A DNA stretch of 64,000 nt, taken from sequence record NC_052653.1. The stretch is one strand, 5' to 3'. Source of the stretch: Escherichia phage vB_vPM_PD06. Positions 1 through 64,000 of this stretch are shown here, one piece after another; the stretch's first letter is position 1, and every line of letters begins with the position of its first letter. Both the position numbers and the translations under genes were made by a program. The notes under the pieces are model-generated. The model was not told the DNA's origin and searched no databases. It saw only the letters and a program-made list of their open reading frames with translations.

Positions 1-465
1 GAACTTAACCGTTATCCTAATGACAAATTCTCTGATGCACTTGCATTAATGGGTATCAGTATTACTGAACACGGCTATGCTGCAAAAGAAGTTAAACTTC
101 TGAAAGTTAACGGTGTAGATCGTACAGCAGATGTTTCGTCAGATACCGATATTGACGGTATGACAGCACAAGGTTTGTTTAGCGGTAATCGTTATGTTGT
201 AGCTGTAGATCATAAGTCAGGAGAAGAGCATCTTCCTGAAATGGAAGGGATTGTTACCGTAGAAGATAAAGATGAAGAAGGTGACTACTACTGGGGTGTA
301 GACCGTATCTTGCTAACGTATGATGAAAAACACATTCGTACAATGGGTGGTGACGGTTATCACTTTATGTTCACCGATGATAAAGGTAACAACATTGAAG
401 TTGTTATTAAAAACAAAGAACGTAAAAACTACACAGAGTATGTGTTTGGTGGTCGTTCTTACTAA
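1..465 (+). CDS. hypothetical protein, 5' end cut by window edge
   Basis: The frame of the 49..465 ORF stays open back to base 1 (ELNRYPNDKFSDALAL-MGIS...), so the start lies upstream. A hairpin plus T-run follows. Confidence 0.7.
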   Translation, partial: ELNRYPNDKFSDALALMGISITEHGYAAKEVKLLKVNGVDRTADVSSDTDIDGMTAQGLFSGNRYVVAVDHKSGEEHLPEMEGIVTVEDKDEEGDYYWGVDRILLTYDEKHIRTMGGDGYHFMFTDDKGNNIEVVIKNKERKNYTEYVFGGRSY

Positions 466-474
466 GTGATAAAA

Positions 475-497
475 GGAGGCGAAAGCCTCCTTTATTT
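475..497 (+). terminator. rho-independent terminator (GAAA tetraloop)
   Basis: ggaggc-gaaa-gcctcc followed by tttattt, directly after the stop at 465. Confidence 0.7.
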
Positions 498-499
498 AT

Positions 500-703
500 A
501 TGGAGGGTATTATGGATCATTATTTTGTTTTTAAAGATAAAGTTGATACAGCAGGTGGTCACGTTGCTAAAAATGATCGTGACATTAAAGAAGTATTAGG
601 AGATCTGATTAACATTTTAGAACAAAAAGAGTTGCTTTTAGATAAGGATATTGCTAGACTTCTTGGTGTGGGGACAAGTGATATACAAAGATTACCATTC
701 TAA
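500..703 (+). CDS. hypothetical protein (67 aa; alternative start at 512)
   Basis: ORF track. GGAGGG lies just upstream of the ATG at 512, so 512 may be the real start. Confidence 0.6.
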   Translation: MEGIMDHYFVFKDKVDTAGGHVAKNDRDIKEVLGDLINILEQKELLLDKDIARLLGVGTSDIQRLPF

Positions 704-714
704 AGGGGAAGAAA

Positions 715-870
715 ATGCTTACAGATGATGAATATAAAGCTATCCAGGAAAAACTAACGGAGCTTGAAACTCTTGCTGCAAATCTTAAAGATCAATCACA
801 TGCTGGAAAGTTACTACGTCAAGAGATTAATAAAATTAAGCAGATGATATTCTTTTGGACGGAGGATTAA
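715..870 (+). CDS. small hypothetical protein (51 aa, helical/coiled-coil-like)
   Basis: Hand-translated ORF below the track cutoff: MLTDDEYKAIQEKLTELETLAANLKDQSHAGKLLRQEINKIKQMIFFWTED. aaagggga lies upstream, and it fills the gap between neighbouring genes. Confidence 0.45.
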   Translation: MLTDDEYKAIQEKLTELETLAANLKDQSHAGKLLRQEINKIKQMIFFWTED

Positions 871-872
871 AA

Positions 873-1529
873 ATGACTGTTAAGCATATTTCTTTTGATG
901 TATGGAATACTCTTATTACTGCTAATCCTTTGTATGCAGAAGAACGCAACAAGGTTATTGCCGAGTATACCTCTTGTTCTGAGGCAGAAGCAGCTACCGT
1001 ATATAAAGAGGTAAAAACTCTCCTGGATTTAAAAGCAGAAAAAGGCGTTTGTGGAACGTCTAGGAATGCTTGGGAAACACTTTCTACTCGTTTGAACATT
1101 GATCTTGATAAGGTGGATGGATTAAAAAGAGACTGTTTAGCAATGTTTATAAAACATCCTCCAATATTGAACCCTGAGCTTTGCAAGAAGTTGGAAGAGC
1201 TAAGTTCAACCTATTCTTTGAGTATTAAGAGCAATACTAATTTTGTACCAGGTAGTTTCTTAGCTGTATATTCTGGCTTAACAAAATTACCATTTGACTT
1301 TATGCATTTTTCTGATGAGTTTTGCTTGTGTAAACCAGATCCTAGGTTTTTTAAACTCTCTTTTGATGAAATGGTAACGTTTGATCTCGCACCAGAGGAG
1401 ATTTTACACGTTGGAGATAGTTTGATCTATGATGGAAAAGCTGTTGACATAGGGATGAAGTTCTGTCATATTATTAATCCAGAAGATTTGTTGGCTAAAC
1501 TTAAAAAAGAGGAACTTATTAATGCGTAA
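873..1529 (+). CDS. HAD-superfamily hydrolase (phosphatase/dehalogenase-like)
   Basis: Motif I FDVWNTL, a CKPDP lysine motif and motif IV GDSLIYDG. GGAGG lies 7 nt before the ATG at 873; the track start at 855 lacks an RBS. The 3' end overlaps the next gene (ATGCGTAA). Confidence 0.8.
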   Translation: MTVKHISFDVWNTLITANPLYAEERNKVIAEYTSCSEAEAATVYKEVKTLLDLKAEKGVCGTSRNAWETLSTRLNIDLDKVDGLKRDCLAMFIKHPPILNPELCKKLEELSSTYSLSIKSNTNFVPGSFLAVYSGLTKLPFDFMHFSDEFCLCKPDPRFFKLSFDEMVTFDLAPEEILHVGDSLIYDGKAVDIGMKFCHIINPEDLLAKLKKEELINA

Positions 1530-2379
1530 TCAAATTCAACATTTTGCTAATACTTTTACTAACCTGAAGGAAGCAAAATTTAACATTGCAGATTATTCCA
1601 AACTAAAGTTTGGTAGTAACCAGGCAGCAAAAAGAATGGGACGCATTCTGGCTGAAAGTTTCTTTTCTAAATATGAAGAACGACTAGTAAATGAAAGTTT
1701 TGTTGTTATTCCATCTCCATACAACTATGTGAAAAATGCAGCTACAGTGTTATCTGAACATTTTGTAGATCACCTCAACTACCTAATCTCTATCAAAGGA
1801 GGTAAAGCAGTAGAGTGGGATATCGTTCATCGTAAAGTGAGTTATATCAATGATTATGGATTTCTTAGCAAAGAAGATCGTAAGGCTTTGATCGATGGTG
1901 ACACTTTCTCTATCAATCGTGATTTCTGGGGTAATAAAACTCTGATTTTCATTGATGATGTTAATATTACAGGAACACACGAAGAAAAACTTATTGAAAT
2001 TTTAGACAAAGAAGGTGTTGAAAACGATACGTTTTTCCTGTACTTTGCAAAGTATGAAGGTACAGAAGCCAACACCGAAGCTGCGCTTAACTTCAACTAT
2101 ATCAATAACTTGGCAGCTTTTATTAAAATGATTAAGCAAGAAACTGATGCTAAATGTTTGGTTCGTCCTATTAAGTATCTAATGAGTCAAAGCGAAGTTG
2201 ATTTTAAAATTGCACTTTCACAACTTCCTTTGTATTATGTAGAACAACTGTTCTTTGGTTGCCTTGCAGAAGGTTACAATAATATTGAAAAATACAAAGA
2301 GAACTTTGATTTCCTGCGTCAATTTTTTGAAAGCAACATTATCAACAAATCTAATGTTAAAGGGGATTATTATGTCTAA
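1522..2379 (+). CDS. type I phosphoribosyltransferase (Ter-associated PRTase-like)
   Basis: PRPP-binding loop LIFIDDVNITGTHEEK. The start overlaps the HAD stop and the stop overlaps the next start. Confidence 0.8.
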   Translation: MRNQIQHFANTFTNLKEAKFNIADYSKLKFGSNQAAKRMGRILAESFFSKYEERLVNESFVVIPSPYNYVKNAATVLSEHFVDHLNYLISIKGGKAVEWDIVHRKVSYINDYGFLSKEDRKALIDGDTFSINRDFWGNKTLIFIDDVNITGTHEEKLIEILDKEGVENDTFFLYFAKYEGTEANTEAALNFNYINNLAAFIKMIKQETDAKCLVRPIKYLMSQSEVDFKIALSQLPLYYVEQLFFGCLAEGYNNIEKYKENFDFLRQFFESNIINKSNVKGDYYV

Positions 2380-3088
2380 TAAAGTGACGACTTTCGGAGA
2401 TCCTATCACCAATATTACAGAAAAAGATTTTGGGCGTGTAGCAACAGATAAAGATGGTGTCTTAAGAATTCGTGTACAAGGCATTACAGCACAGGATGAA
2501 TATGCTGTGTATGTTTCAGGTCTTAATTATATTGATGATCGCATTACACAAAACTTTGCACTGATCGGTGGTGTAGAGAAAATGTACTGGGAAGATGAAA
2601 TTGTAACAAGTTATCCAGCAGGTATCATTGAGGTACACGGTGATCTTTTAGCAGCAGCCGAGAGAGGCGATATAGACGCTATAGCACACTGCTGTAACTG
2701 TTTTTGCACTATGGGTAGTGGTATTGCACCAAAAATTAAAAGCAAGTGGCCTGGTGCGTTTAAAGCAGATTGTGCCACTAAGCGTGGTGATTATAAAAAA
2801 TTAGGTACGTTTACTAAGTATACAGAAAACAATTTGACAATTTATAATTTATATGGACAATATGGTTATAGTCGTCGTGAGGAAGGTAAGCGTGACCTGA
2901 ATTATGAAGCTATCTACAATGCGTTAGATAGTATGGGAGACGATGTTGTATCTTCAGGCGGTAAAATTGTAGGTTTACCAATGCTTGGTTGTGGTTTGGC
3001 TGGAGGTTCTTGGAATATTGTAAAACTTATGATCGAAGAAACTCTAGTGAACAAAGGTTTAAATGTAATTGTTTACAAACTGAAATAA
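2372..3088 (+). CDS. macrodomain protein (ADP-ribose binding/hydrolase family) with ~85 aa N-terminal extension
   Basis: Macro motifs AHCCNCFCTMGSGIAPKIKSKWP and GLPMLGCGLAGGSW. The ATG at 2372 overlaps the PRTase stop (ATGTCTAA). The track start at 2255 lies inside the PRTase gene. Confidence 0.8.
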   Translation: MSNKVTTFGDPITNITEKDFGRVATDKDGVLRIRVQGITAQDEYAVYVSGLNYIDDRITQNFALIGGVEKMYWEDEIVTSYPAGIIEVHGDLLAAAERGDIDAIAHCCNCFCTMGSGIAPKIKSKWPGAFKADCATKRGDYKKLGTFTKYTENNLTIYNLYGQYGYSRREEGKRDLNYEAIYNALDSMGDDVVSSGGKIVGLPMLGCGLAGGSWNIVKLMIEETLVNKGLNVIVYKLK

Positions 3089-3097
3089 GGAGAAAGT

Positions 3098-3304
3098 ATG
3101 GCAGGTGTTTTAGCAGTATTAGGTTGTTTTATTGTTGTATTCTTGATTGTGTTAATCCCTAGTTGGCTACTGCTTTTAGCATACAACTATATGATTGACA
3201 TTATCGGTTTAGACTGGCATCATGTTCCTGTAACGTTTTGGAGTGTAGTCTGTGTGACGTTCATTCTTGCGGTACTTCGTGGTATCTTTCAATCTAACAA
3301 ATAA
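3098..3304 (+). CDS. small membrane protein (2 predicted TM helices)
   Basis: Hydrophobic sequence MAGVLAVLGCFIVVFLIVLIPSWLLLLAY...VVCVTFILAVL. An AGGAGA RBS is present. Confidence 0.65.
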   Translation: MAGVLAVLGCFIVVFLIVLIPSWLLLLAYNYMIDIIGLDWHHVPVTFWSVVCVTFILAVLRGIFQSNK

Positions 3305-3318
3305 GAGAGGATCTTTAT

Positions 3319-3567
3319 ATGCGTAAAGTAAATGTTGAAGTGCTTGAAAAATTTAAAAACACTCGTGATTGTACTATTGGTAAGGTTTATGAGGCTATTC
3401 TCCTTGAAGATGGAGATATTGTTCCTGCCCCGTATCACGCCTTTAATGGTCAGGTTAGCAAAGTGGAAGGTGGTCTTGCTGTTTGCTTTATTGATGATGT
3501 AGGTGATGCTGTAGCTTTCCCTATCATTAACAAAGAAGATAAACTTAAAATTACAGAACTGAACTAG
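3319..3567 (+). CDS. hypothetical protein (82 aa)
   Basis: ORF track; GAGAGG RBS upstream. Confidence 0.65.
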   Translation: MRKVNVEVLEKFKNTRDCTIGKVYEAILLEDGDIVPAPYHAFNGQVSKVEGGLAVCFIDDVGDAVAFPIINKEDKLKITELN

Positions 3568-3595
3568 TTGACTTTCTTTAAAAACAGTTTATAGT
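3568..3595 (+). promoter_or_regulatory. sigma70-like promoter TTGACT-16-TATAGT
   Basis: TTGACT at 3568..3573 and TATAGT at 3590..3595, immediately after the preceding stop codon and upstream of terC. Confidence 0.5.
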
Positions 3596-3607
3596 ATACG
3601 ACATATA

Positions 3608-3626
3608 GCGGAGGATTGTCCTCCGC
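3608..3626 (+). promoter_or_regulatory. 5' leader hairpin upstream of terC
   Basis: gcggagg-attgt-cctccgc (7 bp stem) between the putative promoter and the AGAGGAG RBS. Confidence 0.45.
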
Positions 3627-3644
3627 ATTAAAGAGGAGAAAAGA

Positions 3645-4622
3645 ATGCAACTGGGTTTCCCAATTATTGATGTGGTTGTTTTAGTGGGTATTTTAGTCTT
3701 GTCGATTTGTATTGATTTCTTCGGACACAGAGAAAACAAAGAAATCTCATTTAAATCTGCAATTGGCTGGTCAATTTTCTGGATTGGGGTATCATTAGCC
3801 TACTATGGTTTTGTATACTTCCAACACGGTGCTGATTTCGCGAGCTTGTTCTTGAGTGGGTATGTGTTGGAGAAATCTCTTTCTGTAGATAACTTAGTAG
3901 TATTTGTGGCAGTATTCGCAAGTTTTGGTATTAAAAGCACACACTTGCAACACAAGATTCTACTTTGGGGTATTGCAGGTGCGATTGTCTTCCGAGGTGT
4001 GTTTGTAGCAGTAGGCACTTACTTGTTGAGTTTGGGCTGGTATGTTAATATCTTCTTCGGTGCTGTCATCCTTTTCTGTGCAGCTAAAATGGTATTCGCT
4101 GGAGATAATGACGCAGAAGTTGATTACTCTAAACACTGGGCTACTCGCATTGTTCGTAAGCTGTTCCCTGTATCTGATCAGATGGATGGTGAGAAGTTCT
4201 TCACAATCAAAAATGGTGTTCGTGTAGCAACTCCTGCATTGGTTTGTGTGTTTGTAATGGAAATGGTTGACGTAATCTTTGCAGTAGACTCTGTTCCAGC
4301 AGTAATTGCAGTGACACAAGAACCTCTGCTTGTATTTTCTTCAATGCTGTGTGCAATTTTAGGTCTACGTGCTCTGTTCTTTGTCCTTAGTGTTGCACTG
4401 AAATATTTGGTTCATCTGGAGAAAGCAGTTATCGTAGTCCTGGTATTTGTGGGTGTAAAACTGATGTATCACCCGTTTGCAGAAACTCTGCACGCAAAAG
4501 TGAGTTTCCTGCCAGCACACATTGATCCGACGATCAGTATGTATATTGTGTTAGGTACTCTGGGGCTGGGTGTTATTGCAAGTTTAATCTTCCCTGAAAA
4601 AGAAGACCAGGCTGTTGCTTAA
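3645..4622 (+). CDS. terC: TerC-family integral membrane protein
   Basis: A 325 aa polytopic membrane protein with TerC/Alx-like blocks (EKSLSVDNLVVF, MEMVDVIFAVDSVPAV). Confidence 0.8.
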   Translation: MQLGFPIIDVVVLVGILVLSICIDFFGHRENKEISFKSAIGWSIFWIGVSLAYYGFVYFQHGADFASLFLSGYVLEKSLSVDNLVVFVAVFASFGIKSTHLQHKILLWGIAGAIVFRGVFVAVGTYLLSLGWYVNIFFGAVILFCAAKMVFAGDNDAEVDYSKHWATRIVRKLFPVSDQMDGEKFFTIKNGVRVATPALVCVFVMEMVDVIFAVDSVPAVIAVTQEPLLVFSSMLCAILGLRALFFVLSVALKYLVHLEKAVIVVLVFVGVKLMYHPFAETLHAKVSFLPAHIDPTISMYIVLGTLGLGVIASLIFPEKEDQAVA

Positions 4623-4628
4623 TTCATT

Positions 4629-4650
4629 AAGCCCCTTCGGGGGCTTTGTT
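4629..4650 (+). terminator. rho-independent terminator (TTCG tetraloop)
   Basis: aagcccc-ttcg-ggggctt followed by tgtt. Confidence 0.65.
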
Positions 4651-4661
4651 GAGGTGATCTG

Positions 4662-4868
4662 ATGGTGGTTTTACGTGTTCTTTGGATTCTGTTTGAAAAT
4701 ATTTGTTTTGCTTTAGGGTTATTTTGTTTGATTTTTATCTTGACAACATACATTGATAACCATACAATTACTATCAACAGGAACGGAGAACAGATGTATT
4801 GTTTCTCTAGGGATTTTAAAAATTGTGTCGAGACTTTAAATGAGAGGGTTACAAATGAAAAACATTAA
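4662..4868 (+). CDS. small membrane protein (68 aa)
   Basis: GAGGTGA RBS. Hydrophobic N-terminal half (VVLRVLWILFENICFALGLFCLIFILTTY). Confidence 0.55.
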   Translation: MVVLRVLWILFENICFALGLFCLIFILTTYIDNHTITINRNGEQMYCFSRDFKNCVETLNERVTNEKH

Positions 4869-5445
4869 ATCTTTTATTGTTGCAGTTGTTTTAGGTAGTG
4901 CATTGCTGGTAGGTTGTGATGATTCTGAAAATGTACAAAACCAACGTTACCAACAAACACCAAATCAGATGGTAGATGAACAATATGTAAATCAACCTGC
5001 ACCTCAAGTTGTTCAAGCAGCACCTGCACAACCTTCAACAGTTGTTGTGCAAGGAGGCGGTAGTGGTTCTTCTGGTGTAGGTGAATTTGCTACAGGTATG
5101 CTTCTTGGTCATATGTTGAGTGGTAATAGTGGCGGTGGTGGTTATAGAGATGGCGGTAGCAATACAACAATTATTAATAACAACGCTGCTCCTACAACTA
5201 ACAGTAAATCATATACAACACAAAAGCATAGTTTTTATGATAAACAAGGGAATACATATACAACAACTAAACAAAACACAATTAAGCAGCAAAGTGTACA
5301 AACGTATTCACGCCCATCAACAACAAAAGTGAATAGTGATTACTCTGCTCGTAAGTCTTACTCAAGCCCTATTAGCTCTTATAGTAAGTCTTCGAAAAGT
5401 TATTCTTCGTCGAAACGTAGTTTTAGTAGCTCACGTCGTCGTTAA
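4855..5445 (+). CDS. lipoprotein, Q/N/S/T-rich low-complexity body
   Basis: MKNIKSFIVAVVLGSALLVGC has a signal peptide and an LVGC lipobox. GAGAGGG lies before the ATG at 4855; the track start at 4840 is less likely. Confidence 0.7.
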   Translation: MKNIKSFIVAVVLGSALLVGCDDSENVQNQRYQQTPNQMVDEQYVNQPAPQVVQAAPAQPSTVVVQGGGSGSSGVGEFATGMLLGHMLSGNSGGGGYRDGGSNTTIINNNAAPTTNSKSYTTQKHSFYDKQGNTYTTTKQNTIKQQSVQTYSRPSTTKVNSDYSARKSYSSPISSYSKSSKSYSSSKRSFSSSRRR

Positions 5446-5480
5446 TAATTTAATACAGATTAAATAAGAAGGAGAAACAG

Positions 5481-6332
5481 ATGAAACTAGAAGTTGGTAA
5501 AGTGTATCGCCTGGAAGGTTGGATCTTTAATCAAGAAATTCTTGAGAAGAATAAAGATGGTTTTGAGTTTGTTGGTACTACCAAAGAAAGTATGCACGAT
5601 GACGAATACTGTAAATTCGTTGGTAAAAATACAGGTCAAGAACAATTTTGCTTTAAAAGCGCAATCGGTGATTATGCTTCTGTAATGCCAACGCCAGAAA
5701 AAACTTCGAAACAATATACTGTCTTTGGTGTAAAACTTGAAGAGCTTGTAGAACACCCACGTTTTGAAGAGTTTAAGGTTGCTGCAATGTGCAAGCATTC
5801 TGAAATTAAGATACATAATTTGTTTGATTTAGAAGATCGGTTTGATATCTTTATGTATGATCGCAGGGGAAAGCATTTTGATGCAACGACTTCAAAATTT
5901 GCTGCAACAGAGGATATTAAAATCCTTGATGTTGATACCTTTCTTGAGAGTGTATCGTTTGTATTCATTCCTAAATACAAAAAACGTAGTGATCATAAAC
6001 GTGTGAAAGGAACTCCTCGTAAAAAACGTACTGTAAACAAAGCAACTTTGCACTTCACTTCTGGTGATAAATATACTCTCAAAGGGTTTGAAAGTGTTTT
6101 GTATGATGCGGGAACGGGTAATATCAAGTTTATCATTAAGGCAACCTACAAAGGTACGGTATTGCACGAAGAGGCTGTTACACTACCTGTATTCGATATC
6201 TCTCGTGTTGAGGTACGGGGTGTTAAAGAGTCCTTCGATCTGGATTTCTTAACCACTAATGCTACTGGTTATGTTAACCTGGAAGCAGATGGAGCATTTA
6301 TTACTACAAATTATTTAGATATGTTTGTTTAA
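5481..6332 (+). CDS. hypothetical protein (283 aa)
   Basis: ORF track; AAGGAGA RBS. No motif recognised. Confidence 0.7.
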   Translation: MKLEVGKVYRLEGWIFNQEILEKNKDGFEFVGTTKESMHDDEYCKFVGKNTGQEQFCFKSAIGDYASVMPTPEKTSKQYTVFGVKLEELVEHPRFEEFKVAAMCKHSEIKIHNLFDLEDRFDIFMYDRRGKHFDATTSKFAATEDIKILDVDTFLESVSFVFIPKYKKRSDHKRVKGTPRKKRTVNKATLHFTSGDKYTLKGFESVLYDAGTGNIKFIIKATYKGTVLHEEAVTLPVFDISRVEVRGVKESFDLDFLTTNATGYVNLEADGAFITTNYLDMFV

Positions 6333-6400
6333 TACTTAATTTGTGTTATGATGGTGGTACAGAGGTATCACCATCTACTAAAGAATATGGAGGAAATTGA

Positions 6401-7504
6401 ATGTCCAGTCCTTTTATCAGTGCCGTAAAAAGCAAACCGTCTGAAACGAGTGTATTCACGGCAACAACAGAAAAAAGTAAGTCTTTGTTTGCTCCAAGTG
6501 CTATGGATGCAAGCCCTGTATATGCCCCTGCTGTTGCACGACCTGTACAAATGCTGCCTCCAATGTCTCGTGAAGAGATTGAACAGGTTGGTGCTGATGC
6601 AGGACTTACTCTTCGTAACCTTAATGCGGAAGTGCTTAAACACCAGCGTTCATCTCAGGGAGATGAAATGAGTGAGCGTTTAACCGCACTTATTAAGCAA
6701 GCAAAGCAACTTGATCCTAATTCTATTAAACAATCTAAAGGTTTAGGTAAGCTAGTTAAGAAAGTATTAGGTATGAAAGAAGATTTGTTTGGAGAATTTG
6801 ACACCATCAATAATCGTATTGAAGGTTTGGTAAAGACACTCCAAACAGACTTGAAAAAAGAAGAAGATTCTTTACGATATCTGCAACGTTTAGAAGAGGC
6901 TATTGCAAAATATGCTCTTAGCTTAAACAGGGATATAGAGCTTCTAACAGCTACTTATGAAAAAGAAGAAGTTCACCTTAATACACTACCTGAAAATGAA
7001 GTAGAAGAGCGTCAACGTACTCGTGATACTATGGATCTGCTTGAAATTCGTATTGCAGACCTGAAAGCCTTGCGTTTACTGTGTGTTCAGATGGGGCCAC
7101 GTGTACAAAGTATGCAGAAAGTATCTGCAAGTTTGATGCGATCAGCCCGTAATATTGTGAATAATGTTATTCCTGCTTACTCTGCAAACTTTTCTATGTA
7201 TATTGAAAGTCTACGCCAGAAGAAAGCAGCCGATACACAGAACAATGTACTGAATGAATTTAATGCTGCTATTGCAATGGGTAGTGATCTGGCTGCACAA
7301 AACCAAATTGAAGCTACACAACTTGCTAATCGTCAAGTATTGGATATTGAGACATTACGTCGCGATCAAGAAAACTTAGTTAAAATGTTGGAAGAAACTA
7401 ATCGGATCAACACTGAAGCCCGTGCTGCTCGTATTGATTACATTCAAGAAGTGCAATCTCTTGAAGATGGTATGATTCAAACTGTTAAACGTGGTCTACT
7501 TTAA
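6401..7504 (+). CDS. telA: TelA/KlaA-like toxic-anion-resistance family protein
   Basis: A 367 aa helical protein with TelA-like stretches (LGKLVKKVLGMKEDLFGEFDTINNRIEGL..., LQRLEEAIAKYALSL). GGAGGA RBS. Confidence 0.7.
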   Translation: MSSPFISAVKSKPSETSVFTATTEKSKSLFAPSAMDASPVYAPAVARPVQMLPPMSREEIEQVGADAGLTLRNLNAEVLKHQRSSQGDEMSERLTALIKQAKQLDPNSIKQSKGLGKLVKKVLGMKEDLFGEFDTINNRIEGLVKTLQTDLKKEEDSLRYLQRLEEAIAKYALSLNRDIELLTATYEKEEVHLNTLPENEVEERQRTRDTMDLLEIRIADLKALRLLCVQMGPRVQSMQKVSASLMRSARNIVNNVIPAYSANFSMYIESLRQKKAADTQNNVLNEFNAAIAMGSDLAAQNQIEATQLANRQVLDIETLRRDQENLVKMLEETNRINTEARAARIDYIQEVQSLEDGMIQTVKRGLL

Positions 7505-7517
7505 GGAGAAATATATT

Positions 7518-7724
7518 ATGAATATTAAAATTTACAAACTGTCTGGTTCTATGATCGCTGTCCAGTACGACAATGAAGATCGTTATGTTCTCCTCCAGGA
7601 TGCTTGGTTAGATGATCCTAATGTATTTACTGTCCTGCGAGAACTACGTTCTGTCTATACCTATTCTTCTAAAGATGGTTTTGATAGTTCAACGATGGAT
7701 TTGGTAAAAGAGGAGAATGTGTAA
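7518..7724 (+). CDS. hypothetical protein (68 aa)
   Basis: The ATG at 7518 is preceded by AAGGAGA. The track start at 7491 overlaps telA. Confidence 0.6.
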   Translation: MNIKIYKLSGSMIAVQYDNEDRYVLLQDAWLDDPNVFTVLRELRSVYTYSSKDGFDSSTMDLVKEENV

Positions 7725-7927
7725 TGAATAAAGATATTCACTTAACTCGTGAAGAATTACAAACCATTATGGAAGATGCTTTCATTGATGGTTGGAAACA
7801 ATGTCAAGAGTCAAATTGGTATGATGCCGAAAACTTTTTGTATTATCATATGACTGCACCTGTAGACGAGCCAACACATTCTGAAACAACTTTGGCCTTA
7901 ATTGATCTTAAGGCTGGTGTATTTTAG
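7724..7927 (+). CDS. hypothetical protein (67 aa)
   Basis: The start overlaps the upstream stop (TAATG). Confidence 0.6.
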   Translation: MNKDIHLTREELQTIMEDAFIDGWKQCQESNWYDAENFLYYHMTAPVDEPTHSETTLALIDLKAGVF

Positions 7928-8019
7928 TTGTAACTATCTCTTTAAACGAGTTACAAAAGATCACCAGAGAGGCTTTCTATTTAGGCTGGAGGGCAGGTAA
8001 AGGAGAAGACAGTGCTTAA
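7912..8019 (+). pseudogene. start-less fragment paralogous to the N-terminus of the 7724..7927 product
   Basis: An open frame without ATG/GTG/TTG encodes ...ISLNELQKITREAFYLGWRAGKGEDSA. Compare LTREELQTIMEDAFIDGWKQ at the start of the upstream gene. Confidence 0.3.
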
Positions 8020-8281
8020 ATTTAATATCAAAGACGATAAATCAGATGAACCTAAATGTTTTGGAGAACTTGACGCAGGTGATACATTCGTATATTATGT
8101 TGCGTATCAAGATTCTGGTTTAGATACGTTCAGAAACTTAGTGTTTATTAAAGTTAATACAAACCAAGCAATGTGTCTGAACGGTTCACAAAGAGGTCAA
8201 CTTAGCTGTATTTCATATGATACAGAAATGGTAGAAGTGGATTTAGAAGTTACTAACATTACACTCAGAAAGGAGAAATAA
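8012..8281 (+). CDS. hypothetical protein (89 aa), GTG start
   Basis: AAGGAGAAG RBS 5 nt before the GTG. Confidence 0.6.
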   Translation: MLKFNIKDDKSDEPKCFGELDAGDTFVYYVAYQDSGLDTFRNLVFIKVNTNQAMCLNGSQRGQLSCISYDTEMVEVDLEVTNITLRKEK

Positions 8282-8282
8282 T

Positions 8283-9077
8283 ATGTCCAATAAAATCAGT
8301 CTTAAAAAACGTCAAGAAACTCTTACTGTATCTCTGCGTAAGAAAAAGATTAACGATGTTGTTCTTCGTGTCGGTAGCGCCTTAGATATTTCGGGTAGTA
8401 TGTGTGAGCTGTATCGTGATGGCACTGTTAGTGATTTTGTAGGTAAACTGCTGCCGTTTGGTATGAAGTTTGATGACAATGCACAGATTGACATGTGGGC
8501 TTTCAATAGTTCTTCTTTTGAACTGCCTCCTGCAACGGCTGATGTGTATGATGATTATGTCGGCTCTTGCATGTCTAATGTTTGCATCAACGGTGGTACT
8601 GCTTATGCTCCAGTAATGCAAGAGATCTATGATACATACTTCGGTAGTGTACCTATGAAAAATATTACACGCGAAGTCGTTGAGTATGAAGAAGTCCCGG
8701 CTAAGGGTTTCCTTGCTAAACTAACTGGTAAAAAAGAACTTGTAGAAGTAACACGTACTATTGTAGAACAGGTTGTAGATACTGATGCACAAGTTGATCG
8801 TACTCCTGCAATGATTTTCTTCCAAACTGACGGGGAAAACATGGATACTTCAGCAGTACGTAGCTTACTGAACAAACACCGCAATACGCCTGTTTACTGG
8901 TTTATGGTTGGTGTAGGTAATGCAAACTTTAAATTCCTGAAAGACTTGGCAAAAGAGTACGATAATGTTGATTTTATCGGTATTGCAGATTTGTCCTTGT
9001 CTGATGAAGAACTTTACGATAAACTGTTATCCGAAGAGTTTGGTGAGTGGGTTAAAAAATTCGGAGCAAAAGCGTAA
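8283..9077 (+). CDS. von Willebrand factor A domain protein, TerF/TerY-type
   Basis: MIDAS motif DISGSM. The N-terminus ISLKKRQETLTVSL resembles TerD-family N-termini. A later FFQTDGEN block is present. Confidence 0.75.
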   Translation: MSNKISLKKRQETLTVSLRKKKINDVVLRVGSALDISGSMCELYRDGTVSDFVGKLLPFGMKFDDNAQIDMWAFNSSSFELPPATADVYDDYVGSCMSNVCINGGTAYAPVMQEIYDTYFGSVPMKNITREVVEYEEVPAKGFLAKLTGKKELVEVTRTIVEQVVDTDAQVDRTPAMIFFQTDGENMDTSAVRSLLNKHRNTPVYWFMVGVGNANFKFLKDLAKEYDNVDFIGIADLSLSDEELYDKLLSEEFGEWVKKFGAKA

Positions 9078-9084
9078 AAAACGC

Positions 9085-9112
9085 TTGACTTTGTAGAAAA
9101 GATTAGTAAAAT
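9085..9112 (+). promoter_or_regulatory. sigma70-like promoter TTGACT-16-TAAAAT
   Basis: TTGACT at 9085..9090 and TAAAAT at 9107..9112, in the 72 nt gap before terD. Confidence 0.55.
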
Positions 9113-9149
9113 AGACAACGTAAATTAACAACAAAGGAGATAATAAATT

Positions 9150-9746
9150 ATGACTCAGAAAATTTCCCTGAAAAAAGGTTCTAGCGAAAAAGTTTCTCTG
9201 AAAAAGATCGCACCAGCACTGAAACGCATTCGTCTGGAATTCTCTTGGAAATCTAACGAAAAACTGGATCTGGATGTTAGTGCTCTGATTTGCCGACACA
9301 ATGCATCTGGTCTGCCGGAACTGTTGTCTCCTCGTCACCTGGTGTGCTACGCGCAGAAATTTGATCCTGAACGTTCTACTTTTGCAGGTGAAGATGTTCG
9401 TGATGGTGTAGGACAGATGGAGCAGATTGATGTTACACTGGATAATATCTCTGCTGAAGCACAGGAAATTGCATTCGTAATTACTATTGATGACGAAACG
9501 GGTAAGAAACGCCTTGGTCACGCTACCGAAGGTTTCCTTAAAATCTTCGATGATGAACGTAATGTTGAACTGCTGGACTTTGACTTCTTGGCTCCAGAAC
9601 TTGCAGGTAACACCATTTGCCACGTTGCCTCCCTGGTGCGAGAAGATAGCGAATGGAAACTGAAAGCGTATGGTGTAGGTAAAGCTGGGCTTGACATTTA
9701 CGATGTAGTTAAAGCGTTTGGCGCTGGCGACGATTGGTTCGAGTAA
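9150..9746 (+). CDS. terD: TerD-family protein
   Basis: ISLKKGSSEKVSLKK..., LDLDVSALI, GEDVRDGVG..EQIDVTL and AFVITIDD match the TerD pattern. Codons are CTG-rich and host-like, unlike the neighbours. Confidence 0.85.
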   Translation: MTQKISLKKGSSEKVSLKKIAPALKRIRLEFSWKSNEKLDLDVSALICRHNASGLPELLSPRHLVCYAQKFDPERSTFAGEDVRDGVGQMEQIDVTLDNISAEAQEIAFVITIDDETGKKRLGHATEGFLKIFDDERNVELLDFDFLAPELAGNTICHVASLVREDSEWKLKAYGVGKAGLDIYDVVKAFGAGDDWFE

Positions 9747-9767
9747 TACGTCAAGTAATAAATCATA

Positions 9768-9790
9768 GCGCCCTTCGGGGCGCATATTTT
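9768..9790 (+). terminator. rho-independent terminator (TTCG tetraloop)
   Basis: gcgccc-ttcg-gggcgc followed by atatttta. Confidence 0.7.
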
Positions 9791-9810
9791 AAATAAAAGA
9801 GGAGAAAACA

Positions 9811-10413
9811 ATGGGTATTACTTTAGAAGGTCAAAAACTTATTCGTAGCGGCAATTTTCTTGTAGATATTGACAACAATGAAGATTATGCTTTAGAAGTT
9901 AGTGATGTGCTGTTTGATGCTTTGCAGTCTGGTTTCAATTTTGAAGTTTATGAAGTAATCCGTGGAACTAAACTCAGAGAAACCCTTGGATCATCTAGTG
10001 ATGTTTATCCGGCAATCTGGCAATATTTCGGGTTGATGGAGGGTAAGACATATCTTACTGATAGTTATTCTGAAGATGTTGTTTATCTTGATATGGAAGA
10101 GTTTCGTCGTCTGTTCAAAAGTGAAGAAAATGAAGAAGAGGGTGAACTTTTTGAAGGAATTACTCTCGAAGGTAATGTTGAAATTGTGTACAAAGCAGGA
10201 AAAACATTCCACCTACGCGAAAACGGTAAAGCAAAAGTTGATTTTGTAAACAAGACAGTGACAACTGAACATAATTATCTTAAAGATGGTCAACCAGCTT
10301 TTGAGCGTGTAAAAATTAAATTTAAAGTGTTGTCTGCACTAGTTACGGATCAAGAACGTATTGATTTTGTAGAAGATGGTGTAGTAACTCATACAAAGGT
10401 TTACAATATCTAA
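9811..10413 (+). CDS. hypothetical protein (200 aa)
   Basis: ORF track; AGAGGAGAA RBS. Confidence 0.7.
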   Translation: MGITLEGQKLIRSGNFLVDIDNNEDYALEVSDVLFDALQSGFNFEVYEVIRGTKLRETLGSSSDVYPAIWQYFGLMEGKTYLTDSYSEDVVYLDMEEFRRLFKSEENEEEGELFEGITLEGNVEIVYKAGKTFHLRENGKAKVDFVNKTVTTEHNYLKDGQPAFERVKIKFKVLSALVTDQERIDFVEDGVVTHTKVYNI

Positions 10414-10423
10414 CAGAGTGTAA

Positions 10424-10442
10424 GAGGGGGATAATCCCCCTC
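10424..10442 (+). terminator. GC hairpin, possible terminator (no clear T-run)
   Basis: gaggggg-ataa-tccccctc right after the stop codon. Confidence 0.4.
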
Positions 10443-10445
10443 CAC

Positions 10446-10474
10446 TTGCAAAATAGCCTCTTCTGTGTTACAAT
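10446..10474 (+). promoter_or_regulatory. extended -10 promoter TTGCAA-17-TGtTACAAT
   Basis: TTGCAA at 10446..10451 and TACAAT at 10469..10474, preceded by tgt. Confidence 0.55.
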
Positions 10475-10505
10475 AAAAGTTCGTTTAACAAAATAGGAGG
10501 CAAGT

Positions 10506-11015
10506 TTGTCAATAAAAACCTTTGTCGCAATTGCGTTACTATCCTTAACTGCTTTTACATTTACACCTGTTGTGGCGCAAGCCGAAGCTGCAAACGTAAA
10601 AACTGCTAAAGTAGTTCACAAGTGTACAAAGCGTGATAGTAAAGAAAATCTATTAGCTTGTGCAATCTATGCAGAAAGTCGTAATCAAGGAAAGCGCGGT
10701 ATGTCTGCTGTTGGTAATGTAGTATTGAATAGGGCTAGAGATTCATATTTCCCTGATACTATAAAAGAAGTTTTGTTTCAGAAAGGACAATTCTCTTACA
10801 CGAAGACATTCAACGTTATGGAACACGATAAGTGGAAGGAAGCTAAGGCTATAGCAGAACGTCTACTTTATCTCGATAACCATTTTCCAGAACTACGAAT
10901 TGCATTAGATATTACAAAAGGAGCATTATACTTTAAAAAATCTACAATAAGAGCACACTGGGAAAAAGATATGGTTCTAGTGTACCGCTACAAAGAACAT
11001 CAATTCTATCGCTAA
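10506..11015 (+). CDS. secreted SleB/CwlJ-type cell wall hydrolase (candidate endolysin), TTG start
   Basis: Signal peptide MSIKTFVAIALLSLTAFTFTPVVAQAEA. Hydrolase_2-like core CAIYAESRNQGKRGMSAVGNVVLNRA...KGQFSY. AGGAGG RBS. Confidence 0.75.
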   Translation: MSIKTFVAIALLSLTAFTFTPVVAQAEAANVKTAKVVHKCTKRDSKENLLACAIYAESRNQGKRGMSAVGNVVLNRARDSYFPDTIKEVLFQKGQFSYTKTFNVMEHDKWKEAKAIAERLLYLDNHFPELRIALDITKGALYFKKSTIRAHWEKDMVLVYRYKEHQFYR

Positions 11016-11025
11016 GGAGATATAG

Positions 11026-11304
11026 ATGAAAGATGGCGTTATCGTTGCAAGTTATCTTGTTATTGGTCTTACAGAAGAGGATGTACATTACATTAGGAAA
11101 CATTTAGAACAGTTTGCAATGATGTTCATCGAAGACGAAGACAATGTGGATGTTTATTCAATTGAAATGATCAATGATAACGTCTATCCTTGTATAGCTT
11201 TACGAGTCGATGAAGATGTTTGGGAACGTTTTTCACGTAGTCACGATAATGTTGAATGTTCTATGGTTATGTCACAAAACAACATACTGGGAGTGTTACA
11301 CTGA
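11026..11304 (+). CDS. hypothetical protein (92 aa)
   Basis: ORF track; AAGGAGA RBS. Confidence 0.6.
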   Translation: MKDGVIVASYLVIGLTEEDVHYIRKHLEQFAMMFIEDEDNVDVYSIEMINDNVYPCIALRVDEDVWERFSRSHDNVECSMVMSQNNILGVLH

Positions 11305-11534
11305 TGGCTGATGTTATTGAAGTTAACTTTAAAACAAAAAAGAAAGTTGATAAGTATACAATCTTAAAAAATATTTGCGTTGTGTGCTTCAATTCTGTAA
11401 TATATGACTCACGTAAGGGCGAAGATGAAAATGAACCTTACATCCAGATTTCTAAAGGTAAAGGGCAGTGTATCTGCAAAAACTGTGCTGTAGCAATTAA
11501 GGAGGTTGTAGATGAAAACCATTGGGATCAATGA
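11304..11534 (+). CDS. small zinc-ribbon-like protein
   Basis: The ATG at 11304 overlaps the upstream TGA. Cys pairs CVVC ... CICKNC. Confidence 0.55.
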   Translation: MADVIEVNFKTKKKVDKYTILKNICVVCFNSVIYDSRKGEDENEPYIQISKGKGQCICKNCAVAIKEVVDENHWDQ

Positions 11535-11706
11535 TACTGGTGAAGTTGTAAAATCTTGGGATGATCTTAGTGGTATCCCTACAGATAAACTGATTAAACT
11601 GCGTGATGTTTGTCGTGATCATCTTAATGAAACATATAAAGAGTATATGGAAGCACGAGATCACAGTTTAGCTATCCAAATGGAACTCGCAAAACGTAAT
11701 CAATAG
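11512..11706 (+). CDS. hypothetical protein (64 aa)
   Basis: AAGGAGG RBS 6 nt before the ATG. Confidence 0.6.
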   Translation: MKTIGINDTGEVVKSWDDLSGIPTDKLIKLRDVCRDHLNETYKEYMEARDHSLAIQMELAKRNQ

Positions 11707-11763
11707 GTAAAACCATTTGGACTTTTTAGTCTAAAAATGCTAAAGTAATAATACGGAGGGAGT

Positions 11764-12327
11764 ATGATATTTCACATAACTCCCTATCTTTCTGGAGATA
11801 TTGGAAAAGGTATCAATGACACAATAAGTGTCTTACCAGAAGATAGTTGGATTTGCCTAAGAGACATTGATACAATGTTTCTTCTTCCAGAACAACCTGC
11901 TTGGTTGGAATCAATAGTCCGTTCAAATCCTGATTTTGATGTTCTTGGTGCATCTTGTAATAGATTGGGATCAACATATCAATTATTTAATAATGAAAGA
12001 AGTGAAGATCCAAATATATTACACCACATTGAGATTGCAAAAAGAGCACATCTAGAATGGGGAAACTCAATAGAGGAAGTACCTACAGATGCTATCTTAG
12101 CAGGATTCTTTCTTCTCTTTCGTAAGAGTCTGTGGAATGAAATCCCTTTTGAGGAAAGATCAATACAGTTTGATATAATTTTCTCTAAAGCATTACACGC
12201 TAACAATAAAAGGCTAGGTTTACTACGTGGGTTATATTTATTTCACACATACCGTTTAGGTAATGATGATCCTAGAAAAGCTGTTTCACACCTTTTACAT
12301 TGTCAAGACATGAATAAAATTATTTAA
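11764..12327 (+). CDS. putative GT-A-type glycosyltransferase
   Basis: Small Rossmann-like N-terminus with a RDIDT (DxD-like) motif. GGAGGGAG RBS. The function call is tentative. Confidence 0.5.
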   Translation: MIFHITPYLSGDIGKGINDTISVLPEDSWICLRDIDTMFLLPEQPAWLESIVRSNPDFDVLGASCNRLGSTYQLFNNERSEDPNILHHIEIAKRAHLEWGNSIEEVPTDAILAGFFLLFRKSLWNEIPFEERSIQFDIIFSKALHANNKRLGLLRGLYLFHTYRLGNDDPRKAVSHLLHCQDMNKII

Positions 12328-12336
12328 GGAGTTATT

Positions 12337-13023
12337 TTGGAAAATACAAAAATTGGTGTTGGTGTTATTACTGTAGGTAAGCGTCCTCTTAAAGATTATC
12401 TTGTGACTGATCCTAATGCTACTTTTGTTGTGCAGTATGATCGGGAACGAAAAGGTGTTGCATATGCCCGTAATGAACTGATGAAAAAGTTTTATGATGA
12501 AGGGTATGATTACTGGTTTATTTTTGATGATGATTGCTATCCGGTTGTGCCAGGTTGGGAAACATATTTTGTAAAACAGGCTAAGGAAAATGGTTGGGAT
12601 TTCTTTGGTATGCCTGAATATTTTAAAGATAAAGTAAAAGGTATTGAGGGTGAAGTGGTTATTTGGGAACTAGGTATGTGTCAGTTTGGTATGTATTCCC
12701 GTGCAGTTATTGAGAAAGCTGGCTATTTCCGCTCATACACCCACGGTTATGGATATGAAGATGCAGAGTGGATTCAGCGCGTTCCACTGGCAGGTTTGAA
12801 CCGAGGTATTCAGGGCGTACCATGTCCTATTCGAATTATGGCGTTTATCCATCCTGACGATGTGTTTGGAGATAATCCTTTACCTTTTGCGAATCTGTCA
12901 AAAGAAGAGAAAGAACAGGGGATTGGTGTAAACTGGGAACAATATAAACAATCACTGGAGGATCTTCGCAATGGTAAAACTTTTATCTCTTATGAGGAGG
13001 CTCAAAAATATGGTAAGTGCTAA
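12337..13023 (+). CDS. putative family-2-like glycosyltransferase, TTG start
   Basis: IGVGVITVGKRP..., GVAYARNELMKKF and FIFDDDCYP (DxD). AAGGAG RBS. Confidence 0.6.
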   Translation: MENTKIGVGVITVGKRPLKDYLVTDPNATFVVQYDRERKGVAYARNELMKKFYDEGYDYWFIFDDDCYPVVPGWETYFVKQAKENGWDFFGMPEYFKDKVKGIEGEVVIWELGMCQFGMYSRAVIEKAGYFRSYTHGYGYEDAEWIQRVPLAGLNRGIQGVPCPIRIMAFIHPDDVFGDNPLPFANLSKEEKEQGIGVNWEQYKQSLEDLRNGKTFISYEEAQKYGKC

Positions 13024-13984
13024 TACTCCTGTACTTAAGTGTGATAATAAGTTAGGCAGTGGTTGTGATTACCATCGTATTGTAATGCCGTTTGCGGGAA
13101 ATACGTTCAAACCTAAGAAAGACGTTTTAGTTTTTAATAGAGTGTACTCTCGTGGATCAGACGAGGTTAAACGCCTGAAGGCACAAGGTGTTAAGATTAT
13201 TGTTGACTTAGATGACTTTTATTCACTTAATCCTGAACATTATATGGCTGGCGTATTTACTAATCACTCAAAGACTATTGTAGAGATGGTTAAGTTAGCA
13301 GATGTTGTTACAGTAACAACAGAATACCTGGCTTACAAAATTCGTCATTTAAACCGTAATGTTGTCGTTATTAGAAACGCACTACCTTACGACGAAGGTC
13401 AATTTACTTTGACAAAAGACCGTTATTCTGACACGCCTATTATTTGGGCTGGAGGAGCAAGCCATGAACCTGATTTATCTCTTGTAGCTAATACATTTGA
13501 TGATACACTATTGACAATTGCAGGGTATGAAGTGTATCCTTCTGCACCTGTTGGAAATAATAGTCAGTATCTAACTACTGCGGAGTGGGTTAAAATAAAA
13601 CGTAAAATTCCAAATGCACAGTATAAACCAGCTATTAAAAATTTAGGTGAGTATATGTCTGTGTATGACGGTCACAGTATTGCAATTGCTCCTCTGGTAG
13701 ATAATGACTTCAACAACTGTAAAAGCAATTTGAAGATTTTGGAAGCAGGTGCAAAGGGTCTTCCTATTATCTGTTCTCCTGTGCTGCCGTACTTCAATCC
13801 GGTAGATGCAAAGGCTGTTATTTATGCAGACTCTAAAGCATCTTGGCATTATGAAGTTGTCAAGCTAATGAGGAACCCTAGATACACAGAAGATCGTGGT
13901 ATGATGCTTGCAGAACACGTTCGTCTTAATTATAATCTTGCAGATGCCAATGAACTGCGTCGTCAAGTTATTGAAAGTCTTTAA
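13010..13984 (+). CDS. GT-B (group 1-like) glycosyltransferase, paralog A
   Basis: C-terminal NCKSNLKILEAGAKGLPIICS motif. GAGGAGG lies 9 nt before the ATG at 13010. Clear paralog of the next gene. Confidence 0.65.
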   Translation: MVSANTPVLKCDNKLGSGCDYHRIVMPFAGNTFKPKKDVLVFNRVYSRGSDEVKRLKAQGVKIIVDLDDFYSLNPEHYMAGVFTNHSKTIVEMVKLADVVTVTTEYLAYKIRHLNRNVVVIRNALPYDEGQFTLTKDRYSDTPIIWAGGASHEPDLSLVANTFDDTLLTIAGYEVYPSAPVGNNSQYLTTAEWVKIKRKIPNAQYKPAIKNLGEYMSVYDGHSIAIAPLVDNDFNNCKSNLKILEAGAKGLPIICSPVLPYFNPVDAKAVIYADSKASWHYEVVKLMRNPRYTEDRGMMLAEHVRLNYNLADANELRRQVIESL

Positions 13985-13995
13985 CAAGGAGCCAT

Positions 13996-14940
13996 ATGCC
14001 TAATATTATTCTTGACACACGTGGACATGAGAGGTATAGTGTATGTGATTTTCATAGAATCATTTTGCCATATAAACGCAAACTGACCATTAATCCTAAG
14101 CATAATATTTTTGTGTTCAATGGAGTACCAACTCGTGGAAAGCCAGGTTTCCTGGCTCTTAAACAACTTGGGTTTAAATTGGTAATGGATCTGGATGATT
14201 CTTTAATTATTCCTGAAGGGCATATGCTTGAAGGATTATTTGAAAATCAAATCCGAGATGACCTAAAATGGTTCCTTGAAAGAAGCGATCTTGTAACTAC
14301 AACAACTCCAGCATTAAAGGTTGAATTAAGCCAATACAATGATAATGTACATATTGTGCCTAACGGACTACCTTTTGATGAAGGACAGTTTGTTCTTACG
14401 AAAGATCGTTATTCTAAAAGTCCACTGGTTTGGGCGGGAAGTGAAACACATAAACATGATTTAGCAATTCTCCCTGCTTTTGGTAAAGAGTTAACTTTAT
14501 GTGGATTTCGTAGAGATCACGAAGAGTTAAGTAGTGCTCAATGGTTGCAAATTAAAGAAGAGATTCAACCAGATTGTGTTTATGAAGGTATTCGTCCTTA
14601 TGAGTGTTATATGGAAGCATACGATGGTCATCAAATCTCCATAGCTCCATTAGTAAATAATCATTTTAATAATGCCAAAAGTAATTTAAAAATTCTTGAA
14701 GCTGGTGCTAAAGGTTTGCCACTCGTTTGTTCACCAAGAGAGAACTATTATACTGAAGAGTTTAAAGATCTAATCTTCTTTGCTGATTCAGTTAAAGAGT
14801 GGAAAGATATTGTAGAATACTTAATCGAATCTCCTGATGTTTGTATTGAGAAAGGATTGGCTCTTGCTAAGTATGTAAGAGATAACTACAATATTGATGA
14901 TTTAAATGAAACCCGCAGACTGCTTATCGAGGATTTATAA
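13996..14940 (+). CDS. GT-B (group 1-like) glycosyltransferase, paralog B
   Basis: Colinear similarity to 13010..13984 (DFHRIILPY / DYHRIVMPF; LTKDRYS; SIAPLVNNHFNNAKSNLKILEAGAKGLP). Confidence 0.65.
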   Translation: MPNIILDTRGHERYSVCDFHRIILPYKRKLTINPKHNIFVFNGVPTRGKPGFLALKQLGFKLVMDLDDSLIIPEGHMLEGLFENQIRDDLKWFLERSDLVTTTTPALKVELSQYNDNVHIVPNGLPFDEGQFVLTKDRYSKSPLVWAGSETHKHDLAILPAFGKELTLCGFRRDHEELSSAQWLQIKEEIQPDCVYEGIRPYECYMEAYDGHQISIAPLVNNHFNNAKSNLKILEAGAKGLPLVCSPRENYYTEEFKDLIFFADSVKEWKDIVEYLIESPDVCIEKGLALAKYVRDNYNIDDLNETRRLLIEDL

Positions 14941-15209
14941 TGAACACTTTTGATTTTGAGTATAAACAAGATAATAAAGAACCTATTATTGTTGAAGTAG
15001 ATTACTATTATGAAGAACCTAATCCTTTCTCACGAGAAAGTGATTGGGATTATTATGGTGGCCTTATTGTTGATGGTATTAGGTTCTATTCTGGTACAAA
15101 AGAACTTTTTGATATAGATATTTCCCCATCGGAAATTGTTTACCAATTTAAGAAACATATGGAAGATTTGGAAATGCAATATATTATGGAGACAAACGAA
15201 TCATTTTAG
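14940..15209 (+). CDS. hypothetical protein (89 aa)
   Basis: The start overlaps the upstream stop (TAATG). Confidence 0.6.
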   Translation: MNTFDFEYKQDNKEPIIVEVDYYYEEPNPFSRESDWDYYGGLIVDGIRFYSGTKELFDIDISPSEIVYQFKKHMEDLEMQYIMETNESF

Positions 15210-15221
15210 TAGGAGAATCAT

Positions 15222-16994
15222 GTGTCTTATGTTGTAAATAAATATGGGTATAACATTGACCTAAGTCAAGAAGGACATACTGGGTGTCCTCGTTGTATGA
15301 AAGGAGGGCGTGATCGATCACAAAACAATTTGATGGTATACGGCTTAGATGCCGATGAAGACCATCGAGGCGCACATTGTTTTTCTTGTGGCTTTACTAT
15401 CCCTGATCAAAAATGGTTAAATGCACACGGCGAAGAAATTGAAGAGGAGGATATCTTGGGTAGTGAGTTTAATCCAGAAGTACATGATAAACTAAAAGCC
15501 AGCACTGGAACTAATCCAAAAGGTTATCGCGGTATTCGTGAAGATATCTCTAAACCTTTCGGTGTACGCTATATGTACGATGAAGCTACTGGCGAAGTAA
15601 TTTCAACACTATACCCTACAACTAAAGATTACAATATTGCTGGGTATAAACAACGTATTGATCCAAAAGATTTTTCGCATCCTATCGGTGAAACAGGAAA
15701 GGATTGTGATCTCTTTGGGGAGTTTAAATATCGTAACCACAGCGGTACTATTCTAATCGTTGGTGGTGAACACGATATGCTGGCTGCAACACAGATGCTA
15801 AAAGATTATAACAAGGGCGGTAAATATCCTGTTCCTGCTGTAGTATCTGGTACTTGTGGCGAAACATCTCTGCATAAGCAGCTTCAACATCGTTATAAAT
15901 TCTTAGATCAATTTAAAAAGATTGTTCTGTGTATGGATAATGATGAAGCTGGACGTGCAGCAGTTGAGAAATGTGTTAAAATCTTACCACGTAATAAAGT
16001 TTACGTGATGGAACTAACAGATGTTAAAGATCCTAACCAGGCACTAGTAGAAGGAAAAATTGATCACTTTCTTGATCGCTTTTTCAAAGCTAAACTGTAC
16101 ACACCTGCTGGTGTTTATGCTTCTAACGTACTGTATGAAGCAGCCTTGGAATGTCTGGAAGCTAAAATGATTACTCTTCCTCCATTCATGCGTGTTGCTT
16201 CTAATATGTTAGGTGGAGGCTTGGTAGAAGAAGAAATTACTGTTATACTTGCAAAAACAAGTATTGGTAAGACACTGTTGGTTAACGAGATTACGAAACA
16301 CATTATTCTTGCACACCCAGAACATACTCTTGGTATTTTATCTTTGGAGGCAACGTATAAGAAGTATTCTCGTAACTTACTGTCTTCATTCTTGCACATC
16401 CCTCTTCACCGTAAAACAAAAGAAGAGAAGGAAAAGATTTTAAAAGATAATGAAGAAAAGATTCGTGATTTTTACGAACGAGAAGATGGAACACCACGTT
16501 TCTATGTTTGTGATGATCGTGGAGCTAACGTAGATGTGATTAAAGAGAAGGTTCTGGAAATGATTATTTATTTCGGAGTAACCATTCTTGTTATCGACCC
16601 TTATTCTGATTTGCTTTCTGGTATGGACGTGTCACAACAAGAGGAACTTGCGACGTGGCTCAAACGCATTATGAAAGAGTACGCAATTACCATTGTTGTA
16701 ATTTCACACGTTAAAAAGTCTTCTAACAATAGTAATGAACATATTGTAGAAGATGATGCAATGGGTAGTAGCTTCCTTGCTAAAGGTGCTGGTATCACAA
16801 TTGCGCTGGAGCGTGATAAACAAGCTGAAGATCCTATGGAACGTAACCGCACATATTGCTACATTCTAAAGAACCGTGAGTTCTCAGAGACTGGTGCAGC
16901 AGGTAGTTTCTTCTATGAGATTAAAACAGCTACACTTCACGATTACGATCAATACACAAGTAACCCAGAGAATATTCCTGATGGTTCTTATTAA
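15222..16994 (+). CDS. bifunctional DNA primase/helicase (T7 gp4-like), GTG start
   Basis: Zn finger CPRCMKGG...CFSCG. TOPRIM VGGEHDMLA...CMDNDEAGRAA. DnaB-type Walker A LAKTSIGKT and Walker B-like LVIDPYS. Confidence 0.85.
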   Translation: MSYVVNKYGYNIDLSQEGHTGCPRCMKGGRDRSQNNLMVYGLDADEDHRGAHCFSCGFTIPDQKWLNAHGEEIEEEDILGSEFNPEVHDKLKASTGTNPKGYRGIREDISKPFGVRYMYDEATGEVISTLYPTTKDYNIAGYKQRIDPKDFSHPIGETGKDCDLFGEFKYRNHSGTILIVGGEHDMLAATQMLKDYNKGGKYPVPAVVSGTCGETSLHKQLQHRYKFLDQFKKIVLCMDNDEAGRAAVEKCVKILPRNKVYVMELTDVKDPNQALVEGKIDHFLDRFFKAKLYTPAGVYASNVLYEAALECLEAKMITLPPFMRVASNMLGGGLVEEEITVILAKTSIGKTLLVNEITKHIILAHPEHTLGILSLEATYKKYSRNLLSSFLHIPLHRKTKEEKEKILKDNEEKIRDFYEREDGTPRFYVCDDRGANVDVIKEKVLEMIIYFGVTILVIDPYSDLLSGMDVSQQEELATWLKRIMKEYAITIVVISHVKKSSNNSNEHIVEDDAMGSSFLAKGAGITIALERDKQAEDPMERNRTYCYILKNREFSETGAAGSFFYEIKTATLHDYDQYTSNPENIPDGSY

Positions 16995-17004
16995 GGAGAG
17001 AAAT

Positions 17005-17400
17005 ATGAAAGACAACGAAAATATCCTCTATGGGGTATCCCCTTCTGCGTTAGGGTATGATTATACGAAAACTGTTGCTAAGTTTAAATTTCAAGATGGA
17101 TCGGAGTTAGAACCATATGGTTATGCTTATGGTGAACATTTGTGGTTTGAGGATGGTTGCCTATACCTTCTCATTCAAACTACCAGTGGTTTTGTGGGAG
17201 AGCTTGTAGATCGTATGCTGAAAAATGTTAGTGATAAAGTTGTTCTTGATATCGCTAGTAAGGATGAAAACATTAATAACATTGTTTCCACTTTTAGTGG
17301 CTTAACAGGGACAGTTAAAATTGACCGTGTAGGCTTGAGAAATACCAATGGTGTCCCTAATTGCCTTATTAAAGTACAATTAAGTGCTGACAATAAATAA
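17005..17400 (+). CDS. hypothetical protein (131 aa)
   Basis: The ATG at 17005 follows AAGGAGAGA. The track start at 16876 lies inside the helicase gene. Confidence 0.6.
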   Translation: MKDNENILYGVSPSALGYDYTKTVAKFKFQDGSELEPYGYAYGEHLWFEDGCLYLLIQTTSGFVGELVDRMLKNVSDKVVLDIASKDENINNIVSTFSGLTGTVKIDRVGLRNTNGVPNCLIKVQLSADNK

Positions 17401-17405
17401 CAAGA

Positions 17406-17425
17406 AGGGGCGAAAGCCCCTTTAC
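17406..17425 (+). terminator. rho-independent terminator (GAAA tetraloop)
   Basis: aggggc-gaaa-gcccct followed by tta. The same hairpin core recurs at 28568..28585. Confidence 0.6.
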
Positions 17426-17490
17426 AAAACAATTAATTTATGGTACAGTATTAACAAATTAAGACTTTAGAAATATTTTAAGGAGGGAGA

Positions 17491-20400
17491 ATGGGAGCTT
17501 TTACTTTCGACATTGAAAGTAACAACTTGCTTAATGACGAAAGTGTAGATTACTTGGCAAGTCCATATCGTTTAAAAGATAGTTTTGCAATGCACTGTAT
17601 TGTGTGCGAAAGTCATGATACTGGAGAGATTATTGCTTTCCATGATGGTGATAAATATCTTTTCGATGGTCGTCCGTATATTGAGACTGACGGAAAGTAT
17701 GAATACCGACTGGAGGAATATGAGCATTTAGAATATACCCATTTCCCTCTTAAAGATTTTCCTGATTTTGTAAATGGAACAGGTAAATTTAAAGGTAATT
17801 CAAACTATAAAATTACCAAAGTAGTTGGACACAACATCATTAACTTCGACTTACTGGCAATTAAATTATTTTTTAAACTCAACTACAGTATTAAGTACAA
17901 TACTTGGGGTAATAGTAACATTGAAATTTGTGATACTATGATCTTAAGTAAGACACTAAACCCTGATCGCTTCGGTGGTCATAGTCTGGCAGAGTTATCT
18001 AAGAAAGCTGGAGGGGATGTTAAAATTGATTTTAGAAAAAACATTCCTGAAACTGAAAGATTTAGAACATTTGCAGCAGATATGCTGTATTACTGTATTT
18101 ACGATAACAAAGCTAACACCGCAGTGTTCCGTTATTTGATGGAAGAGTGGGGTGATTATAACAAGTGGTCTGAACCATTTAACTTAGAACAACGTGTAGC
18201 TGATATTATTACACGTCAAGAGCACCGTGGCTTTGCTTTCAATATGAAACAAGCAGAAGATAATATTCGTGATCTGGATGCTCGAATGGAAGCATGTCGT
18301 TTAGAGGCAGAACCTGTGCTACCTCCTAAACCTGCTACTAAAGGTTATTTGAAATCATTCATTCCACCTAAACTACAGTTTAAAAAGAATGGTGAGCCTT
18401 CAAGTAACATGATAAAGTTTGCAGAGAAACATTCTGGTGAACTTGTACAAAAAGAAGATGGTTGGTGGTTATTTGCATTAGGTAAAGAGTTTAAACTACC
18501 TATTCCAGCAGAAGAACCTATTTGTGATCCTACAGTACCTGCTACTTTAGACGACACTACACATATTAAAAATTGGTTAGTTGGTTTAGGTTGGAGTCCA
18601 TCTGAATATAAAGATAAAGATATCACTCTTAAATCTGGCACTAAGATTAAGAAAGATGAAGCACAAATGGAGAAAGCTATTCGTGACTATGTTGATCAAA
18701 CATTAGCATCTAACTTCTGCCAGGATAGATGTGATCATCTGGAGTGCACACCAGAAACTTTGGAATGGAAACTAAGAGATCGTATTGCTAAAGCTAAAGG
18801 TCGTGGTGTTAAAGTGCTTACTAACCCTTCCTTTACAAAAGGGCAAGAGAAGGATATTTGTCCTAACTTGGAAGCACTGGGTGAAAAGTTCCCTTATGCT
18901 ACGCAGATTGTGCAGTATCTTACGTATAAACATCGTAGAAACTCTATTCTAGGTGGTGGTGCTGATTGGGAAGAGGATGAAGAGGATTACGATAAAGGTT
19001 ATCTGGCGGCAGTAAGAGCTGATGGTCGTATACCAACTCCTGCTGCAACGTGTGATGCAGCTACGTCTCGTATGAAACATAGGTTAGTAGCAAATATCCC
19101 ACGTGTAACATCTCTGTACGGATATGAAATGCGTAACTTATTTGGTGTAGAAGTTCCAAAATACTTCCAAATTGGTTATGACTTTGATTCTCTTGAGGCA
19201 AAAATAGAATCACACTACTGTGTACCTATGGATGCACAAGCACTAACCCGTAAAGGTTGGGTTGGTTATCACGATCTACAAGAAGGGGATGAAATCTTAG
19301 GATATAACCCAGAAACAGGACTTAAAGAATGGACTAAAGTAAAAGGTAAGGTCTTCTATAAAAATAGTAAGACGTTTGAGATTAAAGGAAAATCCCATAC
19401 TTATCGTGCAACAGCAGATCACCGTTGGTATGTTAATACTCGTAGTACAGGGAATACTTATGTGCCTAAAGTCAGAACAACTGCCGAGCTTTGCACAGGA
19501 GATAACATTATTTGTAATGCTCCATTTAACATGGAACAAGATCAAGTAAATAGTTTAACTTCTGTTCAACAAGGTAAATGGGATGTTCCGTGGGTAGAAC
19601 GTGTAGTTAATATGTCTCATGCCGAGCGTGTGGCTTTCTTGGAAGGTTTTTTGATTGCGGATGGTTACTGGCACAAACATAAACAAAAACCTGTTTGGCG
19701 CTGGGCGCAGAACCCAGGAGAACTTTTTGAAGCAGCCTTAACTGCCTCATACCTGGTTCATGGGGGTAATATTTCTGTAGCCTTCAATACGAAAGACCAG
19801 AAAGTAAAAGTGGCAACGTTGGCTAACCGCTCTCACATCCCTGTTCAAAGTCTGACTATTGAAGAATGGGGTGTAGAAGATGTTTGGTGTCCACAAACAG
19901 AACTCGGTACATGGGTTATGCGTCAGAAAGACTGCATCACGATTACAGGGAATTGTTGGCGGTACGAGCAGGAACCACACGAATATTGTAATGCTCTATT
20001 GTTGGAAAAACCTAATGATGTTCATACAATGATGGCTCGACGTATTTCTGACACTATTGGTCGTAAGTTTGAACGAAGCCCTGCTAAATCTGTTAAGTAT
20101 GGTATTACTTATGGTGCTCAAGCTGCAAAAGTAGCAAAAACTATAGGTAGTGATATGTATACAGGACAGCTTGTATACGATGCTTTCTGGGAAGCTGCAA
20201 AACCTCTTGCGCTTCTTAAAGAACGTCTGCATGACTTTTGGGTTAAAACAGGTAAGAAATACATTCTTGGTATTGATGGTAGGAAAGTACCTACACGATC
20301 TGCACACGCAATACTTAACTCTCTGTTCCAGAGTGGTGGTGTTATTTGTGCAAAAAGAGCAATGGTTATCTACGATGATCTTATCGAAGAAGAAGGATTA

Positions 20401-20805
20401 GCTGTTGACTTTTTTGTTGATGACTGGAAAAATAAGTCATTCGTTCAACAAATGATTGCATATCACGATGAAGCACAGCTTGAAGTAACTCGTGATCTGG
20501 TGCATTTTAAATGGTTCTCTAAAGAATCTTTAGGTTGGACTCAAGTTGATGATCCAGAAGAACAAAAGAAAATTGATAAAGAATGTTTGGATAAAGTTAA
20601 TGCCTGGAAAGAAGAGGAAGAGAAACGTACTGGCAAGATTTGGGCTAACGTACATGAATCTCCGAAAGGTGGTTGGTTTACAGCCTACAGTCGTGCTGGA
20701 GAATTAGCATCTATCGCTGTTAATAAAGCTGGTGAGTATTACAATCTTAATGTACCTCTAACTGCTGGTTACGATGTTGGTAGTTCATGGTCAACTTGTC
20801 ACTGA
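17491..20805 (+). CDS. family A DNA polymerase with 3'-5' exonuclease domain, interrupted by an intein
   Basis: Exo motifs FDIESNN, HNIINFD and YCIYD. Pol motif A GYDFDSLEAKI, motif B RSPAKSVKYGITYG and motif C AYHDEAQ. A 245 aa insertion follows motif A. Confidence 0.9.
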   Translation: MGAFTFDIESNNLLNDESVDYLASPYRLKDSFAMHCIVCESHDTGEIIAFHDGDKYLFDGRPYIETDGKYEYRLEEYEHLEYTHFPLKDFPDFVNGTGKFKGNSNYKITKVVGHNIINFDLLAIKLFFKLNYSIKYNTWGNSNIEICDTMILSKTLNPDRFGGHSLAELSKKAGGDVKIDFRKNIPETERFRTFAADMLYYCIYDNKANTAVFRYLMEEWGDYNKWSEPFNLEQRVADIITRQEHRGFAFNMKQAEDNIRDLDARMEACRLEAEPVLPPKPATKGYLKSFIPPKLQFKKNGEPSSNMIKFAEKHSGELVQKEDGWWLFALGKEFKLPIPAEEPICDPTVPATLDDTTHIKNWLVGLGWSPSEYKDKDITLKSGTKIKKDEAQMEKAIRDYVDQTLASNFCQDRCDHLECTPETLEWKLRDRIAKAKGRGVKVLTNPSFTKGQEKDICPNLEALGEKFPYATQIVQYLTYKHRRNSILGGGADWEEDEEDYDKGYLAAVRADGRIPTPAATCDAATSRMKHRLVANIPRVTSLYGYEMRNLFGVEVPKYFQIGYDFDSLEAKIESHYCVPMDAQALTRKGWVGYHDLQEGDEILGYNPETGLKEWTKVKGKVFYKNSKTFEIKGKSHTYRATADHRWYVNTRSTGNTYVPKVRTTAELCTGDNIICNAPFNMEQDQVNSLTSVQQGKWDVPWVERVVNMSHAERVAFLEGFLIADGYWHKHKQKPVWRWAQNPGELFEAALTASYLVHGGNISVAFNTKDQKVKVATLANRSHIPVQSLTIEEWGVEDVWCPQTELGTWVMRQKDCITITGNCWRYEQEPHEYCNALLLEKPNDVHTMMARRISDTIGRKFERSPAKSVKYGITYGAQAAKVAKTIGSDMYTGQLVYDAFWEAAKPLALLKERLHDFWVKTGKKYILGIDGRKVPTRSAHAILNSLFQSGGVICAKRAMVIYDDLIEEEGLAVDFFVDDWKNKSFVQQMIAYHDEAQLEVTRDLVHFKWFSKESLGWTQVDDPEEQKKIDKECLDKVNAWKEEEEKRTGKIWANVHESPKGGWFTAYSRAGELASIAVNKAGEYYNLNVPLTAGYDVGSSWSTCH
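19219..19953 (+). mobile_element. intein (245 aa) with a LAGLIDADG-like segment, inserted just downstream of polymerase motif A
   Basis: Begins CVPMDAQALTRKGW. Block B-like RATADHRW. Contains VAFLEGFLIADGYW. Ends CITITGN followed by +1 Cys (CWRYEQ). The flanking ESHY/CWRY aligns with the continuous T7-type pol sequence after motif A. Confidence 0.8.
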
Positions 20806-20832
20806 CATCTCTTTGATTTTAAAGGAGTTTTT

Positions 20833-21429
20833 ATGCTTACCGTGTATGGTGAAGGTATTAATGATTTGGAAGGCGAGAGTACACTACCTGGTAGTAAGAA
20901 ACTAACGCCGCATTATATGAAATGGATGGCTATGTTGGGGAGGTGTTACTCCCCTTGTCAACAAGAACGTGATCCTTGTTATAAGGGGGTGACGGTTTGT
21001 GAAGAATGGAAGTTGTTCTCCAATTTCTATTCCTGGTTGCAAACTTGGGATAACTGGGAAAACTTAGAACTTGATAAAGATATTATAGGAGGGAGAGTTT
21101 ACTCTCCCGATACCTGTCTTTTAGTAACAGGAGATCTTAATAAGTTCTTAGCTTATAGAGTAAGTAAAAGATCTCATGGGACTATGGTAGGCTGTAGTTA
21201 CGAGAAAGATCGTAAAAAGTATAAAGCCAACATAAAAGTAGGCAGTCGCATGAAAACGCTGGGACGTTTTAATACTGAAATTGAAGCGCATCTTTGCTGG
21301 TTGAAAGCTAAGGCAGAGCAGCTTACAAAATTCTTTGAAACTGAAGATGAAAGAGTTGTTCCACATCTTAAAGCACTATGTAATGAAATGCTTGAGCATG
21401 TAGAACAACATAAAGAGTGGACACGATAG
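20833..21429 (+). CDS. AP2-domain DNA-binding protein, free-standing homing-endonuclease-like
   Basis: N-terminal W..M..RC......YKGVTVCEEW..F..F motif and C-terminal AP2-like GCSYEKDRKKYKANIKVGSRMKTLGRFNTEIEA. Sits directly after the polymerase gene. Confidence 0.55.
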   Translation: MLTVYGEGINDLEGESTLPGSKKLTPHYMKWMAMLGRCYSPCQQERDPCYKGVTVCEEWKLFSNFYSWLQTWDNWENLELDKDIIGGRVYSPDTCLLVTGDLNKFLAYRVSKRSHGTMVGCSYEKDRKKYKANIKVGSRMKTLGRFNTEIEAHLCWLKAKAEQLTKFFETEDERVVPHLKALCNEMLEHVEQHKEWTR

Positions 21430-21437
21430 GAGAAAAT

Positions 21438-22031
21438 ATGAATATTGAAGATCAAAAAGTACGAGCTTTAGAAGTATTACGTATGTGCCAACTGGTAGAT
21501 CCGTTTGCAATTGTAGCTGGCGGCGCTGTACGCGACTGGCGATTAGAAACACCTGCGCAAGATATTGACATTTACTTGCGTATGCCTAACCACAATACAA
21601 CCGTACTGGTAGAGAAATTTTTGATGTTGGGTGTTGGTGCACGTAATGTTAAACAACTTACTAAGCAAACAGAACACACTTATGCCGAACTACCACATTT
21701 GAAATGGGTATTTGAAGCATACTATAAAGATCTTAAGTTTAACTTTATGATCATGGAAGAAGGTGTACGCAGTGAAATCGTATGGAACTTTGACGTAGCT
21801 ATTTGCCTGTGTTACTGGGATGGTCTAAATTATGTATATCATCCAGATTTTGAATTTGCATTGAAAACTAATATTTGCACTATTAATCACCGATACACAG
21901 GTAAAGAAGCACACGTCCGTAAAATGGCAGAACGTTTCCCTATGTTCCGCTTTGTAAAAGACGTTTTCATTCCCAAAGAACCAGAAGTACGTACACTGGA
22001 TTCGTTTAACAACGAAGAATTTAAGATTTAA
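21438..22031 (+). CDS. minimal Pol-beta-type nucleotidyltransferase of the tRNA CCA-adding / poly(A) polymerase family (head domain only)
   Basis: Signature AGGAVRDWRLETPAQDIDIY (GGxVRD...DxD). Only 197 aa. AGGAGAAAA RBS before the ATG at 21438. Confidence 0.65.
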   Translation: MNIEDQKVRALEVLRMCQLVDPFAIVAGGAVRDWRLETPAQDIDIYLRMPNHNTTVLVEKFLMLGVGARNVKQLTKQTEHTYAELPHLKWVFEAYYKDLKFNFMIMEEGVRSEIVWNFDVAICLCYWDGLNYVYHPDFEFALKTNICTINHRYTGKEAHVRKMAERFPMFRFVKDVFIPKEPEVRTLDSFNNEEFKI

Positions 22032-22034
22032 GTG

Positions 22035-22064
22035 TTGACAAACCTTACAATTATGTGTTATTAT
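22035..22064 (+). promoter_or_regulatory. extended -10 promoter TTGACA-18-TGtTATTAT
   Basis: TTGACA at 22035..22040 and TATTAT at 22059..22064, preceded by tgt. Confidence 0.6.
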
Positions 22065-22074
22065 GAGGACTTGA

Positions 22075-22473
22075 ATGACAGACAATCGTTCTAAAATCTT
22101 AGTCGAGACGTTCTACAGTAGAGAAACTAATCGTCTTGAACTAACTAAAAAAGATGTTGAACCTCAAGATAATACCTTTTTTATTCAAATACTATGTCTC
22201 TTTGGTGGATACAACCGTTTAACAGTGCGGGTAGAAGACAAAGAGATATCTGAAACCACTATCACAAAACGTGAACTAATGCTACTACAGGACACAATAC
22301 GAGATGTTTTGGACAATCCTGGAAAAGCAAAAGTAATTAACCTTGGTGGAGAAAAGATACAAATTCTCCATTTTGAAAGTGGTGAAATAGGATTTGGTAT
22401 TGGTCTTGGTAAATACCTGTTGGAAGAAACTGACGCTACTCTTTTACGAGAGTTTTGTGTTAAAGTAATGTAA
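22075..22473 (+). CDS. hypothetical protein (132 aa)
   Basis: ORF track. First gene after the promoter; weak GAGGA RBS. Confidence 0.6.
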   Translation: MTDNRSKILVETFYSRETNRLELTKKDVEPQDNTFFIQILCLFGGYNRLTVRVEDKEISETTITKRELMLLQDTIRDVLDNPGKAKVINLGGEKIQILHFESGEIGFGIGLGKYLLEETDATLLREFCVKVM

Positions 22474-22489
22474 TTATAGAGGAGAATTT

Positions 22490-23437
22490 ATGCCAGTAAT
22501 TAATTCTGAAATCGACCGTCGTACTAAAAAAGAAGCATTCTGGGCTGAAGGTATTGTCGAATATGTCAAACTAGATAAGTTTGATGAAATGAAAGTCTCT
22601 TATATTAAGGTTGCAGGTCAACCAGATAAGAAAATTGAATCAACTCACAAAGCATCTCTGCTTATTAAAGAGAAAGGTGCTGGTGCTGATGATAAAGGTG
22701 TTTGGGTTAGCCTAGGTGAAGTTAAACTGCACCCAGAACATGAAAACCTGCAAGTTAAAGATGGTGATAAGTGGGTTACTATCGAAAAAGGTGTAGAATT
22801 AACTATGGATGTTAAACCTTCCGAATGGAATGGCAAAACATACTACAATTCCTCTAAAGGTAAAATCACTATTCTTTCAACAGAAGGTGTTCAGCAAGCA
22901 CAATCCTCTTCAAAAGGTGGAAATAAGCCATCTAATAATGACGGTAGCAAGCCTAACTACAAAAAACGTGATACCGTAGGGATTGAAACAGGACACGCTG
23001 TAAACGGCGCTCTGGAGCTTCTACGTGCTGGTGTGAAAGGTGATGCTTTCGACTTGGCTGGTGTGGTACAATCTGCAACTGTTACTCTGAAAGCTGAAAT
23101 TGCTAAAGATCGTGGCGTTGATGTGACTGATTATGATCTTGGTGCTTCAGTTGGACACGCAATTCTTAACGCTTGTCGTGATCATACAGGTAAAACTGTA
23201 ACGGCAGAAGAGATTATTGAAGCTGCTCGTGAAGTTCTTGCTTTGTCTGATAAAGTAGCTGCTGCTATCCGTGGAATGTCTACTCCAGTACAAGAAGTTA
23301 AGAAAGAAACTAAAAAAGTAGAGAAGAAAGAGCCAGCACCGAAAGAACCAGAACCTGTTGTTCAAGATTTCGATGATGATATCCCATTTGCTCCTATTGG
23401 TTTGCAATATGGTCGAAACTTCCTGCACTGTTTCTAA
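22490..23437 (+). CDS. putative single-stranded DNA-binding protein with an SSB-tip motif
   Basis: The N-terminal region is OB-fold-like by composition. DFDDDIPF lies near the C-terminus (nt 23366..23389), identical to the bacterial SSB C-terminal tip as I recall it, followed by 15 more residues. Confidence 0.55.
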   Translation: MPVINSEIDRRTKKEAFWAEGIVEYVKLDKFDEMKVSYIKVAGQPDKKIESTHKASLLIKEKGAGADDKGVWVSLGEVKLHPEHENLQVKDGDKWVTIEKGVELTMDVKPSEWNGKTYYNSSKGKITILSTEGVQQAQSSSKGGNKPSNNDGSKPNYKKRDTVGIETGHAVNGALELLRAGVKGDAFDLAGVVQSATVTLKAEIAKDRGVDVTDYDLGASVGHAILNACRDHTGKTVTAEEIIEAAREVLALSDKVAAAIRGMSTPVQEVKKETKKVEKKEPAPKEPEPVVQDFDDDIPFAPIGLQYGRNFLHCF

Positions 23438-23459
23438 TAGTTAAATATTGTGTGAATAT

Positions 23460-23485
23460 AAGGAGCCTAACGGCTCCTTTTCTTT
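23460..23485 (+). terminator. rho-independent terminator
   Basis: aaggagcc-taac-ggctcctt followed by ttcttt. Confidence 0.7.
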
Positions 23486-23497
23486 GAAGGAGATATA

Positions 23498-24229
23498 ATG
23501 AGCGAATTTGTAAACAACACTGCATTAAACTACCTGCAAACCCTCGAAAGCAATAGTGTAGATTTGATTCTTACTGACCCACCATATGCTATTTCTCGTG
23601 ACACAAATTTTCAATCTGGAGAGCCTACTGGAAAAGATACGGATAGATTCCGTGTATCTTACAACTTTGGTGACTGGGACGTTGTAGATATTCCTTACTT
23701 TAAAGAAGTATTCAAAGAAGCCTATAGGGTGCTTAGAAAAGGTGGTACTTGCATAGTTTGGTATGATATCTGGAAGATCCAGGAGCTACGTGAAATCCTT
23801 GAACCGCTTGGTTTTCGTATGTTCCGTACTATTGAATGGATTAAAACAAACCCTGTACCCATCAACAGTGGTGTTAACTACCTTAGTAACGCTAAAGAGA
23901 TGGCTATTGTTTGTGTTAAAGGTTCGAAGCCAACCTTCAATGCTTCCTACCATAAGGGTGTGTTTGAGTATCCTATCTATCAAGGAGCAGATCGTTTTCA
24001 TCCGACACAAAAACACTTGACTTTGTTTTGTGACCTTATTAATATACATACCAACGAAGGAGATGTAGTCTTAGACTTCTTCTCTGGAAGTGCAACAACA
24101 CAAGTTGCGGCACTTTTAACAGGTAGAGAATACTTAGGCTGTGAAGCCGATGTAAATATTTTTAAGCAAGCGGAGGAACGACTAAATGAGTACACTGAAC
24201 AGCAAAATCACCCTGAAAGCACTGATTAA
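23498..24229 (+). CDS. DNA methyltransferase (beta-class N6-adenine/N4-cytosine type)
   Basis: DLILTDPPYAI (motif IV) is N-terminal and VLDFFSGSATT (motif I) is C-terminal. Target site unknown. Confidence 0.85.
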   Translation: MSEFVNNTALNYLQTLESNSVDLILTDPPYAISRDTNFQSGEPTGKDTDRFRVSYNFGDWDVVDIPYFKEVFKEAYRVLRKGGTCIVWYDIWKIQELREILEPLGFRMFRTIEWIKTNPVPINSGVNYLSNAKEMAIVCVKGSKPTFNASYHKGVFEYPIYQGADRFHPTQKHLTLFCDLINIHTNEGDVVLDFFSGSATTQVAALLTGREYLGCEADVNIFKQAEERLNEYTEQQNHPESTD

Positions 24230-24617
24230 CAACGGTATGAATTTGGACTCTGGTCTGTCTCCAAAGATTTCTATGGCACGACTGGAACAAGTTACTGGTC
24301 TTCGTCAAGTAAGTAATGGCGGTAAGATTATTCGTGATGACGCTGTACCTTTTAATAAATTTCAGATTGAACGTCACTACGATCCTGTAACTGCAAGTCT
24401 TACTGGTGTAACTTTCTCAGGTTATCGTACTGCTGGATACCAACGTAAGGTTGTAGCTGAACGTATTAAGAGTCGCAAACAGAAAATTGCAACATTGAAG
24501 AAACTGGTAGAGAAAGATGTTTCAGAACTTCTTAACTTGTATGAAACTCTTGAAACAAAAGGTGAAAATCATAAACTCTTCTCTAAAGAAGATGTGAGCG
24601 TAATTTTCACTGATTAA
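24186..24617 (+). CDS. hypothetical protein (143 aa)
   Basis: GGAGGA lies 7 nt before the ATG at 24186. Overlaps the methylase 3' end by 44 nt. Confidence 0.6.
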   Translation: MSTLNSKITLKALINNGMNLDSGLSPKISMARLEQVTGLRQVSNGGKIIRDDAVPFNKFQIERHYDPVTASLTGVTFSGYRTAGYQRKVVAERIKSRKQKIATLKKLVEKDVSELLNLYETLETKGENHKLFSKEDVSVIFTD

Positions 24618-24625
24618 GATAAAAG

Positions 24626-24654
24626 AAAAGGAGCCAATAGGCTCCTTTTTGTTT
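24626..24654. terminator. bidirectional terminator between the convergent arms
   Basis: aaaaggagcc-aata-ggctcctttt with an A-run and a T-run on either side. + and - strand genes converge here. Confidence 0.75.
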
Positions 24655-26539
24655 ATGTAACATTGACTGTAAATCTGACAAGAGGTGATAACACGTCATT
24701 ATCAGCATCATAATGTGCAACATCAAACACTGCTGTACCTGCTGCAAACCCGTATTGTTCAACCTGATCTGCATAAGTAAATGTGTAAGTGTTAGTATCA
24801 AGAGTTTGTTCTGTAAGAATTGCTGCTGTGAGGACGTTTACATTTCGGAAGTAATGTTTGGTATATCCTGCTGGTTCCCAAGAAATAATTGCATCTTGGT
24901 TAGCTTGTCTTACAGCGGCTCCTCCTGTTGGAACAGCCATATCAACCCAAACAGGTGACGTTGATGTTAGGTCTGTACCGTCTGCTGCTGATTTAGCAAG
25001 TTTTGTAGCTGCTGTCTGGTATATAGAAGAAATATAATGGATACGACCATCAATACCTTCTTCATAAACATAACCACTGTAGCGTTCAGCACCATCCACC
25101 CAAGAACCAATGATAACATCGTCACGTGCTGTAGAGATGGTTCTTTGTACATTTCTGTATTTCTGCCAATCCACACCATTAACTTCTACACCATATAGAT
25201 AAGAACGTCCTAGGATCTGCCAAACAATTTTTGCTTGAGAAGCAGGAACTATTGTACGCATCTTATCAAAGATAGCTATCGTAGCATCATGGTAACGTGT
25301 AGTGTTACTGTATCTACCTGCAACAGTCGAAGATGCTGATACAGCATCATTTTCACCTTGTCCCCAAATAATTGCTTTAACCTTACTTGCATAAGGTGTG
25401 ACTTTAGTGATAAAGTTAGTTAAGCATGGCCCGTCTGCTGTGTTATCCAGATCATACCAGTAGTTGTCTGGTGTACCTGTTCCGGCTTTATCATCTGCAT
25501 ATTTATCTGCTGCTGACGATCCAGAAGCTGCATTTAACGGAAGAACTTCAGCATTTGCTAAACCACGTTGCGTAGCATATGCATTACGGGTTGTTGTGCT
25601 ACTCATTGCTGCTTTATTTGCACCAGATAATTCTGTAAAGTGTGCATTTACGTTATCTTGTCCAGCAAAGACAATAACTTCTTTAATGAATGAATCATCT
25701 GTAGCTATTGAGTTATTAAAGATAACGGCTGCTGCTTTGGTGCTCTTAACGCTAATTTTAAGGTATGTTGGAGCAAACCCATAAAGAGGAATAGAGTCAG
25801 AGATATCAAAGTAGGCGTAAGTATTCGTGGTTGTTGTAGTCCACTGGACACTGTTATTACTTAAATCTAATACTTCTACAGTATAAGTATCACCATCTAG
25901 CGGATCAGCTACATCCCAAGCAACACGAATGTCTCCATAGCTGTTTGCCACGGCTGTTACATTAGAAATAACAGGAACAGCATTAACACCTAAATAAGAA
26001 CTATCAGAGGCCACCACTGTTCCTTGATAAGTTGCAGTGCAACCTATACGGCAACTGCCATCTTTAAGAGCAGTTATTAATCCTGTAGGACTTACAGTAG
26101 CTACTTCTGGATCTGTTGTGGTGTACGTAATTACCATATCTGGAAGGTCTTTAGCACCTTCTGGACTGATTGTAGCAACCAATTGTTGAGTAGTTCCTGC
26201 ATCCATAGCAGACAGACTTTCAGTGTACACACTTAATTCTGAAGCATAGCCACCAGATTGATCAGTTAAGACAGCACCTAAATTATTTTTAGCTGTCATT
26301 ATTGCATCAAAACCGCCTTCAGCAACAAACTCCATCATACCGTTATTATCTATAACCATTTTGGTATTATCTGAAGATGAAAAAGCTATATCAAATAACG
26401 CACCATCTTCTGGTGAAACTGTGTATGTCAGTTGCTTTTTACTACCAACTATTGCAATACCAATAGAGGAAGTGGTTATAGATGTAGCTGTTACTACTGA
26501 AGCTGATGTTGTTGACATAAATAAAGGAATAGGATACAT
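24653..26539 (-). CDS. tail-associated protein with Ig-like (Big_2), FN3-like and SASA/sialate-O-acetylesterase-like domains
   Basis: Big_2-like VATISPEGAKD...ATVSPTGLITALKDGSCRI. Esterase-like blocks VIVFAGQDNVN and IIWGQGENDA. AAGGAG RBS. Confidence 0.7.
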   Translation of the reverse strand: MYPIPLFMSTTSASVVTATSITTSSIGIAIVGSKKQLTYTVSPEDGALFDIAFSSSDNTKMVIDNNGMMEFVAEGGFDAIMTAKNNLGAVLTDQSGGYASELSVYTESLSAMDAGTTQQLVATISPEGAKDLPDMVITYTTTDPEVATVSPTGLITALKDGSCRIGCTATYQGTVVASDSSYLGVNAVPVISNVTAVANSYGDIRVAWDVADPLDGDTYTVEVLDLSNNSVQWTTTTTNTYAYFDISDSIPLYGFAPTYLKISVKSTKAAAVIFNNSIATDDSFIKEVIVFAGQDNVNAHFTELSGANKAAMSSTTTRNAYATQRGLANAEVLPLNAASGSSAADKYADDKAGTGTPDNYWYDLDNTADGPCLTNFITKVTPYASKVKAIIWGQGENDAVSASSTVAGRYSNTTRYHDATIAIFDKMRTIVPASQAKIVWQILGRSYLYGVEVNGVDWQKYRNVQRTISTARDDVIIGSWVDGAERYSGYVYEEGIDGRIHYISSIYQTAATKLAKSAADGTDLTSTSPVWVDMAVPTGGAAVRQANQDAIISWEPAGYTKHYFRNVNVLTAAILTEQTLDTNTYTFTYADQVEQYGFAAGTAVFDVAHYDADNDVLSPLVRFTVNVT

Positions 26540-26550
26540 TTAATCTCCTT

Positions 26551-26575
26551 AAATAATAAGCCCCCGAAGGGGCTT
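26551..26575 (-). terminator. rho-independent terminator (TTCG loop on - strand)
   Basis: The - strand reads agcccc-ttcg-ggggct followed by tattattt. Confidence 0.55.
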
Positions 26576-26578
26576 TGA

Positions 26579-28549
26579 TTATGTGCGTTTAGCAACAATA
26601 GCATCCACGTAATCGCCAACACCACAATATGTTAGTTGTAGTATTGTTACTCCGTTAGGATCTGTATTAATATCACTGGAACCAATTACTTTGTAAGATG
26701 GATCTAAAGTAACAGTACGACCTCCAGTGGCATCTTGGATAAGATAAACTATTGCAGAGAATGGTTTAGGTTTTGTACTATCTTCGACACCAGGCCATGC
26801 TTTTATAGTAGCGTTACCAGTAAGATTCAACACATTCATGTTATGTGTTCCTGGAGGTGTCCAGTCCCCTGTAACAGAATTGTTGGTATATGCTGTAACC
26901 TCTATAAAATTAGTTGTTACTTTTGTTGGAACTATATCTTGACCATCTACAGAATTAGTGAGTTCTTCCCATGCCCCATCTTTACGAGCATAAGTCTTAC
27001 CATCACTAGGTGCATCTGTGATACTAGGTAGTGTACCTTGAGAAGTCCAGACAGTTGCAGATGTTTTTAAGAACACCTCGCCAGTGGAGATATTAAAGGC
27101 ATAATCACCTTGTTTACCATCACTAGAGATTGGATCTGTTGTTTTAACAATCCAAGTTGCACCGTCTGTACCGTTAGTACCAGCGTCACCTTTCTCACCT
27201 TTTTCACCCTTATCACCTTTCAAACTACCCATATCTACATATTCAGCAGTTTGAGTTTGTTCATTATAGGTGTAAATGTAAAGATGACCTGTATCTTCCG
27301 TCAGATAAGCATCACCGTAATTGGCTGTAGGAGGAAGCGCACTTGCAGACGCAACGTGTCCTTTTGCAGTGATTGGAGTACCAGCTAAACGACCAACATT
27401 TGTCCACTCTGTGGCTCCTTGCAACCAGACCCAAAGTTCATTATTGATCAGATAACCATCACCCTCTTCTCCAGTTTGTGGTAGTTCAGAAGTGTTAGTC
27501 AGAATGTCAATAATGGTCAACCCTGCACCAGTTGGCCCCGTCAAGCCTTGTATACCCTGTGCACCTTGATCACCCTTGTCTCCCTTATCACCTTTTTCTC
27601 CTTTCAGAGAGGCAATATATTCGTCAATAGTACCAACGTTACCAGCATTTAACCAGACTTGATAAGCTGAATCACCAGTGTTACCCTTATCACCTTTGTC
27701 GCCTTTATCTCCTTTTGGCCCCACTATAGCACCCATATTGATCCATTCTACACCGTTTGACACGTATAGATATGTACCAACACTCCATGCTTGAGATGTG
27801 TTTCCATGAGATGCAGAAGGAAGATCTGAAACGGAATTAGCTGCGCCTTGGTAATCAAAACCATTAGCATTATTACCTGGCACACCTTGTGGCCCCTCTG
27901 GGCCAGGCTCCCCTTTATCACCTTTAATTGAAGCAAGATAATCTAGTTCTGTACCTTCATTTCCTGCTGCAAGCCATACTTCATAAGCAGATTTACCTTC
28001 TGGCCCCTGTGAGTTTACTTTTCTCCAAGCAGTACCATCCCAAGCATACATATTCTCGCCTACAATCCATGCATCCCCTGCATTGTTTCCACTTGTAGGT
28101 AATTGGTTGGTATTAGATAGTGTCCCTAATAGCTTTAATGGAGCACCTGGATCACCTTTTAAAGAAGCCAACCACTGTGTCTCAGTACCTTGGAAACCAT
28201 TGTCTACGGCAATCTGGTAAGCTGATTTACCAGCTTCTGGGATGGATTCTCTAAGATCTTCAATTTCAGCTTCAATAGCATCTAATTCTGATTCTATTTG
28301 AGCAATGTCATCTGCATTACCCACATTTTTCCAAGCTGTATCTGAAATCCCTCCAGTAGATGTAGGAGTAGAGTTAGCAGGTACAACTTTAGGTAGAGAA
28401 CCTTTCCACTGATAGTAGTTACCGTCAGCTTCAAAGAGCAATGCTTCACGAGCATCTCTTAAGGTAAAACCACTTGCAAAACTTCTACGCTTTCTATAGC
28501 GAGACTCTACCATGTCTGCAATGGCACTATTTGGACGTGTTAAAATCAC
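26579..28549 (-). CDS. collagen-like repeat tail fibre, GTG start
   Basis: G-X-Y tracts (GDKGEPGPEGPQGVPG, GPKGDKGDKGDKGNTGD, GEKGDKGDKGDQGAQGIQGLTGPTGAG, GDKGEKGEKGDAGTNGTDG) alternate with SAYQ...ASLKG modules. Confidence 0.85.
   Translation of the reverse strand: MILTRPNSAIADMVESRYRKRRSFASGFTLRDAREALLFEADGNYYQWKGSLPKVVPANSTPTSTGGISDTAWKNVGNADDIAQIESELDAIEAEIEDLRESIPEAGKSAYQIAVDNGFQGTETQWLASLKGDPGAPLKLLGTLSNTNQLPTSGNNAGDAWIVGENMYAWDGTAWRKVNSQGPEGKSAYEVWLAAGNEGTELDYLASIKGDKGEPGPEGPQGVPGNNANGFDYQGAANSVSDLPSASHGNTSQAWSVGTYLYVSNGVEWINMGAIVGPKGDKGDKGDKGNTGDSAYQVWLNAGNVGTIDEYIASLKGEKGDKGDKGDQGAQGIQGLTGPTGAGLTIIDILTNTSELPQTGEEGDGYLINNELWVWLQGATEWTNVGRLAGTPITAKGHVASASALPPTANYGDAYLTEDTGHLYIYTYNEQTQTAEYVDMGSLKGDKGEKGEKGDAGTNGTDGATWIVKTTDPISSDGKQGDYAFNISTGEVFLKTSATVWTSQGTLPSITDAPSDGKTYARKDGAWEELTNSVDGQDIVPTKVTTNFIEVTAYTNNSVTGDWTPPGTHNMNVLNLTGNATIKAWPGVEDSTKPKPFSAIVYLIQDATGGRTVTLDPSYKVIGSSDINTDPNGVTILQLTYCGVGDYVDAIVAKRT
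27140..28228 (-). repeat. internal coding repeats of the fibre gene (about four units)
   Basis: A repeated unit of collagen tract, then (K/D)SAY(Q/E)(I/V)...Y(L/I)ASLKG, then LP..G..W.V....Y.W.G..W..VG, seen four times (the last partial). Confidence 0.7.
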
Positions 28550-28565
28550 TTTACTACTCCTTTTA

Positions 28566-28588
28566 TAAAGGGGCGAAAGCCCCTTTTA
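28566..28588 (-). terminator. GC hairpin/terminator after the tailspike gene
   Basis: aaaggggc-gaaa-gccccttt with AT-rich runs on both sides. Confidence 0.45.
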
Positions 28589-28589
28589 A

Positions 28590-31004
28590 TTAAGCATTAT
28601 TGACAGTAACAAAAGTAACAGGGTTCAGAGCTTTAATTTGTGTATTCTCTGCTGTAGGTGTTACAATTGGATCTGCAATATCTATTGTGTACAAACTATT
28701 TGTCACATATGTAGCACGTGCTATAGTTGTCACAAGATCGCCGCCATTTGCACCTGCACCTGGAATAACAATCTTAGTACCTGCTGCTTTAGCGTAGCCA
28801 TTACTAGCCCAGTTTAAAGCATTAGACTGTAGATAGGTTTGACCTGTAACAGTTGCTTTTATTTTCTCATTATCACTAAAGAAAGCACCACCTGCTGTAA
28901 CAACGTGTTTTTTACCGCTTGCACAATGAATAACTGTTCCAGTAGGGAAGTCACGCCCACCTGGGAATTCATCATAATCTGTAAAATATTGTTCAGAAAT
29001 AGTGGTTAAGACTGGCCCACGATGACCTGTACCATCAACAGCAGTTGGAACACCAAAGTTATTTCCAACCTGATCGCAACGATCCGTGTAGATTTTAGCA
29101 AAAGAAACTGTTGTTTCATCTCCGCTAAGTGCTGTACATCCTACCCACTTCATATAAGTGAATTGGCTGCGAGTATAGAAACCGCCACCACTTCCTTCTC
29201 CGCTCCCGTGTTGACCAATAAAGTCAATACTACGGCAACGAATATTATTAAAAGTAGAGCTAGATGGTAGCCCACGCCATTTAAAATCATTACAATTGAT
29301 GTTACTAACAATTGTAGAGTTTTCCCAGGCGTCTGATCCAGCCGTTGCAATCTCAATCGAAGATTCTGGAATATCCAAATTCTTAATTGTAAAGTTAATT
29401 GGTGGCCCCGCATATCTTCCACCGTTAACACCCCAGTCAATAAAGACCATGCGTGTTGAAACAGACGGATCATTAAGCAGATAACCAGTTAAACCATCAA
29501 CTTCAAAGTCTTGGCATCCGTATAATGCAACACCACAAGTAGTTAAACCTGTACCTGTTGAAACTGCTGTGTTAGGATAAACTTCGTTATCACGTATTGT
29601 GAAGTTTTTACCCATTTCAACGTGTAGACATTGACGGCAATTGTAAACTCTATTTCCAACGATACTGAAGTTACGTACATATTGTGAATCAGGAGCATCA
29701 ACACCATATGGGCCACTACCTGCTACACCAATACCAATACCCCAGTTTGCACCTTGTCCAGAAGCATCTACGTTAGCAATGTGGTTATTCTCGATGATCA
29801 AACCTTCAGTGTAGTGTCTTTGAACTACGTTAAGTTCAATAGCATCACCTTTAATATCGTGAATATAGTTGTTAGAGTAACGCCCATAGGTCATTACTTC
29901 TCCAGTACCTTGTTGCAGGATCGCATATTTACAACCATACATTTCGTTGTAACTGAAGTCCAACGTACCTTCACTTGTCATTGCTTGCATTAAAAATGCT
30001 GCTGTAGATGTTGCGTTGGAGAAGATATTACGATAGAATCGGCAATCACCACCTAACATCTTAACATAACATTTTTCAAAGCGAACGTTTTCAATCCAAC
30101 AGGACACAGTAGAAATCATTGTTCCACCGTTACCAGTGAATGTACCACCATACCAACGAATACCAGACATAGCAATTGAGCTTGTGAATCTATAATTCTT
30201 ATCTGCACGTACTTGAATGTTATTCGTGTTAGCGAAAGTAATGGTTTTTAGAATTGCTTGAGTATCATCGGTAACTCCATCACCAATTGCACCAAACTGC
30301 TCAGGCGTTACAAAGTATTGAGCTTGTAACAGGTTGCCTCCAGATGGAAGACCAACCATTGCTGCACCAGTGGTAGATGACAAAAGGTTTTTCTCTACGT
30401 AAGAAGTAGAGGCTGTTGTTTTACCAATAAAAGCAAACAATTTGTTAGGTAGACCAGTAGACGGATCTAAACCTAATGGTTCTGCCAGAATAATTTTACT
30501 ATCTTTGATAGTAAATGCTTCACCTTGAATCTGAATTACACCGTTAATGGTGACAATAGCATTATCAAAGATATAAGGAGGACTGATTTCTGTTTCATAT
30601 CCTGTAGCACCTTTAAAATACCAAGGATACACATCTGAAGCTAACTGTTCAGTTTTAAGAGCGTACAGAGTCCAGTTACTGTCCCCTACAGGTGTGCCCC
30701 GCATAGGTACAGGGTTCGCAGTAGTGGCAGATGGGGCATAATAGTACCCACTCAAGATACCGTTTTCAAAATAACGTAACTGGTTAAATACAGTTTCAGT
30801 TGATCCTGCTGACCAAGCAACAGGACTCTTAAAGAAGAAGTTATCAACAAGTGCTTTACGCAGTGTAGGTATTAAACCTGTTTCGGTTTCTACAGTTGCT
30901 GTAGCATCCCCATTAATAACATCATGCATCTGGTTAGACGAGAATATAACCAGATCAACACCTTGTTCTAGTGTCGTAGCAGGATATGTTGGAAAATTCG
31001 CCAT
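28590..31004 (-). CDS. tailspike with pectate-lyase-3 / right-handed beta-helix depolymerase domain
   Basis: VTPEQFGAIGDGVTDDTQAI is the hallmark Pectate_lyase_3 N-cap. Long Gly/Asn-rich beta-helix-like body (804 aa). Confidence 0.8.
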   Translation of the reverse strand: MANFPTYPATTLEQGVDLVIFSSNQMHDVINGDATATVETETGLIPTLRKALVDNFFFKSPVAWSAGSTETVFNQLRYFENGILSGYYYAPSATTANPVPMRGTPVGDSNWTLYALKTEQLASDVYPWYFKGATGYETEISPPYIFDNAIVTINGVIQIQGEAFTIKDSKIILAEPLGLDPSTGLPNKLFAFIGKTTASTSYVEKNLLSSTTGAAMVGLPSGGNLLQAQYFVTPEQFGAIGDGVTDDTQAILKTITFANTNNIQVRADKNYRFTSSIAMSGIRWYGGTFTGNGGTMISTVSCWIENVRFEKCYVKMLGGDCRFYRNIFSNATSTAAFLMQAMTSEGTLDFSYNEMYGCKYAILQQGTGEVMTYGRYSNNYIHDIKGDAIELNVVQRHYTEGLIIENNHIANVDASGQGANWGIGIGVAGSGPYGVDAPDSQYVRNFSIVGNRVYNCRQCLHVEMGKNFTIRDNEVYPNTAVSTGTGLTTCGVALYGCQDFEVDGLTGYLLNDPSVSTRMVFIDWGVNGGRYAGPPINFTIKNLDIPESSIEIATAGSDAWENSTIVSNINCNDFKWRGLPSSSTFNNIRCRSIDFIGQHGSGEGSGGGFYTRSQFTYMKWVGCTALSGDETTVSFAKIYTDRCDQVGNNFGVPTAVDGTGHRGPVLTTISEQYFTDYDEFPGGRDFPTGTVIHCASGKKHVVTAGGAFFSDNEKIKATVTGQTYLQSNALNWASNGYAKAAGTKIVIPGAGANGGDLVTTIARATYVTNSLYTIDIADPIVTPTAENTQIKALNPVTFVTVNNA

Positions 31005-31345
31005 TAATTTTTGTCCTTACTTTGTGTGCGCTTTGTAATCTCCTCTAGCATTAATTGAACAGGAGCATTTTTTAAATCCATTATTTTTTCAATCTTCTGT
31101 TCTAAGGCAGTATTATTTGCCATTAATGTAGAGTTGATCTGGTTAAGCATTTGAGCAAGTTCTGCTTTGGTAGCATAAGTGGATTCAACAAACACCAACT
31201 TCTTTTCTAGTTCACGGTATTTCTCTTCCATTTTGTCCAAATCACTTGCCATATCATCTATCTTCTGTTTGAAGACCACCCAGATTACACCAATAAGAGG
31301 GATAATCGCCTCTTTAGCGATATCCCATACTTCTGTTAGCTCCAT
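31004..31345 (-). CDS. membrane-anchored coiled-coil protein (113 aa)
   Basis: One N-terminal TM (AIIPLIGVIWVVF) followed by a heptad-rich helix. ATGA-type coupling to the downstream gene. Confidence 0.6.
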   Translation of the reverse strand: MELTEVWDIAKEAIIPLIGVIWVVFKQKIDDMASDLDKMEEKYRELEKKLVFVESTYATKAELAQMLNQINSTLMANNTALEQKIEKIMDLKNAPVQLMLEEITKRTQSKDKN

Positions 31346-31354
31346 ACATTACCC

Positions 31355-31906
31355 CTATTTCTTAGGTCTTGTAGGCCAAGTTATATTAGGTGCATCTTCA
31401 ACGTTAATTTGAATCAGTGTTGCACGATATAGTTTAACTTTTCCTAACCAATCTTTTTGTTCTTGAGATAAACCTTGTAATTCCTCTAAATCTTGAATCG
31501 CAGACACTTGATTCGTAGCCCAAGTTAACTCCTTTTCTAACTTAAGAGTAGCATCTTCAATAGCAAGACTATTGTGAGGAACAAATTTACCTTCAACATA
31601 TTGCCAAGAGCCAATATTACTTTCATCTTCTATTTTATCTGGTGCATTATATGTAACTAAAATAGATTGTCCGGCAGGGAAATAGGTAGTAACATCTTTA
31701 GTAGCACCACGTACAATATTATTATCATCTAAGGTAATGAAATAAGCGTCGGGATATTCAGCCATCAAAGTTTTTTGAAGTTGATACCAATCATTACCAT
31801 CCTTGTCTTGCAAAAAACCACCGCCAACAGAAAGATAAAGAATGTTCTCCTCTGTTAATTCCGGTTCGTACAATTCAAAACCTGTAAAAATAACATCTTT
31901 TTTCAT
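31355..31906 (-). CDS. tail fibre assembly chaperone (Tfa-like)
   Basis: C-terminal pattern KDWLGKVKLYRATLIQINVEDAPNITWPTRP is typical of the tail-fibre-assembly family. Follows a fibre gene. Confidence 0.7.
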   Translation of the reverse strand: MKKDVIFTGFELYEPELTEENILYLSVGGGFLQDKDGNDWYQLQKTLMAEYPDAYFITLDDNNIVRGATKDVTTYFPAGQSILVTYNAPDKIEDESNIGSWQYVEGKFVPHNSLAIEDATLKLEKELTWATNQVSAIQDLEELQGLSQEQKDWLGKVKLYRATLIQINVEDAPNITWPTRPKK

Positions 31907-31915
31907 AGACTCTCC

Positions 31916-32899
31916 TTATGAAACGTTGGTTACTGTTATCCAGCTACCATTAATATAATATTGTAGCGGGGCTGACCAATACCAAGCACCACGAAGTTCT
32001 TTCTTATCACCAAAGCCCCAACCTGTGATCACGTGACCAGCATAGAAACGAGACTCGGACACACCAGCTTGGATACGTGCTCCTAGACGGATAGAAGACA
32101 CAACAGAAGAAACTCTATTGTTAATGTTATTAATTTGGCCTTGCAAGTTGCTATTAACGTTGTTAATATTATTTTGCAGTGTACTTTGCAATGAGTTTAG
32201 TCTTGAGTTAAGATAATCTAATCTTACAAGAGCATTACCATTGCCAGTATCTTGACCAGAATTAGAACGAGGATTGTCTATTAAAACATAACCTGCATCA
32301 TACAAACGGACTCCACAAGATGTTCCTCCAGTAGATGGATTTATTCTATAAATATAGAGTTGACCACCTGCACCTGGTTCAGAAGACATATTGCCTACTG
32401 TTTGTCCATTATAGTTTCTAAAAAATAATGTTGCAGGATCTGTAGCACCTGTACCACAAGTGTAAATATCACCTGCATAGATAGCACCACCATTATCACG
32501 CTTAACAAGGACATTCCCTACAACTTGGCTTGATGTTGCGTCTGTAATGTTAGCTGATAAGTGATTGTGACTGTTATCTACGACTTGAATAGATAATGTT
32601 ACAGCAGCATTACCATTCCATGTAACTTCACCTGTAGCATCACCTGCCATTGTAATTTTAGTACCGACTATAGGAAGATATGTCGTAGGCAATGTTGGGA
32701 AGAATTCATCTTGCATATAGCGAATCCAAGACCCAATATTGTTTAAGATCCAGTTCATTTCTTCACAAGTCATAATCTGACCAAAGTCCATACCGACATT
32801 ACGGATGGTTTCTTTTGGTCTAATCTTGTTTGTGTTTCCCGTTCCTGGGAGGGTTACTGTTTGTGTCGCCCAGTCAGGGTAGTATTGTGGCTTTGCCAT
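31916..32899 (-). CDS. tail fibre protein
   Basis: 327 aa, Gly/Asn-rich, with an Asn-rich heptad stretch (NNINNVNSNLQGQINNINNRV). Sits between the baseplate genes and the Tfa gene. Confidence 0.7.
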   Translation of the reverse strand: MAKPQYYPDWATQTVTLPGTGNTNKIRPKETIRNVGMDFGQIMTCEEMNWILNNIGSWIRYMQDEFFPTLPTTYLPIVGTKITMAGDATGEVTWNGNAAVTLSIQVVDNSHNHLSANITDATSSQVVGNVLVKRDNGGAIYAGDIYTCGTGATDPATLFFRNYNGQTVGNMSSEPGAGGQLYIYRINPSTGGTSCGVRLYDAGYVLIDNPRSNSGQDTGNGNALVRLDYLNSRLNSLQSTLQNNINNVNSNLQGQINNINNRVSSVVSSIRLGARIQAGVSESRFYAGHVITGWGFGDKKELRGAWYWSAPLQYYINGSWITVTNVS

Positions 32900-32912
32900 T
32901 AAGGGTAACTCC

Positions 32913-33542
32913 TTATTCTATTTGAGCTATCAGCATAGTCATTCGCCCTGTATCATCTCCTTCAGCCTCTGTGTAAAGAGAACCTAAACCACCTATACCA
33001 TGAGGTGGATTTGTGGCATAATAGGAAGTGAAACCAAAGGCTGAACCCGCTTTCGCACCTAAGCGATAACTACTTAGGATCGGGAAAACGTTAAGTAACT
33101 GTGCTACTGCCTGATCGGATTGTAGACACAAATTATAAAAGAATACGTCGAATGTTTTATTTAATCCAACGTATGTATTAATCGTTTCTTTTTCTGTTCC
33201 TGTAAAACGAGCGAACATATCAATGATATCATCTCGCGTACCAGAAGACGCAACACGATAAGCCCTGATTTTTAATATTGTACGATACTCTTCATCTGTA
33301 GCACCATTTCTTTCCATCCCCATTTCTTCACCAATAAGATCTAAATACTTACCAGTTGCAGTAGAGATTAAGCGGTGTTTGGCAAGATAGATCATTGCCT
33401 GATCTATCTTTTGTTTTTCGCTAGAAATGATATAGAGTAGTTTGACAATGTTCGGAGAAGATTTAAAATCTTCAATCAGTAGGTCTTTAACATCTTCATT
33501 GATACTATCCCACGTTGTCACATGGTCAACACTCACTGCCAT
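32913..33542 (-). CDS. baseplate wedge protein (gpI/DUF2612-like)
   Basis: Lies directly downstream of the J-like gene. The N-terminal pattern resembles DUF2612-type baseplate proteins. Assignment is tentative. Confidence 0.55.
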   Translation of the reverse strand: MAVSVDHVTTWDSINEDVKDLLIEDFKSSPNIVKLLYIISSEKQKIDQAMIYLAKHRLISTATGKYLDLIGEEMGMERNGATDEEYRTILKIRAYRVASSGTRDDIIDMFARFTGTEKETINTYVGLNKTFDVFFYNLCLQSDQAVAQLLNVFPILSSYRLGAKAGSAFGFTSYYATNPPHGIGGLGSLYTEAEGDDTGRMTMLIAQIE

Positions 33543-33544
33543 TT

Positions 33545-35032
33545 TTAGACTCCGTACTCGTAGGAAATATTATCAAGGTCAAAGGATGGTACAACATTGT
33601 ACGCTGGAGTAATATCTCCCTCATTATATTTACTGTCATCCTCAGTATTAAGTTTAACATAAACACGGAGAGAAGTCAAGCGTCCGAACGCAAGTGCAGA
33701 ATAAATTACACCTTTTATCTGATCGTTAGTTACTGTTGACCCTAATTCAAAATAAGCCTGTAAGTTTGCAAGAGCAGAAACAATATTTTCCCTTTCTGTT
33801 GTACTTAACACACTACCATTGCCAGTTTGATACACCAGTTTAAGCGAGTATTCCGCATTATCCCCAGGAGAAAAACGAATTACTTCTTGACCACCATCTT
33901 CTGTTATGATAGTAATTGCTGTTGTACCATAGGTTAAGGTGTTAATAGGCTTAGTATTATAAATAACCTGTGCAACTTCTTCTGCTGTACCACCATACAC
34001 AATAGTCTGGAATGTCATAGCTGGAGCATGTTCCTGATCATGTAGTGTAGGGTTATCATAAATCTTAACCTTTGTCACACCATCTGTCAGTAGTAGAGCT
34101 TTAACAATAGCAGCACGAGTAGCAGCATTAGCTTCATCCATATTATCATTGAAACGAGAGCGGAATTCTGCATCTGTTTCAACATCCGTACCTGGAGAGA
34201 ATGGATAGAAGTTACCTGTATCTAAAAAGCCTGTAAACGTTGAAGAAATACCTGTAATACTTTCTGTACCTACTGGATTATAACCAACGTCTGAACACGT
34301 AACTGGAATTTCACTCCATTTTGTACCAATTGCAATAGATGCGTAAAATTTCACTGGTGTTACTAGACCTATTGGGTTAACATTATCTTCTGGATTATAA
34401 CCCATATAAACATTACTAGCATCATTCCATACTAAAGCACGATCTGTTGTTGATACGTTAGCTTTAATGAAATTCGTGAGATCTAAAATAAAGTTTGTAT
34501 TGCTAGGACTTAATGTTTTACTGTTAAGACCACCATCAATAGCACTTTGAATGTAGAAAGTAATAGAAGTTTCACCAGAAGCTGTTGCGTTTGCTTTAGA
34601 AATGGTGTATGCTCCAATCTTAGCATTCAACATTGTTGGTGCACTGACATAATATGTCAAATCGTTATCGGCATTAAAATAAACATCTGTGCTTAGCTCA
34701 TAAGTCCAAGCTGCCTTATTGTTAGATTTAACATAAGCATGACCACTACCAGCAGAAGCAGCTTTACGATAAAAACCTCTTTTAGAGAAGATTTCATCAA
34801 GGTAAATACCTTCTGCACCATCTAAGGTTTGGGTATTGTAAACACCTTGCATACCTTCCCAAAGGGTGTAATCTGTGTATGCAATAATACGGAACAGTTG
34901 ACCAAAGACAGTATCTTCAGATGTAGCTGTATCTGCACCGAAAGTGTTTTTCAATGCTGTCATATAATTATTTAAAATATCATCAAACGTTGGAATTACA
35001 AAACCAGCATCTGTTAAACCATAATCTGCCAT
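33545..35032 (-). CDS. baseplate J-like (T4 gp6-like) wedge protein
   Basis: 495 aa, positioned upstream of the gpI-like and fibre genes. Baseplate_J-like composition. AAGGAGG RBS. Confidence 0.65.
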   Translation of the reverse strand: MADYGLTDAGFVIPTFDDILNNYMTALKNTFGADTATSEDTVFGQLFRIIAYTDYTLWEGMQGVYNTQTLDGAEGIYLDEIFSKRGFYRKAASAGSGHAYVKSNNKAAWTYELSTDVYFNADNDLTYYVSAPTMLNAKIGAYTISKANATASGETSITFYIQSAIDGGLNSKTLSPSNTNFILDLTNFIKANVSTTDRALVWNDASNVYMGYNPEDNVNPIGLVTPVKFYASIAIGTKWSEIPVTCSDVGYNPVGTESITGISSTFTGFLDTGNFYPFSPGTDVETDAEFRSRFNDNMDEANAATRAAIVKALLLTDGVTKVKIYDNPTLHDQEHAPAMTFQTIVYGGTAEEVAQVIYNTKPINTLTYGTTAITIITEDGGQEVIRFSPGDNAEYSLKLVYQTGNGSVLSTTERENIVSALANLQAYFELGSTVTNDQIKGVIYSALAFGRLTSLRVYVKLNTEDDSKYNEGDITPAYNVVPSFDLDNISYEYGV

Positions 35033-35277
35033 TAATTATCCTCCTTATCAGGGGCAGGTGATCTGCCCCAACGTAAATCTATTAAATTCTTCATTAGTCT
35101 GGATGGTGTGATCATAAAAACAAAAGCCCAGCCCATCCATTCAGGAATTTCTTTATCAATTCCCAAATAAATAAACATACTGGACATAACAATCATACCA
35201 ATAGCATTCCAAACTTTAGTAGAACTGACTTTATTATCAGGATATGTACAAAACATACCTATTAAAAATTTTCTCAT
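35032..35277 (-). CDS. small membrane protein (81 aa, 2 hydrophobic segments, charged C-terminus)
   Basis: VWNAIGMIVMSSMFIYLGI and WMGWAFVFMITP, with a C-terminal RWGRSPAPDKEDN. The start overlaps the upstream stop (ATGA). Confidence 0.6.
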   Translation of the reverse strand: MRKFLIGMFCTYPDNKVSSTKVWNAIGMIVMSSMFIYLGIDKEIPEWMGWAFVFMITPSRLMKNLIDLRWGRSPAPDKEDN

Positions 35278-35582
35278 GGTGCGTTCTCATTACTTTTTAA
35301 ATCACGATATACAGCTAATTCCCCAAGGTCTACAGAACCCGCTGAATGCACAAGTACAGCAGCACTAAGACTAATGGCAGTAGTACCTGGGGCAATATCA
35401 GCAGGTAGGGAATACGCCCTTTGCGTCTCCTTATCATAGATAACCTTATACCCACCCAAATCCACACCAACTGAGAAGTAAACAACCTCAGATTGTTTAA
35501 CTCCAAAGTGACGGGCTACTGCTTGTTTATTGGTTAAGATTCCGGTTGAACCTTTACCACCTTGGGAGAACATTTCGTTCAT
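35274..35582 (-). CDS. hypothetical protein (102 aa)
   Basis: AAGAGG RBS. MNEMFSQGGKGSTGILTNKQAVARHFGV... looks familiar from the N-termini of tail proteins, but I cannot place it. Confidence 0.6.
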   Translation of the reverse strand: MNEMFSQGGKGSTGILTNKQAVARHFGVKQSEVVYFSVGVDLGGYKVIYDKETQRAYSLPADIAPGTTAISLSAAVLVHSAGSVDLGELAVYRDLKSNENAP

Positions 35583-35829
35583 AACAACCTCTTTGTTTTT
35601 CTAAGTAAGCCCCTCTTTGGAGGGGCTTGCAGTGGTAGTGACAACACTTTGAGTTAGTACGATAGTAACTAAAGACAAGATTAACCCTGCTACGATATGT
35701 TTTCATCATTTTATCACATGGCGATGACATGCGCTTGCAGGACATAGTTTGTATGGGTTGTGCGGAATGCCATTTTTGGCCTCTTGTCATCAATAAGTAA
35801 GTATTCATTTCCCCCGCCGAAGCGGGGTT

Positions 35830-37947
35830 TTATATTAAACCATACACTACATTGTGTATTGTTAAACTGCCAATCGAGTTCCCAACATTAAAATTCACCT
35901 CAGCCTTGTATGCTCCTTGAGGGACTGAATCCACTAAAGCATAAAAATTGAATGTGTCGCCTACTGGGATGTTATACCCTATGGAATCCGCAACAGCATT
36001 TCCTTGCTGGTCCAGGAATCTAATTGACGCCAGGGTTGTTGTTAGATTTTTAGCCCAAAAACCAAGCTGAAAATAACGACCAGGCTCACAATCAATGATT
36101 GTTTGGGTGAAATTAGCTGCTGCCTCAGCTGATGGTACAGATAAAACAAAAGAAGTTGAAAACATTAAATCATTAGGAACATCGTTTGCTGTAGTAGCAG
36201 TGACAACTCCTGTTCCAGTTTGCGATAGTGTCCAGTTAGATGTGTTTAAAAACTGTCCTGAGCCATTACTGATGCTATTAATATAAGGGCTTACAATGCT
36301 CCCTAAATTCCAGTTACTTGTGATAAATCCTGCCCGTGGATAGCACCCTCTGGACATTACTTTTTTGCTCGCGCCACCTATCAACTGTCTTGTGGGAAAT
36401 CCAGTAGCAATCGTTGTATTCCCATAGAGGGATAACGAGCAATTATTTAGGCTAACAACCCCATCGCCGTTGCTAACAATAGGTACACTGGTATACCCGT
36501 CTGGGAGTAGTATCGTCGAATTACTGACGGTTAATCGTGAACTGCCCTCCACAGTAAACCCAACGAAACTCTGACCAGGTTGGTACTCAATGTTACCGTT
36601 TGTGAAAACCACTGTTGCGTTATCGGATAGCGCAACAGCAGGGTCAAAATATCCTGATTTTTTACCTGCTGGCAGAGAGCAGCCATCGAATATAAATTGA
36701 CCATTAACAAATGTGAAAGGTCCACCGTTGTCAACCATCCAACAATGATTAAATCTTATAACTTCACCGGAATTTGCTGGTGAATTGAAAATAACAGAAT
36801 TTGTAAAACTTCTGGACAACGCACATTTATCAAAAAGAATACGATATGCATTATCAAGAAACTCAATCCCGGCAGTTGAGATAAACCCACTATTAGAGAT
36901 TCTTAACTCTGATACTTCACCACTGGTAGAACCACCGATAGCCAATTTCCTGGAACCTTTCCCGACGAATGACACACCACTAATCAAAGAAGTTGCGTTA
37001 ATTGCATCTCTGTTAGTGTAATCAGCGCCTGTATTAATGATGGTTAGGTAGTAGTCACCGGTTACAGATGAAGATTCTGTTAAAGTACATTTATTTTTTC
37101 CAATAAGTGCGCCTTTTGCTATGTCGAAAATAATTGGTGTTGTTATCTCTCCTGAAACAGGGACTACACAGTCAAACCCGGCAGCGTTTATTGTGTTGAT
37201 GAATACCGCCAAATCTTCGGTTCCAGTATAACCAGCATCATACACATCCACGGAACCATTGAAGAATTTTCTTTTCCATACCACACCGTTTCCGGGGAAG
37301 GTAACAATATTGTCTATAGCTGTATCCGCGCTAACAGCTACCATAATACCACCACCAAAGTTAAAACCGCTCACATACGAATCAAGTATTATGGAATCAC
37401 CAATTGATCCTGATATTGATGATAACTCAGAAACTGATGATGCAGTTCCTATATAAGACAAGCCATTTGTTTTATTTAAATCACCCCTCAGGGTGGCATC
37501 ACCAACACTAGCCCACGCACTAGGACCAACACCACCGGTTGATGTAGGGGTTGAGTCAGCGGGAACAGCTTTAGGGAAAGCACCACCCCATGTATAGCAC
37601 TGTCCACCTGCAATATACCAAACAGCATCAGTATTATTATTTAATGTAGCACCATCCTCAAAGCTACCATCAACAAGTGTTAACCCCGCTTCAGCAAGAC
37701 TACGACGCCACTGTTCACGATCATTAAGAAGATTGTTATTCAACTCTTCCTGAACAGTATTACCATTTGAGGATTGTATTAAATCTGCTCCATCTGTATC
37801 TTTCAACTGGGTGGCTAAAACCACCCCAGTGTCAGTAAGAAAATTAGAAACTGTGCTTTTAACGGTCTTATCAGGTTGGTCTAAAACTAGGTAATCAGAA
37901 CCATTAACTTTTGATGTTTCCGGTAAATTAGTAATTGTAGTTGACAT
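35830..37947 (-). CDS. tailspike / depolymerase (beta-helix-like), GC-richer than its neighbours
   Basis: The N-terminal anchor MSTTITNLPETSKVNGSDYLVLDQ is shared with the 43000..43473 product. The module YTWGGAFPKAVPADSTPTSTGGVGPSAW is shared with the collagen fibre. Long Gly/Ser/Asn-rich body. Confidence 0.75.
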   Translation of the reverse strand: MSTTITNLPETSKVNGSDYLVLDQPDKTVKSTVSNFLTDTGVVLATQLKDTDGADLIQSSNGNTVQEELNNNLLNDREQWRRSLAEAGLTLVDGSFEDGATLNNNTDAVWYIAGGQCYTWGGAFPKAVPADSTPTSTGGVGPSAWASVGDATLRGDLNKTNGLSYIGTASSVSELSSISGSIGDSIILDSYVSGFNFGGGIMVAVSADTAIDNIVTFPGNGVVWKRKFFNGSVDVYDAGYTGTEDLAVFINTINAAGFDCVVPVSGEITTPIIFDIAKGALIGKNKCTLTESSSVTGDYYLTIINTGADYTNRDAINATSLISGVSFVGKGSRKLAIGGSTSGEVSELRISNSGFISTAGIEFLDNAYRILFDKCALSRSFTNSVIFNSPANSGEVIRFNHCWMVDNGGPFTFVNGQFIFDGCSLPAGKKSGYFDPAVALSDNATVVFTNGNIEYQPGQSFVGFTVEGSSRLTVSNSTILLPDGYTSVPIVSNGDGVVSLNNCSLSLYGNTTIATGFPTRQLIGGASKKVMSRGCYPRAGFITSNWNLGSIVSPYINSISNGSGQFLNTSNWTLSQTGTGVVTATTANDVPNDLMFSTSFVLSVPSAEAAANFTQTIIDCEPGRYFQLGFWAKNLTTTLASIRFLDQQGNAVADSIGYNIPVGDTFNFYALVDSVPQGAYKAEVNFNVGNSIGSLTIHNVVYGLI

Positions 37948-37955
37948 TTTTACTC

Positions 37956-40115
37956 CTATATATAAAATTTTTGTGTTGTTACTAAATCTTCTCCAGATTT
38001 AGTGGCTAATGTAATTCCACTTATAGTGGCAATCTCAACATTTACCTGTTTAAGAGTGATATCTTGCAAGTAGCAATTCAAAGGCACATTACCCATATAA
38101 AACACTTGGGATTTTGAATTAAGAACAGTTATTGAATCATGCATTATTTGTGGGTAAGCCCATATGTATTGATATAAACCAACAAACTTCTGATCATTCA
38201 ATACAATATTACCTATAATCATTTTCCACAAATATGTTCTGTAGTCTGATTCAGGATCAAAGCCATATAATGGTGCTAGAGTTGCGTCTGGAACAAACCC
38301 TGCAAGATAATGTATCTTATCATAACTAAAACCTAGTTGCTCATTAGGTATTTTGATAGCGTCGAAAGATCTTTCCATCTGACCTTCCAACAACCAGTCA
38401 TAACATTCTGAACAATAAAAGTCAAAGTTTTCTGGGATATAATAATCTTTAGGGAAGTTAACAAACTCCATCATACCGTTACCTAAAATGGATGGCACAA
38501 ATGGTAATAATGTAACTTTAGCTCCAGGATAGGCTAATTTAGTATCTGTTGCAAATTTAGCAACACGCAGTCCTAATGTTTTAGATAGGAATGCATAATA
38601 TTCATCATATGGTGTACCAGTTTTATAATTCTTAACTGTACCAACATCTTGTGCATATAATCCAGTTTCATTATTAAATGCAACTTTGGTTGCATAATCA
38701 TAAATACACGGGAGATTGGTAGCTGTGTTATACCACCACCACGGTTCACCAACCTGAATAATAACAGGAAGATCATTGGCAGCGGATATAGAAGCTATCT
38801 TATTTATTACACCTTGTAAATAATTCATCCCTTCATCAATTGAAGGAGATAAAACATAACTTGGTGGCTCATAACCTGTAGCAGCCAGATCATCATTCCA
38901 AGTATGTTGTACCCATTCTACAGGACACACTGTACTCATAAGTTCAAAACTTAAGGAGTTCATTACTGTGTAGCCCATAGCTTTTGCATTAGCGTGGAAA
39001 TTATCAAACCAGGCTTCTGTTGCTGGGTTTAAATATTCTGTTCTATTCAAAGCCCATTTATTAGATCCAGCATCCCAACTAAATTGATAATAGTGTGACA
39101 TACCATTATAATGGTTAATCATATCTCTATAACCTAATCTATAGGTGTTAGAAATAACTCGCTCTGGGGTTAGGTTATACATATCATCATAAGATGTACA
39201 CATTCTTATGGTGTGTGCTGGAACATTTAAATTACCCATATTCATCATACTATAACCCGTATCAGGTTCCAGTATGGTAAACTTAAAGGAAAGATCCTCA
39301 TTGTCTACAGGAATAATATCTTCAATTTCTTGATACCTTGTGGAGATCAAGGAGAAGAACATATTATCTATCTGTGTAGTGTCAACAACAATATCATTTT
39401 CTGGCCCAGATTTTAAATTTGAGAAATCTAATTTTATTGTTGCTGTTTTACCATCCTCTGAAACTTCTTCTGCATAAAAGTTTAGAGATACATAATGAAC
39501 TGTTTCATCCTTCAGTGTCACTGTTAAGGATGGCAATAATTTTTCTTCTTTTAATCCAGGAACACCTTGACTAAGTTCCATTTTAAACCAAAGTTTCTCT
39601 TTACTTAAGTCAGAATGTTCTTGGTAGCCTAATCCTTTGTGATCATATTTATCGTAAGTTGACCAAATAATCCCAGCAAGACCAGCCACTGTCCTATTAA
39701 CCATTCTTGCTGTGAAAGAATCACCATTAGAGATAATAGAACAACTTTCTGTTGCTTGAGAATCTATTGTCCAAAACTTAGGATCAAACATTCTAGACTT
39801 CACAACAGGCCAAGTTAGCGGGGTTGTATTCGATTGATTAGTCGTAATAACACAACGAATTTCTTCATTGATCATCATGTTATTTTGACTTATGCTAGTA
39901 ATCTCAAGAGTAAAATAAAGATCTAAAGAGTTTGCCGGACGTTCATATACATCAACCACCACAGTAGCAGAATCTGCATCAGAAGGGAACGTTACTGTTC
40001 CCTGTTTAGCTACATAATCTCTACCAGCGACCGCCGTTCCATCGACGGTCTTATAGCTGAATGAACTGGCATTTACTCTCGTATTTCGAGTTACAGTAAA
40101 AATAGCCTGTTTCAT
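37956..40115 (-). CDS. tail-associated protein with N-terminal Calx-beta-like domain and a large uncharacterised C-terminal domain
   Basis: FSYKTVDGTAVAGRDYVAKQGTVTFPSDADSATVVVDV matches the Calx-beta pattern. 719 aa, located in the RBP block. Confidence 0.6.
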   Translation of the reverse strand: MKQAIFTVTRNTRVNASSFSYKTVDGTAVAGRDYVAKQGTVTFPSDADSATVVVDVYERPANSLDLYFTLEITSISQNNMMINEEIRCVITTNQSNTTPLTWPVVKSRMFDPKFWTIDSQATESCSIISNGDSFTARMVNRTVAGLAGIIWSTYDKYDHKGLGYQEHSDLSKEKLWFKMELSQGVPGLKEEKLLPSLTVTLKDETVHYVSLNFYAEEVSEDGKTATIKLDFSNLKSGPENDIVVDTTQIDNMFFSLISTRYQEIEDIIPVDNEDLSFKFTILEPDTGYSMMNMGNLNVPAHTIRMCTSYDDMYNLTPERVISNTYRLGYRDMINHYNGMSHYYQFSWDAGSNKWALNRTEYLNPATEAWFDNFHANAKAMGYTVMNSLSFELMSTVCPVEWVQHTWNDDLAATGYEPPSYVLSPSIDEGMNYLQGVINKIASISAANDLPVIIQVGEPWWWYNTATNLPCIYDYATKVAFNNETGLYAQDVGTVKNYKTGTPYDEYYAFLSKTLGLRVAKFATDTKLAYPGAKVTLLPFVPSILGNGMMEFVNFPKDYYIPENFDFYCSECYDWLLEGQMERSFDAIKIPNEQLGFSYDKIHYLAGFVPDATLAPLYGFDPESDYRTYLWKMIIGNIVLNDQKFVGLYQYIWAYPQIMHDSITVLNSKSQVFYMGNVPLNCYLQDITLKQVNVEIATISGITLATKSGEDLVTTQKFYI

Positions 40116-40123
40116 TATTTTCC

Positions 40124-43000
40124 TTATTTGGTTACATCAACACTAATATCATTCATAGTTAGAACAGTTAGTGTTGGTATGTTACTATTATCCAAAATTG
40201 GTAAAGCGTTTTGAGGGTTTAGTTTACGATACAAGGCATATAAACCAAAACCACGTAATAGTTCTCCAGCATGGAAACCAAAGAACATTCCGTTATCTGA
40301 ATCTGGGCGTGGTGCAACACTCCAGGAACCATTCATCGGATGGTTAGGGGAAAGCACAATATAGTTTTGCTGAATCAGATCAAAACATCTGTCTGCTACA
40401 ATACCAATGTTTGGAATTTGTGAATCATAACCTGCCAAGCCCATGATTGAACAACCCGCCATAAACAGTGCAGACATATGACTAGTAAAGTCATCTATAG
40501 GTGCAAGAACTGTACCATCTGGATTAAAGATAGTTGGTGTTCTTCCATCATTATTGTCTTGGAACCATTTAAGGTAGTTGATCCAATTTTTACAAACAGT
40601 TACTAGTTTTTCAGGAGGTGTTTCTCCTCTTTGTACAAGTTCGTATACAGCATGACAAGCACAGTAGAATGCACGAGCTTCATAACCATCCCACGCTTTT
40701 TCATTCCAGTGTTTCATTGTAAACGTATTAGGTTCACCGTATTTTCTTGCATCCCAACGATCCCACACATATGCTTGTGCCATAGGCCCAGGCATCACAG
40801 GATCAAACGTGTTATAAAACCACATTTGAGCATCATACAAGAAATCAATACTGTTGTTTAAACGTGTCCAATCAATATCCCTACCTGCGAAACAGTATAA
40901 GGAAGGATACTGGTATCCTGGGTATGGAATACCACGCCATCCATCGTATAATGCAGTGTTTGGGTCACTGATATTAGAGAATGGAATTATTCCTGGTGTG
41001 TAATTAAGACTATTTAACTTATAGTCAATAATAGTACAATCACCTAACTTAGCAGTATGAGGATTTGAAGCCTGTACAGTAATACGGAAGTACATGGTAT
41101 AATCATCACCAGAAGATGACGAATATCTTTCAGGTACATCGTTAATACAATAGAAATCTATTGTTCCTGTTAAACCATTGACAGGAGCCGTATCAAGAAC
41201 TAAATTTACCTGATCTACAGCAGTAAGATTTATTGCTGAAGGTTTAGGATCTGTTTCTGGATGATTAGGCTGGTAAGCACTTAACTTAAAAGCAGAGGCT
41301 GATAAAGTCTTCGTACTCCATGCCCCTTGCGTTTTAGGCAGCATAGCCCACCATCTCCAACCTTGAGCATCCGTGATAGTCATGTTAAAGTCATCTTCAT
41401 ATGTTCTATATGTAATAGACTTAACATTAGCTTTTGATGTAGGAGTTAACCAAAAACCAACAGTGATACCACCATCCGTATCCATTGATGCAGTAACAAT
41501 CTGGTCATTATTAGTTCCAGCAATACCTGTTACATACTTATATTGTACCACAGTATTGTCACCCCAGTCAACAATAATTCGCGGATCTGCGATAATATAT
41601 GTTCCACCACTAGGAGGGGTACTTCTCATAAAGCTGGATAGTGGAATATCCATGCTTGTCATATTAGCTGTACCTAGTGGTAAGCCACAACGGTAAGTTA
41701 CTGTGTTATTTTCATCTTTGGTCTTACTTAATTCCAACTCTGGACGGAAAAGAATACCATGTCCTGCGTCATCTACACCTTGAAACTGAACTCGTAATTT
41801 AGAGTTCTGATCAACTTTAAACCAAATGGATTGCTGTTCTAATGTTGTTTGAGCAGCAACATCTTGTCTAATAACAATATAACCTAAAGTATCTCTTGAA
41901 TATTTAGGTATTGCTGTAGATGGATACGAATAATCGTAAGAGATGCCATCTGTAAACGGAATAGTTGCATATGTAGACTTACGGAAGAATTTATCAAACA
42001 TATCAATGTTTGAGTAATCTTGACACACTAACAGTGAAGATTGCCAGCATAGCCAATATTTTCTTTCTCCTGTAATTTGGTACATCAGGTAATTAGCATC
42101 ACACCACCAAGTTTCGGCATCTGACGCATTATCCTGAAAGCCAATTTCTACCGGAACGTTAACTGGTCTGTTATGCCACATAGTGTTACGCTCCATTAAA
42201 TAACCACCGTGTTCAACAGGGTTACAAGTCGCATAGTTAAATTTATATGTACCGTTTACAGAAGTATTTTTTAGTTGAACTGTTCCGTATTGAGATGTTG
42301 GAAAACCTTCTTCTAAGATATTTCCATCCCAATCAACTTTACGTCCTAGACGATCAATGATCCAATCAACATCCCATTGATCTCCATTCTTAGACCAATC
42401 TGTTGTACCATCTGCATTAACAGCATATACTGTAGCGTTTACAGAGTTCCATCCTAGATTACCATTAAAAGCAAACCATGCTTTATCAAGGTATTCTCCC
42501 CAATGTGGAGCACCATGAGGAATAACTGTTCTACCGTTAGTCCACGTCATTAAGCTACCCTTAAAACCTCCGTGTGTAGGGTAGCCATCATCTGTAAGAG
42601 GATAGTGTGCAAGACGTGGTTCTTTACCGTTAATAATCCAGTTAGGGCGATATTTTGCTGGCGGATCTGGGATAGGTTGACCACCAAAGAAGTAATCTAT
42701 ATAGGCTTGCCAATATTTTTTAGCAGAGTCTAAATACTTTGTATCGCCGGAAGCCAGGTATGCATAAGCGCAACCAAGAATAAGCACGGATTGACCTTCT
42801 GTTGTAGCATCCCCGTTTGGTTGCCCTTCTTGAGCAGTCCAGTTTATAAAGTGTCTGTTATTAGCTAGAACGTTTTGTGGGTTTAATACATAGTGTTGCA
42901 CTGTAGGATCTACAGTTAAACCTGTATTACGATCTAAGAACTGAATATGTCCATCGATCAGTTGAAAAACATTGTCAATTCTGTGCTTAATTCTTGACAT
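40124..43000 (-). CDS. large tail-associated putative polysaccharide-degrading protein (958 aa)
   Basis: The N-terminal region (GQSVLILGCAYAYLASGDTKYLDSAKKYWQAYIDYF) resembles alpha/alpha-toroid glycoside hydrolase or lyase folds. Tentative. Confidence 0.55.
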   Translation of the reverse strand: MSRIKHRIDNVFQLIDGHIQFLDRNTGLTVDPTVQHYVLNPQNVLANNRHFINWTAQEGQPNGDATTEGQSVLILGCAYAYLASGDTKYLDSAKKYWQAYIDYFFGGQPIPDPPAKYRPNWIINGKEPRLAHYPLTDDGYPTHGGFKGSLMTWTNGRTVIPHGAPHWGEYLDKAWFAFNGNLGWNSVNATVYAVNADGTTDWSKNGDQWDVDWIIDRLGRKVDWDGNILEEGFPTSQYGTVQLKNTSVNGTYKFNYATCNPVEHGGYLMERNTMWHNRPVNVPVEIGFQDNASDAETWWCDANYLMYQITGERKYWLCWQSSLLVCQDYSNIDMFDKFFRKSTYATIPFTDGISYDYSYPSTAIPKYSRDTLGYIVIRQDVAAQTTLEQQSIWFKVDQNSKLRVQFQGVDDAGHGILFRPELELSKTKDENNTVTYRCGLPLGTANMTSMDIPLSSFMRSTPPSGGTYIIADPRIIVDWGDNTVVQYKYVTGIAGTNNDQIVTASMDTDGGITVGFWLTPTSKANVKSITYRTYEDDFNMTITDAQGWRWWAMLPKTQGAWSTKTLSASAFKLSAYQPNHPETDPKPSAINLTAVDQVNLVLDTAPVNGLTGTIDFYCINDVPERYSSSSGDDYTMYFRITVQASNPHTAKLGDCTIIDYKLNSLNYTPGIIPFSNISDPNTALYDGWRGIPYPGYQYPSLYCFAGRDIDWTRLNNSIDFLYDAQMWFYNTFDPVMPGPMAQAYVWDRWDARKYGEPNTFTMKHWNEKAWDGYEARAFYCACHAVYELVQRGETPPEKLVTVCKNWINYLKWFQDNNDGRTPTIFNPDGTVLAPIDDFTSHMSALFMAGCSIMGLAGYDSQIPNIGIVADRCFDLIQQNYIVLSPNHPMNGSWSVAPRPDSDNGMFFGFHAGELLRGFGLYALYRKLNPQNALPILDNSNIPTLTVLTMNDISVDVTK

Positions 43001-43473
43001 TAAATCACTCCTGCCATCACTAAACTACCTATCCAGGTAGCTCCATTATCATAACTAACAAATTCAAAAATATCTGTAGCTCCCTGTTTATAACTCAAAA
43101 CAGGAGCTCGACCAAAACTCCATTTAACAGATTGAGGCCACGTTACTTTATTTGCTCCACTTCCTTGACGTAGGGATAGAGTAAAGTTTTGAACAATGTT
43201 AGTTGTAACTGGAACATTACTAAATGAAATACTGCAAGTTGGACTAGATAAAGTGGCAGAGAAATACTCTGCCGTGCTAATATCTAAAGCTAGGGTATTT
43301 GTAACAGTACCCCTTGCAGAAAGACGATTTCGTGTAACACCAGCACCAGCAAGAAGAACACGTAATGATGTTTTCTTAGTGATGCCTGATTGATCTGTTA
43401 CAAAATAATCTGTGTCTGAAACAGATGTTGTTACAGGTAGATCAGACACCTTGATTGTAGTTAAATCAGCCAT
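43000..43473 (-). CDS. small tail fibre/adaptor protein (157 aa)
   Basis: The N-terminus MADLTTIKVSDLPVTTSVSDTDYFVTDQSG parallels the tailspike N-terminus at 37947. Confidence 0.6.
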   Translation of the reverse strand: MADLTTIKVSDLPVTTSVSDTDYFVTDQSGITKKTSLRVLLAGAGVTRNRLSARGTVTNTLALDISTAEYFSATLSSPTCSISFSNVPVTTNIVQNFTLSLRQGSGANKVTWPQSVKWSFGRAPVLSYKQGATDIFEFVSYDNGATWIGSLVMAGVI

Positions 43474-44101
43474 TATTATTTGTAGCTCCCATTGTTGCTG
43501 TTATAGCATAGTTGTAATTGGTTGCAAGACCTTTATTGGCTTCGTTAACAAGGTATTTTTCAAGCAATGCCTCGTTAGACCACTCATTCCACCAAGTAGA
43601 ATAAGTATCTTTAGGAAGACCAACAATGTTAATAAAGCGATAGAGTCTATTTGCAGATTCAACAATTTCAAATGCTTCACAAGTGATTGCTGCATTATCA
43701 TCACCAGCCTCTGGATAGATATATTCTTCAGACGGCTGTGTACTGAATAGAGCACTAACAACTTGTTCACCAACTGTAACAGTAACGTTCATTGAGTAAT
43801 ACCTATCATCTCTATCATAAGAGGATGTGTAGGAATTAATATTATCTATATAAACATTACTTGCGATAGTTGATAAGAAAATGCGATCAACAATCTCTTT
43901 CTTCTTGGCAACACCAATAATCTCTTGCAGATATGGAACCCCAAAATTAGAGTTGAGGAACCATTCTCCACGGAAAGTTCTAAGTGTTATTCCAAGCGTC
44001 TGTGCTGCAATTTCACTTTTAGTTGTGGTTAGTGTTAAATCACCATCCACCATTACTAAATCGTTAGAACCATCAAGTTTTAAATCAAATGGTATTCCCA
44101 T
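43466..44101 (-). CDS. baseplate protein (gpW/gp25-like region plus extension)
   Basis: Lies after the central spike gene. N-terminal pattern LRTFRGEWFLNSNFGVPYLQEI. Tentative. Confidence 0.55.
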   Translation of the reverse strand: MGIPFDLKLDGSNDLVMVDGDLTLTTTKSEIAAQTLGITLRTFRGEWFLNSNFGVPYLQEIIGVAKKKEIVDRIFLSTIASNVYIDNINSYTSSYDRDDRYYSMNVTVTVGEQVVSALFSTQPSEEYIYPEAGDDNAAITCEAFEIVESANRLYRFINIVGLPKDTYSTWWNEWSNEALLEKYLVNEANKGLATNYNYAITATMGATNNNG

Positions 44102-44104
44102 CTG

Positions 44105-44842
44105 TTAACCTCCATTTGGTTTGTCGGAAGTAACAGTGCTACCACCAGTTTCAACACCGCGTACAGGGTGTGTATGTGTGTGTAAACCAATGCCGCCACT
44201 ATCTTTCATACGACCGTCAGGTGTGATTGTTAAACCGTTTAAATTTACAGTGCCACCTTTATATGTCATAGTCCCACCTTGCAGTGTAAGTTTTCCTCCT
44301 CCTGCATCAGTAAGAACGATACTGTCTGGTGTCATATCTATTTTCATACCTTGTGTGTTGTACACAGATATATTACCGTTAGGATCAAACGAAGCGTAAG
44401 TTTGCTTATTATTTGAGATAACAACTTTTTCAGAATCTACTTCTTCTGAAGAATCTGTAGCTGTTGCTATCTTAGGAATAAAACAGGCTGGATACAAACC
44501 ACAAGGTTGAATTAATGTTCCGCTGCTGGCTGTATCCCCGTCTGTCTGGAAAGCATTCGACGGATCTCTTTCTGAAAAGACAACAACACCAATATCTCCT
44601 GCTTTAATTGGAAATGAAATTCTACCTGTACCACCACCATTTACCATAAAAGGAACATCGTGGAATGTTGGGTAATCTATTTCATCTTCAGTAGATCTGG
44701 TATTTTTTACGATAGATTCTAAAGTTACTGTCTTAGATCCATAATCTACACCAATTACCCTTACAGGTAAAGATGTATGTACTTCCGCAACTTGCTCGTT
44801 GATTAATCCACGGATTGCTGTTACAAAATTTAAAGCATCCAT
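44105..44842 (-). CDS. baseplate central spike (gpV/gp5-like)
   Basis: OB-like N-terminus (LPVRVIGVDYGSKTVTLE), beta-helical repeats and an apex GLHTHTHPV His motif. Confidence 0.7.
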   Translation of the reverse strand: MDALNFVTAIRGLINEQVAEVHTSLPVRVIGVDYGSKTVTLESIVKNTRSTEDEIDYPTFHDVPFMVNGGGTGRISFPIKAGDIGVVVFSERDPSNAFQTDGDTASSGTLIQPCGLYPACFIPKIATATDSSEEVDSEKVVISNNKQTYASFDPNGNISVYNTQGMKIDMTPDSIVLTDAGGGKLTLQGGTMTYKGGTVNLNGLTITPDGRMKDSGGIGLHTHTHPVRGVETGGSTVTSDKPNGG

Positions 44843-44844
44843 TT

Positions 44845-45855
44845 CTAGCCCTTCTTAATAATTGCAGATACAGATACAGACTCTACTTCAGTTGTCCAGT
44901 CTTTACCTTCCCTATCTCCTGTATGAACAACAGATACTACCTTAAAACCACCATCGTAGTTATGGCTCTTGAGCCAAACAGTTTTTTCTGGTAGGATAGC
45001 ACCGTTCATTTCACATCTGAACTTAACACCATCTGTAGGCTTTTTAGCTTTCTTAGAAGATTTAGTTACTTTTTGTGTCGGTTTAATATCGTTGTGGAAA
45101 GGTTCTGGACTACCAATTAAACCTGTTTCTGCACTAATATATGCGCATCTTGCACTAGACATTTGTGATCTTGGTGTTACGTAAACAGATCCGTCTTGTA
45201 TTGACACATTATGATCAATACCTTTACAGATACTTTCTAAGTAATGTGATGTGTTCCCACACATAGCTGTTGCAGATGATAAAGTTTTCTCTGTGTCTAC
45301 GTGAATATTACCTTCTGTAGTACCTAAATCTTTAACTAAATCTTTAACAACCTTACTTACTTTTGTACCTTTCGGATAACTTCTGCTTGTCCTTGCTTCG
45401 GAGATGTTAATACCACCATCCAGACAATGTAACACTGTACGTCTGTCTGTATTGTTAAAGGTATCACTCACCCATTGCACCGTTCCCTTAAAGATCATAA
45501 TTAACTCTTGACCTTCATAACCTACCGCTAAAGCAACAGCCAAGTTGTTACGAATACCTTTGTTAATATAATTAACAGTATCATCACTTAGGTTATAAAT
45601 AGTTATCTCGGCTTGATTAGGATCTTTGTTATTATCTTTTCTTATTGTGAAAGATATTTGGTGCTCCGTAATAACATACAAGTTAGGGGTTGATTTTTTA
45701 GCATCCCCTAGTTTAGTATCTAAGTCTACTGTAGATTTGAAAGAGGAATTTTTTGTCCTTTTTTCTTTAGTATTAGTAGCTGTACCTATTAACAGTTTGT
45801 ATGCTCTGTTTAGATTTGGTGCAGGAGCTTTTGTGTAATTTCTTTCTTCTGCCAT
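44845..45855 (-). CDS. baseplate hub protein (gpD/gp27-like)
   Basis: Call rests on size (336 aa) and position between the TMP-proximal genes and the spike gene. Confidence 0.55.
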   Translation of the reverse strand: MAEERNYTKAPAPNLNRAYKLLIGTATNTKEKRTKNSSFKSTVDLDTKLGDAKKSTPNLYVITEHQISFTIRKDNNKDPNQAEITIYNLSDDTVNYINKGIRNNLAVALAVGYEGQELIMIFKGTVQWVSDTFNNTDRRTVLHCLDGGINISEARTSRSYPKGTKVSKVVKDLVKDLGTTEGNIHVDTEKTLSSATAMCGNTSHYLESICKGIDHNVSIQDGSVYVTPRSQMSSARCAYISAETGLIGSPEPFHNDIKPTQKVTKSSKKAKKPTDGVKFRCEMNGAILPEKTVWLKSHNYDGGFKVVSVVHTGDREGKDWTTEVESVSVSAIIKKG

Positions 45856-45870
45856 TTAAAACTCCTTTTA

Positions 45871-46290
45871 TCATGCTTGATATGGAAGAGCGTCGATATA
45901 AACCAAAGCAAATCTTTTATCTACACCTGTGTCATAGTAATTAGGTCTACCGTTTATTTTAACAGTATCTACCAAATAGAGTTGACCATCCGGTACAGAT
46001 TCTATATACTTATATGGTTCTAGAAGATCTAAACCATTGGTTACTTTAAAAGTTACACTAGGATTGTCTCCTGATAATCCTAATTGCATTTGCCAGGATT
46101 GATCTCTTGTATTCCATCTCAAACGTATATCATAATCTACTCCATCGAGAGTTACCGTATATGTTTGGTCTGGGTACTGTTCTGTAGGTAAGTACCAAGA
46201 ATAATAACCTAAATTTCGATCAATAAATACTGCATTGTAGCCACTATTAGATGTGCTTCTACTGATCTTTGAATAAGATGAAATAGCCAA
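45871..46290 (-). CDS. tail/baseplate protein (139 aa)
   Basis: ORF track; AAGGAG RBS. Function inferred from position only. Confidence 0.6.
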   Translation of the reverse strand: MAISSYSKISRSTSNSGYNAVFIDRNLGYYSWYLPTEQYPDQTYTVTLDGVDYDIRLRWNTRDQSWQMQLGLSGDNPSVTFKVTNGLDLLEPYKYIESVPDGQLYLVDTVKINGRPNYYDTGVDKRFALVYIDALPYQA

Positions 46291-46301
46291 AAATTTTCTC
46301 C

Positions 46302-47012
46302 TTATTTTTTACCATCTGCACTGTGATCACTAAGATGTTCTGTACCAGTTGCTTTCCCTGTTCTTGCATCCAAATCAGCATCTGGACTAGTACCTTTCTT
46401 GTTTTTAACACCTGTATTCTTATTTGGTTTTGTCTTAAGTGCAATAGCATTTGTTTCCCCGTAGGAAACTAATCTTACTTGTTCAAATTCCAAGTCAAAT
46501 TGCATTGCATATTCTGTTTGATATTCATATGATATGCCTTTCAAAATAACATTCTCATACACCTTATGTTCTGTTATTAAAATGATAGGCTGTCTTTCAT
46601 CAAATATTTTATCTAAGTAAGTAATTGCTTGACTGATACGAGTACCGTTAACACCAGCACTATATAGCATATCTCGCATCAATCTCACAGGTGTCTCTGT
46701 AATCATTCCTGATAAAGAGAAAGTATTATTTTTAACTTGAACGTGATCAGATACGTTAGCTCCATTTTCTACAGGATAACTAGTTACATCTGCTTGACGT
46801 TTTACACCGATATTTGGAACAGCATCAAAAACTATAGCTTGGTAGTTTTGAATATATTGATCACTTGCACTATTGTAAACGCTTGCTAAAATACAAAAAC
46901 CATTCTCCCCTTTCACAGTAGAGGCAGAGTTATTTGTGTTTTTTGTAGAGTTTATATCTTGTTCCGCTTTATAAACCGCTTGAACGTGTTGTTCTGGAGT
47001 GTTTGCTGCCAT
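46302..47012 (-). CDS. tail protein downstream of the tape measure (236 aa)
   Basis: ORF track. First gene after the promoter at 47060..47089. Confidence 0.6.
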   Translation of the reverse strand: MAANTPEQHVQAVYKAEQDINSTKNTNNSASTVKGENGFCILASVYNSASDQYIQNYQAIVFDAVPNIGVKRQADVTSYPVENGANVSDHVQVKNNTFSLSGMITETPVRLMRDMLYSAGVNGTRISQAITYLDKIFDERQPIILITEHKVYENVILKGISYEYQTEYAMQFDLEFEQVRLVSYGETNAIALKTKPNKNTGVKNKKGTSPDADLDARTGKATGTEHLSDHSADGKK

Positions 47013-47030
47013 ATAATTTTACCTCTTAAT

Positions 47031-47057
47031 GTGATAAGAAACATTCTCCCTTATCAC
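47031..47057 (-). promoter_or_regulatory. inverted repeat GTGATAAG-N11-CTTATCAC at the transcription start region
   Basis: Perfect 8 bp arms at 47031..47038 and 47050..47057. A third direct GTGATAA copy overlaps the -10 element. Confidence 0.45.
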
Positions 47058-47059
47058 TC

Positions 47060-47089
47060 ATTTTATCACGAAAAACAACTCTTTGTCAA
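47060..47089 (-). promoter_or_regulatory. extended -10 promoter TTGACA-18-TGaTAAAAT
   Basis: On the - strand, TTGACA at 47089..47084 and TAAAAT at 47065..47060, preceded by tga. Confidence 0.6.
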
Positions 47090-47092
47090 GAC

Positions 47093-47120
47093 AAATAAAA
47101 AGCCCCGCCGAAGCGAGGCT
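47093..47120 (-). terminator. rho-independent terminator after the tape measure gene
   Basis: The - strand reads agcctcgc-ttcg-gcggggct (one mismatch) followed by ttttatttg. Confidence 0.65.
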
Positions 47121-47127
47121 TTATGCA

Positions 47128-49107
47128 TTAACCACCAGTAGAAGATTGTCCACTGCTTAACTGAAGAGTTAAACCTTGTGAGAAGTTACTAAAACTGGTA
47201 TTCATTGTCGCATCTAGATAATTACTAAAACCATAGCCATCTGGAATAACATTAATCTGGAATGCGTTGTCTGGGATAACAACCGTATTCTCTACACTTA
47301 ATGGTACTGGAACACCTTGGCGTGGTGTTAGCATAGATGCTGTTAAATCAGGTCTATTGTAACCGATACTAGAAGCACTTGGGTTTAAGGCACTAGTTAA
47401 GAAACTACTATCAAAGTCACCTAAAGGTTGATTTTCAGGTTTATGTTGATCTCTTCCAATAGGCCAATAAGCCCAAGGATTACCACCAACCTGTGCATCG
47501 TACCCATACTGCGTACCATTATAATAATCTCTTACAGCTTCTTTAGAATTGTTTTTTGGCCCAACCTTATTTGAAAAATCAAGGAAATATTTCGCAATTT
47601 TTGCAAGGCTACTTACAATACTACCAGACATTTCACCAAGACCACGAGCAGCTTCTTGGAAAGTTTTCATATTCTCTGCAAAATCTGGTGCAGATTTTAA
47701 ACCATCCATGAATCCTATAAGTAAGTTATTGGTAAAACCTTCTCCTGCTGCACTAATTTGTGCTCTTAGCTTAACAAAATCTTGTGCTGCTTTGATGTTT
47801 TCATCGTTAAGAGTTGCTCCTGAATTTTTTAACATATCCAAGACTTTCATGTACTCTTTACCGTTATCCAAAAACATACGTTGGTAGTGCATTAAGTCAT
47901 CACCAAGGTTTTCCATCAAACGACCAATTTGCGCGGAGTTCATTCCTCTTTTTTGACCTTCATTAACAAGTGCTTGAACAAAGTCTAAAGGTCTGTTCTG
48001 GAATTTAGCAACGTCTTCTTTCGACCAACCAAATTGGTTCATGATTTCATTAATACCACTATCTCCACCTTTCCATTTACCTGATTTTTCATCAAATTCG
48101 GAGTGGAGTACAGTATTACCTAAACGTTCACGAACGTCTTTAATATTGTCAATGGCTTTAATAATGCTGGCAGAGTCTACACCGTTCATCTCACCCCAAG
48201 TACGCATTGTTAAAATTGCATTAGGGTTTACCTGTACGTTCTGACCACCTTTACTAACCATATTAATACGTTCTGCCGCAGTTGTGATACTTTCAGCTAT
48301 TTTGCTTATACCTTGATATAAACCAGCACCTAAAAGAGCAGCACCAAACATAGCAGGGTTAAGAGCAATAGCAGCATTACCTACACCAGATAGCTTACGT
48401 TGTCTGTCGCGTTGTCTTGCTTCTTTTTCTCTTCTTTGCTGACGTTCGAAATCCTTTCTTTCTCTTTCTCGGATACGCTGTCTTCTTTTATCTTCTGCTT
48501 CTTGCAGACGGGCAATTCTACGTCTAGCTCTCTCTTCATCAAGAAGTTGTGCATTCTTCTCTTTATGAGATCTGCGTAGTTCTTCTAACTGTCTAGCCAA
48601 AGTATTATTCATTTGTTGGCTAGTGATCACACCTTTACGATAAAGTTCAACAGTTTCTTCTACAATCTTTTTAGATTTTTCTAGAATTCTGCTGTCTGCT
48701 TTTGTAAAAGGCATAGCTTTAAAACTAAAATCGTCTTGCTTCATATTAGCAAGTGCTGCACGTTTAGCGGCGGCTTCTGCGGCTCTTTCTTCTGGTGTTT
48801 TACGTCCTCCAGAAGATCCAGAACCACCTCTACCACTTCCTCCTTTTCCACCACCACTTGAACCTCCGGTTGGTGGGATTGGTGGAGGATTACCGCCGCC
48901 AAGACCTGACATTTGCTGCCTTATTCTTTTAGCATACTCTTCCATACTTTTAAACTGACGACGCATTTTAGTCATATTTAAAGATGGTTCAATAGATTCT
49001 GTAAAAGTTTTAAGGTTTTTAATTGCGTCTTTAGTATTTTTTAAACTGTCTTTATCTACAGTAAACGTTACTGTATTCTTAATCTTGGAAGTGTTAATTT
49101 CTAACAA
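47128..49107 (-). CDS. tail tape measure protein, TTG start
   Basis: 659 aa with a Gly-rich tract, long Arg/Glu/Lys helices and a hydrophobic AIALNPAMFGAALLGAGL segment. Located after the chaperone genes. GGAGGA RBS. Confidence 0.85.
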   Translation of the reverse strand: MLEINTSKIKNTVTFTVDKDSLKNTKDAIKNLKTFTESIEPSLNMTKMRRQFKSMEEYAKRIRQQMSGLGGGNPPPIPPTGGSSGGGKGGSGRGGSGSSGGRKTPEERAAEAAAKRAALANMKQDDFSFKAMPFTKADSRILEKSKKIVEETVELYRKGVITSQQMNNTLARQLEELRRSHKEKNAQLLDEERARRRIARLQEAEDKRRQRIRERERKDFERQQRREKEARQRDRQRKLSGVGNAAIALNPAMFGAALLGAGLYQGISKIAESITTAAERINMVSKGGQNVQVNPNAILTMRTWGEMNGVDSASIIKAIDNIKDVRERLGNTVLHSEFDEKSGKWKGGDSGINEIMNQFGWSKEDVAKFQNRPLDFVQALVNEGQKRGMNSAQIGRLMENLGDDLMHYQRMFLDNGKEYMKVLDMLKNSGATLNDENIKAAQDFVKLRAQISAAGEGFTNNLLIGFMDGLKSAPDFAENMKTFQEAARGLGEMSGSIVSSLAKIAKYFLDFSNKVGPKNNSKEAVRDYYNGTQYGYDAQVGGNPWAYWPIGRDQHKPENQPLGDFDSSFLTSALNPSASSIGYNRPDLTASMLTPRQGVPVPLSVENTVVIPDNAFQINVIPDGYGFSNYLDATMNTSFSNFSQGLTLQLSSGQSSTGG

Positions 49108-49126
49108 GGGTAATCCTCCGTATTAC

Positions 49127-49471
49127 TTATGAATCTGGAATTAATTTTTTCATAGCCGTATCCAGTTCTCTTATTGTTCTCTGTTGACCACGTTTAATAT
49201 CCGCATCTTTAACGTGAAGATCTTGTACATAGTCTTCAAATGTTAAATATTCATAAATTTTAAGTAGATAATCTACACCATAATTATCTAACGAGGACAA
49301 GGTTTCGGAGGTATTCTTAATTACCTTACAAAGAATTACTTCATACCATGTCAAGCTAAGGGTTTGTGAGGCAATTTCAATTGCTGATTTAATTGCCGGA
49401 CTTAACTCTTCGCTAGAGTCTCTATTCCTTGAAATTGGGTCAACAGTTTTCCGAAACCTCGTTTGAAAAAA
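49127..49471 (-). CDS. -1 frameshift extension of the tail assembly chaperone (gpGT-like fusion, about 252 aa total)
   Basis: The -1 frame from the slippery site is open with no stop through to 49127. It merges into the track ORF 49127..49354, whose own TTG start lacks an RBS. Confidence 0.65.
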   Translation of the reverse strand, partial: FFQTRFRKTVDPISRNRDSSEELSPAIKSAIEIASQTLSLTWYEVILCKVIKNTSETLSSLDNYGVDYLLKIYEYLTFEDYVQDLHVKDADIKRGQQRTIRELDTAMKKLIPDS

Positions 49472-49884
49472 GGGGCATAGTTCACCTCAAGAACTTTTGC
49501 AGCTAAGTCAACAACTAATTCTGGGTGAGCAAAAAACAATTCATCAAAATTATCGGAAACACTGTGTCCTGCTTCTGTGTAAACTTCATCTAAAATTTTA
49601 CGTAAGAATGCAGCTAAGTTTTTTTCTTCCAGACCACTGAATAATTGGATCAGTGCCATAGCAATACGAGCTTCTAGATCTTCGTCTGCTGACATAAGAG
49701 CAGTATTATACATTGTCATAGGAACAGCCAGTACACTACCTAGTTCTGGAATCCTTTCAAAAACTTTAGTCGGACTCCACTTGAGAACTCTAAATTTTAC
49801 ACTGCGTCCTTCATCCAGATCAATTTCAACCATTACTTCTGGACGAGCAAATTTTGCAATAGTATTATCTTTTTGTTGTTCCAT
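49402..49884 (-). CDS. tail assembly chaperone (gpG-like)
   Basis: Lies between the tube and tape measure genes. Contains the slippery site near its 3' end. Confidence 0.75.
   Translation of the reverse strand: MEQQKDNTIAKFARPEVMVEIDLDEGRSVKFRVLKWSPTKVFERIPELGSVLAVPMTMYNTALMSADEDLEARIAMALIQLFSGLEEKNLAAFLRKILDEVYTEAGHSVSDNFDELFFAHPELVVDLAAKVLEVNYAPFFKRGFGKLLTQFQGIETLAKS
49465..49471 (-). promoter_or_regulatory. slippery heptamer T_TTT_TTC for programmed -1 frameshifting
   Basis: The zero frame reads cct ttt ttc (P F F). The heptamer has X_XXY_YYZ form, 21 codons before the gpG-like stop. Confidence 0.6.
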
Positions 49885-49895
49885 TATTTCCTCTC

Positions 49896-49924
49896 TTTAA
49901 AAATAAAGGGCATTTCTGCCCTTT
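49896..49924 (-). terminator. rho-independent terminator after the tail tube gene
   Basis: The - strand reads aaagggca-gaaa-tgcccttt followed by attttt. Confidence 0.65.
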
Positions 49925-49927
49925 TTA

Positions 49928-50407
49928 TTACTGAATAGTTAGAGCACTAATAGAGTTAAGTGCGTTAACACCAACACCTACAGTAGAACGAAGTAGGCTT
50001 GCATCTTTAAGACCAATTACCCATTGGTTTTCTTGAATAGTTTCACCAATAGTATCGTCCGGTTGGCTTTGAATCCAACCAATTGTGCTGATATAATATC
50101 CGCGAGGGTCTTCCAGATATACGCTAAATGCTACTTGACGAGTAGAATACATCGTTTGTGCATAAGCAGCAAGGACTTCGTTTGCTGGAGAAGTACGTTG
50201 CAGTGACATTGTTAGCGTACCTAAACGGTTACGACTAAGCGCCAGGGAAACGTCACCATCAGTACCTGAATATGGGTTGATGATATCGTTAGTTTTGTTA
50301 ATAACAATTTTGGTATCTGCGGCGAAACCCCAAGGTTCCCAACCACCCAAAGACAGGATTACTTGAGAAGGATCATAGGCCATTACGCCAGTAAGCATTT
50401 TATCCAA
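49928..50407 (-). CDS. tail tube protein, TTG start
   Basis: 159 aa, immediately after the sheath gene. AAGGAG lies 6 nt before the TTG. Confidence 0.75.
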   Translation of the reverse strand: MDKMLTGVMAYDPSQVILSLGGWEPWGFAADTKIVINKTNDIINPYSGTDGDVSLALSRNRLGTLTMSLQRTSPANEVLAAYAQTMYSTRQVAFSVYLEDPRGYYISTIGWIQSQPDDTIGETIQENQWVIGLKDASLLRSTVGVGVNALNSISALTIQ

Positions 50408-50439
50408 AGTGGATCTCCTTTTATACTACTTTTCATATA

Positions 50440-50457
50440 AGCGGGGTTTCCCCCGCT
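50440..50457 (-). other. GC hairpin between the sheath and tube genes
   Basis: gcgggg-tttc-ccccgc with no T-run. Possibly an mRNA processing or stability element. Confidence 0.35.
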
Positions 50458-50465
50458 GCTTTTAA

Positions 50466-51872
50466 TTATGAAGATACAGTAGAGCTATTGGAATTCTGGC
50501 TATTTGCAGTGCGGTTCGTCAGAACGTTTACCTGCACTTTAACATAGTGGAAGAATCCAGCATATACGTATTCAATAACCATACCATCAACCAAACGTGC
50601 ATTGATTTGAGCATCAGTCATATCTGCACGAGATGGGATATAGATAGTAGGTTTAAGGCTTACCAGAAGTCCTGTTTCCTCTGAAGTTACTACCTCATTG
50701 GCAATAGAACCATTGTTAATACCTACTTGGATTGGGTTTGCAGTAACAGCCTGACGAATCAAAGCAAGACCAGCAGAAGTTGCTCTAACACCACTACCAA
50801 GCATAGATTGCTGTTTAAATAGAGCGAACAGAGATTCTTCTACGCGAGCTTTGAACCACAGAGCGTGTACCACATAGTCAACATAGAAACCACTAACCAT
50901 GAAACCATCACGGTAGAACAGAACACCGTGTTCTTTACGGTAAATATTACCATTCTGTTGAACGATAAAGTTTTCTGCTGTCTGACCAAGTTTTTCAATC
51001 TCGATACCAACAAGGGTTTTACCATGCAGGGTAGTAGTACCTGGTGTTGCAGAGCAGATAGAACCAACTACAGCAGCTTCTGGGAACACTGTATCAGCGT
51101 TAGTCATCCACAATGCCATACAAGTGTTATTGTAGCCCATATCACCTAAGCGTTCTAGAATGTTATCTTCTTGTTTAGTTAGAACACCTGGTTGCGAGGT
51201 AGAGAAGAAATACACTTTATCGTGCTCTTCTACATAACCTGCTAGATCGATAATATCTTGTTCTGCGTGAGAATCAGATAGTAACCAGAACCAACTGTTT
51301 TCATAATCTGCAATTTTAGCAATATCTTCTAAGATATCATTTGCATATTCTACTTTAGTTGTGAATCCTGAACTATCCATAGTAGCGTATTTACCTGCAA
51401 CTGGGGTTACAGTGATAACACTACCATCGTTTGACACAGTGAAGAATTCTTTATACACCATGTCTGCGTTGATCATTTCTGTTAAACCAACAACAATCTC
51501 TTGAGCAGTTGCAGTATCATCGGCAACAAACTTGAAGTCCTTGCTTTTTGAATTTGCTTTAATAGTGATAACGTAAGTTGCACTATCTTCAACTACTGGA
51601 GTTAGAGTTGTTTTAGAAACATCACGCTTACCGACGATAACTTGTTCTGGTGCGAACAGACCGTCAAATAGTAGTTTTGCCATTTTATAAGCTGGATCGG
51701 CAGTGCCAAAACCTGCTTGCAGAAGTGCGTCTGAAGAAGTGAAATAATCTACAAGATTGCCAGTAACGTTATGCCCTGTAAGAATTAGAGGGATATCAAA
51801 CTGTGTTTCACTAATTGAAGTAGCACCGTAGGTAAGGGTTACGGAAACTACCTTATCACGAAAAGTTGCCAT
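50466..51872 (-). CDS. contractile tail sheath protein
   Basis: Call rests on size (468 aa) and position upstream of the tube gene. Confidence 0.8.
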   Translation of the reverse strand: MATFRDKVVSVTLTYGATSISETQFDIPLILTGHNVTGNLVDYFTSSDALLQAGFGTADPAYKMAKLLFDGLFAPEQVIVGKRDVSKTTLTPVVEDSATYVITIKANSKSKDFKFVADDTATAQEIVVGLTEMINADMVYKEFFTVSNDGSVITVTPVAGKYATMDSSGFTTKVEYANDILEDIAKIADYENSWFWLLSDSHAEQDIIDLAGYVEEHDKVYFFSTSQPGVLTKQEDNILERLGDMGYNNTCMALWMTNADTVFPEAAVVGSICSATPGTTTLHGKTLVGIEIEKLGQTAENFIVQQNGNIYRKEHGVLFYRDGFMVSGFYVDYVVHALWFKARVEESLFALFKQQSMLGSGVRATSAGLALIRQAVTANPIQVGINNGSIANEVVTSEETGLLVSLKPTIYIPSRADMTDAQINARLVDGMVIEYVYAGFFHYVKVQVNVLTNRTANSQNSNSSTVSS

Positions 51873-51892
51873 TTATGCTCCTGTTAGAAACT

Positions 51893-52549
51893 TTATTCCA
51901 ATGAATTATCCGTTGGGATATACTTAATTAATGATCCATCATCAGTCGTCGTAAAGTAATAAGTTTTACTTCTGTGAGCAACAATGTAAATCTTATCCAA
52001 AGGAAGATCTATTGGAGTAGGATCATCGTAATCATCTCTGAACGAATGAATGTTCATATTAATTGCTTCAATTTCGGTAGTTACTAAATCCTCAATAACC
52101 ATCGTAGTATTGAATGTAAGAAATATTCTCGCTCTTTGTTCAGTTTTATCTCCATCCAGAACAGTGTTAGCCTGTGCAACATTTGTTGCAGACAAGAAGC
52201 TAATACCTTTGGAATAAAGATACTGGTATTTTAATTCATCTGCACCACGAAGTGCCGCAAGAACATAACTTAAAAGTGTCATTGGTCTTCCTCTAAAAGC
52301 CATAAGTTCTATTTCATACTTATTGTCCATTAGATATGAAAACGCATCTTCACTAAAAGAATATTTTTGTGACCAACCACCTGAATCATCAGATGATACA
52401 ATACGTAATGTCAGATATGGGGTTGTTGGTTTAACAAATGGTTTATCCATAACATAAACCGGAAGCCCCACGAGTCTTTGTAAGAACTTAGCGATATTTA
52501 ATAATATCGTATTTTCATACAATTCAATTTGTTCGTAGATATTAGCCAA
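51893..52549 (-). CDS. tail/neck protein (218 aa), TTG start
   Basis: GGAGGG lies upstream of the TTG at 52549, which overlaps the upstream stop. The track start at 52594 would overlap by 53 nt. Confidence 0.6.
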   Translation of the reverse strand: MANIYEQIELYENTILLNIAKFLQRLVGLPVYVMDKPFVKPTTPYLTLRIVSSDDSGGWSQKYSFSEDAFSYLMDNKYEIELMAFRGRPMTLLSYVLAALRGADELKYQYLYSKGISFLSATNVAQANTVLDGDKTEQRARIFLTFNTTMVIEDLVTTEIEAINMNIHSFRDDYDDPTPIDLPLDKIYIVAHRSKTYYFTTTDDGSLIKYIPTDNSLE

Positions 52550-52958
52550 AATTACCACCCTCCTCAGAATAAGAATAGGTGTTATTCTGGTCATCTAGAA
52601 TAGCAACACAATGTGTGTGTATTAAGAAAGATGTTCTTGTCCAATCTTTCAAAGAATAAATGGAAAACCATTGTCCATCTATTAGTATTTGGTCAGATAA
52701 TTGATCTGATCCTTGCTGAATGCCTCTGATTTCTGTTTTTGTCCAGAAGCTATATTGTGCCTTAGATCTGTATCCTTCTGGCAGTGCTTGAAGTGTTCTA
52801 CCTGATATTGGTTGCAAACTTGCAGCCTCTATTGTAAAGTCTTCGTATGCTACTGTATTACCCATATTGGAAATTGGCGAATCAGGATCTTGAACATAGG
52901 TTCTTTTACGACCCTGATACGTTGTAAGATCAAGGAGAGTAAATTGGTCTAATAGCAT
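52542..52958 (-). CDS. head-tail joining/tail completion protein (138 aa)
   Basis: ORF track; function inferred from position only. Confidence 0.6.
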   Translation of the reverse strand: MLLDQFTLLDLTTYQGRKRTYVQDPDSPISNMGNTVAYEDFTIEAASLQPISGRTLQALPEGYRSKAQYSFWTKTEIRGIQQGSDQLSDQILIDGQWFSIYSLKDWTRTSFLIHTHCVAILDDQNNTYSYSEEGGNFG

Positions 52959-53002
52959 TGTATCTCCTTTTTAGTATACATCAAAAACAGACTTATTGCA
53001 AG

Positions 53003-53491
53003 TTATTTTTTAGAACGACCCTTCTTGATTTCTGATTCAATACTGTTAATTAAGTGTCCAGTATCAATAAGAATATGAGAAGAGTAGTTACCTTTATCTC
53101 TACGGATTTTGATAGTCACAGGAGATAGTGGTCTATAACGTTGCAGAGCAATCGCTTTAGCAATAGATTCTCGTGAAACTTTTGCAATAGGTTCAAAGGC
53201 AGCTAAACCCCTTCCACGAAGTAAATAATCTCTAAACACTTCATCAAAATGTTTAGGTATTTCTTTGCTGGCGTGGACTGCACCATCCGTTAAAAACGGA
53301 CGTGCAGGAGTATTGTTTGTTTCATTACCAAACTGTTGTATGGCAGCAATTGCAGGGATAGTGAGATCTGATTCTGGATGGCGAACAGCAGTAAGAAAAC
53401 CAGCATCTATTTCTATATTATCCAGAGCCAGCATTTTACTAAAATATTCATCTAACGACATATCATCGCCACGTTTGATCTCACATTTCAT
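53003..53491 (-). CDS. HK97 gp10-like head-tail/virion morphogenesis protein
   Basis: QFGNETNNTPARPFLTDG ... IDTGHLINSI resembles the HK97 gp10 family pattern. Confidence 0.6.
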   Translation of the reverse strand: MKCEIKRGDDMSLDEYFSKMLALDNIEIDAGFLTAVRHPESDLTIPAIAAIQQFGNETNNTPARPFLTDGAVHASKEIPKHFDEVFRDYLLRGRGLAAFEPIAKVSRESIAKAIALQRYRPLSPVTIKIRRDKGNYSSHILIDTGHLINSIESEIKKGRSKK

Positions 53492-54039
53492 TATTTATCC
53501 CTTCTGTAGTAACCAATGGGGCCATAGTTTCTGGCATACTTGATATTTCTCGTATGTCGATCTACACTACCAACACCACCTAAACCATTTACTGAATTAG
53601 GATCACTGTTGACACGATCAATTTCACGAGCATCAACACCACCAACTAATACTTTACTCGTTACACCTCTACCAGAAGTACAACCAGGTATCATCATATC
53701 ACCATCAAGATATCCTTTATAGATATTTTCCCAAGGTGAGATGTATTCTGTCTGTCCAGTACCAAAGGTTACTTCAACCTGTACTTCGCCAACTTTCTCT
53801 TTTCTAGAAAGAGCACCACCTGTCTGTGTATTATGATTTAGTACGTCTGTATTCCACAAGTATTCAAGTACAGAGATCAGACTGTTCCACAATACGGCAC
53901 ATTTATTGGCATCATCATTTCCTAGCACATCTATCCACGTTTGAATGATCTGTTCAATCATTGCATCAGGAAGTGTTTCTTGTGAAGGATTAAACACCAA
54001 TATACGGATCATAGGTACAAGGTCACTAGCTACAAGCAT
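53491..54039 (-). CDS. head-tail connector protein (182 aa)
   Basis: ORF track; translationally coupled (ATGA) to the next gene. Confidence 0.6.
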   Translation of the reverse strand: MLVASDLVPMIRILVFNPSQETLPDAMIEQIIQTWIDVLGNDDANKCAVLWNSLISVLEYLWNTDVLNHNTQTGGALSRKEKVGEVQVEVTFGTGQTEYISPWENIYKGYLDGDMMIPGCTSGRGVTSKVLVGGVDAREIDRVNSDPNSVNGLGGVGSVDRHTRNIKYARNYGPIGYYRRDK

Positions 54040-54051
54040 GTAAACCTCCTA

Positions 54052-54420
54052 TTACTTTTTAGTGCGCTGTGCACGTTTCTTTGCTGGTGTGTCTACTGCT
54101 TTAACTTCAATTTTATCTTGCGTTTTTAATTCTACAGGTGCATAATCTTCATAGCTAACGAGATAGTAACCAGGATGTTCTTCACTTCCGAAAGGATGAA
54201 CCTGAATTCCTGTCTCTTCACGTAGACGAACTAAGAAGTGAATAAAGTTACCGCCAAGGGCTACTCTACCATCTGTAGTATAGAATGACATAGGTGGAGC
54301 AACACTAAGTGTCTTACCTGCATCTAATGCAGGAGATAGTGAAGCAAAATCCATAATCATTTCATGGTAGCTAAAATATGTTTTCAGTACAGCGTTACCC
54401 ATAATCGTGTTTCCTCTCAT
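54052..54420 (-). CDS. hypothetical head-associated protein (start possibly at 54402)
   Basis: GAGAGGA precedes the second ATG at 54402. Confidence 0.6.
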   Translation of the reverse strand: MRGNTIMGNAVLKTYFSYHEMIMDFASLSPALDAGKTLSVAPPMSFYTTDGRVALGGNFIHFLVRLREETGIQVHPFGSEEHPGYYLVSYEDYAPVELKTQDKIEVKAVDTPAKKRAQRTKK

Positions 54421-54437
54421 TGTTAGTGGGACACATA

Positions 54438-54468
54438 ATAAAAAAGCCCACCCGCAAGGGGCAGGCTT
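54438..54468 (-). terminator. rho-independent terminator after the major capsid gene
   Basis: The - strand reads agcctgcccc-ttgc-gggtgggct followed by tttttatt. Confidence 0.7.
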
Positions 54469-54487
54469 TTTAGAATCCCGTTAAGGA

Positions 54488-62963: not shown

Positions 62964-63060
62964 TGGCAGCAAGGTGAGGAATCGAACCCCTTGATCTATG
63001 GTTTGGAGCCATATTGAGTACCATACTCTTTTAAATCTACCCAGCTATGAGTTCCTTGAG
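62964..63060 (-). pseudogene. tRNA-Trp(CCA)-like gene with a disrupted 5' acceptor/D region
   Basis: Anticodon arm TATGG-CTCCAAA-CCATA, T arm AGGGG-TTCGATT-CCTCA and a 3' end CCTTGCT-G-CCA are canonical. The expected 5' acceptor strand is absent in register; CAAGG lies 21 nt further upstream. Confidence 0.4.
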
Positions 63061-63104
63061 GTGTCAATGTAATTTAATCATTACACCAGAAGGGAGGTAT
63101 TTAG

Positions 63105-63183
63105 TGGAGGCGGGAATCGGATTTGAACCGATGATCTCCAGCATATGAAACTGGCGAGGACGACCAGACTCCTCTATCCCGCG
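63105..63183 (-). tRNA. tRNA-Met (anticodon CAT), initiator-like features, CCA encoded
   Basis: Hand fold CGCGGGA-TA-GAGG...CCTC-G-CCAGT-TTCATAT-GCTGG-AGATC-ATCGG-TTCAAAT-CCGAT-TCCCGCC-T-CCA. C1 and C72 are unpaired. A11:T24 is present. Confidence 0.75.
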
Positions 63184-63198
63184 CAATCTGTAATAATT

Positions 63199-63283
63199 TG
63201 GTAGCTAAGGTGAGACTCGAACTCACAATCCCTTGGGGCAATACGTTCTAAGCGTATCGTGTATACCATTCCACCACTTAGCC
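63199..63283 (-). tRNA. tRNA-Leu (anticodon TAG), type II with long variable arm, CCA encoded
   Basis: Acceptor GGCTAAG/CTTAGCT, anticodon arm ATACG-CTTAGAA-CGTAT, variable stem CCC-CAA-GGG, T arm GTGAG-TTCGAGT-CTCAC. Confidence 0.8.
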
Positions 63284-63292
63284 ATAATAAGT

Positions 63293-63356
63293 ACACCACT
63301 GTAAGAAGCCTCAATGTGCTATTGACAGTTAACCAAGTCTACTCCTTGGATGGTGT
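63293..63356 (-). ncRNA. 64 nt tRNA-like structured RNA (not a canonical tRNA)
   Basis: A 7 bp closing stem ACACCAT/GTGGTGT encloses hairpins CCAAG-GAGTAGA-CTTGG and TCAAT-AGCAC-ATTGA. No T arm or CCA. Packed 4-9 nt from the flanking tRNAs. Confidence 0.35.
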
Positions 63357-63360
63357 TATT

Positions 63361-63435
63361 TGGTGCAGAGAGATGGTAACGATCCATCCTTTCTACCTTT
63401 TCAGGGTAGCACTAATCCGTCTCAGCTATCTCTGC
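63361..63435 (-). tRNA. tRNA-Phe (anticodon GAA), CCA encoded
   Basis: Acceptor GCAGAGA/TCTCTGC, anticodon arm CTACC-CTGAAAA-GGTAG, T arm GATGG-ATCGTTA-CCATC (atypical T loop). Confidence 0.75.
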
Positions 63436-63440
63436 AAATT

Positions 63441-63516
63441 TGGTCAGTGCGGCAGGACTCGAACCTGCGACCTGAAGCGTCCAAGGCTCCCACGCTACCA
63501 ACTGCGCTACGCACTG
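63441..63516 (-). tRNA. tRNA-Pro (anticodon TGG), CCA encoded
   Basis: Acceptor CAGTGCG/CGCACTG (C1:G72), D arm GCGC-AGTTGGTA-GCGT, anticodon arm GGAGC-CTTGGAC-GCTTC, T arm GCAGG-TTCGAGT-CCTGC. Confidence 0.85.
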
Positions 63517-63523
63517 TAAATCT

Positions 63524-63598
63524 TGGCTGGAGATCTAGGAATCGAACCTAGTCATCACGACTTCAAAGGCCGTTGCCTTCCCACTAGGCTAATCTCCA
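63524..63598 (-). tRNA. tRNA-Gln (anticodon TTG), CCA encoded
   Basis: Acceptor TGGAGAT/ATCTCCA, D arm GCCT-AGTGGGA-AGGC, anticodon arm ACGGC-CTTTGAA-GTCGT, T arm CTAGG-TTCGATT-CCTAG. Confidence 0.85.
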
Positions 63599-63852
63599 AT
63601 AAATTACTTCAGTGTTACCACAAAGTGACGAACTGCTTTTCGTGCAGCAGAAGCCAGAGGCTTAGCATACTTAAGTTCATCTTTTTCCATTATAAATTCT
63701 CTTTTAAATGAAAATGCAGGACTTATTGGCATTGCCTGCGCAAGCCCTCAAGGGGAACATAGGTTTTTGGATATTTAACGACCAGGATAACCATAAACCC
63801 GTCATCATTCACATTCAAGAGGTACACCATAAAACTGCCGGGGTCTTAAAAC

Positions 63853-63874
63853 TATAATGATTCGCAAATCATTA
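63853..63874 (+). promoter_or_regulatory. consensus TATAAT overlapped by a perfect 8 bp palindrome (candidate operator)
   Basis: TATAAT at 63853..63858. TAATGATT-cgca-AATCATTA at 63855..63874. No good -35 element was seen. Confidence 0.35.
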
Positions 63875-63982
63875 ATCAGACAGTTCGATGGCTCCTCGAT
63901 TTTAGCTCACACTAAGGCAGTGAATCTCCAATAAACTAAAAAATCACTTAAAAAGAACCGCTAGAGTTTGAAGGAGAAAACC

Positions 63983-64000
63983 ATGAGCGAAAAGAGAAAT
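63983..64000 (+). CDS. start of a + strand gene cut by the window edge
   Basis: AAGGAGAAAA lies 5 nt before ATG AGC GAA AAG AGA AAT. Only 6 codons are visible. Confidence 0.4.

Follow-up and report, generated by a model that had tools for sequence, protein, structure and literature searches.

Sequence relationships place a tail-protein locus of Escherichia phage vB_vPM_PD06 among the phi92-type multivalent host-recognition modules of Justusliebigvirus

The window analysed here is a 64,000 nt stretch of DNA from Escherichia phage vB_vPM_PD06 (NC_052653.1), and the locus under study occupies positions 24653-43473 within it. These are exact gene edges: 24653 is the stop of a 628 aa ORF and 43473 the start of a 157 aa ORF. 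The block contains 14 ORFs, all co-oriented on the minus strand and with overlapping or closely spaced junctions, together with one intergenic region:

24653..26539, minus strand: Ig + SASA-like protein, 628 aa (Big_2, weak SASA, homology to N4 gp65)
26579..28549, minus strand: gp151-like collagen-repeat fibre, 656 aa (PF18668, PF01391)
28590..31004, minus strand: gp150-like colanidase tailspike, 804 aa (PDB 6E0V, phrog_6117)
31004..31345, minus strand: gp149-like protein, 113 aa (N-terminal hydrophobic segment and coiled coil)
31355..31906, minus strand: gp148-like Tfa chaperone, 183 aa (Caudo_TAP PF02413, E 1e-9; phrog_136, E 2e-39)
31916..32899, minus strand: gp147-like short tail fibre, "fibre III", 327 aa (phrog_4465, E 3e-109; 98.5% identity to phi92 gp147)
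32913..33542, minus strand: gp146-like baseplate wedge protein, 209 aa (DUF2612, E 3.5e-6; 99% identity to phi92 gp146)
33545..35032, minus strand: gp145-like baseplate wedge protein, 495 aa (Baseplate_J, E 3.5e-11; 99.4% identity to phi92 gp145)
35032..35277, minus strand: gp144-like small membrane protein, 81 aa (96% identity to phi92 gp144, annotated "membrane protein")
35274..35582, minus strand: D1-only ORF, 102 aa (PDB 4OJ5, PHROG)
35583..35829, minus strand: intergenic region, 247 nt (two GC-rich hairpins, at 35812-35827 and about 35607-35628)
35830..37947, minus strand: variable tailspike, 705 aa (PF18668, PDB 5W6H, phi92 gp143 anchor)
37956..40115, minus strand: gp142-like protein, 719 aa (Calx-beta, NCTSP_N, TIM barrel)
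40124..43000, minus strand: gp141-like protein, 958 aa (predicted structure an (alpha/alpha)6 toroid)
43000..43473, minus strand: gp140-like adaptor, 157 aa (phi92 gp140; phrog_9017, "tail fiber protein")

Eight fibre, spike or fibre-associated proteins are counted here, including the 157 aa gp140-like protein; a sequence-only reading of the window had spoken of six tail proteins while itself listing seven. The remaining genes of the block encode a chaperone, a spike-head stub of 102 aa, a pair of small membrane proteins and the two baseplate wedge proteins (495 aa, Baseplate_J; 209 aa, DUF2612), the last two being unmentioned in the earlier reading. A promoter scan of the locus scored no better than shuffled sequence.

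At the DNA level the block is 99.2% identical to Escherichia phage vB_vPM_PD114 (MH675927) across 100% of its length, the differences being point changes and, in the collagen fibre, an indel of 3 residues. A literature search for a paper on PD114 itself found none. At least 80% of the block is covered in 49 phage records, and among the closest matches listed almost all are Justusliebigvirus; the genome backbone is that of the Stephanstirmvirinae. Synteny with phi92 gp140-gp153 is complete, running gp140-gp141-gp142, spike, gp144, wedge gp145/gp146, short fibre gp147, Tfa gp148, gp149, colanidase gp150, collagen fibre gp151 and Ig protein, and the same order is annotated in PD114 and PaulScherrer. 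Both of these phages have all 14 ORFs annotated; the phi92 annotation is without the 102 aa ORF and gives the 628 aa gene as two CDS. Protein identity to phi92 is 96-100% for ten components (gp140, gp141, gp142, gp144-gp147 and gp149-gp151). Departures from this near-identity are seen in three components (705 aa spike, 102 aa ORF, Ig + SASA-like protein); in addition, the Tfa chaperone is 80% identical to phi92 gp148.

The enzymatic set, which had been called unknown, is phi92's own, with several activities published or strongly predictable, and the novelty once claimed for the locus does not survive the near-identity to PD114 and to phi92 gp140-gp151. Judged by its sequence, the locus is the phi92-type multi-RBP baseplate, or host-recognition module, of Justusliebigvirus, and essentially that of phage PD114. 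The earlier proposal of a multi-RBP locus of phi92 type is borne out by this placement, and almost every one of its fold guesses was right. The locus is of an already known kind, real but ordinary: the phi92 "Swiss army knife" with one spike swapped. Schwarzer et al. reportedly described the multivalent adsorption apparatus of phi92 in 2012. The phi92-type apparatus was revisited between 2021 and 2026 (PMC8594841, PMC8669472, PMC13450770).

The swapped component is the 705 aa tailspike. Its N-terminus (aa 1-~54) is the genus anchor; a D2/Tail_spike_N domain follows at aa 93-150 (PF18668, E 4e-18), and aa ~152-705 make up an O78-type receptor-binding domain. Gene order, spike anchor, colanidase and short fibre are shared with phi92. 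However, only aa 1-54 are common to this spike and phi92 gp143, the phi92 spike being a K1/K92 endosialidase. From aa 91 to 705 the protein matches CBA120 TSP4 (orf213, PDB 5W6H; 1125 bits), whose D2 and beta-helix receptor-binding domains are homologous. A second, "GC-richer" tailspike had been read here; the tailspike was confirmed by this match, while the GC excess is marginal (0.408 for the gene against 0.380 for the window, with 0.419 for the collagen gene).

The spike is 87.6% identical to that of phiHAO78-1, 81-86% to those of PJ16, ASO78B and AVIO78A, and 79-82% to Kuttervirus TSP4-type spikes. Many of its sequence matches stem from O78 hosts, and the PD114 spike is of the same O78-type (99.9% aa identity). 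The O78 antigen is cleaved by CBA120 TSP4, TSP2 being the O157 spike (Plattner et al. 2019; Pas et al. 2023, PMC10408124); this literature and the host labels of the best matches rule out O157 as the target of TSP4. By homology, the 705 aa receptor-binding domain falls in the O78-specific tailspike subtype of the same studies, whose members are 79-88% identical to the spike and have the same flanking exchange motifs, and it is a predicted O78 O-antigen cutter. Its specificity could have drifted, because a divergence of 12-21% separates the domain from the closest relatives that have been characterised or host-typed. In other Justusliebigvirus isolates (PaulScherrer/Bas60, BME3, VEcB, alia) the spike has a different receptor-binding domain, and the last gene is present as a 939 aa allele. 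Compared with Ro121c4, DNA breakpoints fall at 35831/35832 and 37495/37496; they coincide exactly with the stop codon or hairpin and with the D2 end, in agreement with published exchange motifs (Pas et al. 2023, PMC10408124).

The 804 aa protein, previously read as a pectate-lyase-type tailspike, corresponds to the phi92 gp150 colanidase. It is 98.6% identical to gp150 over 804 aa, matches PDB 6E0V (phi92 gp150) at aa 180-804 with 1418 bits and matches phrog_6117, "colanic acid degradation"; its residues 12-126 match the phiTE fibre chain 9CUY_g (E 2e-18). Colanidase activity of gp150 has been published, as cited in the phi92 cryo-EM paper (PMC13450770, its ref. 25). The neighbouring 656 aa protein is the anticipated collagen-repeat fibre, with a Collagen match (PF01391, E 1e-8, 35.2 bits against a gathering cut-off of 27.2), four G-X-Y runs of 6-9 triplets and three "SAYQ" repeats. 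It opens directly with D2/Tail_spike_N (PF18668 at aa 11-77, E 4e-21) and is 97.7% identical to phi92 gp151, and its gene has a GTG start after an AAGGAG ribosome-binding site.

The predicted classical fibre and its Tfa chaperone were found in the 327 aa fibre and the 183 aa Caudo_TAP protein (PF02413, 39.1 bits against a gathering cut-off of 22.1), the gene for the latter lying 10 nt downstream of the fibre gene. In BASEL, the gp147-type short fibre is given as homologous to Mu GpS/GpU. In phi92 cryo-EM, gp147 was fitted into the fibre III density and gp145 forms the platform carrying fibres I and III (PMC13450770); the wedge role of gp146 is likewise known from the phi92 literature. The 81 aa translation contains hydrophobic segments. 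The 113 aa protein is 98% identical to phi92 gp149, annotated "lipoprotein", and a Pfam search with it returned weak coiled-coil-type noise only.

Two further proteins are related to gp64 and gp65 of N4 (PDB 9LC0, 9YF4). The Calx-beta domain said to front the 719 aa protein is present (PF03160, E 1.7e-9), alongside NCTSP_N (PF23844, E 5e-21, 75.1 bits) and TIM-barrel_NCTSP (PF23845, E 3.9e-82, 276.5 bits), the gathering cut-off being 27 for each of the latter two. N4 counterparts of the TIM barrel are gp64 and a part of gp65: chain M of 9LC0 (gp64) is matched with E 2e-27, and chain I (gp65) is matched too. The protein is 98.5% identical to phi92 gp142. In relatives, an N4-gp64-like fibre is tied genetically to the NGR glycan, and wecB/nfrB (NGR) dependence is common to related phi92-like phages (PMC8594841, PMC8669472). 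The 719 aa protein is a predicted fibre targeting the NGR glycan.

The 628 aa protein had been labelled Ig plus SASA-esterase-like. The Ig part is supported by Big_2 (E 2e-12). SASA (PF03629) is matched at E 0.019 and 15 bits, below the gathering cut-off of 24.8, and it is weakly matched in all six family members (best E 1.6e-5); this esterase-like domain is homologous to N4 gp65 residues 429-592 (PDB 9LC0_I). In SGNH/SASA proteins the block-I nucleophile is Ser, in a GQSN/GDS motif. The motif reads FAGESQ in N4 gp65, FAGQDN in the 628 aa protein and FAGGDN in distant homologues, which places Asp opposite the gp65 Ser, and this Asp is invariant in six of six family members. The word "esterase" is doubtful because of this replacement, and the SASA-like domain may be non-catalytic. 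An AF2 model of the protein built from six sequences is confident in the Ig domains only; for residues 290-550 pLDDT is 27-77, and the beta-alpha-beta pattern there, which fits an SGNH fold, is not reliable.

The gene for this protein is intact here but split in phi92 (gp152 + gp153). Most close relatives found have the 939 aa allele, and the 628 aa form shares its end point with distant homologues that are 645-647 aa long. This shared end rules out a truncated pseudogene of the 939 aa form and indicates that the 939 aa form gained a C-terminal module. In N4, gp64 and gp65 form a heterodimer of the podovirus non-contractile sheath, whereas here the related segments lie on two separate proteins in a myovirus baseplate locus, and the gp65 D9-D10 plug-binding domains have no counterpart.

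The 157 aa protein is 100% identical to phi92 gp140; a short docking peptide at its N-terminus precedes a roughly 100 aa C-terminal domain. Over residues 9-46 it aligns with residues 5-42 of the 705 aa spike (37% identity, E 7e-5). [quoted passage not shown] In 72 of 79 loci, the gene for a gp141 homologue is immediately preceded by a sequence encoding a gp140-like C-terminal domain. The pairing marks a conserved module of adaptor and putative enzyme.

An alpha/alpha-toroid had also been proposed for the 958 aa protein, and its predicted structure is indeed an (alpha/alpha)6 toroid. Unlike that of (alpha/alpha)6 glycoside hydrolases and epimerases, the barrel is interrupted by two large beta-rich (beta-sandwich, CBM-like) insertions. 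No Pfam or PDB sequence match was found, even with a profile, and the protein has no defined GH family membership: GH8, GH76, GH88/GH105, GH48 and the AGE family show no detectable sequence similarity to it, and structural alignments with (alpha/alpha)6-barrel enzymes give 7-13% identity. Catalytic acid/base residues could not be identified; invariant acidic residues are present, the gp141 family having many invariant Asp, Glu and Trp residues. On its modelled fold, the protein is a putative glycan-processing enzyme. A more speculative suggestion, considered rather doubtful, is that the gp140 C-terminal domain and gp141 form a widespread two-gene module of adaptor/fibre tip and glycanase, common to rV5/phi92-like lytic myoviruses, a P2/HP1-like prophage and other prophage-like elements with differing gene context, which would account for a phi92-type peripheral density (e.g. 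fibre II) and act on a conserved envelope glycan.

It is considered very likely that the locus encodes the multivalent adsorption apparatus of a phi92-like myovirus, with several fibres and spikes arranged around one wedge (495 aa + 209 aa). In the proposed apparatus, the exchangeable spike would dock via its genus-specific N-terminal peptide, in the slot of the phi92 K1/K92 endosialidase, and would present a beta-helix domain of the O78 O-antigen-cleaving subtype. The gp150 colanidase spike would cut colanic acid, while the Calx-beta and TIM-barrel protein (the N4 gp64/gp65 homologue) would engage the wecB/nfrB-dependent NGR glycan. The Mu-GpS-like short fibre, folded by Tfa, would bind the LPS core and help to trigger contraction. 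These would be joined by three further conserved proteins, namely the collagen fibre, the Ig + SASA-like protein and the (alpha/alpha)6 protein, for which gp140 would act as the adaptor. All activities at the locus of vB_vPM_PD06 are assigned by homology. On the phi92 virion several fibre types are co-mounted, fibre I being gp143 by the authors' inference from a density that was not resolved; gp150 and gp151 fit the fibre II density poorly, and fibre II was left without an assignment (PMC13450770). Near-identity to phi92 suggests that several fibres would be mounted together here as well.

A smaller arsenal is conceivable, if on balance unlikely, in which genuine receptor binding is confined to three or four proteins (spike, colanidase, short fibre and possibly the gp142-like protein), while the 958 aa protein, the 628 aa protein, the collagen fibre and gp140 have structural, decorative or assembly roles. 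Cryo-EM of phi92 resolves three fibre types per wedge only, and the 2026 paper makes no mention of gp141 or gp142 (PMC13450770); in two Vequintavirinae, nine fibre genes are annotated but no more than three fibres were observed. Since gp141, gp142, gp151 and the 628 aa protein appear in no virion map, some of them may be substoichiometric, may not be fibres or may not be virion-borne. Phage phi92 is viable despite its split version of the 628 aa gene, and the SASA-like domain of the 628 aa protein is without the catalytic Ser. The conservation of gp141 (44-57% identity in prophages whose hosts are distant) is unusual in a receptor-binding protein. Against this smaller arsenal, an (alpha/alpha)6 fold is a typical feature of enzymes acting on glycans, and gp141 combines invariant Asp, Glu and Trp residues with CBM-like beta-sandwich inserts. 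In a P2/HP1-like prophage its gene is found where a tail-fibre gene would stand, following the J/I wedge genes, and the BASEL authors cite conserved glycan-binding and glycan-hydrolysing domains across the locus. The full multivalent apparatus is the preferred reading.

Between the spike and the gp144-like gene lie two elements that are absent from phi92, the 247 nt spacer and the 102 aa D1 ORF. The spacer recurs in Phapecoctavirus and some N4-like phages at 94-99% identity and agrees with "motif three", the terminator of Pas et al. 2023 (PMC10408124). With its hairpins it forms the 3' edge of the exchangeable spike cassette. An 84 aa ORF at 35554-35808 was judged spurious, being without any family match. 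The 102 aa ORF matches PDB 4OJ5 residues 1-95 (E 4e-49), with 4QNL, 9D84 and 5W6F matching too, and is ~93% identical to CBA120 TSP1 D1. Its PHROG matches lie at the N-termini of many spikes, and at the DNA level it shares 82-88% identity with Kuttervirus spike genes at their 5' ends. The BME3 authors had already remarked on a spike CDS of "102 aa". The ORF comprises nothing but the D1 N-terminal domain of a spike of the CBA120-TSP1/G7C-gp63.1 type; it is probably a recombination stub, with a possible use as adaptor or homology arm.

A working adaptor, for example a trimeric plug in the docking site or an in-trans partner of the collagen fibre, is improbable. The collagen fibre is without D1, its D2 beginning at residue 11, but phi92 has gp151 and no such ORF. 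A good ribosome-binding site, a stop that overlaps the start of the next gene and an intact frame in Justusliebigvirus and Phapecoctavirus would suit a functional protein; the homology, however, stops exactly at the D1/D2 boundary, a known recombination hotspot. The ORF is 79% identical in PaulScherrer and 100% identical in ZCKP1, where the flanking genes are only 80-87% identical, which argues for recent co-transfer with the spike cassette and not for long-term selection in place. A recombination stub is the favoured interpretation of the ORF.

The likeness to CBA120 that had been drawn holds for shared modules (D1, D2 and the receptor-binding domain), but not for the branched architecture. 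That the locus is a CBA120-type (Ackermannviridae) complex, with spikes joined through the T4 gp10-like XD domains of TSP2/TSP4 and not each on the wedge, is extremely improbable: despite the TSP1-like D1, the D2/Tail_spike_N domain in two proteins and the TSP4-like receptor-binding domain, there are no four tandem TSP1-4 genes but one full spike and a D1 stub, the TSP4-family profile phrog_7992 is matched only at positions 327-420 and 426-686 and not in the XD region (1-326), the backbone is of the Stephanstirmvirinae, and the spike lacks the N-terminal XD1-3 branching domains of TSP4, sitting instead on the phi92 gp143 anchor in another phage family.

In the phi92-type apparatus, host range would shift via cassette exchange of the spike receptor-binding domain, bounded by the conserved D2 domain on the 5' side and by the terminator hairpin or D1 stub on the 3' side. 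The locus is a clean worked example of such an exchange, with breakpoints at base-pair level. The predicted host range comprises O78 E. coli, besides colanic-acid-producing and NGR-bearing strains, O78 being an avian-pathogenic and ETEC-associated serogroup. Otherwise little is added, the phi92 "nanosized Swiss army knife" being re-identified in a phage whose sequence was already public. If the suggested gp140/gp141 module is real, its target would be a conserved envelope glycan and not a serotype-specific one. Side points of possible specialist interest are the conserved coupling of gp141 to the gp140 C-terminal domain, the (alpha/alpha)6 fold predicted for gp141 and the Ser-to-Asp change in the SASA-like domain, and they bear on the role and location of the conserved, non-variable "fibres" in phi92-like phages.

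The genes between 24653 and 43473 form an uninterrupted block on the minus strand that is transcribed from 43473 towards 24653, and both ends, as placed by the sequence-only reading, coincide exactly with gene boundaries. In order of transcription the block comprises the following features, all on the minus strand, with protein identity to the phi92 counterpart in brackets:

157 aa, gp140-like protein (100%)
958 aa, gp141-like protein (99.5%)
37956-40115, 719 aa, gp142-like protein (98.5%)
705 aa, spike in the position of phi92 gp143
35583-35829, spacer of 247 nt with two GC-rich hairpins, preceding the 102 aa ORF
35274-35582, 102 aa ORF, the D1 N-terminal domain only of CBA120 TSP1 / G7C gp63.1-type spikes
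35032-35277, 81 aa, gp144-like protein (96%)
495 aa, Baseplate_J wedge protein, gp145 homologue (99.4%)
209 aa, DUF2612 wedge protein, gp146 homologue (99%)
327 aa, fibre, gp147-like (98.5%)
183 aa, Tfa chaperone, gp148-like (80%)
31004-31345, 113 aa, gp149-like protein (98%)
28590-31004, 804 aa, gp150-like colanidase (98.6%)
26579-28549, 656 aa, gp151-like collagen fibre (97.7%)
24653-26539, 628 aa, Ig and SASA-like protein

Gene order is the same as in phi92 gp140-gp153 and, judged by that order together with the protein identities, the block is the phi92 'multivalent adsorption apparatus'. This apparatus was reportedly described by Schwarzer et al. in 2012. It was taken up again for the BASEL phages (PMC8594841), is treated in papers on Eryne and on BME3, and is the subject of a 2026 cryo-EM study (PMC13450770). 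In a megablast search the region aligns over its full length (100%) with Escherichia phage vB_vPM_PD114 (MH675927; Justusliebigvirus, Stephanstirmvirinae) at 99.2% identity. Another 48 phage records align with 80% or more of its length, and among the closest matches listed almost all are phi92-like. The two wedge genes in the middle of the block had gone unmentioned when only the sequence was read. The proteins of 81 aa and 113 aa are annotated 'membrane protein' and 'lipoprotein', respectively; the former has hydrophobic segments, the latter a hydrophobic segment and a coiled coil, and both are conserved inside the fibre cluster. An 84 aa ORF within the spacer (35554-35808) has no family match and no annotation in relatives, and is therefore treated as spurious.

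One departure from phi92 lies in the 705 aa protein. It resembles phi92 gp143 only in residues 1-54 (94%), whereas residues ~91-705 match CBA120 TSP4 (PDB 5W6H; 1125 bits), in keeping with its earlier designation as a tailspike. The description 'GC-richer' is marginal: GC content is indeed 0.408 against 0.380 for the window, but the collagen gene is higher still, at 0.419. By tblastn the spike is 87.6% identical to that of phiHAO78-1, 81-86% to those of PJ16, ASO78B and AVIO78A, 79-82% to Kuttervirus TSP4-type spikes and 70-77% to those of N4-like phages. Many of these matches are phages isolated on O78 hosts, and PMC10408124, citing Plattner 2019, describes TSP4 as cleaving the O78 antigen. 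In the database, PD114 is the only Stephanstirmvirinae phage in which tblastn found this receptor-binding domain. The DNA breakpoints are sharp when compared with Phapecoctavirus Ro121c4: homology ends at 35831, at the stop codon and a hairpin, and restarts at 37496, at the end of D2/Tail_spike_N. Relative to Ro121c4, this alignment places the exchange in spike codons ~152-705 only. Pas et al. 2023 (PMC10408124) describe exchange at these two points, under the names 'motif one' and 'motif three'.

The 102 aa ORF, a CDS already pointed out by the BME3 authors, has no phi92 counterpart. It is ~93% identical to residues 1-95 (D1) of CBA120 TSP1 (4OJ5) and then ends; G7C gp63.1 (4QNL) is likewise a close match. 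Identity is 79% in PaulScherrer and 100% in Phapecoctavirus ZCKP1, although the neighbouring ZCKP1 genes are only 80-87% identical, and at the DNA level the ORF shares 82-88% identity with Kuttervirus spike genes at their 5' ends. On the simplest reading, it is probably what remains of the following gene in a tandem array of spikes, a stub co-imported with a receptor-binding domain. The stub now probably acts at least as a 3' homology arm of the spike cassette.

The second gene of the block and the C-terminal domain of the first are found paired elsewhere. Many prophage-like elements, from Enterobacter, Escherichia, Pseudomonas, Gluconobacter and marine bacteria, carry a homologue of the 958 aa protein that has the same length and is 44-57% identical. 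Among the invariant acidic residues of this family, D64, E68, D294, D333/D336, D750 and E913 are candidates for lining the barrel pocket. In three contexts (a P2/HP1-like prophage of Pseudomonas, a Gluconobacter element behind a tape-measure gene and an Enterobacter element behind head genes), the gene immediately upstream of the gp141-like gene has at its end a domain that shares 42-47% identity with the C-terminal ~100 aa of the gp140-like protein (E 2e-23 to 9e-31); in these three the N-terminal portion ranges from about 70 to 450 aa. The module (40124-43473) was also compared with the gp141-type loci L006-L088. Upstream DNA was sufficient in 79 IMG/VR and genome loci, which span four identity tiers and are not independent, and in 72 of them the gp140-type domain ended 0-62 nt from the gp141 start. 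The 72 include a P2/HP1-like prophage and further prophage-like elements whose gene contexts differ, and across the loci the N-terminal portion of the protein encoded upstream is about 57 to 450 aa long. This adjacency supports a role for gp140 as an adaptor presenting gp141, a predicted (alpha/alpha)6 protein; the conservation marks the gp140 C-terminal domain and the gp141-like protein as a putative two-gene module. The authors of the 2026 phi92 paper (PMC13450770) tried gp140 alone in the density of fibre II, which they left unassigned, and nowhere mention gp141 or gp142.

Several other components were borne out as first described. The 804 aa tailspike is the phi92 gp150 colanidase (PDB 6E0V), an enzyme that, according to the phi92 study (PMC13450770), hydrolyses the beta-1,4 linkage between Glc and Fuc in colanic acid. 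Its residues 12-126 are homologous to residues 15-130 of the phiTE fibre chain 9CUY_g (E 2e-18); the range of residues built for that chain suggests that it is probably the long fibre. [quoted passage not shown] Because its N-terminus is homologous to this wedge-binding fibre, it is plausible that the colanidase is mounted directly on the baseplate. The 327 aa fibre is the homologue of gp147, to which fibre III of the phi92 map is assigned (PMC13450770), and is indeed followed by a Tfa chaperone, the 183 aa protein matching Caudo_TAP. The 656 aa collagen-repeat fibre passes the threshold for both Collagen and Tail_spike_N and has four G-X-Y runs. This fibre is 3 residues longer than in PD114 and phi92 (656 vs 653 codons aligned), and the window is therefore not strictly identical to PD114.

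The Calx-beta domain proposed for the 719 aa protein was found, together with NCTSP_N and TIM-barrel_NCTSP, and the protein is homologous to N4 gp64/gp65. Two adjacent segments of N4 gp65 correspond to separate proteins of the block: residues 359-416 have their homologue in the 719 aa protein, and residues 429-592 in the SASA-like domain of the 628 aa protein. This 'Rosetta stone' arrangement hints that the two proteins may act together on the same glycan.

The 628 aa protein had been read as Ig/FN3 plus a SASA-esterase-like domain. The Ig part holds (Big_2, E 2e-12), and an AF2 model is confident for the Ig domains only. SASA is sub-threshold in this protein (E 0.019) but matched in all six of six family members (best E 1.6e-5), so that 'SASA-like' is fair. 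The label 'esterase' is doubtful, since the block-I position (residues 291-300) carries Asp (D295; FAGQDN) where N4 gp65 has Ser (FAGESQ), and in two homologues Gln replaces the putative block-V His. Homologues 40-45% identical also have Asp (FAGGDN). The domain may instead be a non-catalytic glycan-binding 'pseudo-esterase'. Comparison of 24653-26539 with two further loci (L002, 5038-7857; L003, 25321-26983) revealed three states of this gene. It encodes 628 aa here, in PD114 and, by the extent of DNA alignment, in VEcB and ECGD1; in alia, PaulScherrer and, according to its paper, BME3 it encodes 939 aa, the C-terminus being extended by a module of 311 aa; and in phi92 it is split into two CDS, gp152 and gp153. 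Most close relatives found carry the 939 aa allele. The short form was rejected as a truncation because distant homologues of 645-647 aa end at the same point.

Elsewhere in the window, a 1104 aa DNA polymerase ORF (17491-20805, plus strand) is 3315 nt long, as is the gene in PaulScherrer, whose annotation reads intein-containing DNA polymerase precursor; the ORF here probably contains the intein as well. Six tRNA genes (Ile-GAT, Met-CAT, Leu-TAG, Phe-GAA, Pro-TGG and Gln-TTG) are clustered at 62883-63598 on the minus strand.

In the mechanism proposed here, the wedge (495 aa and 209 aa proteins) would bear several trimeric appendages, as published for phi92 (PMC13450770). The exchangeable spike would dock via its N-terminal peptide; a related N-terminal peptide in the gp140-like protein (37% identity, E 7e-5) suggests that both use the same kind of socket. 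The colanidase may sit directly on the baseplate, and the short fibre would bind the LPS core and help to trigger contraction. The 719 aa protein would be the fibre tied to wecB/nfrB (NGR) dependence, to which a fibre of this kind has been linked in phi92-like phages by BASEL (PMC8594841) and by Sellner et al.

The earlier view of a locus for multiple receptor-binding proteins was thus right in kind, but much of what it held to be unknown is known already from a near-identical public phage and the phi92 paradigm. What had been observed is confirmed: the locus closely copies those of PD114 and phi92, with a predictable O78 cassette swap.

Follow-up and report, generated by a model that had tools for sequence, protein, structure and literature searches.

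Layout of the locus and origin of the tailspike

The window that we analysed, a stretch of 64,000 nucleotides from Escherichia phage vB_vPM_PD06 (NC_052653.1), belongs to a phi92-like Justusliebigvirus, and the region under study is 99.8% identical to phage PD114, the sole phage-collection record containing most of the query. Here a tailspike ORF of 705 amino acids (35830..37947, minus strand), in the position of phi92 gp143, is separated from a free-standing ORF of 102 amino acids (35274..35582, minus) by a non-coding spacer of 247 nt (35583..35829). An earlier note on this DNA had described the spacer as the only long gap in the virion arm: the gap is real and the description suits the tail-fibre and baseplate module, but shorter true gaps exist, for example at 47013..47127. 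Other apparent gaps in the arm are mostly coding, with GTG or TTG starts. A tRNA scan found no tRNA, and an Rfam scan returned no family at gathering score (best, rseX with 22.4 of the 50 bits needed and Trp_leader with 19.8 of 41). An 84-aa ATG ORF drawn across the gap (35554..35808) was set aside as an artefact, with no family hits and a frame broken by indels in relatives.

The spike itself is a mosaic, in which a genus-type N-terminal anchor (aa 1–119; 37591..37947, minus) is fused to a receptor-binding and enzymatic module (aa 120–705; 35830..37590, minus) homologous to TSP4 of phage CBA120, an enzyme that cleaves the O78 antigen (Pas et al., 2023; PMC10408124). The match to PDB 5w6h_A scores 1124.9 bits and aligns aa 91–705 of the spike with residues 85–697 of the chain, phrog_4217 is matched at E = 3e-264, and the DNA of the module is 84–94% identical to spikes of siphoviruses, Kuttervirus and N4-like phages (~86% to Kuttervirus TSP4, 94.4% to siphovirus PJ16, 84–85% to ASO78B and phiHAO78-1). 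Relatives of the spike come from the O78-infecting phages ASO78B, AVIO78A and phiHAO78-1, and together with the TSP4 report they predict O78 O-antigen specificity. Compared with CBA120 TSP4 (orf213), the O78-specific component of the Kuttervirus branched RBP complex, the gene differs at both ends: the N-terminal attachment part is the Justusliebigvirus anchor, and the last 17 codons and 3′ flank are of siphovirus (ASO78B / phiHAO78-1) rather than Kuttervirus type, with homology to these siphoviruses running past the stop codon into the first hairpin of the spacer. These data indicate that the receptor-binding part is a horizontally exchanged host-range module, and the homology search thus bears out the earlier proposal of an imported spike.

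Upstream of ~37500–37800, identity to other Stephanstirmvirinae returns. A putative left crossover zone (37497..37726, minus) encodes the Pfam domain Tail_spike_N (PF18668, 65.7 bits; aa 93–150) in DNA conserved across phage families: over 37526..37716 G7C is 74% and U1G 78.5% identical, and homology to phiHAO78-1 reaches 37726. This zone probably corresponds to motifs one and two of the modular RBP exchange described by Pas et al. (2023; PMC10408124).

Base composition and codon usage both deviate mildly. The spike has 40.8% GC (anchor 37.8%, receptor-binding part 41.4%) against 38.0% for the window, a modest rise where 2.1-kb windows vary with a standard deviation of 1.8% and 7.6% of equal-sized windows are equally or more GC-rich. 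It is GC-richer, as had been claimed, but does not lie in the mid to high 40s: its highest 400-nt window reaches 44.5%, and much of the contrast with the neighbouring gene (37956..40115) arises because that neighbour is unusually low in GC, at 34.9%. Codon-usage distance is 0.21, as compared to 0.12–0.18 for the other long virion genes. Within the spike, GC3 steps from 23.5% in the backbone-like anchor to 32.0% in the receptor-binding part.

Composition of the spacer and its borders

Hairpin A (35812..35827, minus) begins 2 nt after the spike stop codon and reads CCCCGC-UUCG-GCGGGG in the sense RNA (CCCCGC-CGAA-GCGGGG on the plus strand), with a stem of −13.6 kcal/mol. The sense strand continues GAAAUGAAUAC, so that the GC stem of an intrinsic terminator is present in this direction and the U-tract is absent, and the T-run (TTTTATATTA) lies on the plus strand only; folding and sequence agree here with what had been noticed by eye. 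G7C has two copies of the identical 16-mer, one behind gp66 and one behind gp63.1, and the hairpin is also found, with up to 1 mismatch, in KKE7M, U1G, Ro121c4, ASO78B and the IMG/VR locus L033. The annotation of ASO78B, where it lies between convergent genes, marks it as a terminator for both strands, and the plus-strand T-run here matches this bidirectional terminator of the siphovirus relatives. Hairpin B (35607..35628, minus) likewise lies where it had been described, upstream of the next ribosome-binding site: it has a 9-bp stem (AAGCCCCUC-CAAA-GAGGGGCUU; −16.5 kcal/mol, z = −4.1), is of Kuttervirus type (SS9 subtype) and is followed by UUACUUAG, its U-tract degraded to UUACUU. In P3322 and EcG1 its loop is inverted to TTTG. 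Motif three of Pas et al. (2023; Virol J 20:174; PMC10408124) is a ~20-nt predicted terminator downstream of RBP genes, and the hairpin just past the RBP stop codon has been proposed as a recombination hotspot. Hairpin A is such a conserved ~20-nt motif, directly 3′ of an RBP gene and shared across genera, and by their sequences we identify both hairpins as motif three.

Beyond hairpin B, a Shine-Dalgarno sequence AAAGAGG (35588..35594, minus) sits in a conserved junction, AGAAAAACAAAGAGG(N5)ATG, which recurs in G7C, Kuttervirus SS9, KKE7M and others; in G7C, SS9, KKE7M, KMB37 and contig L025, one motif-three hairpin plus AGAAAAACAAAGAGG forms the entire 47–50-nt junction. The ORF that follows is the N-terminal head domain of CBA120 TSP1 and G7C gp63.1 (its aa 1–94 align with PDB 4oj5 aa 1–95, E = 4e-49; 4qnl is matched over aa 1–94). 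A full tailspike of this type has a head and a beta-helix body; the ORF holds the head only, ending at aa 102 and overlapping the start of the next gene. Its DNA is 98–100% identical between genera, as compared to 60–85% for neighbouring genes, and it lies in an island of near-identity (35240..35740; 98–100% between genera that otherwise differ by 15–40%). Four relatives carry an internal deletion of ~157 nt in this ORF. We interpret the head-domain ORF as the right-hand homology arm of an exchange site.

Between the hairpins, the spacer is made up of pieces with different relatives. A 137-nt block (35693..35829) is homologous to DNA upstream of myovirus wedge genes in IMG/VR (loci L034, L033 and L037), its stretch from 35693 to 35811 (minus) corresponding to the tailspike-to-wedge intergenic region of BUCT618-like myoviruses. 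By identity profile, this stretch varies in its left part (35756..35811) and is near-invariant in its right part. The block ends in an extended −10 element, TGaTAAAAT (35708..35716, minus), which combines TG, one nucleotide and a −10 hexamer keeping A2 and T6; the predicted start is near 35701, and homology stops ~8 nt beyond it. There is no usable −35 hexamer at 16–18 nt, a feature that the class does not require (the best, CTGCAA, lies 21 nt upstream and is too far), and a consensus promoter scan listed no promoter at the site. BUCT618-like myoviruses conserve TGnTAAAAT, together with its flanks, 23 nt upstream of their baseplate-wedge gene: in BUCT618, L035 and L036, TGATATAAT is placed exactly 23 nt from the ATG of the wedge gene, and L037 retains TGgTAAAAT despite a diverged spacer, with 16 of the 23 first aligned bases from TG identical to these three when compared by eye rather than by alignment search.

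In the 64 kb of the window TGnTAAAAT is rare (six copies on the minus strand, two of them intergenic), and one other copy lies inside an evident promoter at 47060. The earlier note had drawn on the element common to both places. A 12-mer, GTGATAAAATGA, is indeed present at 35706..35717 and at 47058..47069 (both minus), the latter within a good promoter, TTGACA-18-TAAAAT, downstream of a terminator; but when 247-nt segments are drawn at random, 97% of them have one or more 12-mers in common with the remainder of the window, and we rejected this sharing as evidence since it is expected by chance. Literature searches on this topic, judged by title and abstract, brought up no transcript data for Stephanstirmvirinae.

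The adjoining 64-nt leader segment (35629..35692, minus) occurs only in the 16 phage-collection records carrying the core of the spacer and in one Logan contig (L024); its similarity to N4-like gp63/gp62 and to BUCT618-like wedge genes is not significant. Tests of 35629..35697 as what is left of the 5′ end of a BUCT618-like wedge gene gave no significant alignment (p = 0.08–0.8), and the core, tested as a decayed remnant of the gp63-gp62 (holin) region of Gamaleyavirus, had a local alignment score of 10 where shuffles averaged 11 (p = 0.77). Truncated gp63-like genes lie just upstream of the core in ZCKP1, EcG1, DIJ07P2 and the metagenomic contig L022.

A 108-nt segment (35626..35733, minus) lies between 7-nt direct repeats, CTGCAAG (35740..35734 and 35632..35626). 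The metagenomic L022, L026 and L031 have lost it, which joins CTATGTCCTGCAAG to CCCCTCCAAAGAGGGGC and removes the −10 element; the contigs L022 and L026 are near genome-length, at 149 and 144 kb. Because the proximal part runs straight on from the first CTGCAAG repeat in BUCT618-like phages, we regard the short form in L022 as a microhomology deletion. A MITE-like insertion with a 7-bp target duplication was rejected, as the segment has neither terminal inverted repeats nor copies elsewhere, and its distal part is absent from the E. coli genomes, IMG/VR and JGI metagenomes searched.

Comparison with relatives also bears on the suggestion that the imported cassette had brought its own boundary. 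Homology does continue through the stop codon into hairpin A, the only end of the spacer shared with donor-type relatives of the spike; but 35583..35755 is 96–100% identical in ~11 relatives with other spikes and in podovirus U1G, so most of the spacer was not brought by the present spike. Identity to Phapecoctavirus relatives shifts sharply at ~35755. At least seven different fillers occupy the site in relatives, one of them the 108-nt deletion, and several include truncated N4 gp63-like genes, that is, Gamaleyavirus flank. Close relatives have a junction of 48–49 nt and no promoter; in KKE7M and KMB37 (98% identical to the window in flanking genes) it measures only 48 nt.

Proposed exchange mechanism and alternative readings

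The locus is a horizontally acquired O78-type tailspike module with a spacer of flank pieces from earlier donors, and a clear case of a known process rather than a new kind of element. More specifically, we favour, at a probability of about 0.6, a tailspike exchange site with a donor-flank spacer and a probable promoter. The spike would be a chimera of a Justusliebigvirus anchor and an imported TSP4-type (O78-type) receptor-binding module, with crossovers where DNA is conserved between phage families. The left crossover would fall in the stretch coding for Tail_spike_N, and the right one in the motif-three hairpin, the ribosome-binding site of the junction and the start of the gene beginning MNEMFSQGG. 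Imports overshooting on the right side would let the spacer accumulate the downstream flanks of earlier donors: firstly, hairpin A with its antisense T-run, matching the convergent bidirectional terminator of O78-spike siphoviruses; secondly, the 137-nt block, whose end would be the BUCT618-like wedge-gene promoter; thirdly, the 64-nt leader segment; then the second hairpin and ribosome-binding site, of Kuttervirus/G7C type, and finally the head domain of a TSP1/gp63.1-type spike minus the rest of that spike. One cultured genome without the spike and two metagenomic ones suggest that transfer ran from BUCT618-like phages to Stephanstirmvirinae. With its C(UUCG)G loop and no sense U-tract, hairpin A would act as a probable 3′ stabiliser or leaky terminator of the spike message. 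The extended −10 (start near 35701) probably fires with host sigma-70, and this second, non-essential start would serve the head-domain ORF, a membrane-protein gene and the baseplate-wedge operon through a leader of ~115 nt that includes hairpin B.

A secondary promoter restarting baseplate transcription, as the earlier note proposed, is thus plausible, given the conservation of the element before BUCT618-like wedge genes, but dispensable: any promoter activity is not needed, because both the relatives with 48–49-nt junctions and the natural 108-nt deletion lack it. The same deletion and short junctions would suit a spacer that is a pure recombination scar, with a silent −10 match and baseplate genes expressed by read-through from the spike gene. 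We consider this possible though less probable. The missing −35 element fits it, as do the lack of a sense U-tract in hairpin A, which makes read-through likely, and the tendency of the site to collect non-functional fragments (truncated gp63-like genes, a fused 147-aa ORF); yet all 12 carriers keep the extended −10 whole, bar a G for T at −15 in U1G, its orthologue is a promoter-like element that BUCT618-like phages keep at a constant distance ahead of their wedge genes, and TGnTAAAAT promoters are able to work even where a −35 element is missing. That the core is nearly identical among carriers reflects its recent spread and is therefore silent on selection, and the extended −10 could be inert cargo. 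It is a tentative and rather doubtful idea that the spike gene, hairpin A and the promoter block form a portable host-range cassette, which would enter tail modules as unrelated as those of BUCT618-like small myoviruses, 150-kb Stephanstirmvirinae and an N4-like podovirus, and restore the recipient's downstream baseplate transcription; the head-domain gene would then serve as a landing pad rather than as a protein, and this shared role would account for the near-identity of the TSP1 head-domain gene across genera.

We find very little room for an antisense small RNA read from the plus strand of the spacer and ending at the plus-oriented terminator (35812..35835), which the earlier note had raised. 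The plus-strand hairpin is followed by a T-run, the plus-strand fold of the gap has z = −3.8 and there is a weak promoter-like site at 35638..35666 (9/12 match); however, the T-run overlaps the last codons and stop codon of the spike, and siphovirus relatives with O78 spikes are arranged alike, their hairpin serving also as the terminator of a convergent SSB gene. Ancestry and the last codons of the spike therefore explain the T-run, and no antisense RNA is called for. Moreover, U1G has the same spacer with a T-run on neither side, the two GC hairpins account for the fold z-score, promoter-like matches number 28 against 29 expected from shuffles, leaving no convincing plus-strand promoter, and the Rfam scores given above (22 and 20 bits when rounded) fall well short of gathering. 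A structured RNA supported by covariation was also rejected, since the copies are too alike and the only changes of U1G in the stem of the central imperfect palindrome are, by eye, not compensatory. It is just as hard to credit that the spacer encodes one or two very small proteins, namely a 19-aa ORF (MAFRTTHTNYVLQAHVIAM; 35772..35713, preceded by AAGAGG-N6-ATG) and/or a hydrophobic peptide whose reading would start at 35678 (TTG) or involve a frameshift at an A4 run. The 19-aa ORF has a good Shine-Dalgarno sequence in the window, is open in 8 of 12 sequences (a set including L032, L033 and L037) with a GTG start in EcG1, and ends in a stop codon adjoining ATGATG, resembling translational coupling, and the frame-1 peptide KHIVAGLILSLVTIVL looks like a membrane segment. 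Against this, the frame shows neither conserved openness nor synonymous excess: 3 synonymous stand against 20 non-synonymous codon variants in the 12 sequences, variable sites number 5, 11 and 8 (each of 18) by codon position, the second being the most variable, Ro121c4, P3322 and UP17 have lost the ATG, and EF1-1 has a broken frame. A by-eye p of ~0.03 for selection had leaned on a doubtful EF1-1 alignment and was discarded in favour of these 12 clean sequences. The hydrophobic peptide (25 to 35 aa) was rejected as well: its frame has no ATG in 12 of 12 copies, although the A4 run is kept in all. Neither candidate has PHROG or Pfam matches or homologues beyond the same 16 records. Spacers of this kind are not to be taken as signs of small-RNA or small-protein genes.

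Relation to known systems

The locus adds detail to the published model of modular RBP exchange and overturns nothing. It resembles the cases of Pas et al. (2023; PMC10408124) in its genus-specific anchor, swappable receptor-binding part and conserved hairpin just past the RBP stop codon, in an O78 subtype common to Kuttervirus, Kagunavirus, Gamaleyavirus and Justusliebigvirus, and in a hairpin A identical to the G7C copies. It differs in that two motif-three hairpins of different subtypes flank ~183 nt of extra DNA and in that the sense U-tract of hairpin A has been lost; that work describes neither the spacer nor the promoter fragment nor the free-standing head-domain gene. These phages change host serotype mainly by swapping tailspikes, a process that underlies serotype prediction and engineered host ranges. 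This locus shows the positions at which crossovers would fall, and it suggests that imports carry pieces of the donor's downstream flank (terminators, a promoter, truncated genes) that accumulate at the junction. The near-identical head-domain gene and the motif-three hairpins would offer natural homology arms for engineering spikes into phi92-like phages.

The right-hand side follows the junctions between G7C gp66 and gp63.1 and between Kuttervirus tailspikes, in which a stop codon, a GC hairpin and (U)n-AGAAAAACAAAGAGG precede ATGAACGAAATGTTCTC. There the downstream gene is a full-length spike, whereas here it ends after the 102-aa head domain and a single junction has been split by inserted DNA.

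Morons, described in lambdoid phages by Hendrix and colleagues, are intergenic insertions with their own promoter and terminator. The spacer is similar in placing foreign DNA, with a terminator hairpin and a sigma-70-type promoter, between two backbone genes; unlike a moron, it has no cargo gene between terminator and promoter, runs in the order terminator to promoter, and is a boundary element behind an imported gene rather than a self-contained unit. Phage T4 carries C(UUCG)G hairpins between cistrons, reportedly described by Tuerk and colleagues in 1988. Hairpin A is like them in being a very stable UUCG tetraloop hairpin directly 3′ of a structural gene and without a U-tract, and it is by this analogy that hairpin A may contribute to mRNA stability.

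A chimeric tailspike

Over 35200..38000, the window shares 99.8% identity with Escherichia phage vB_vPM_PD114, a Justusliebigvirus (phi92-like) of the subfamily Stephanstirmvirinae. Genes of the virion arm around the spike lie on the minus strand, and the 705-aa tailspike ORF (35830..37947) sits where phi92 has gp143, named fibre I in a recent cryo-EM paper and located there upstream of the gp145-gp146 wedge (PMC13450770). The positions given in the earlier note for the ORFs, the 247-nt gap beyond the spike (35583..35829) and its pair of hairpins are correct, as are those of GTGATAAAATGA, which occurs twice. An 84-aa ATG ORF across the gap was rejected, as it has no family hits and its frame is broken by indels in relatives.

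Comparison across phage families revealed that the spike is a chimera. Residues 91-705 align to the crystallised chain of CBA120 TSP4 with 1125 bits; TSP4 cleaves the O78 antigen (PMC10408124). In DNA comparisons, Kuttervirus TSP4 genes are ~86% identical to 35884..37590, siphovirus PJ16 reaches 94.4% over 35884..37483, the O78 phages ASO78B and phiHAO78-1 reach 84-85% over a similar stretch that extends through the stop codon, and the N4-like PhAPEC5 and PhAPEC7 are ~80% identical over part of this region; within the phage collection, most of the query is present in PD114 only. Upstream of ~37500-37800, a stretch that encodes Pfam Tail_spike_N and is matched by G7C and U1G too, identity to other Stephanstirmvirinae returns. 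This is the same pattern of an anchor with a swappable receptor-binding part described by Pas et al. 2023 (PMC10408124), whose scheme explicitly covers the O78 subtype and Justusliebigvirus. The cross-family homology thus bears out the suggestion that the spike module was imported.

The spike is indeed GC-richer, at 40.8% as compared to 38.0% for the window and 34.9% for its unusually AT-rich neighbour gene, but the size of the excess had been overstated: 7.6% of equal-sized windows have a GC content at least as high, and the maximum of any 400-nt window is 44.5%. Within the spike, GC3 steps from a backbone-like 23.5% in the anchor (aa 1-119) to 32.0% in the remainder, which resembles the 30-35% of the siphovirus homologues.

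A spacer assembled from donor flanks

Positions 35583..35755 of the spacer are 96-100% identical in U1G, an N4-like podovirus, and in ~11 Stephanstirmvirinae whose spikes differ. Most of the spacer is therefore older than the present spike, and the proposal that the spike brought its own boundary holds for part of it only. Against Phapecoctavirus genomes, the baseplate genes are 60-85% identical, whereas the head-domain gene and right spacer (~35240..35740) are 98-100% identical; for the left spacer (35756..35829), identity is 86-90% with Ro121c4 and P3322 and ~42-72% with other carriers. Recombination thus has a breakpoint close to 35755, and the near-identical island has spread between genera recently. 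In U1G, a Gamaleyavirus (locus L005, 3700..4272), the spacer core and a 107-aa head-domain fragment are 94-100% identical to the myovirus copies over 35531..35730, which shows that Schitoviridae and Stephanstirmvirinae have exchanged DNA recently.

Relatives carry at least seven fillers in the interval from the spike stop codon to the junction RBS: the bare junction (48-49 nt), one of 146 nt, one of 208-214 nt containing a different small GC-rich ORF, the window type (232-249 nt), one of 580 nt and one of 655 nt, a pair of small genes in nieznany, and a fused 147-aa ORF in EcG1. A truncated homologue of N4/G7C gp63 lies within the filler of ZCKP1, DIJ07P2, EcG1 and L022, and gp63 of Gamaleyaviruses lies just downstream of the spike genes, which shows that imports reach past the spike into the DNA that follows it in the donor. 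The truncated homologues (phrog_5211) in Phapecoctavirus genomes span 2785..2943 in ZCKP1 (L012) and 2682..3125 in EcG1 (L018), with another in the L022 gap; the gp63 of Gamaleyaviruses neighbours the holin gene. The annotated 147-aa 'hypothetical protein' of EcG1 arose through a 26-nt deletion that joins the gp63 fragment to the spacer. Three Logan/ENA contigs (L023, L029 and L030; gap 2787..3000) hold a different insert, an AT-rich hairpin and a GC-rich ~48-aa ORF (MLRQSDIAAAFRESILRSSKG..., translated by eye) that is preceded by GGGAGGG and runs into hairpin A.

The entire junction measures only 47-50 nt in G7C, Kuttervirus SS9, KKE7M, KMB37 and the metagenomic locus L025, running from the spike stop codon to the start of the next gene (ATGAACGAAATGTTCTC..., encoding MNEMFSQGG...) and comprising one GC hairpin, a short U-run and AGAAAAACAAAGAGG. 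The sequence of hairpin A (35812..35827, 2 nt past the spike stop), CCCCGCTTCGGCGGGG, is found in the junctions of G7C and KKE7M, and the Kuttervirus hairpin, GCCCCTC...GAGGGGC, is of the type of hairpin B (35607..35628, upstream of the RBS AAAGAGG). Pas et al. (PMC10408124) named the junction hairpin motif three; they predict it to be a terminator and propose it as a hotspot of recombination. Unlike these short junctions, the window holds both hairpin types, spaced 183 nt. P3322 (L017) and EcG1 have the loop of hairpin B in reverse complement (TTTG in place of CAAA) on an unaltered stem, the signature of template switching or inversion within the palindrome. Elsewhere, 47013..47127 (minus strand) forms a textbook boundary, a stop codon followed by a AGCCUCGC-UUCG-GCGGGGCU hairpin with UUUUUAUUU, its core differing from hairpin A at 1 of 16 bases; TTGACA-18-TGaTAAAAT follows, upstream of the gene at 46302..47012 (minus strand).

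The free-standing 102-aa ORF at 35274..35582 (minus strand) matches aa 1-95 of CBA120 TSP1 (4oj5) and then ends; it also matches aa 1-94 of G7C gp63.1 (4qnl). Between Justusliebigvirus and Phapecoctavirus, DNA identity is 98-100% for this ORF as compared to 60-85% for neighbouring genes, and four relatives (KMB37, UP17, DIJ07P2 and W22) carry a ~157-nt internal deletion in it. The phi92 structure paper nowhere mentions gp144 (PMC13450770). We infer that this head-domain gene hitch-hiked here as the beginning of a spike that once lay downstream, and now serves mainly as a right-hand homology arm.

Origin and dispensability of the promoter-like block

The earlier note's observation is largely correct, save for its GC figures and the weight it placed on a 12-mer common to the spacer and the rest of the window. 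Such sharing carries no statistical weight, since it is seen in 97% of random 247-nt segments. The -10 element itself (TGaTAAAAT, 35708..35716, minus strand) is of the extended -10 class, without a -35 element, and TGnTAAAAT is rare, with 6 occurrences on the minus strand of the 64 kb.

An exact-pattern scan of IMG/VR returned two contigs, and a later scan with the neighbouring wedge protein returned more (L032 and L034 are the same contig). L034 and L033 share the order tailspike gene, hairpin A, homologue of 35693..35811, and GGGGG-N-ATG of a baseplate-wedge gene in phrog_6, the family of the window's 495-aa gene; their homology to the window ends at ATCG, ~8 nt beyond the predicted transcription start (~35701). 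L037 has the block and lacks hairpin A; there TGgTAAAAT and the surrounding 24 nt are nearly unaltered, and 6 of 15 positions in the adjacent spacer differ (by eye). L035, L036 and the cultured relative BUCT618 have no spike upstream of the wedge gene, where their sequence is unrelated, and carry TGATATAAT 23 nt from the wedge-gene ATG, the same distance as the L037 motif; 16 of the 23 first aligned bases from TG are identical to L037 at a fixed offset (by eye). By these comparisons, the window's -10 element and the promoter region of the wedge gene in BUCT618-like myoviruses are orthologous, and the element most likely came in with an earlier spike import, as its downstream flank.

In L022, L026 and L031, 35733..35626 (108 nt) is missing exactly between two CTGCAAG repeats. 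The proximal sequence of BUCT618-like phages is contiguous with the first repeat, so the short form arose by microhomology deletion. This deletion takes out the -10 element; KKE7M and KMB37 have junctions of 48 nt, and both findings together show that read-through from the spike gene suffices. The secondary promoter proposed for the spacer is thus plausible from its sequence and ancestry yet dispensable; promoter activity, if any, is extra. The elements of spacer and spike are of known kinds, and the exchange mechanism is already published; new here are the connection with BUCT618-like phages and the anatomy of the spacer, in which donor flanks are stacked.

Hairpin A and other window features

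Homology to ASO78B and phiHAO78-1 crosses the spike's last codons and stop, and stops at hairpin A; in ASO78B, where an SSB gene converges on the spike gene, the hairpin separates the two and is an annotated terminator on both strands. The plus-strand T-run, earlier read as a possible sign of an antisense small RNA, overlaps the spike's last codons (GLI-stop) and recurs in both siphoviruses, and U1G, which shares the spacer, has a T-run on neither side; no antisense RNA need therefore be invoked. The sense RNA of hairpin A has a C(UUCG)G loop without a U-tract. An Rfam scan returned nothing near threshold, and the sole plus-strand promoter-like site is weak, which speaks further against such an RNA. 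Elsewhere, 33442..33469 and 37941..37968 (plus strand) carry TTGACA-16-TAAAAT, 11/12 near-consensus sigma-70 matches lying antisense at gene boundaries of the minus-strand operon; promoter-like sites overall are no more numerous than in shuffles.

Two further repeats concern fibre genes: 9-nt periodic repeats (…CACCTTT…) at 27152..27925, in the gene at 26579..28513 (minus strand), are compatible with collagen-like Gly-X-Y in a fibre protein, and AACAAACTCCATCATACCGTTA, an exact 22-nt repeat (26324..26345 and 38460..38481), is common to two different fibre/RBP genes. Inside the plus-strand arm, a 252-aa ORF (9027..9785, minus strand; GC3 56.5%) is probably not a real gene but shadows a plus-strand gene that starts at a codon other than ATG.

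Follow-up and report, generated by a model that had tools for sequence, protein, structure and literature searches.

A non-canonical tRNA-Trp(CCA) gene with a rewired core, probably functional, in phi92-like and other phages

The question raised by the locus described here is whether a tRNA-Trp-like sequence that cannot be folded into a standard cloverleaf may nevertheless encode a working tRNA. The locus was found in a 64,000-nucleotide stretch of Escherichia phage vB_vPM_PD06 (accession no. NC_052653.1), the whole of which is referred to below as the window. ARAGORN identified six tRNA genes in the window (Gln, Pro, Phe, Leu, Met and Ile). The genes for tRNA-Met(CAT) (63105..63183, minus strand; Rfam score of 49 bits), the upstream neighbor in the same operon, and tRNA-Ile(GAT) (62883..62958, minus strand; 57.3 bits), the downstream neighbor, flank a 146-nt gap in which ARAGORN, a check suggested by the earlier note on this DNA, made no call. 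The Rfam tRNA model (RF00005) assigned the sequence within the gap (the Trp element) 22.9 bits, which is below the gathering score of 29, and did so only with the D arm deleted, so neither ARAGORN nor the Rfam model gave a standard cloverleaf. Over the tested stretch, the window matches Escherichia phage vB_vPM_PD114 at 100% identity and phi92 and other Justusliebigvirus phages at ~96–99%; the replicon carrying the Trp element is that of a phi92-like coliphage, with the tRNA operon on the minus strand.

The earlier note had described a tRNA-Trp-like gene whose 5′ acceptor strand is out of register. The sequence features named in that description were all confirmed on the minus strand: the anticodon arm TATGG-CTCCAAA-CCATA (63013–62997), the 5-nt GATCA, the T arm with TTCGATT, the 3′ acceptor CCTTGCT (62974–62968), the G (62967) and CCA (62966–62964) that follow it, the reduced D arm GAG-TATGGTA-CTC, and a CAAGG located further upstream (63054–63058). 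The resemblance to tRNA-Trp is borne out by the CUCCAAA anticodon loop and the discriminator G73, both of which are invariant among the homologs described below.

The gene is 83 nt long, including the encoded CCA (62964..63046, minus strand), and scores 100.3 bits (E 4e-27) with the family covariance model, designated R1. Its CCA is separated from the start of tRNA-Ile by 5 nt. Homologs of 82–84 nt have the same boundaries as the window gene. Upstream of the Trp element of Salmonella phage UAB_1, tRNA-Met and the spacer have given way to an HNH endonuclease gene; past this gene, homology resumes ~3 nt before AGCC/TGGG (AGCCGGGT), and the BLAST match of phage SD2 opens at that same point of the query. 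The homologous unit (exactly 83 nt in all cases) starts 1–6 nt past the CCA of the preceding tRNA in Klebsiella phage KP13-26, Hafnia phage SarahDanielle (Ounavirinae), Citrobacter phage Tr1 and the IMG/VR contig L128. The homologs are always situated within tRNA clusters. The CAAGG (63054..63058, minus strand), regarded previously as a possible upstream partner of the 3′ acceptor strand, lies outside the gene, in a 58-nt spacer that only the phi92 genus has; UAB_1, KP13-26, the Hafnia phage, Tr1 and L128 do not contain it in front of the gene, and it is neither conserved nor used in this role.

Analysis of the distribution of the Trp element revealed members of the family in the Stephanstirmvirinae (Justusliebigvirus, plus Klebsiella and Citrobacter phages), the Ounavirinae, one Vequintavirinae phage and the Bacillus-infecting Bastillevirinae (Bcp1, BCP78, BM15, TsarBomba, Bc431v3 and others), as well as on jumbo-phage contigs (150–240 kb). 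The sister genus Phapecoctavirus does not carry it. At the corresponding locus, the relatives examined contained either the same non-canonical gene or, as in Phapecoctavirus, none; thus, neither of the two observations that had been named as counting against the earlier description, a standard cloverleaf detected by software or an intact canonical gene in relatives, was made. A search of IMG/VR in which the anticodon was left free (TTWAA-N7-GG-N13-T-N16-RGGGTTCGAYTCCT) returned CUCCAAA in every non-canonical match. When 185,579 representative genomes of bacteria and archaea were searched, the pattern occurred on six contigs, four of which contained family members, all of them MAG or draft contigs. 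The family is almost confined to phages.

Some candidates were discarded. A first scan of the collection (TGG N9 TGGCTCCAAAC) was not specific enough: its 120 loci, mostly chance matches or canonical genes, were used only as negative background for the covariance model. An apparent member with a 9/3 branch and a 5-bp version of the core helix described below (L095, 2766–2846) was recognized by ARAGORN as an ordinary 7/5 tRNA-Trp starting at 2775, the bases upstream of this position being part of the preceding tRNA-Asp. Three further pattern matches (L136, L138 and L145) were read by hand as near-canonical 7/5 tRNA-Trp and scored 30–32 bits on the family model.

Two sets of sequences were used to examine base pairing: alignment A1, a gapless MAFFT alignment of 16 distinct sequences, and a larger set of 27 distinct sequences aligned to the family model. 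In A1, 94.8% of the pair cells are paired, compared with 42–47% when the partners are slid by 1–3 columns, and changes on both sides were observed in 20 of the 25 pairs. The values for the larger set are 93.5% (shifted controls, 42–50%), with double changes in 22 of the 25 pairs. Since the sequences are related, shuffle statistics overstate their independence; clean swaps between sister sequences were, however, found at least twice. The minimum free energy folds of five divergent homologs (all 83 nt) agree in their arms, each being closed by an 8-bp stem and containing a small hairpin, the anticodon arm and a T stem of 4 bp. RNAalifold predicted the same four elements from the alignment. The stability of the single-sequence fold was not above that of shuffled sequences (z = +0.35). 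With R1, the window copy reaches 100.3 bits and family members score 62–100, compared with no more than 48 bits for canonical tRNAs, including tRNA-Trp; by this measure, the Trp element is far beyond chance.

The seven nucleotides at the place of a conventional 5′ acceptor strand (AGATTTA, 63038–63032) do, as previously noted, pair with the 3′ strand at only two of seven positions. The acceptor strand is not missing, however: it is AGCUGGGU (nt 1–8; 63039..63046, minus strand), the partner of the 3′ acceptor strand ACCUUGCU (62968..62975, minus strand), which was assigned from the covariation counts. Set against each other, AGCTGGGT (63046–63039) and ACCTTGCT (62975–62968) pair at 7 of 8 positions, with one U.U mismatch (U4.U69) and one G.U wobble (G5.U68). 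AGCTGGGT sits 8 nt upstream of the place expected for the acceptor of a cloverleaf; what holds of the shifted register is thus the presence of 8 extra nucleotides between the acceptor stem and the D-like hairpin. Pairs 1–3 and 5–8 are kept, with compensatory changes, in the family, while 11 of the 27 sequences, the window copy included, have a pyrimidine-U mismatch at pair 4:69. This mismatch could weaken recognition.

The acceptor stem is continued by a T arm (GGGG-UUCGAUU-CCUC; 62976..62990, minus strand) with a 4-bp stem, 100% of whose cells are paired, and a conserved UUCGA in the loop. Pair 8:65 is formed in all 16 sequences and by four pair types (U-A, U.G, A-U and C-G), whereas pair 49:65 is formed in only 2 of 16. 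On these counts, the T stem comprises 4 bp and a 7/5 reading of the acceptor/T branch was rejected. The Trp element therefore has the 8-bp acceptor stem and 4-bp T stem, together a 12-bp branch, by which (8/4) tRNAs are defined. The T stem is joined to the core by an AA linker (62991..62992, minus strand), whose second nucleotide would be nt 49 of a 7/5 tRNA. At the 3′ end (62964..62967, minus strand), the discriminator G73 is invariant (27/27) and the CCA is encoded in 20 of the 27 sequences.

The core is where the Trp element departs most from the textbook structure. A canonical D arm, that is a stem 10–13:22–25 directly 5′ of the anticodon arm, is not present. The acceptor strand is followed by a single-nucleotide linker, A9 (63038, minus strand), invariant in column 9 of the 83-nt subfamily (A1), and then by GAU (nt 10–12; 63035..63037, minus strand), which pairs with AUC (nt 52–54; 62995–62993) in the region between the anticodon and T stems. 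The latter strand is preceded by a G comparable to nt 44, the two together occupying 62993..62996 (minus strand) and being identified by covariation and a register scan. This 3-bp duplex was termed helix X. Among the 27 sequences, 97.5% of its cells are paired and all three pairs covary; 17 different strand combinations were found, 13 of which are fully complementary. In the register scan, all three pairs are formed in 23 of 27 sequences at the proposed register and in no more than five at nearly all others. The exceptional register (18–22 of 27 paired) sets an invariant U-rich linker against purine-rich columns of the T stem; since this linker does not vary and these columns are already engaged in the T stem, it shows no covariation.

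Clean compensatory swaps in helix X distinguish sister sequences of Hafnia-type phages (GUU/AAC vs GCU/AGC) and of Bacillus phages (AGC/GCU vs AAC/GUU). The combinations found in relatives include AGU/ACU (KP13-26), GUU/AAC (Hafnia phage), GCU/AGC (L129), GGU/ACC (Tr1), GCC/GGC (L133), GAC/GUC (L139) and GUC/GAC (L141), besides AGC/GCU and AAC/GUU in the Bacillus phages; only two of the three pairs are formed in L142 and L144. Helix X is short (3 bp). It does not appear in the RNAalifold prediction made from the same alignment, and its assignment is therefore based on the covariation counts.

Helix X is followed by a single-stranded linker, UUAAAA (63029..63034, minus strand; family consensus UUWAAN), in which columns T13, T14, A16 and A17 are invariant, and by a hairpin resembling a D loop (GAGUA-UGG-UACUC; 63016..63028, minus strand), all five stem pairs of which covary. 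The hairpin loop is NGG in 26 of the 27 sequences, and its invariant GG probably takes the role of G18 G19. The sole UGU loop, in Salmonella phage SSBI34, is accompanied by the T-loop UUAGAUU, all the others having UUCGA; this single event is consistent with a compensatory change of the 19:56 type, as might be expected if the elbow were normal. An AA linker (63014..63015, minus strand) leads to the anticodon arm, and its second A would face the G at 62996 as in a 26:44 pair; the nucleotides at these facing positions are A/G, A/A, A/C, A/U or G/U across the family. The anticodon arm itself (UAUGG-CUCCAAA-CCAUA; 62997..63013, minus strand; anticodon CCA at 63006–63004) has a stem that is 100% paired and covarying in A1 and a loop, CUCCAAA, that is invariant in all 27 sequences. 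The other hallmarks of a tRNA are in place and either covary or do not change: a closing acceptor stem with unpaired discriminator and CCA, a 7-nt anticodon loop with U33 and a purine at position 37, and the UUCRA loop of the T arm.

The tRNA complement of the phages concerned is the strongest argument for the function of the element. The complete record of KP13-26 lists 267 CDS and 24 tRNAs in one cluster, which correspond to 19 amino acids plus a tRNA with a CUA anticodon; only Trp is absent, and the Trp element is located in this cluster, between Met and Ile. Contig L128 similarly encodes 23 tRNAs detected by ARAGORN with only Trp absent, in the ~10 kb of its ~149 kb that were seen, a canonical tRNA-Trp elsewhere on the contig being possible. 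No canonical tRNA-Trp was found at loci with the 82–84-nt family (R1 score of at least 60 bits), the metagenomic contigs among them having been seen in part. Since these near-complete tRNA sets miss only Trp and the element is part of the same cluster, it appears to be the tRNA-Trp of these phages. Trp identity in E. coli and B. subtilis is determined by the discriminator G73, the anticodon and the first acceptor pair (PMC9976931), and the window copy contains the complete bacterial set (C34 C35 A36, G73 and A1-U72). Within the family, pair 1:72 is A-U in 19, G.U in seven and G-C in one of the 27 sequences. Judged from these sequence comparisons, the probability that the Trp element represents a working phage gene for a tRNA-Trp(CCA) whose core is non-canonical can be put at about three in four.

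Such a gene would be transcribed as part of a polycistronic tRNA transcript of the minus strand. As the acceptor/T branch still comprises 12 bp (8 + 4), RNase P and 3′ trimming may release the RNA, and, given the complete Trp identity set, it should be charged by the host TrpRS for the reading of UGG. The D stem is replaced by helix X, formed by nt 10–12 and three nucleotides of the variable loop. Since helix X is continuous with the 3′ strand of the anticodon stem via one nucleotide (the G44-like nucleotide facing the A26-like one), it could stack on this stem as a D stem does, although with swapped strand connectivity, the opposite strand being the continuous one. The task of the D loop, i.e. 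the docking of G18 G19 on the T loop, would fall to the independent NGG hairpin, which, tethered by the UUWAA linker, may reach the T loop and form an elbow. The resulting RNA would be L-shaped and usable by the ribosome.

Several other explanations of the locus have to be considered. Two of them, a decaying pseudogene and a recombination scar between two tRNA genes, had been put forward previously. A pseudogene would account for the sub-threshold scores (22.9 bits with Rfam, no ARAGORN call, and a tRNAscan-SE score of 19.55 for the homolog of Bc431v3) and for the U.U mismatch in the acceptor stem. In a decaying gene, however, broken pairs and indels would build up and the anticodon loop and identity nucleotides would drift, and this is not the pattern seen: 22 of the 25 pairs have compensatory double changes, the functional nucleotides, among them G73 and those of the anticodon loop, never vary, and phages of unrelated hosts keep the length at 82–84 nt, which makes decay very improbable. 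Fusion of the 5′ part of one tRNA gene with the 3′ two-thirds of a tRNA-Trp gene is, if anything, even harder to accept. The cluster is recombinationally active, with an HNH homing endonuclease gene in the place of tRNA-Met in UAB_1 and SD2, and the presence of the element varies between genera. The 5′ strand nevertheless covaries with its own 3′ strand, as do nt 10–12 with nt 52–54, and the same junction architecture recurs, with a different sequence in every helix, in very divergent elements from phages of Gram-negative and Gram-positive hosts, which a local scar would not share. An ancient rearrangement is a possible evolutionary origin of the family. The third idea put forward previously, a tRNA with an unusual insertion that is processed out, came closest, in that extra nucleotides are indeed present; they form the conserved helix X and UUWAA linker, though, with no sign of processing out. 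Another reading is a 64-nt tRNA without a D arm, in which AGUAUGG (63027–63021) would serve as the acceptor strand opposite CCUUGCU and the upstream 19 nt as a leader. The Rfam tRNA model chose this alignment, and 6 of its 7 positions are paired in the window phage. By hand counts, this pairing fails in Citrobacter phage Tr1 (UCACUGG vs CUUUGCU) and L133 and is reduced to 4 of 7 in the Hafnia phage; moreover, the nucleotides of AGUAUGG belong to the covarying hairpin, and the 19 nt in front of it show both conservation and covariation with the 3′ end, leaving little to recommend such a molecule.

A more serious, yet still unlikely, alternative is that the product is a tRNA-shaped RNA with a job outside ordinary translation, acting as a decoy or sponge for a host nuclease directed at tRNA-Trp or for another defense that targets tRNAs, as a TrpRS-binding regulator, or as a replacement tRNA made immune to such a defense by its altered core. 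The near restriction of the family to phages (four matches in 185,579 genomes, all on MAG or draft contigs) would fit such a role, and the remodeled core with its UUWAA linker might form a surface for recognition or its avoidance. Phage tRNAs are known to be able to counter tRNA-cleaving defense systems (PMC11555353). Against this explanation, the features required for translation (anticodon loop, G73, T loop, GG loop and 12-bp branch) are invariant, and the Trp slot that near-complete phage tRNA sets leave empty is precisely the one occupied by the element. A nuclease specific for tRNA-Trp is not known to us from either enterobacteria or Bacillus.

The functional tRNA-Trp(CCA) proposed here was compared with known systems. 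With canonical tRNA-Trp(CCA), such as that encoded by E. coli trpT, it shares CUCCAAA, G73, A1-U72, UUCGA, a 5-bp anticodon stem, the encoded CCA and location in a tRNA operon. It differs in being 8/4 instead of 7/5 and 83 instead of 76 nt long, in the pyrimidine-U mismatch at 4:69, and in the absence of the 10–13:22–25 D stem, nt 10–12 pairing instead with the variable loop and a GG hairpin following after a 6-nt linker. Sequence analysis has led to the proposal of an (8/4) branch in certain tRNA-Ser and tRNA-His genes of phages (Mukai et al. 2017, PMC5389517). The 8 + 4 branch and the location in phage tRNA clusters are common to both, and the Bacillus-phage copies of the Trp element match the variant described there as "8/4 with one bulged nucleotide". 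The (8/4) tRNAs of that paper have Ser or His identity, their variable arm is long, and their D arm consists of a long stem capped by a tetraloop, whereas the phage tRNA-Trp has Trp identity, a short variable region, with only 6 nt between the anticodon and T stems, three of them in helix X, and the separate hairpin. Nor does it show the long variable arm, tRNA-Sec-like D stem-loop and Ser/Leu-type identity that characterize allo-tRNAs. Bacterial tRNA-Sec (8/5) resembles it in the longer acceptor and in having a D hairpin whose stem is long and whose loop is very small; tRNA-Sec differs in that its branch comprises 13 bp, its variable arm is long, its anticodon is UCA and its D arm is connected in the conventional way. 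Unusual mitochondrial tRNAs that lack the D arm are still used in translation (PMC7609411). Those of the tRNA-Ser(AGY) type likewise have no canonical D stem; they are, however, shrunken and served by specialized mitochondrial machinery, whereas the phage RNA is enlarged, retains GG and T loops and needs the ordinary bacterial factors.

A literature search of incomplete coverage, which included the accessible parts of PMC5389517 and PMC7609411, yielded no account of nt 10–12 pairing with the variable loop in place of a D stem, and on this ground the Trp element is rated as a new structural variant of tRNA, although GenBank already labels the copies in Bacillus phages as tRNA-Trp or pseudogene. 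Should the RNA prove to be charged and used, a D stem built from different strands would be acceptable to the translation apparatus of bacteria; the range of working tRNA architectures would then be wider, and the family would offer a natural scaffold for tRNA engineering.

The location of the rebuilt segment is suggestive with respect to decoding. Within the hinge (nt 9–12, 23–26 and 44–45), the substitutions G24A (the Hirsh mutation) and A9C let E. coli tRNA-Trp(CCA) read UGA (PMC13092985). These are point mutants of a cloverleaf; in the phage RNA, the hinge of the same tRNA species is wholly rebuilt. Since the rewired region is the one that controls UGA misreading, the family provides a direct way to test how core structure tunes decoding. 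The rebuilt hinge might be adaptive and specific to tRNA-Trp, either because its CCA anticodon reads UGA besides UGG or because the RNA is hidden from a host factor recognizing the canonical core. Either would explain why the architecture turned up only with CCA in the search with a free anticodon, why it is nearly confined to phages and why it persists in phages of both Gram-negative and Gram-positive hosts; we consider this idea doubtful, and UGA decoding and defense evasion as reasons for the rewiring are speculative. A scan of the window for in-frame ORF pairs split by TGA revealed no case of UGA read-through. The second ORF of the only long pair (17491–20805, then 20833–21429) has its own ribosome-binding site and ATG, and the other pairs are antisense to real genes. 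The stops of long ORFs in the window (TAA 54, TAG 6 and TGA 5) are uninformative in this respect.

The D-arm region of the Trp gene is wired unlike that of the textbook cloverleaf, and gene finders consequently miss it or call it a pseudogene. If the proposed reading is true, a systematic annotation gap would be corrected, and phages that seem to miss only tRNA-Trp would carry a full set. The gene is left without annotation in ~60 GenBank entries, which cover phi92-like phages and phages of Klebsiella, Hafnia and Citrobacter. In Bacillus phage records, the homolog is unannotated, labeled tRNA-Trp or, in the case of Bc431v3, entered as a "possible pseudogene" on the basis of a tRNAscan-SE 1.21 call of tRNA-Trp with a score of 19.55; the genome paper of this phage contains no discussion of it. 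The record of TsarBomba contains an annotated tRNA-Trp of 84 nt.

The 462-kb IMG/VR contig L111 encodes an RNA of 82 nt on its minus strand (positions 2364–2445). The anticodon loop of this RNA is CUUUUAA (Lys UUU), and its layout seems to be the same as that of the Trp family. Its acceptor stem is 8 bp and its T stem 4 bp long. AACG and CGUU, one on either side of the anticodon arm, are paired with each other, and there is also a hairpin (GUCGUC-UGG-GACGGC). This RNA scored 52.7 bits with the Trp family covariance model. Judging from the sequence of this one Lys-type example, tRNA-Trp may not be strictly the only tRNA with the rewired architecture. The Lys-type RNA adjoins an 83-nt tRNA-Tyr-like gene (L111, 2273–2355), which also has the appearance of an 8/4 molecule (acceptor/T stem).

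An unannotated tRNA-Arg(UCU)-like gene, for which ARAGORN gave no call, is located in phage phi92 (accession no. NC_023693.1; locus L135, about 3873–3957), upstream in the same tRNA cluster and outside the window. Its acceptor (CGGGGUG/CACCCCG) is followed by G and CCA, and both the anticodon arm (CUUCUAA) and the T arm are normal. The place of the D arm is occupied by only 5 nt (UCUCA), and a 24-nt region with a small UUGG-containing hairpin lies 3′ of the anticodon arm. This gene may represent a second kind of rewired tRNA. Klebsiella phage KP13-26 and the IMG/VR contig L128 contain a canonical tRNA-Arg(UCU) in place of the phi92 form. These two Stephanstirmvirinae phages also encode a CUA-anticodon tRNA, called tRNA-Pyl (L148, 1757–1831, in KP13-26; 9301–9375 in L128), a potential amber suppressor.

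In Salmonella phage UAB_1 (L007, 784–1197) and in phage SD2, tRNA-Met and the spacer are replaced by an HNH homing endonuclease gene, which ends a few nt 5′ of the Trp gene and marks its 5′ boundary. In Hafnia phage SarahDanielle, locus tag _94 is absent between _93 and _95, exactly at the non-canonical Trp gene, which suggests that the annotators had made a call there that was later removed.

The T loop of the window tRNA-Phe(GAA) (63361–63435, minus strand) is atypical (GGAUCGUUACC, not GGUUCGAAUCC). The RefSeq record of phi92 marks this tRNA as a pseudogene, whereas in UAB_1 it is annotated as a pseudo tRNA-Glu. Despite the pseudogene flag, the window tRNA-Phe scored 49 bits with the Rfam tRNA model. 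The 85-nt tRNA-Asn(GTT) of phi92 (L135, 4684–4768), L128 (5628–5712) and KP13-26 has a long variable arm (GAACGAAAGUUC), which is unusual, since the variable loop of bacterial tRNA-Asn is normally short.

Between tRNA-Ile and the terminator (62751–62769) lies an unannotated transcribed spacer of roughly 110 nt (62770–62882, minus strand), within which a T-arm-like hairpin (GGAGGGGUGCGACUCC) was noted. A weak match to RyhB in this region corresponds to the terminator and to nothing else. The spacer is 90–93% conserved in Phapecoctavirus phages, where it is likewise unannotated. It may represent either a small RNA or what is left of a tRNA.
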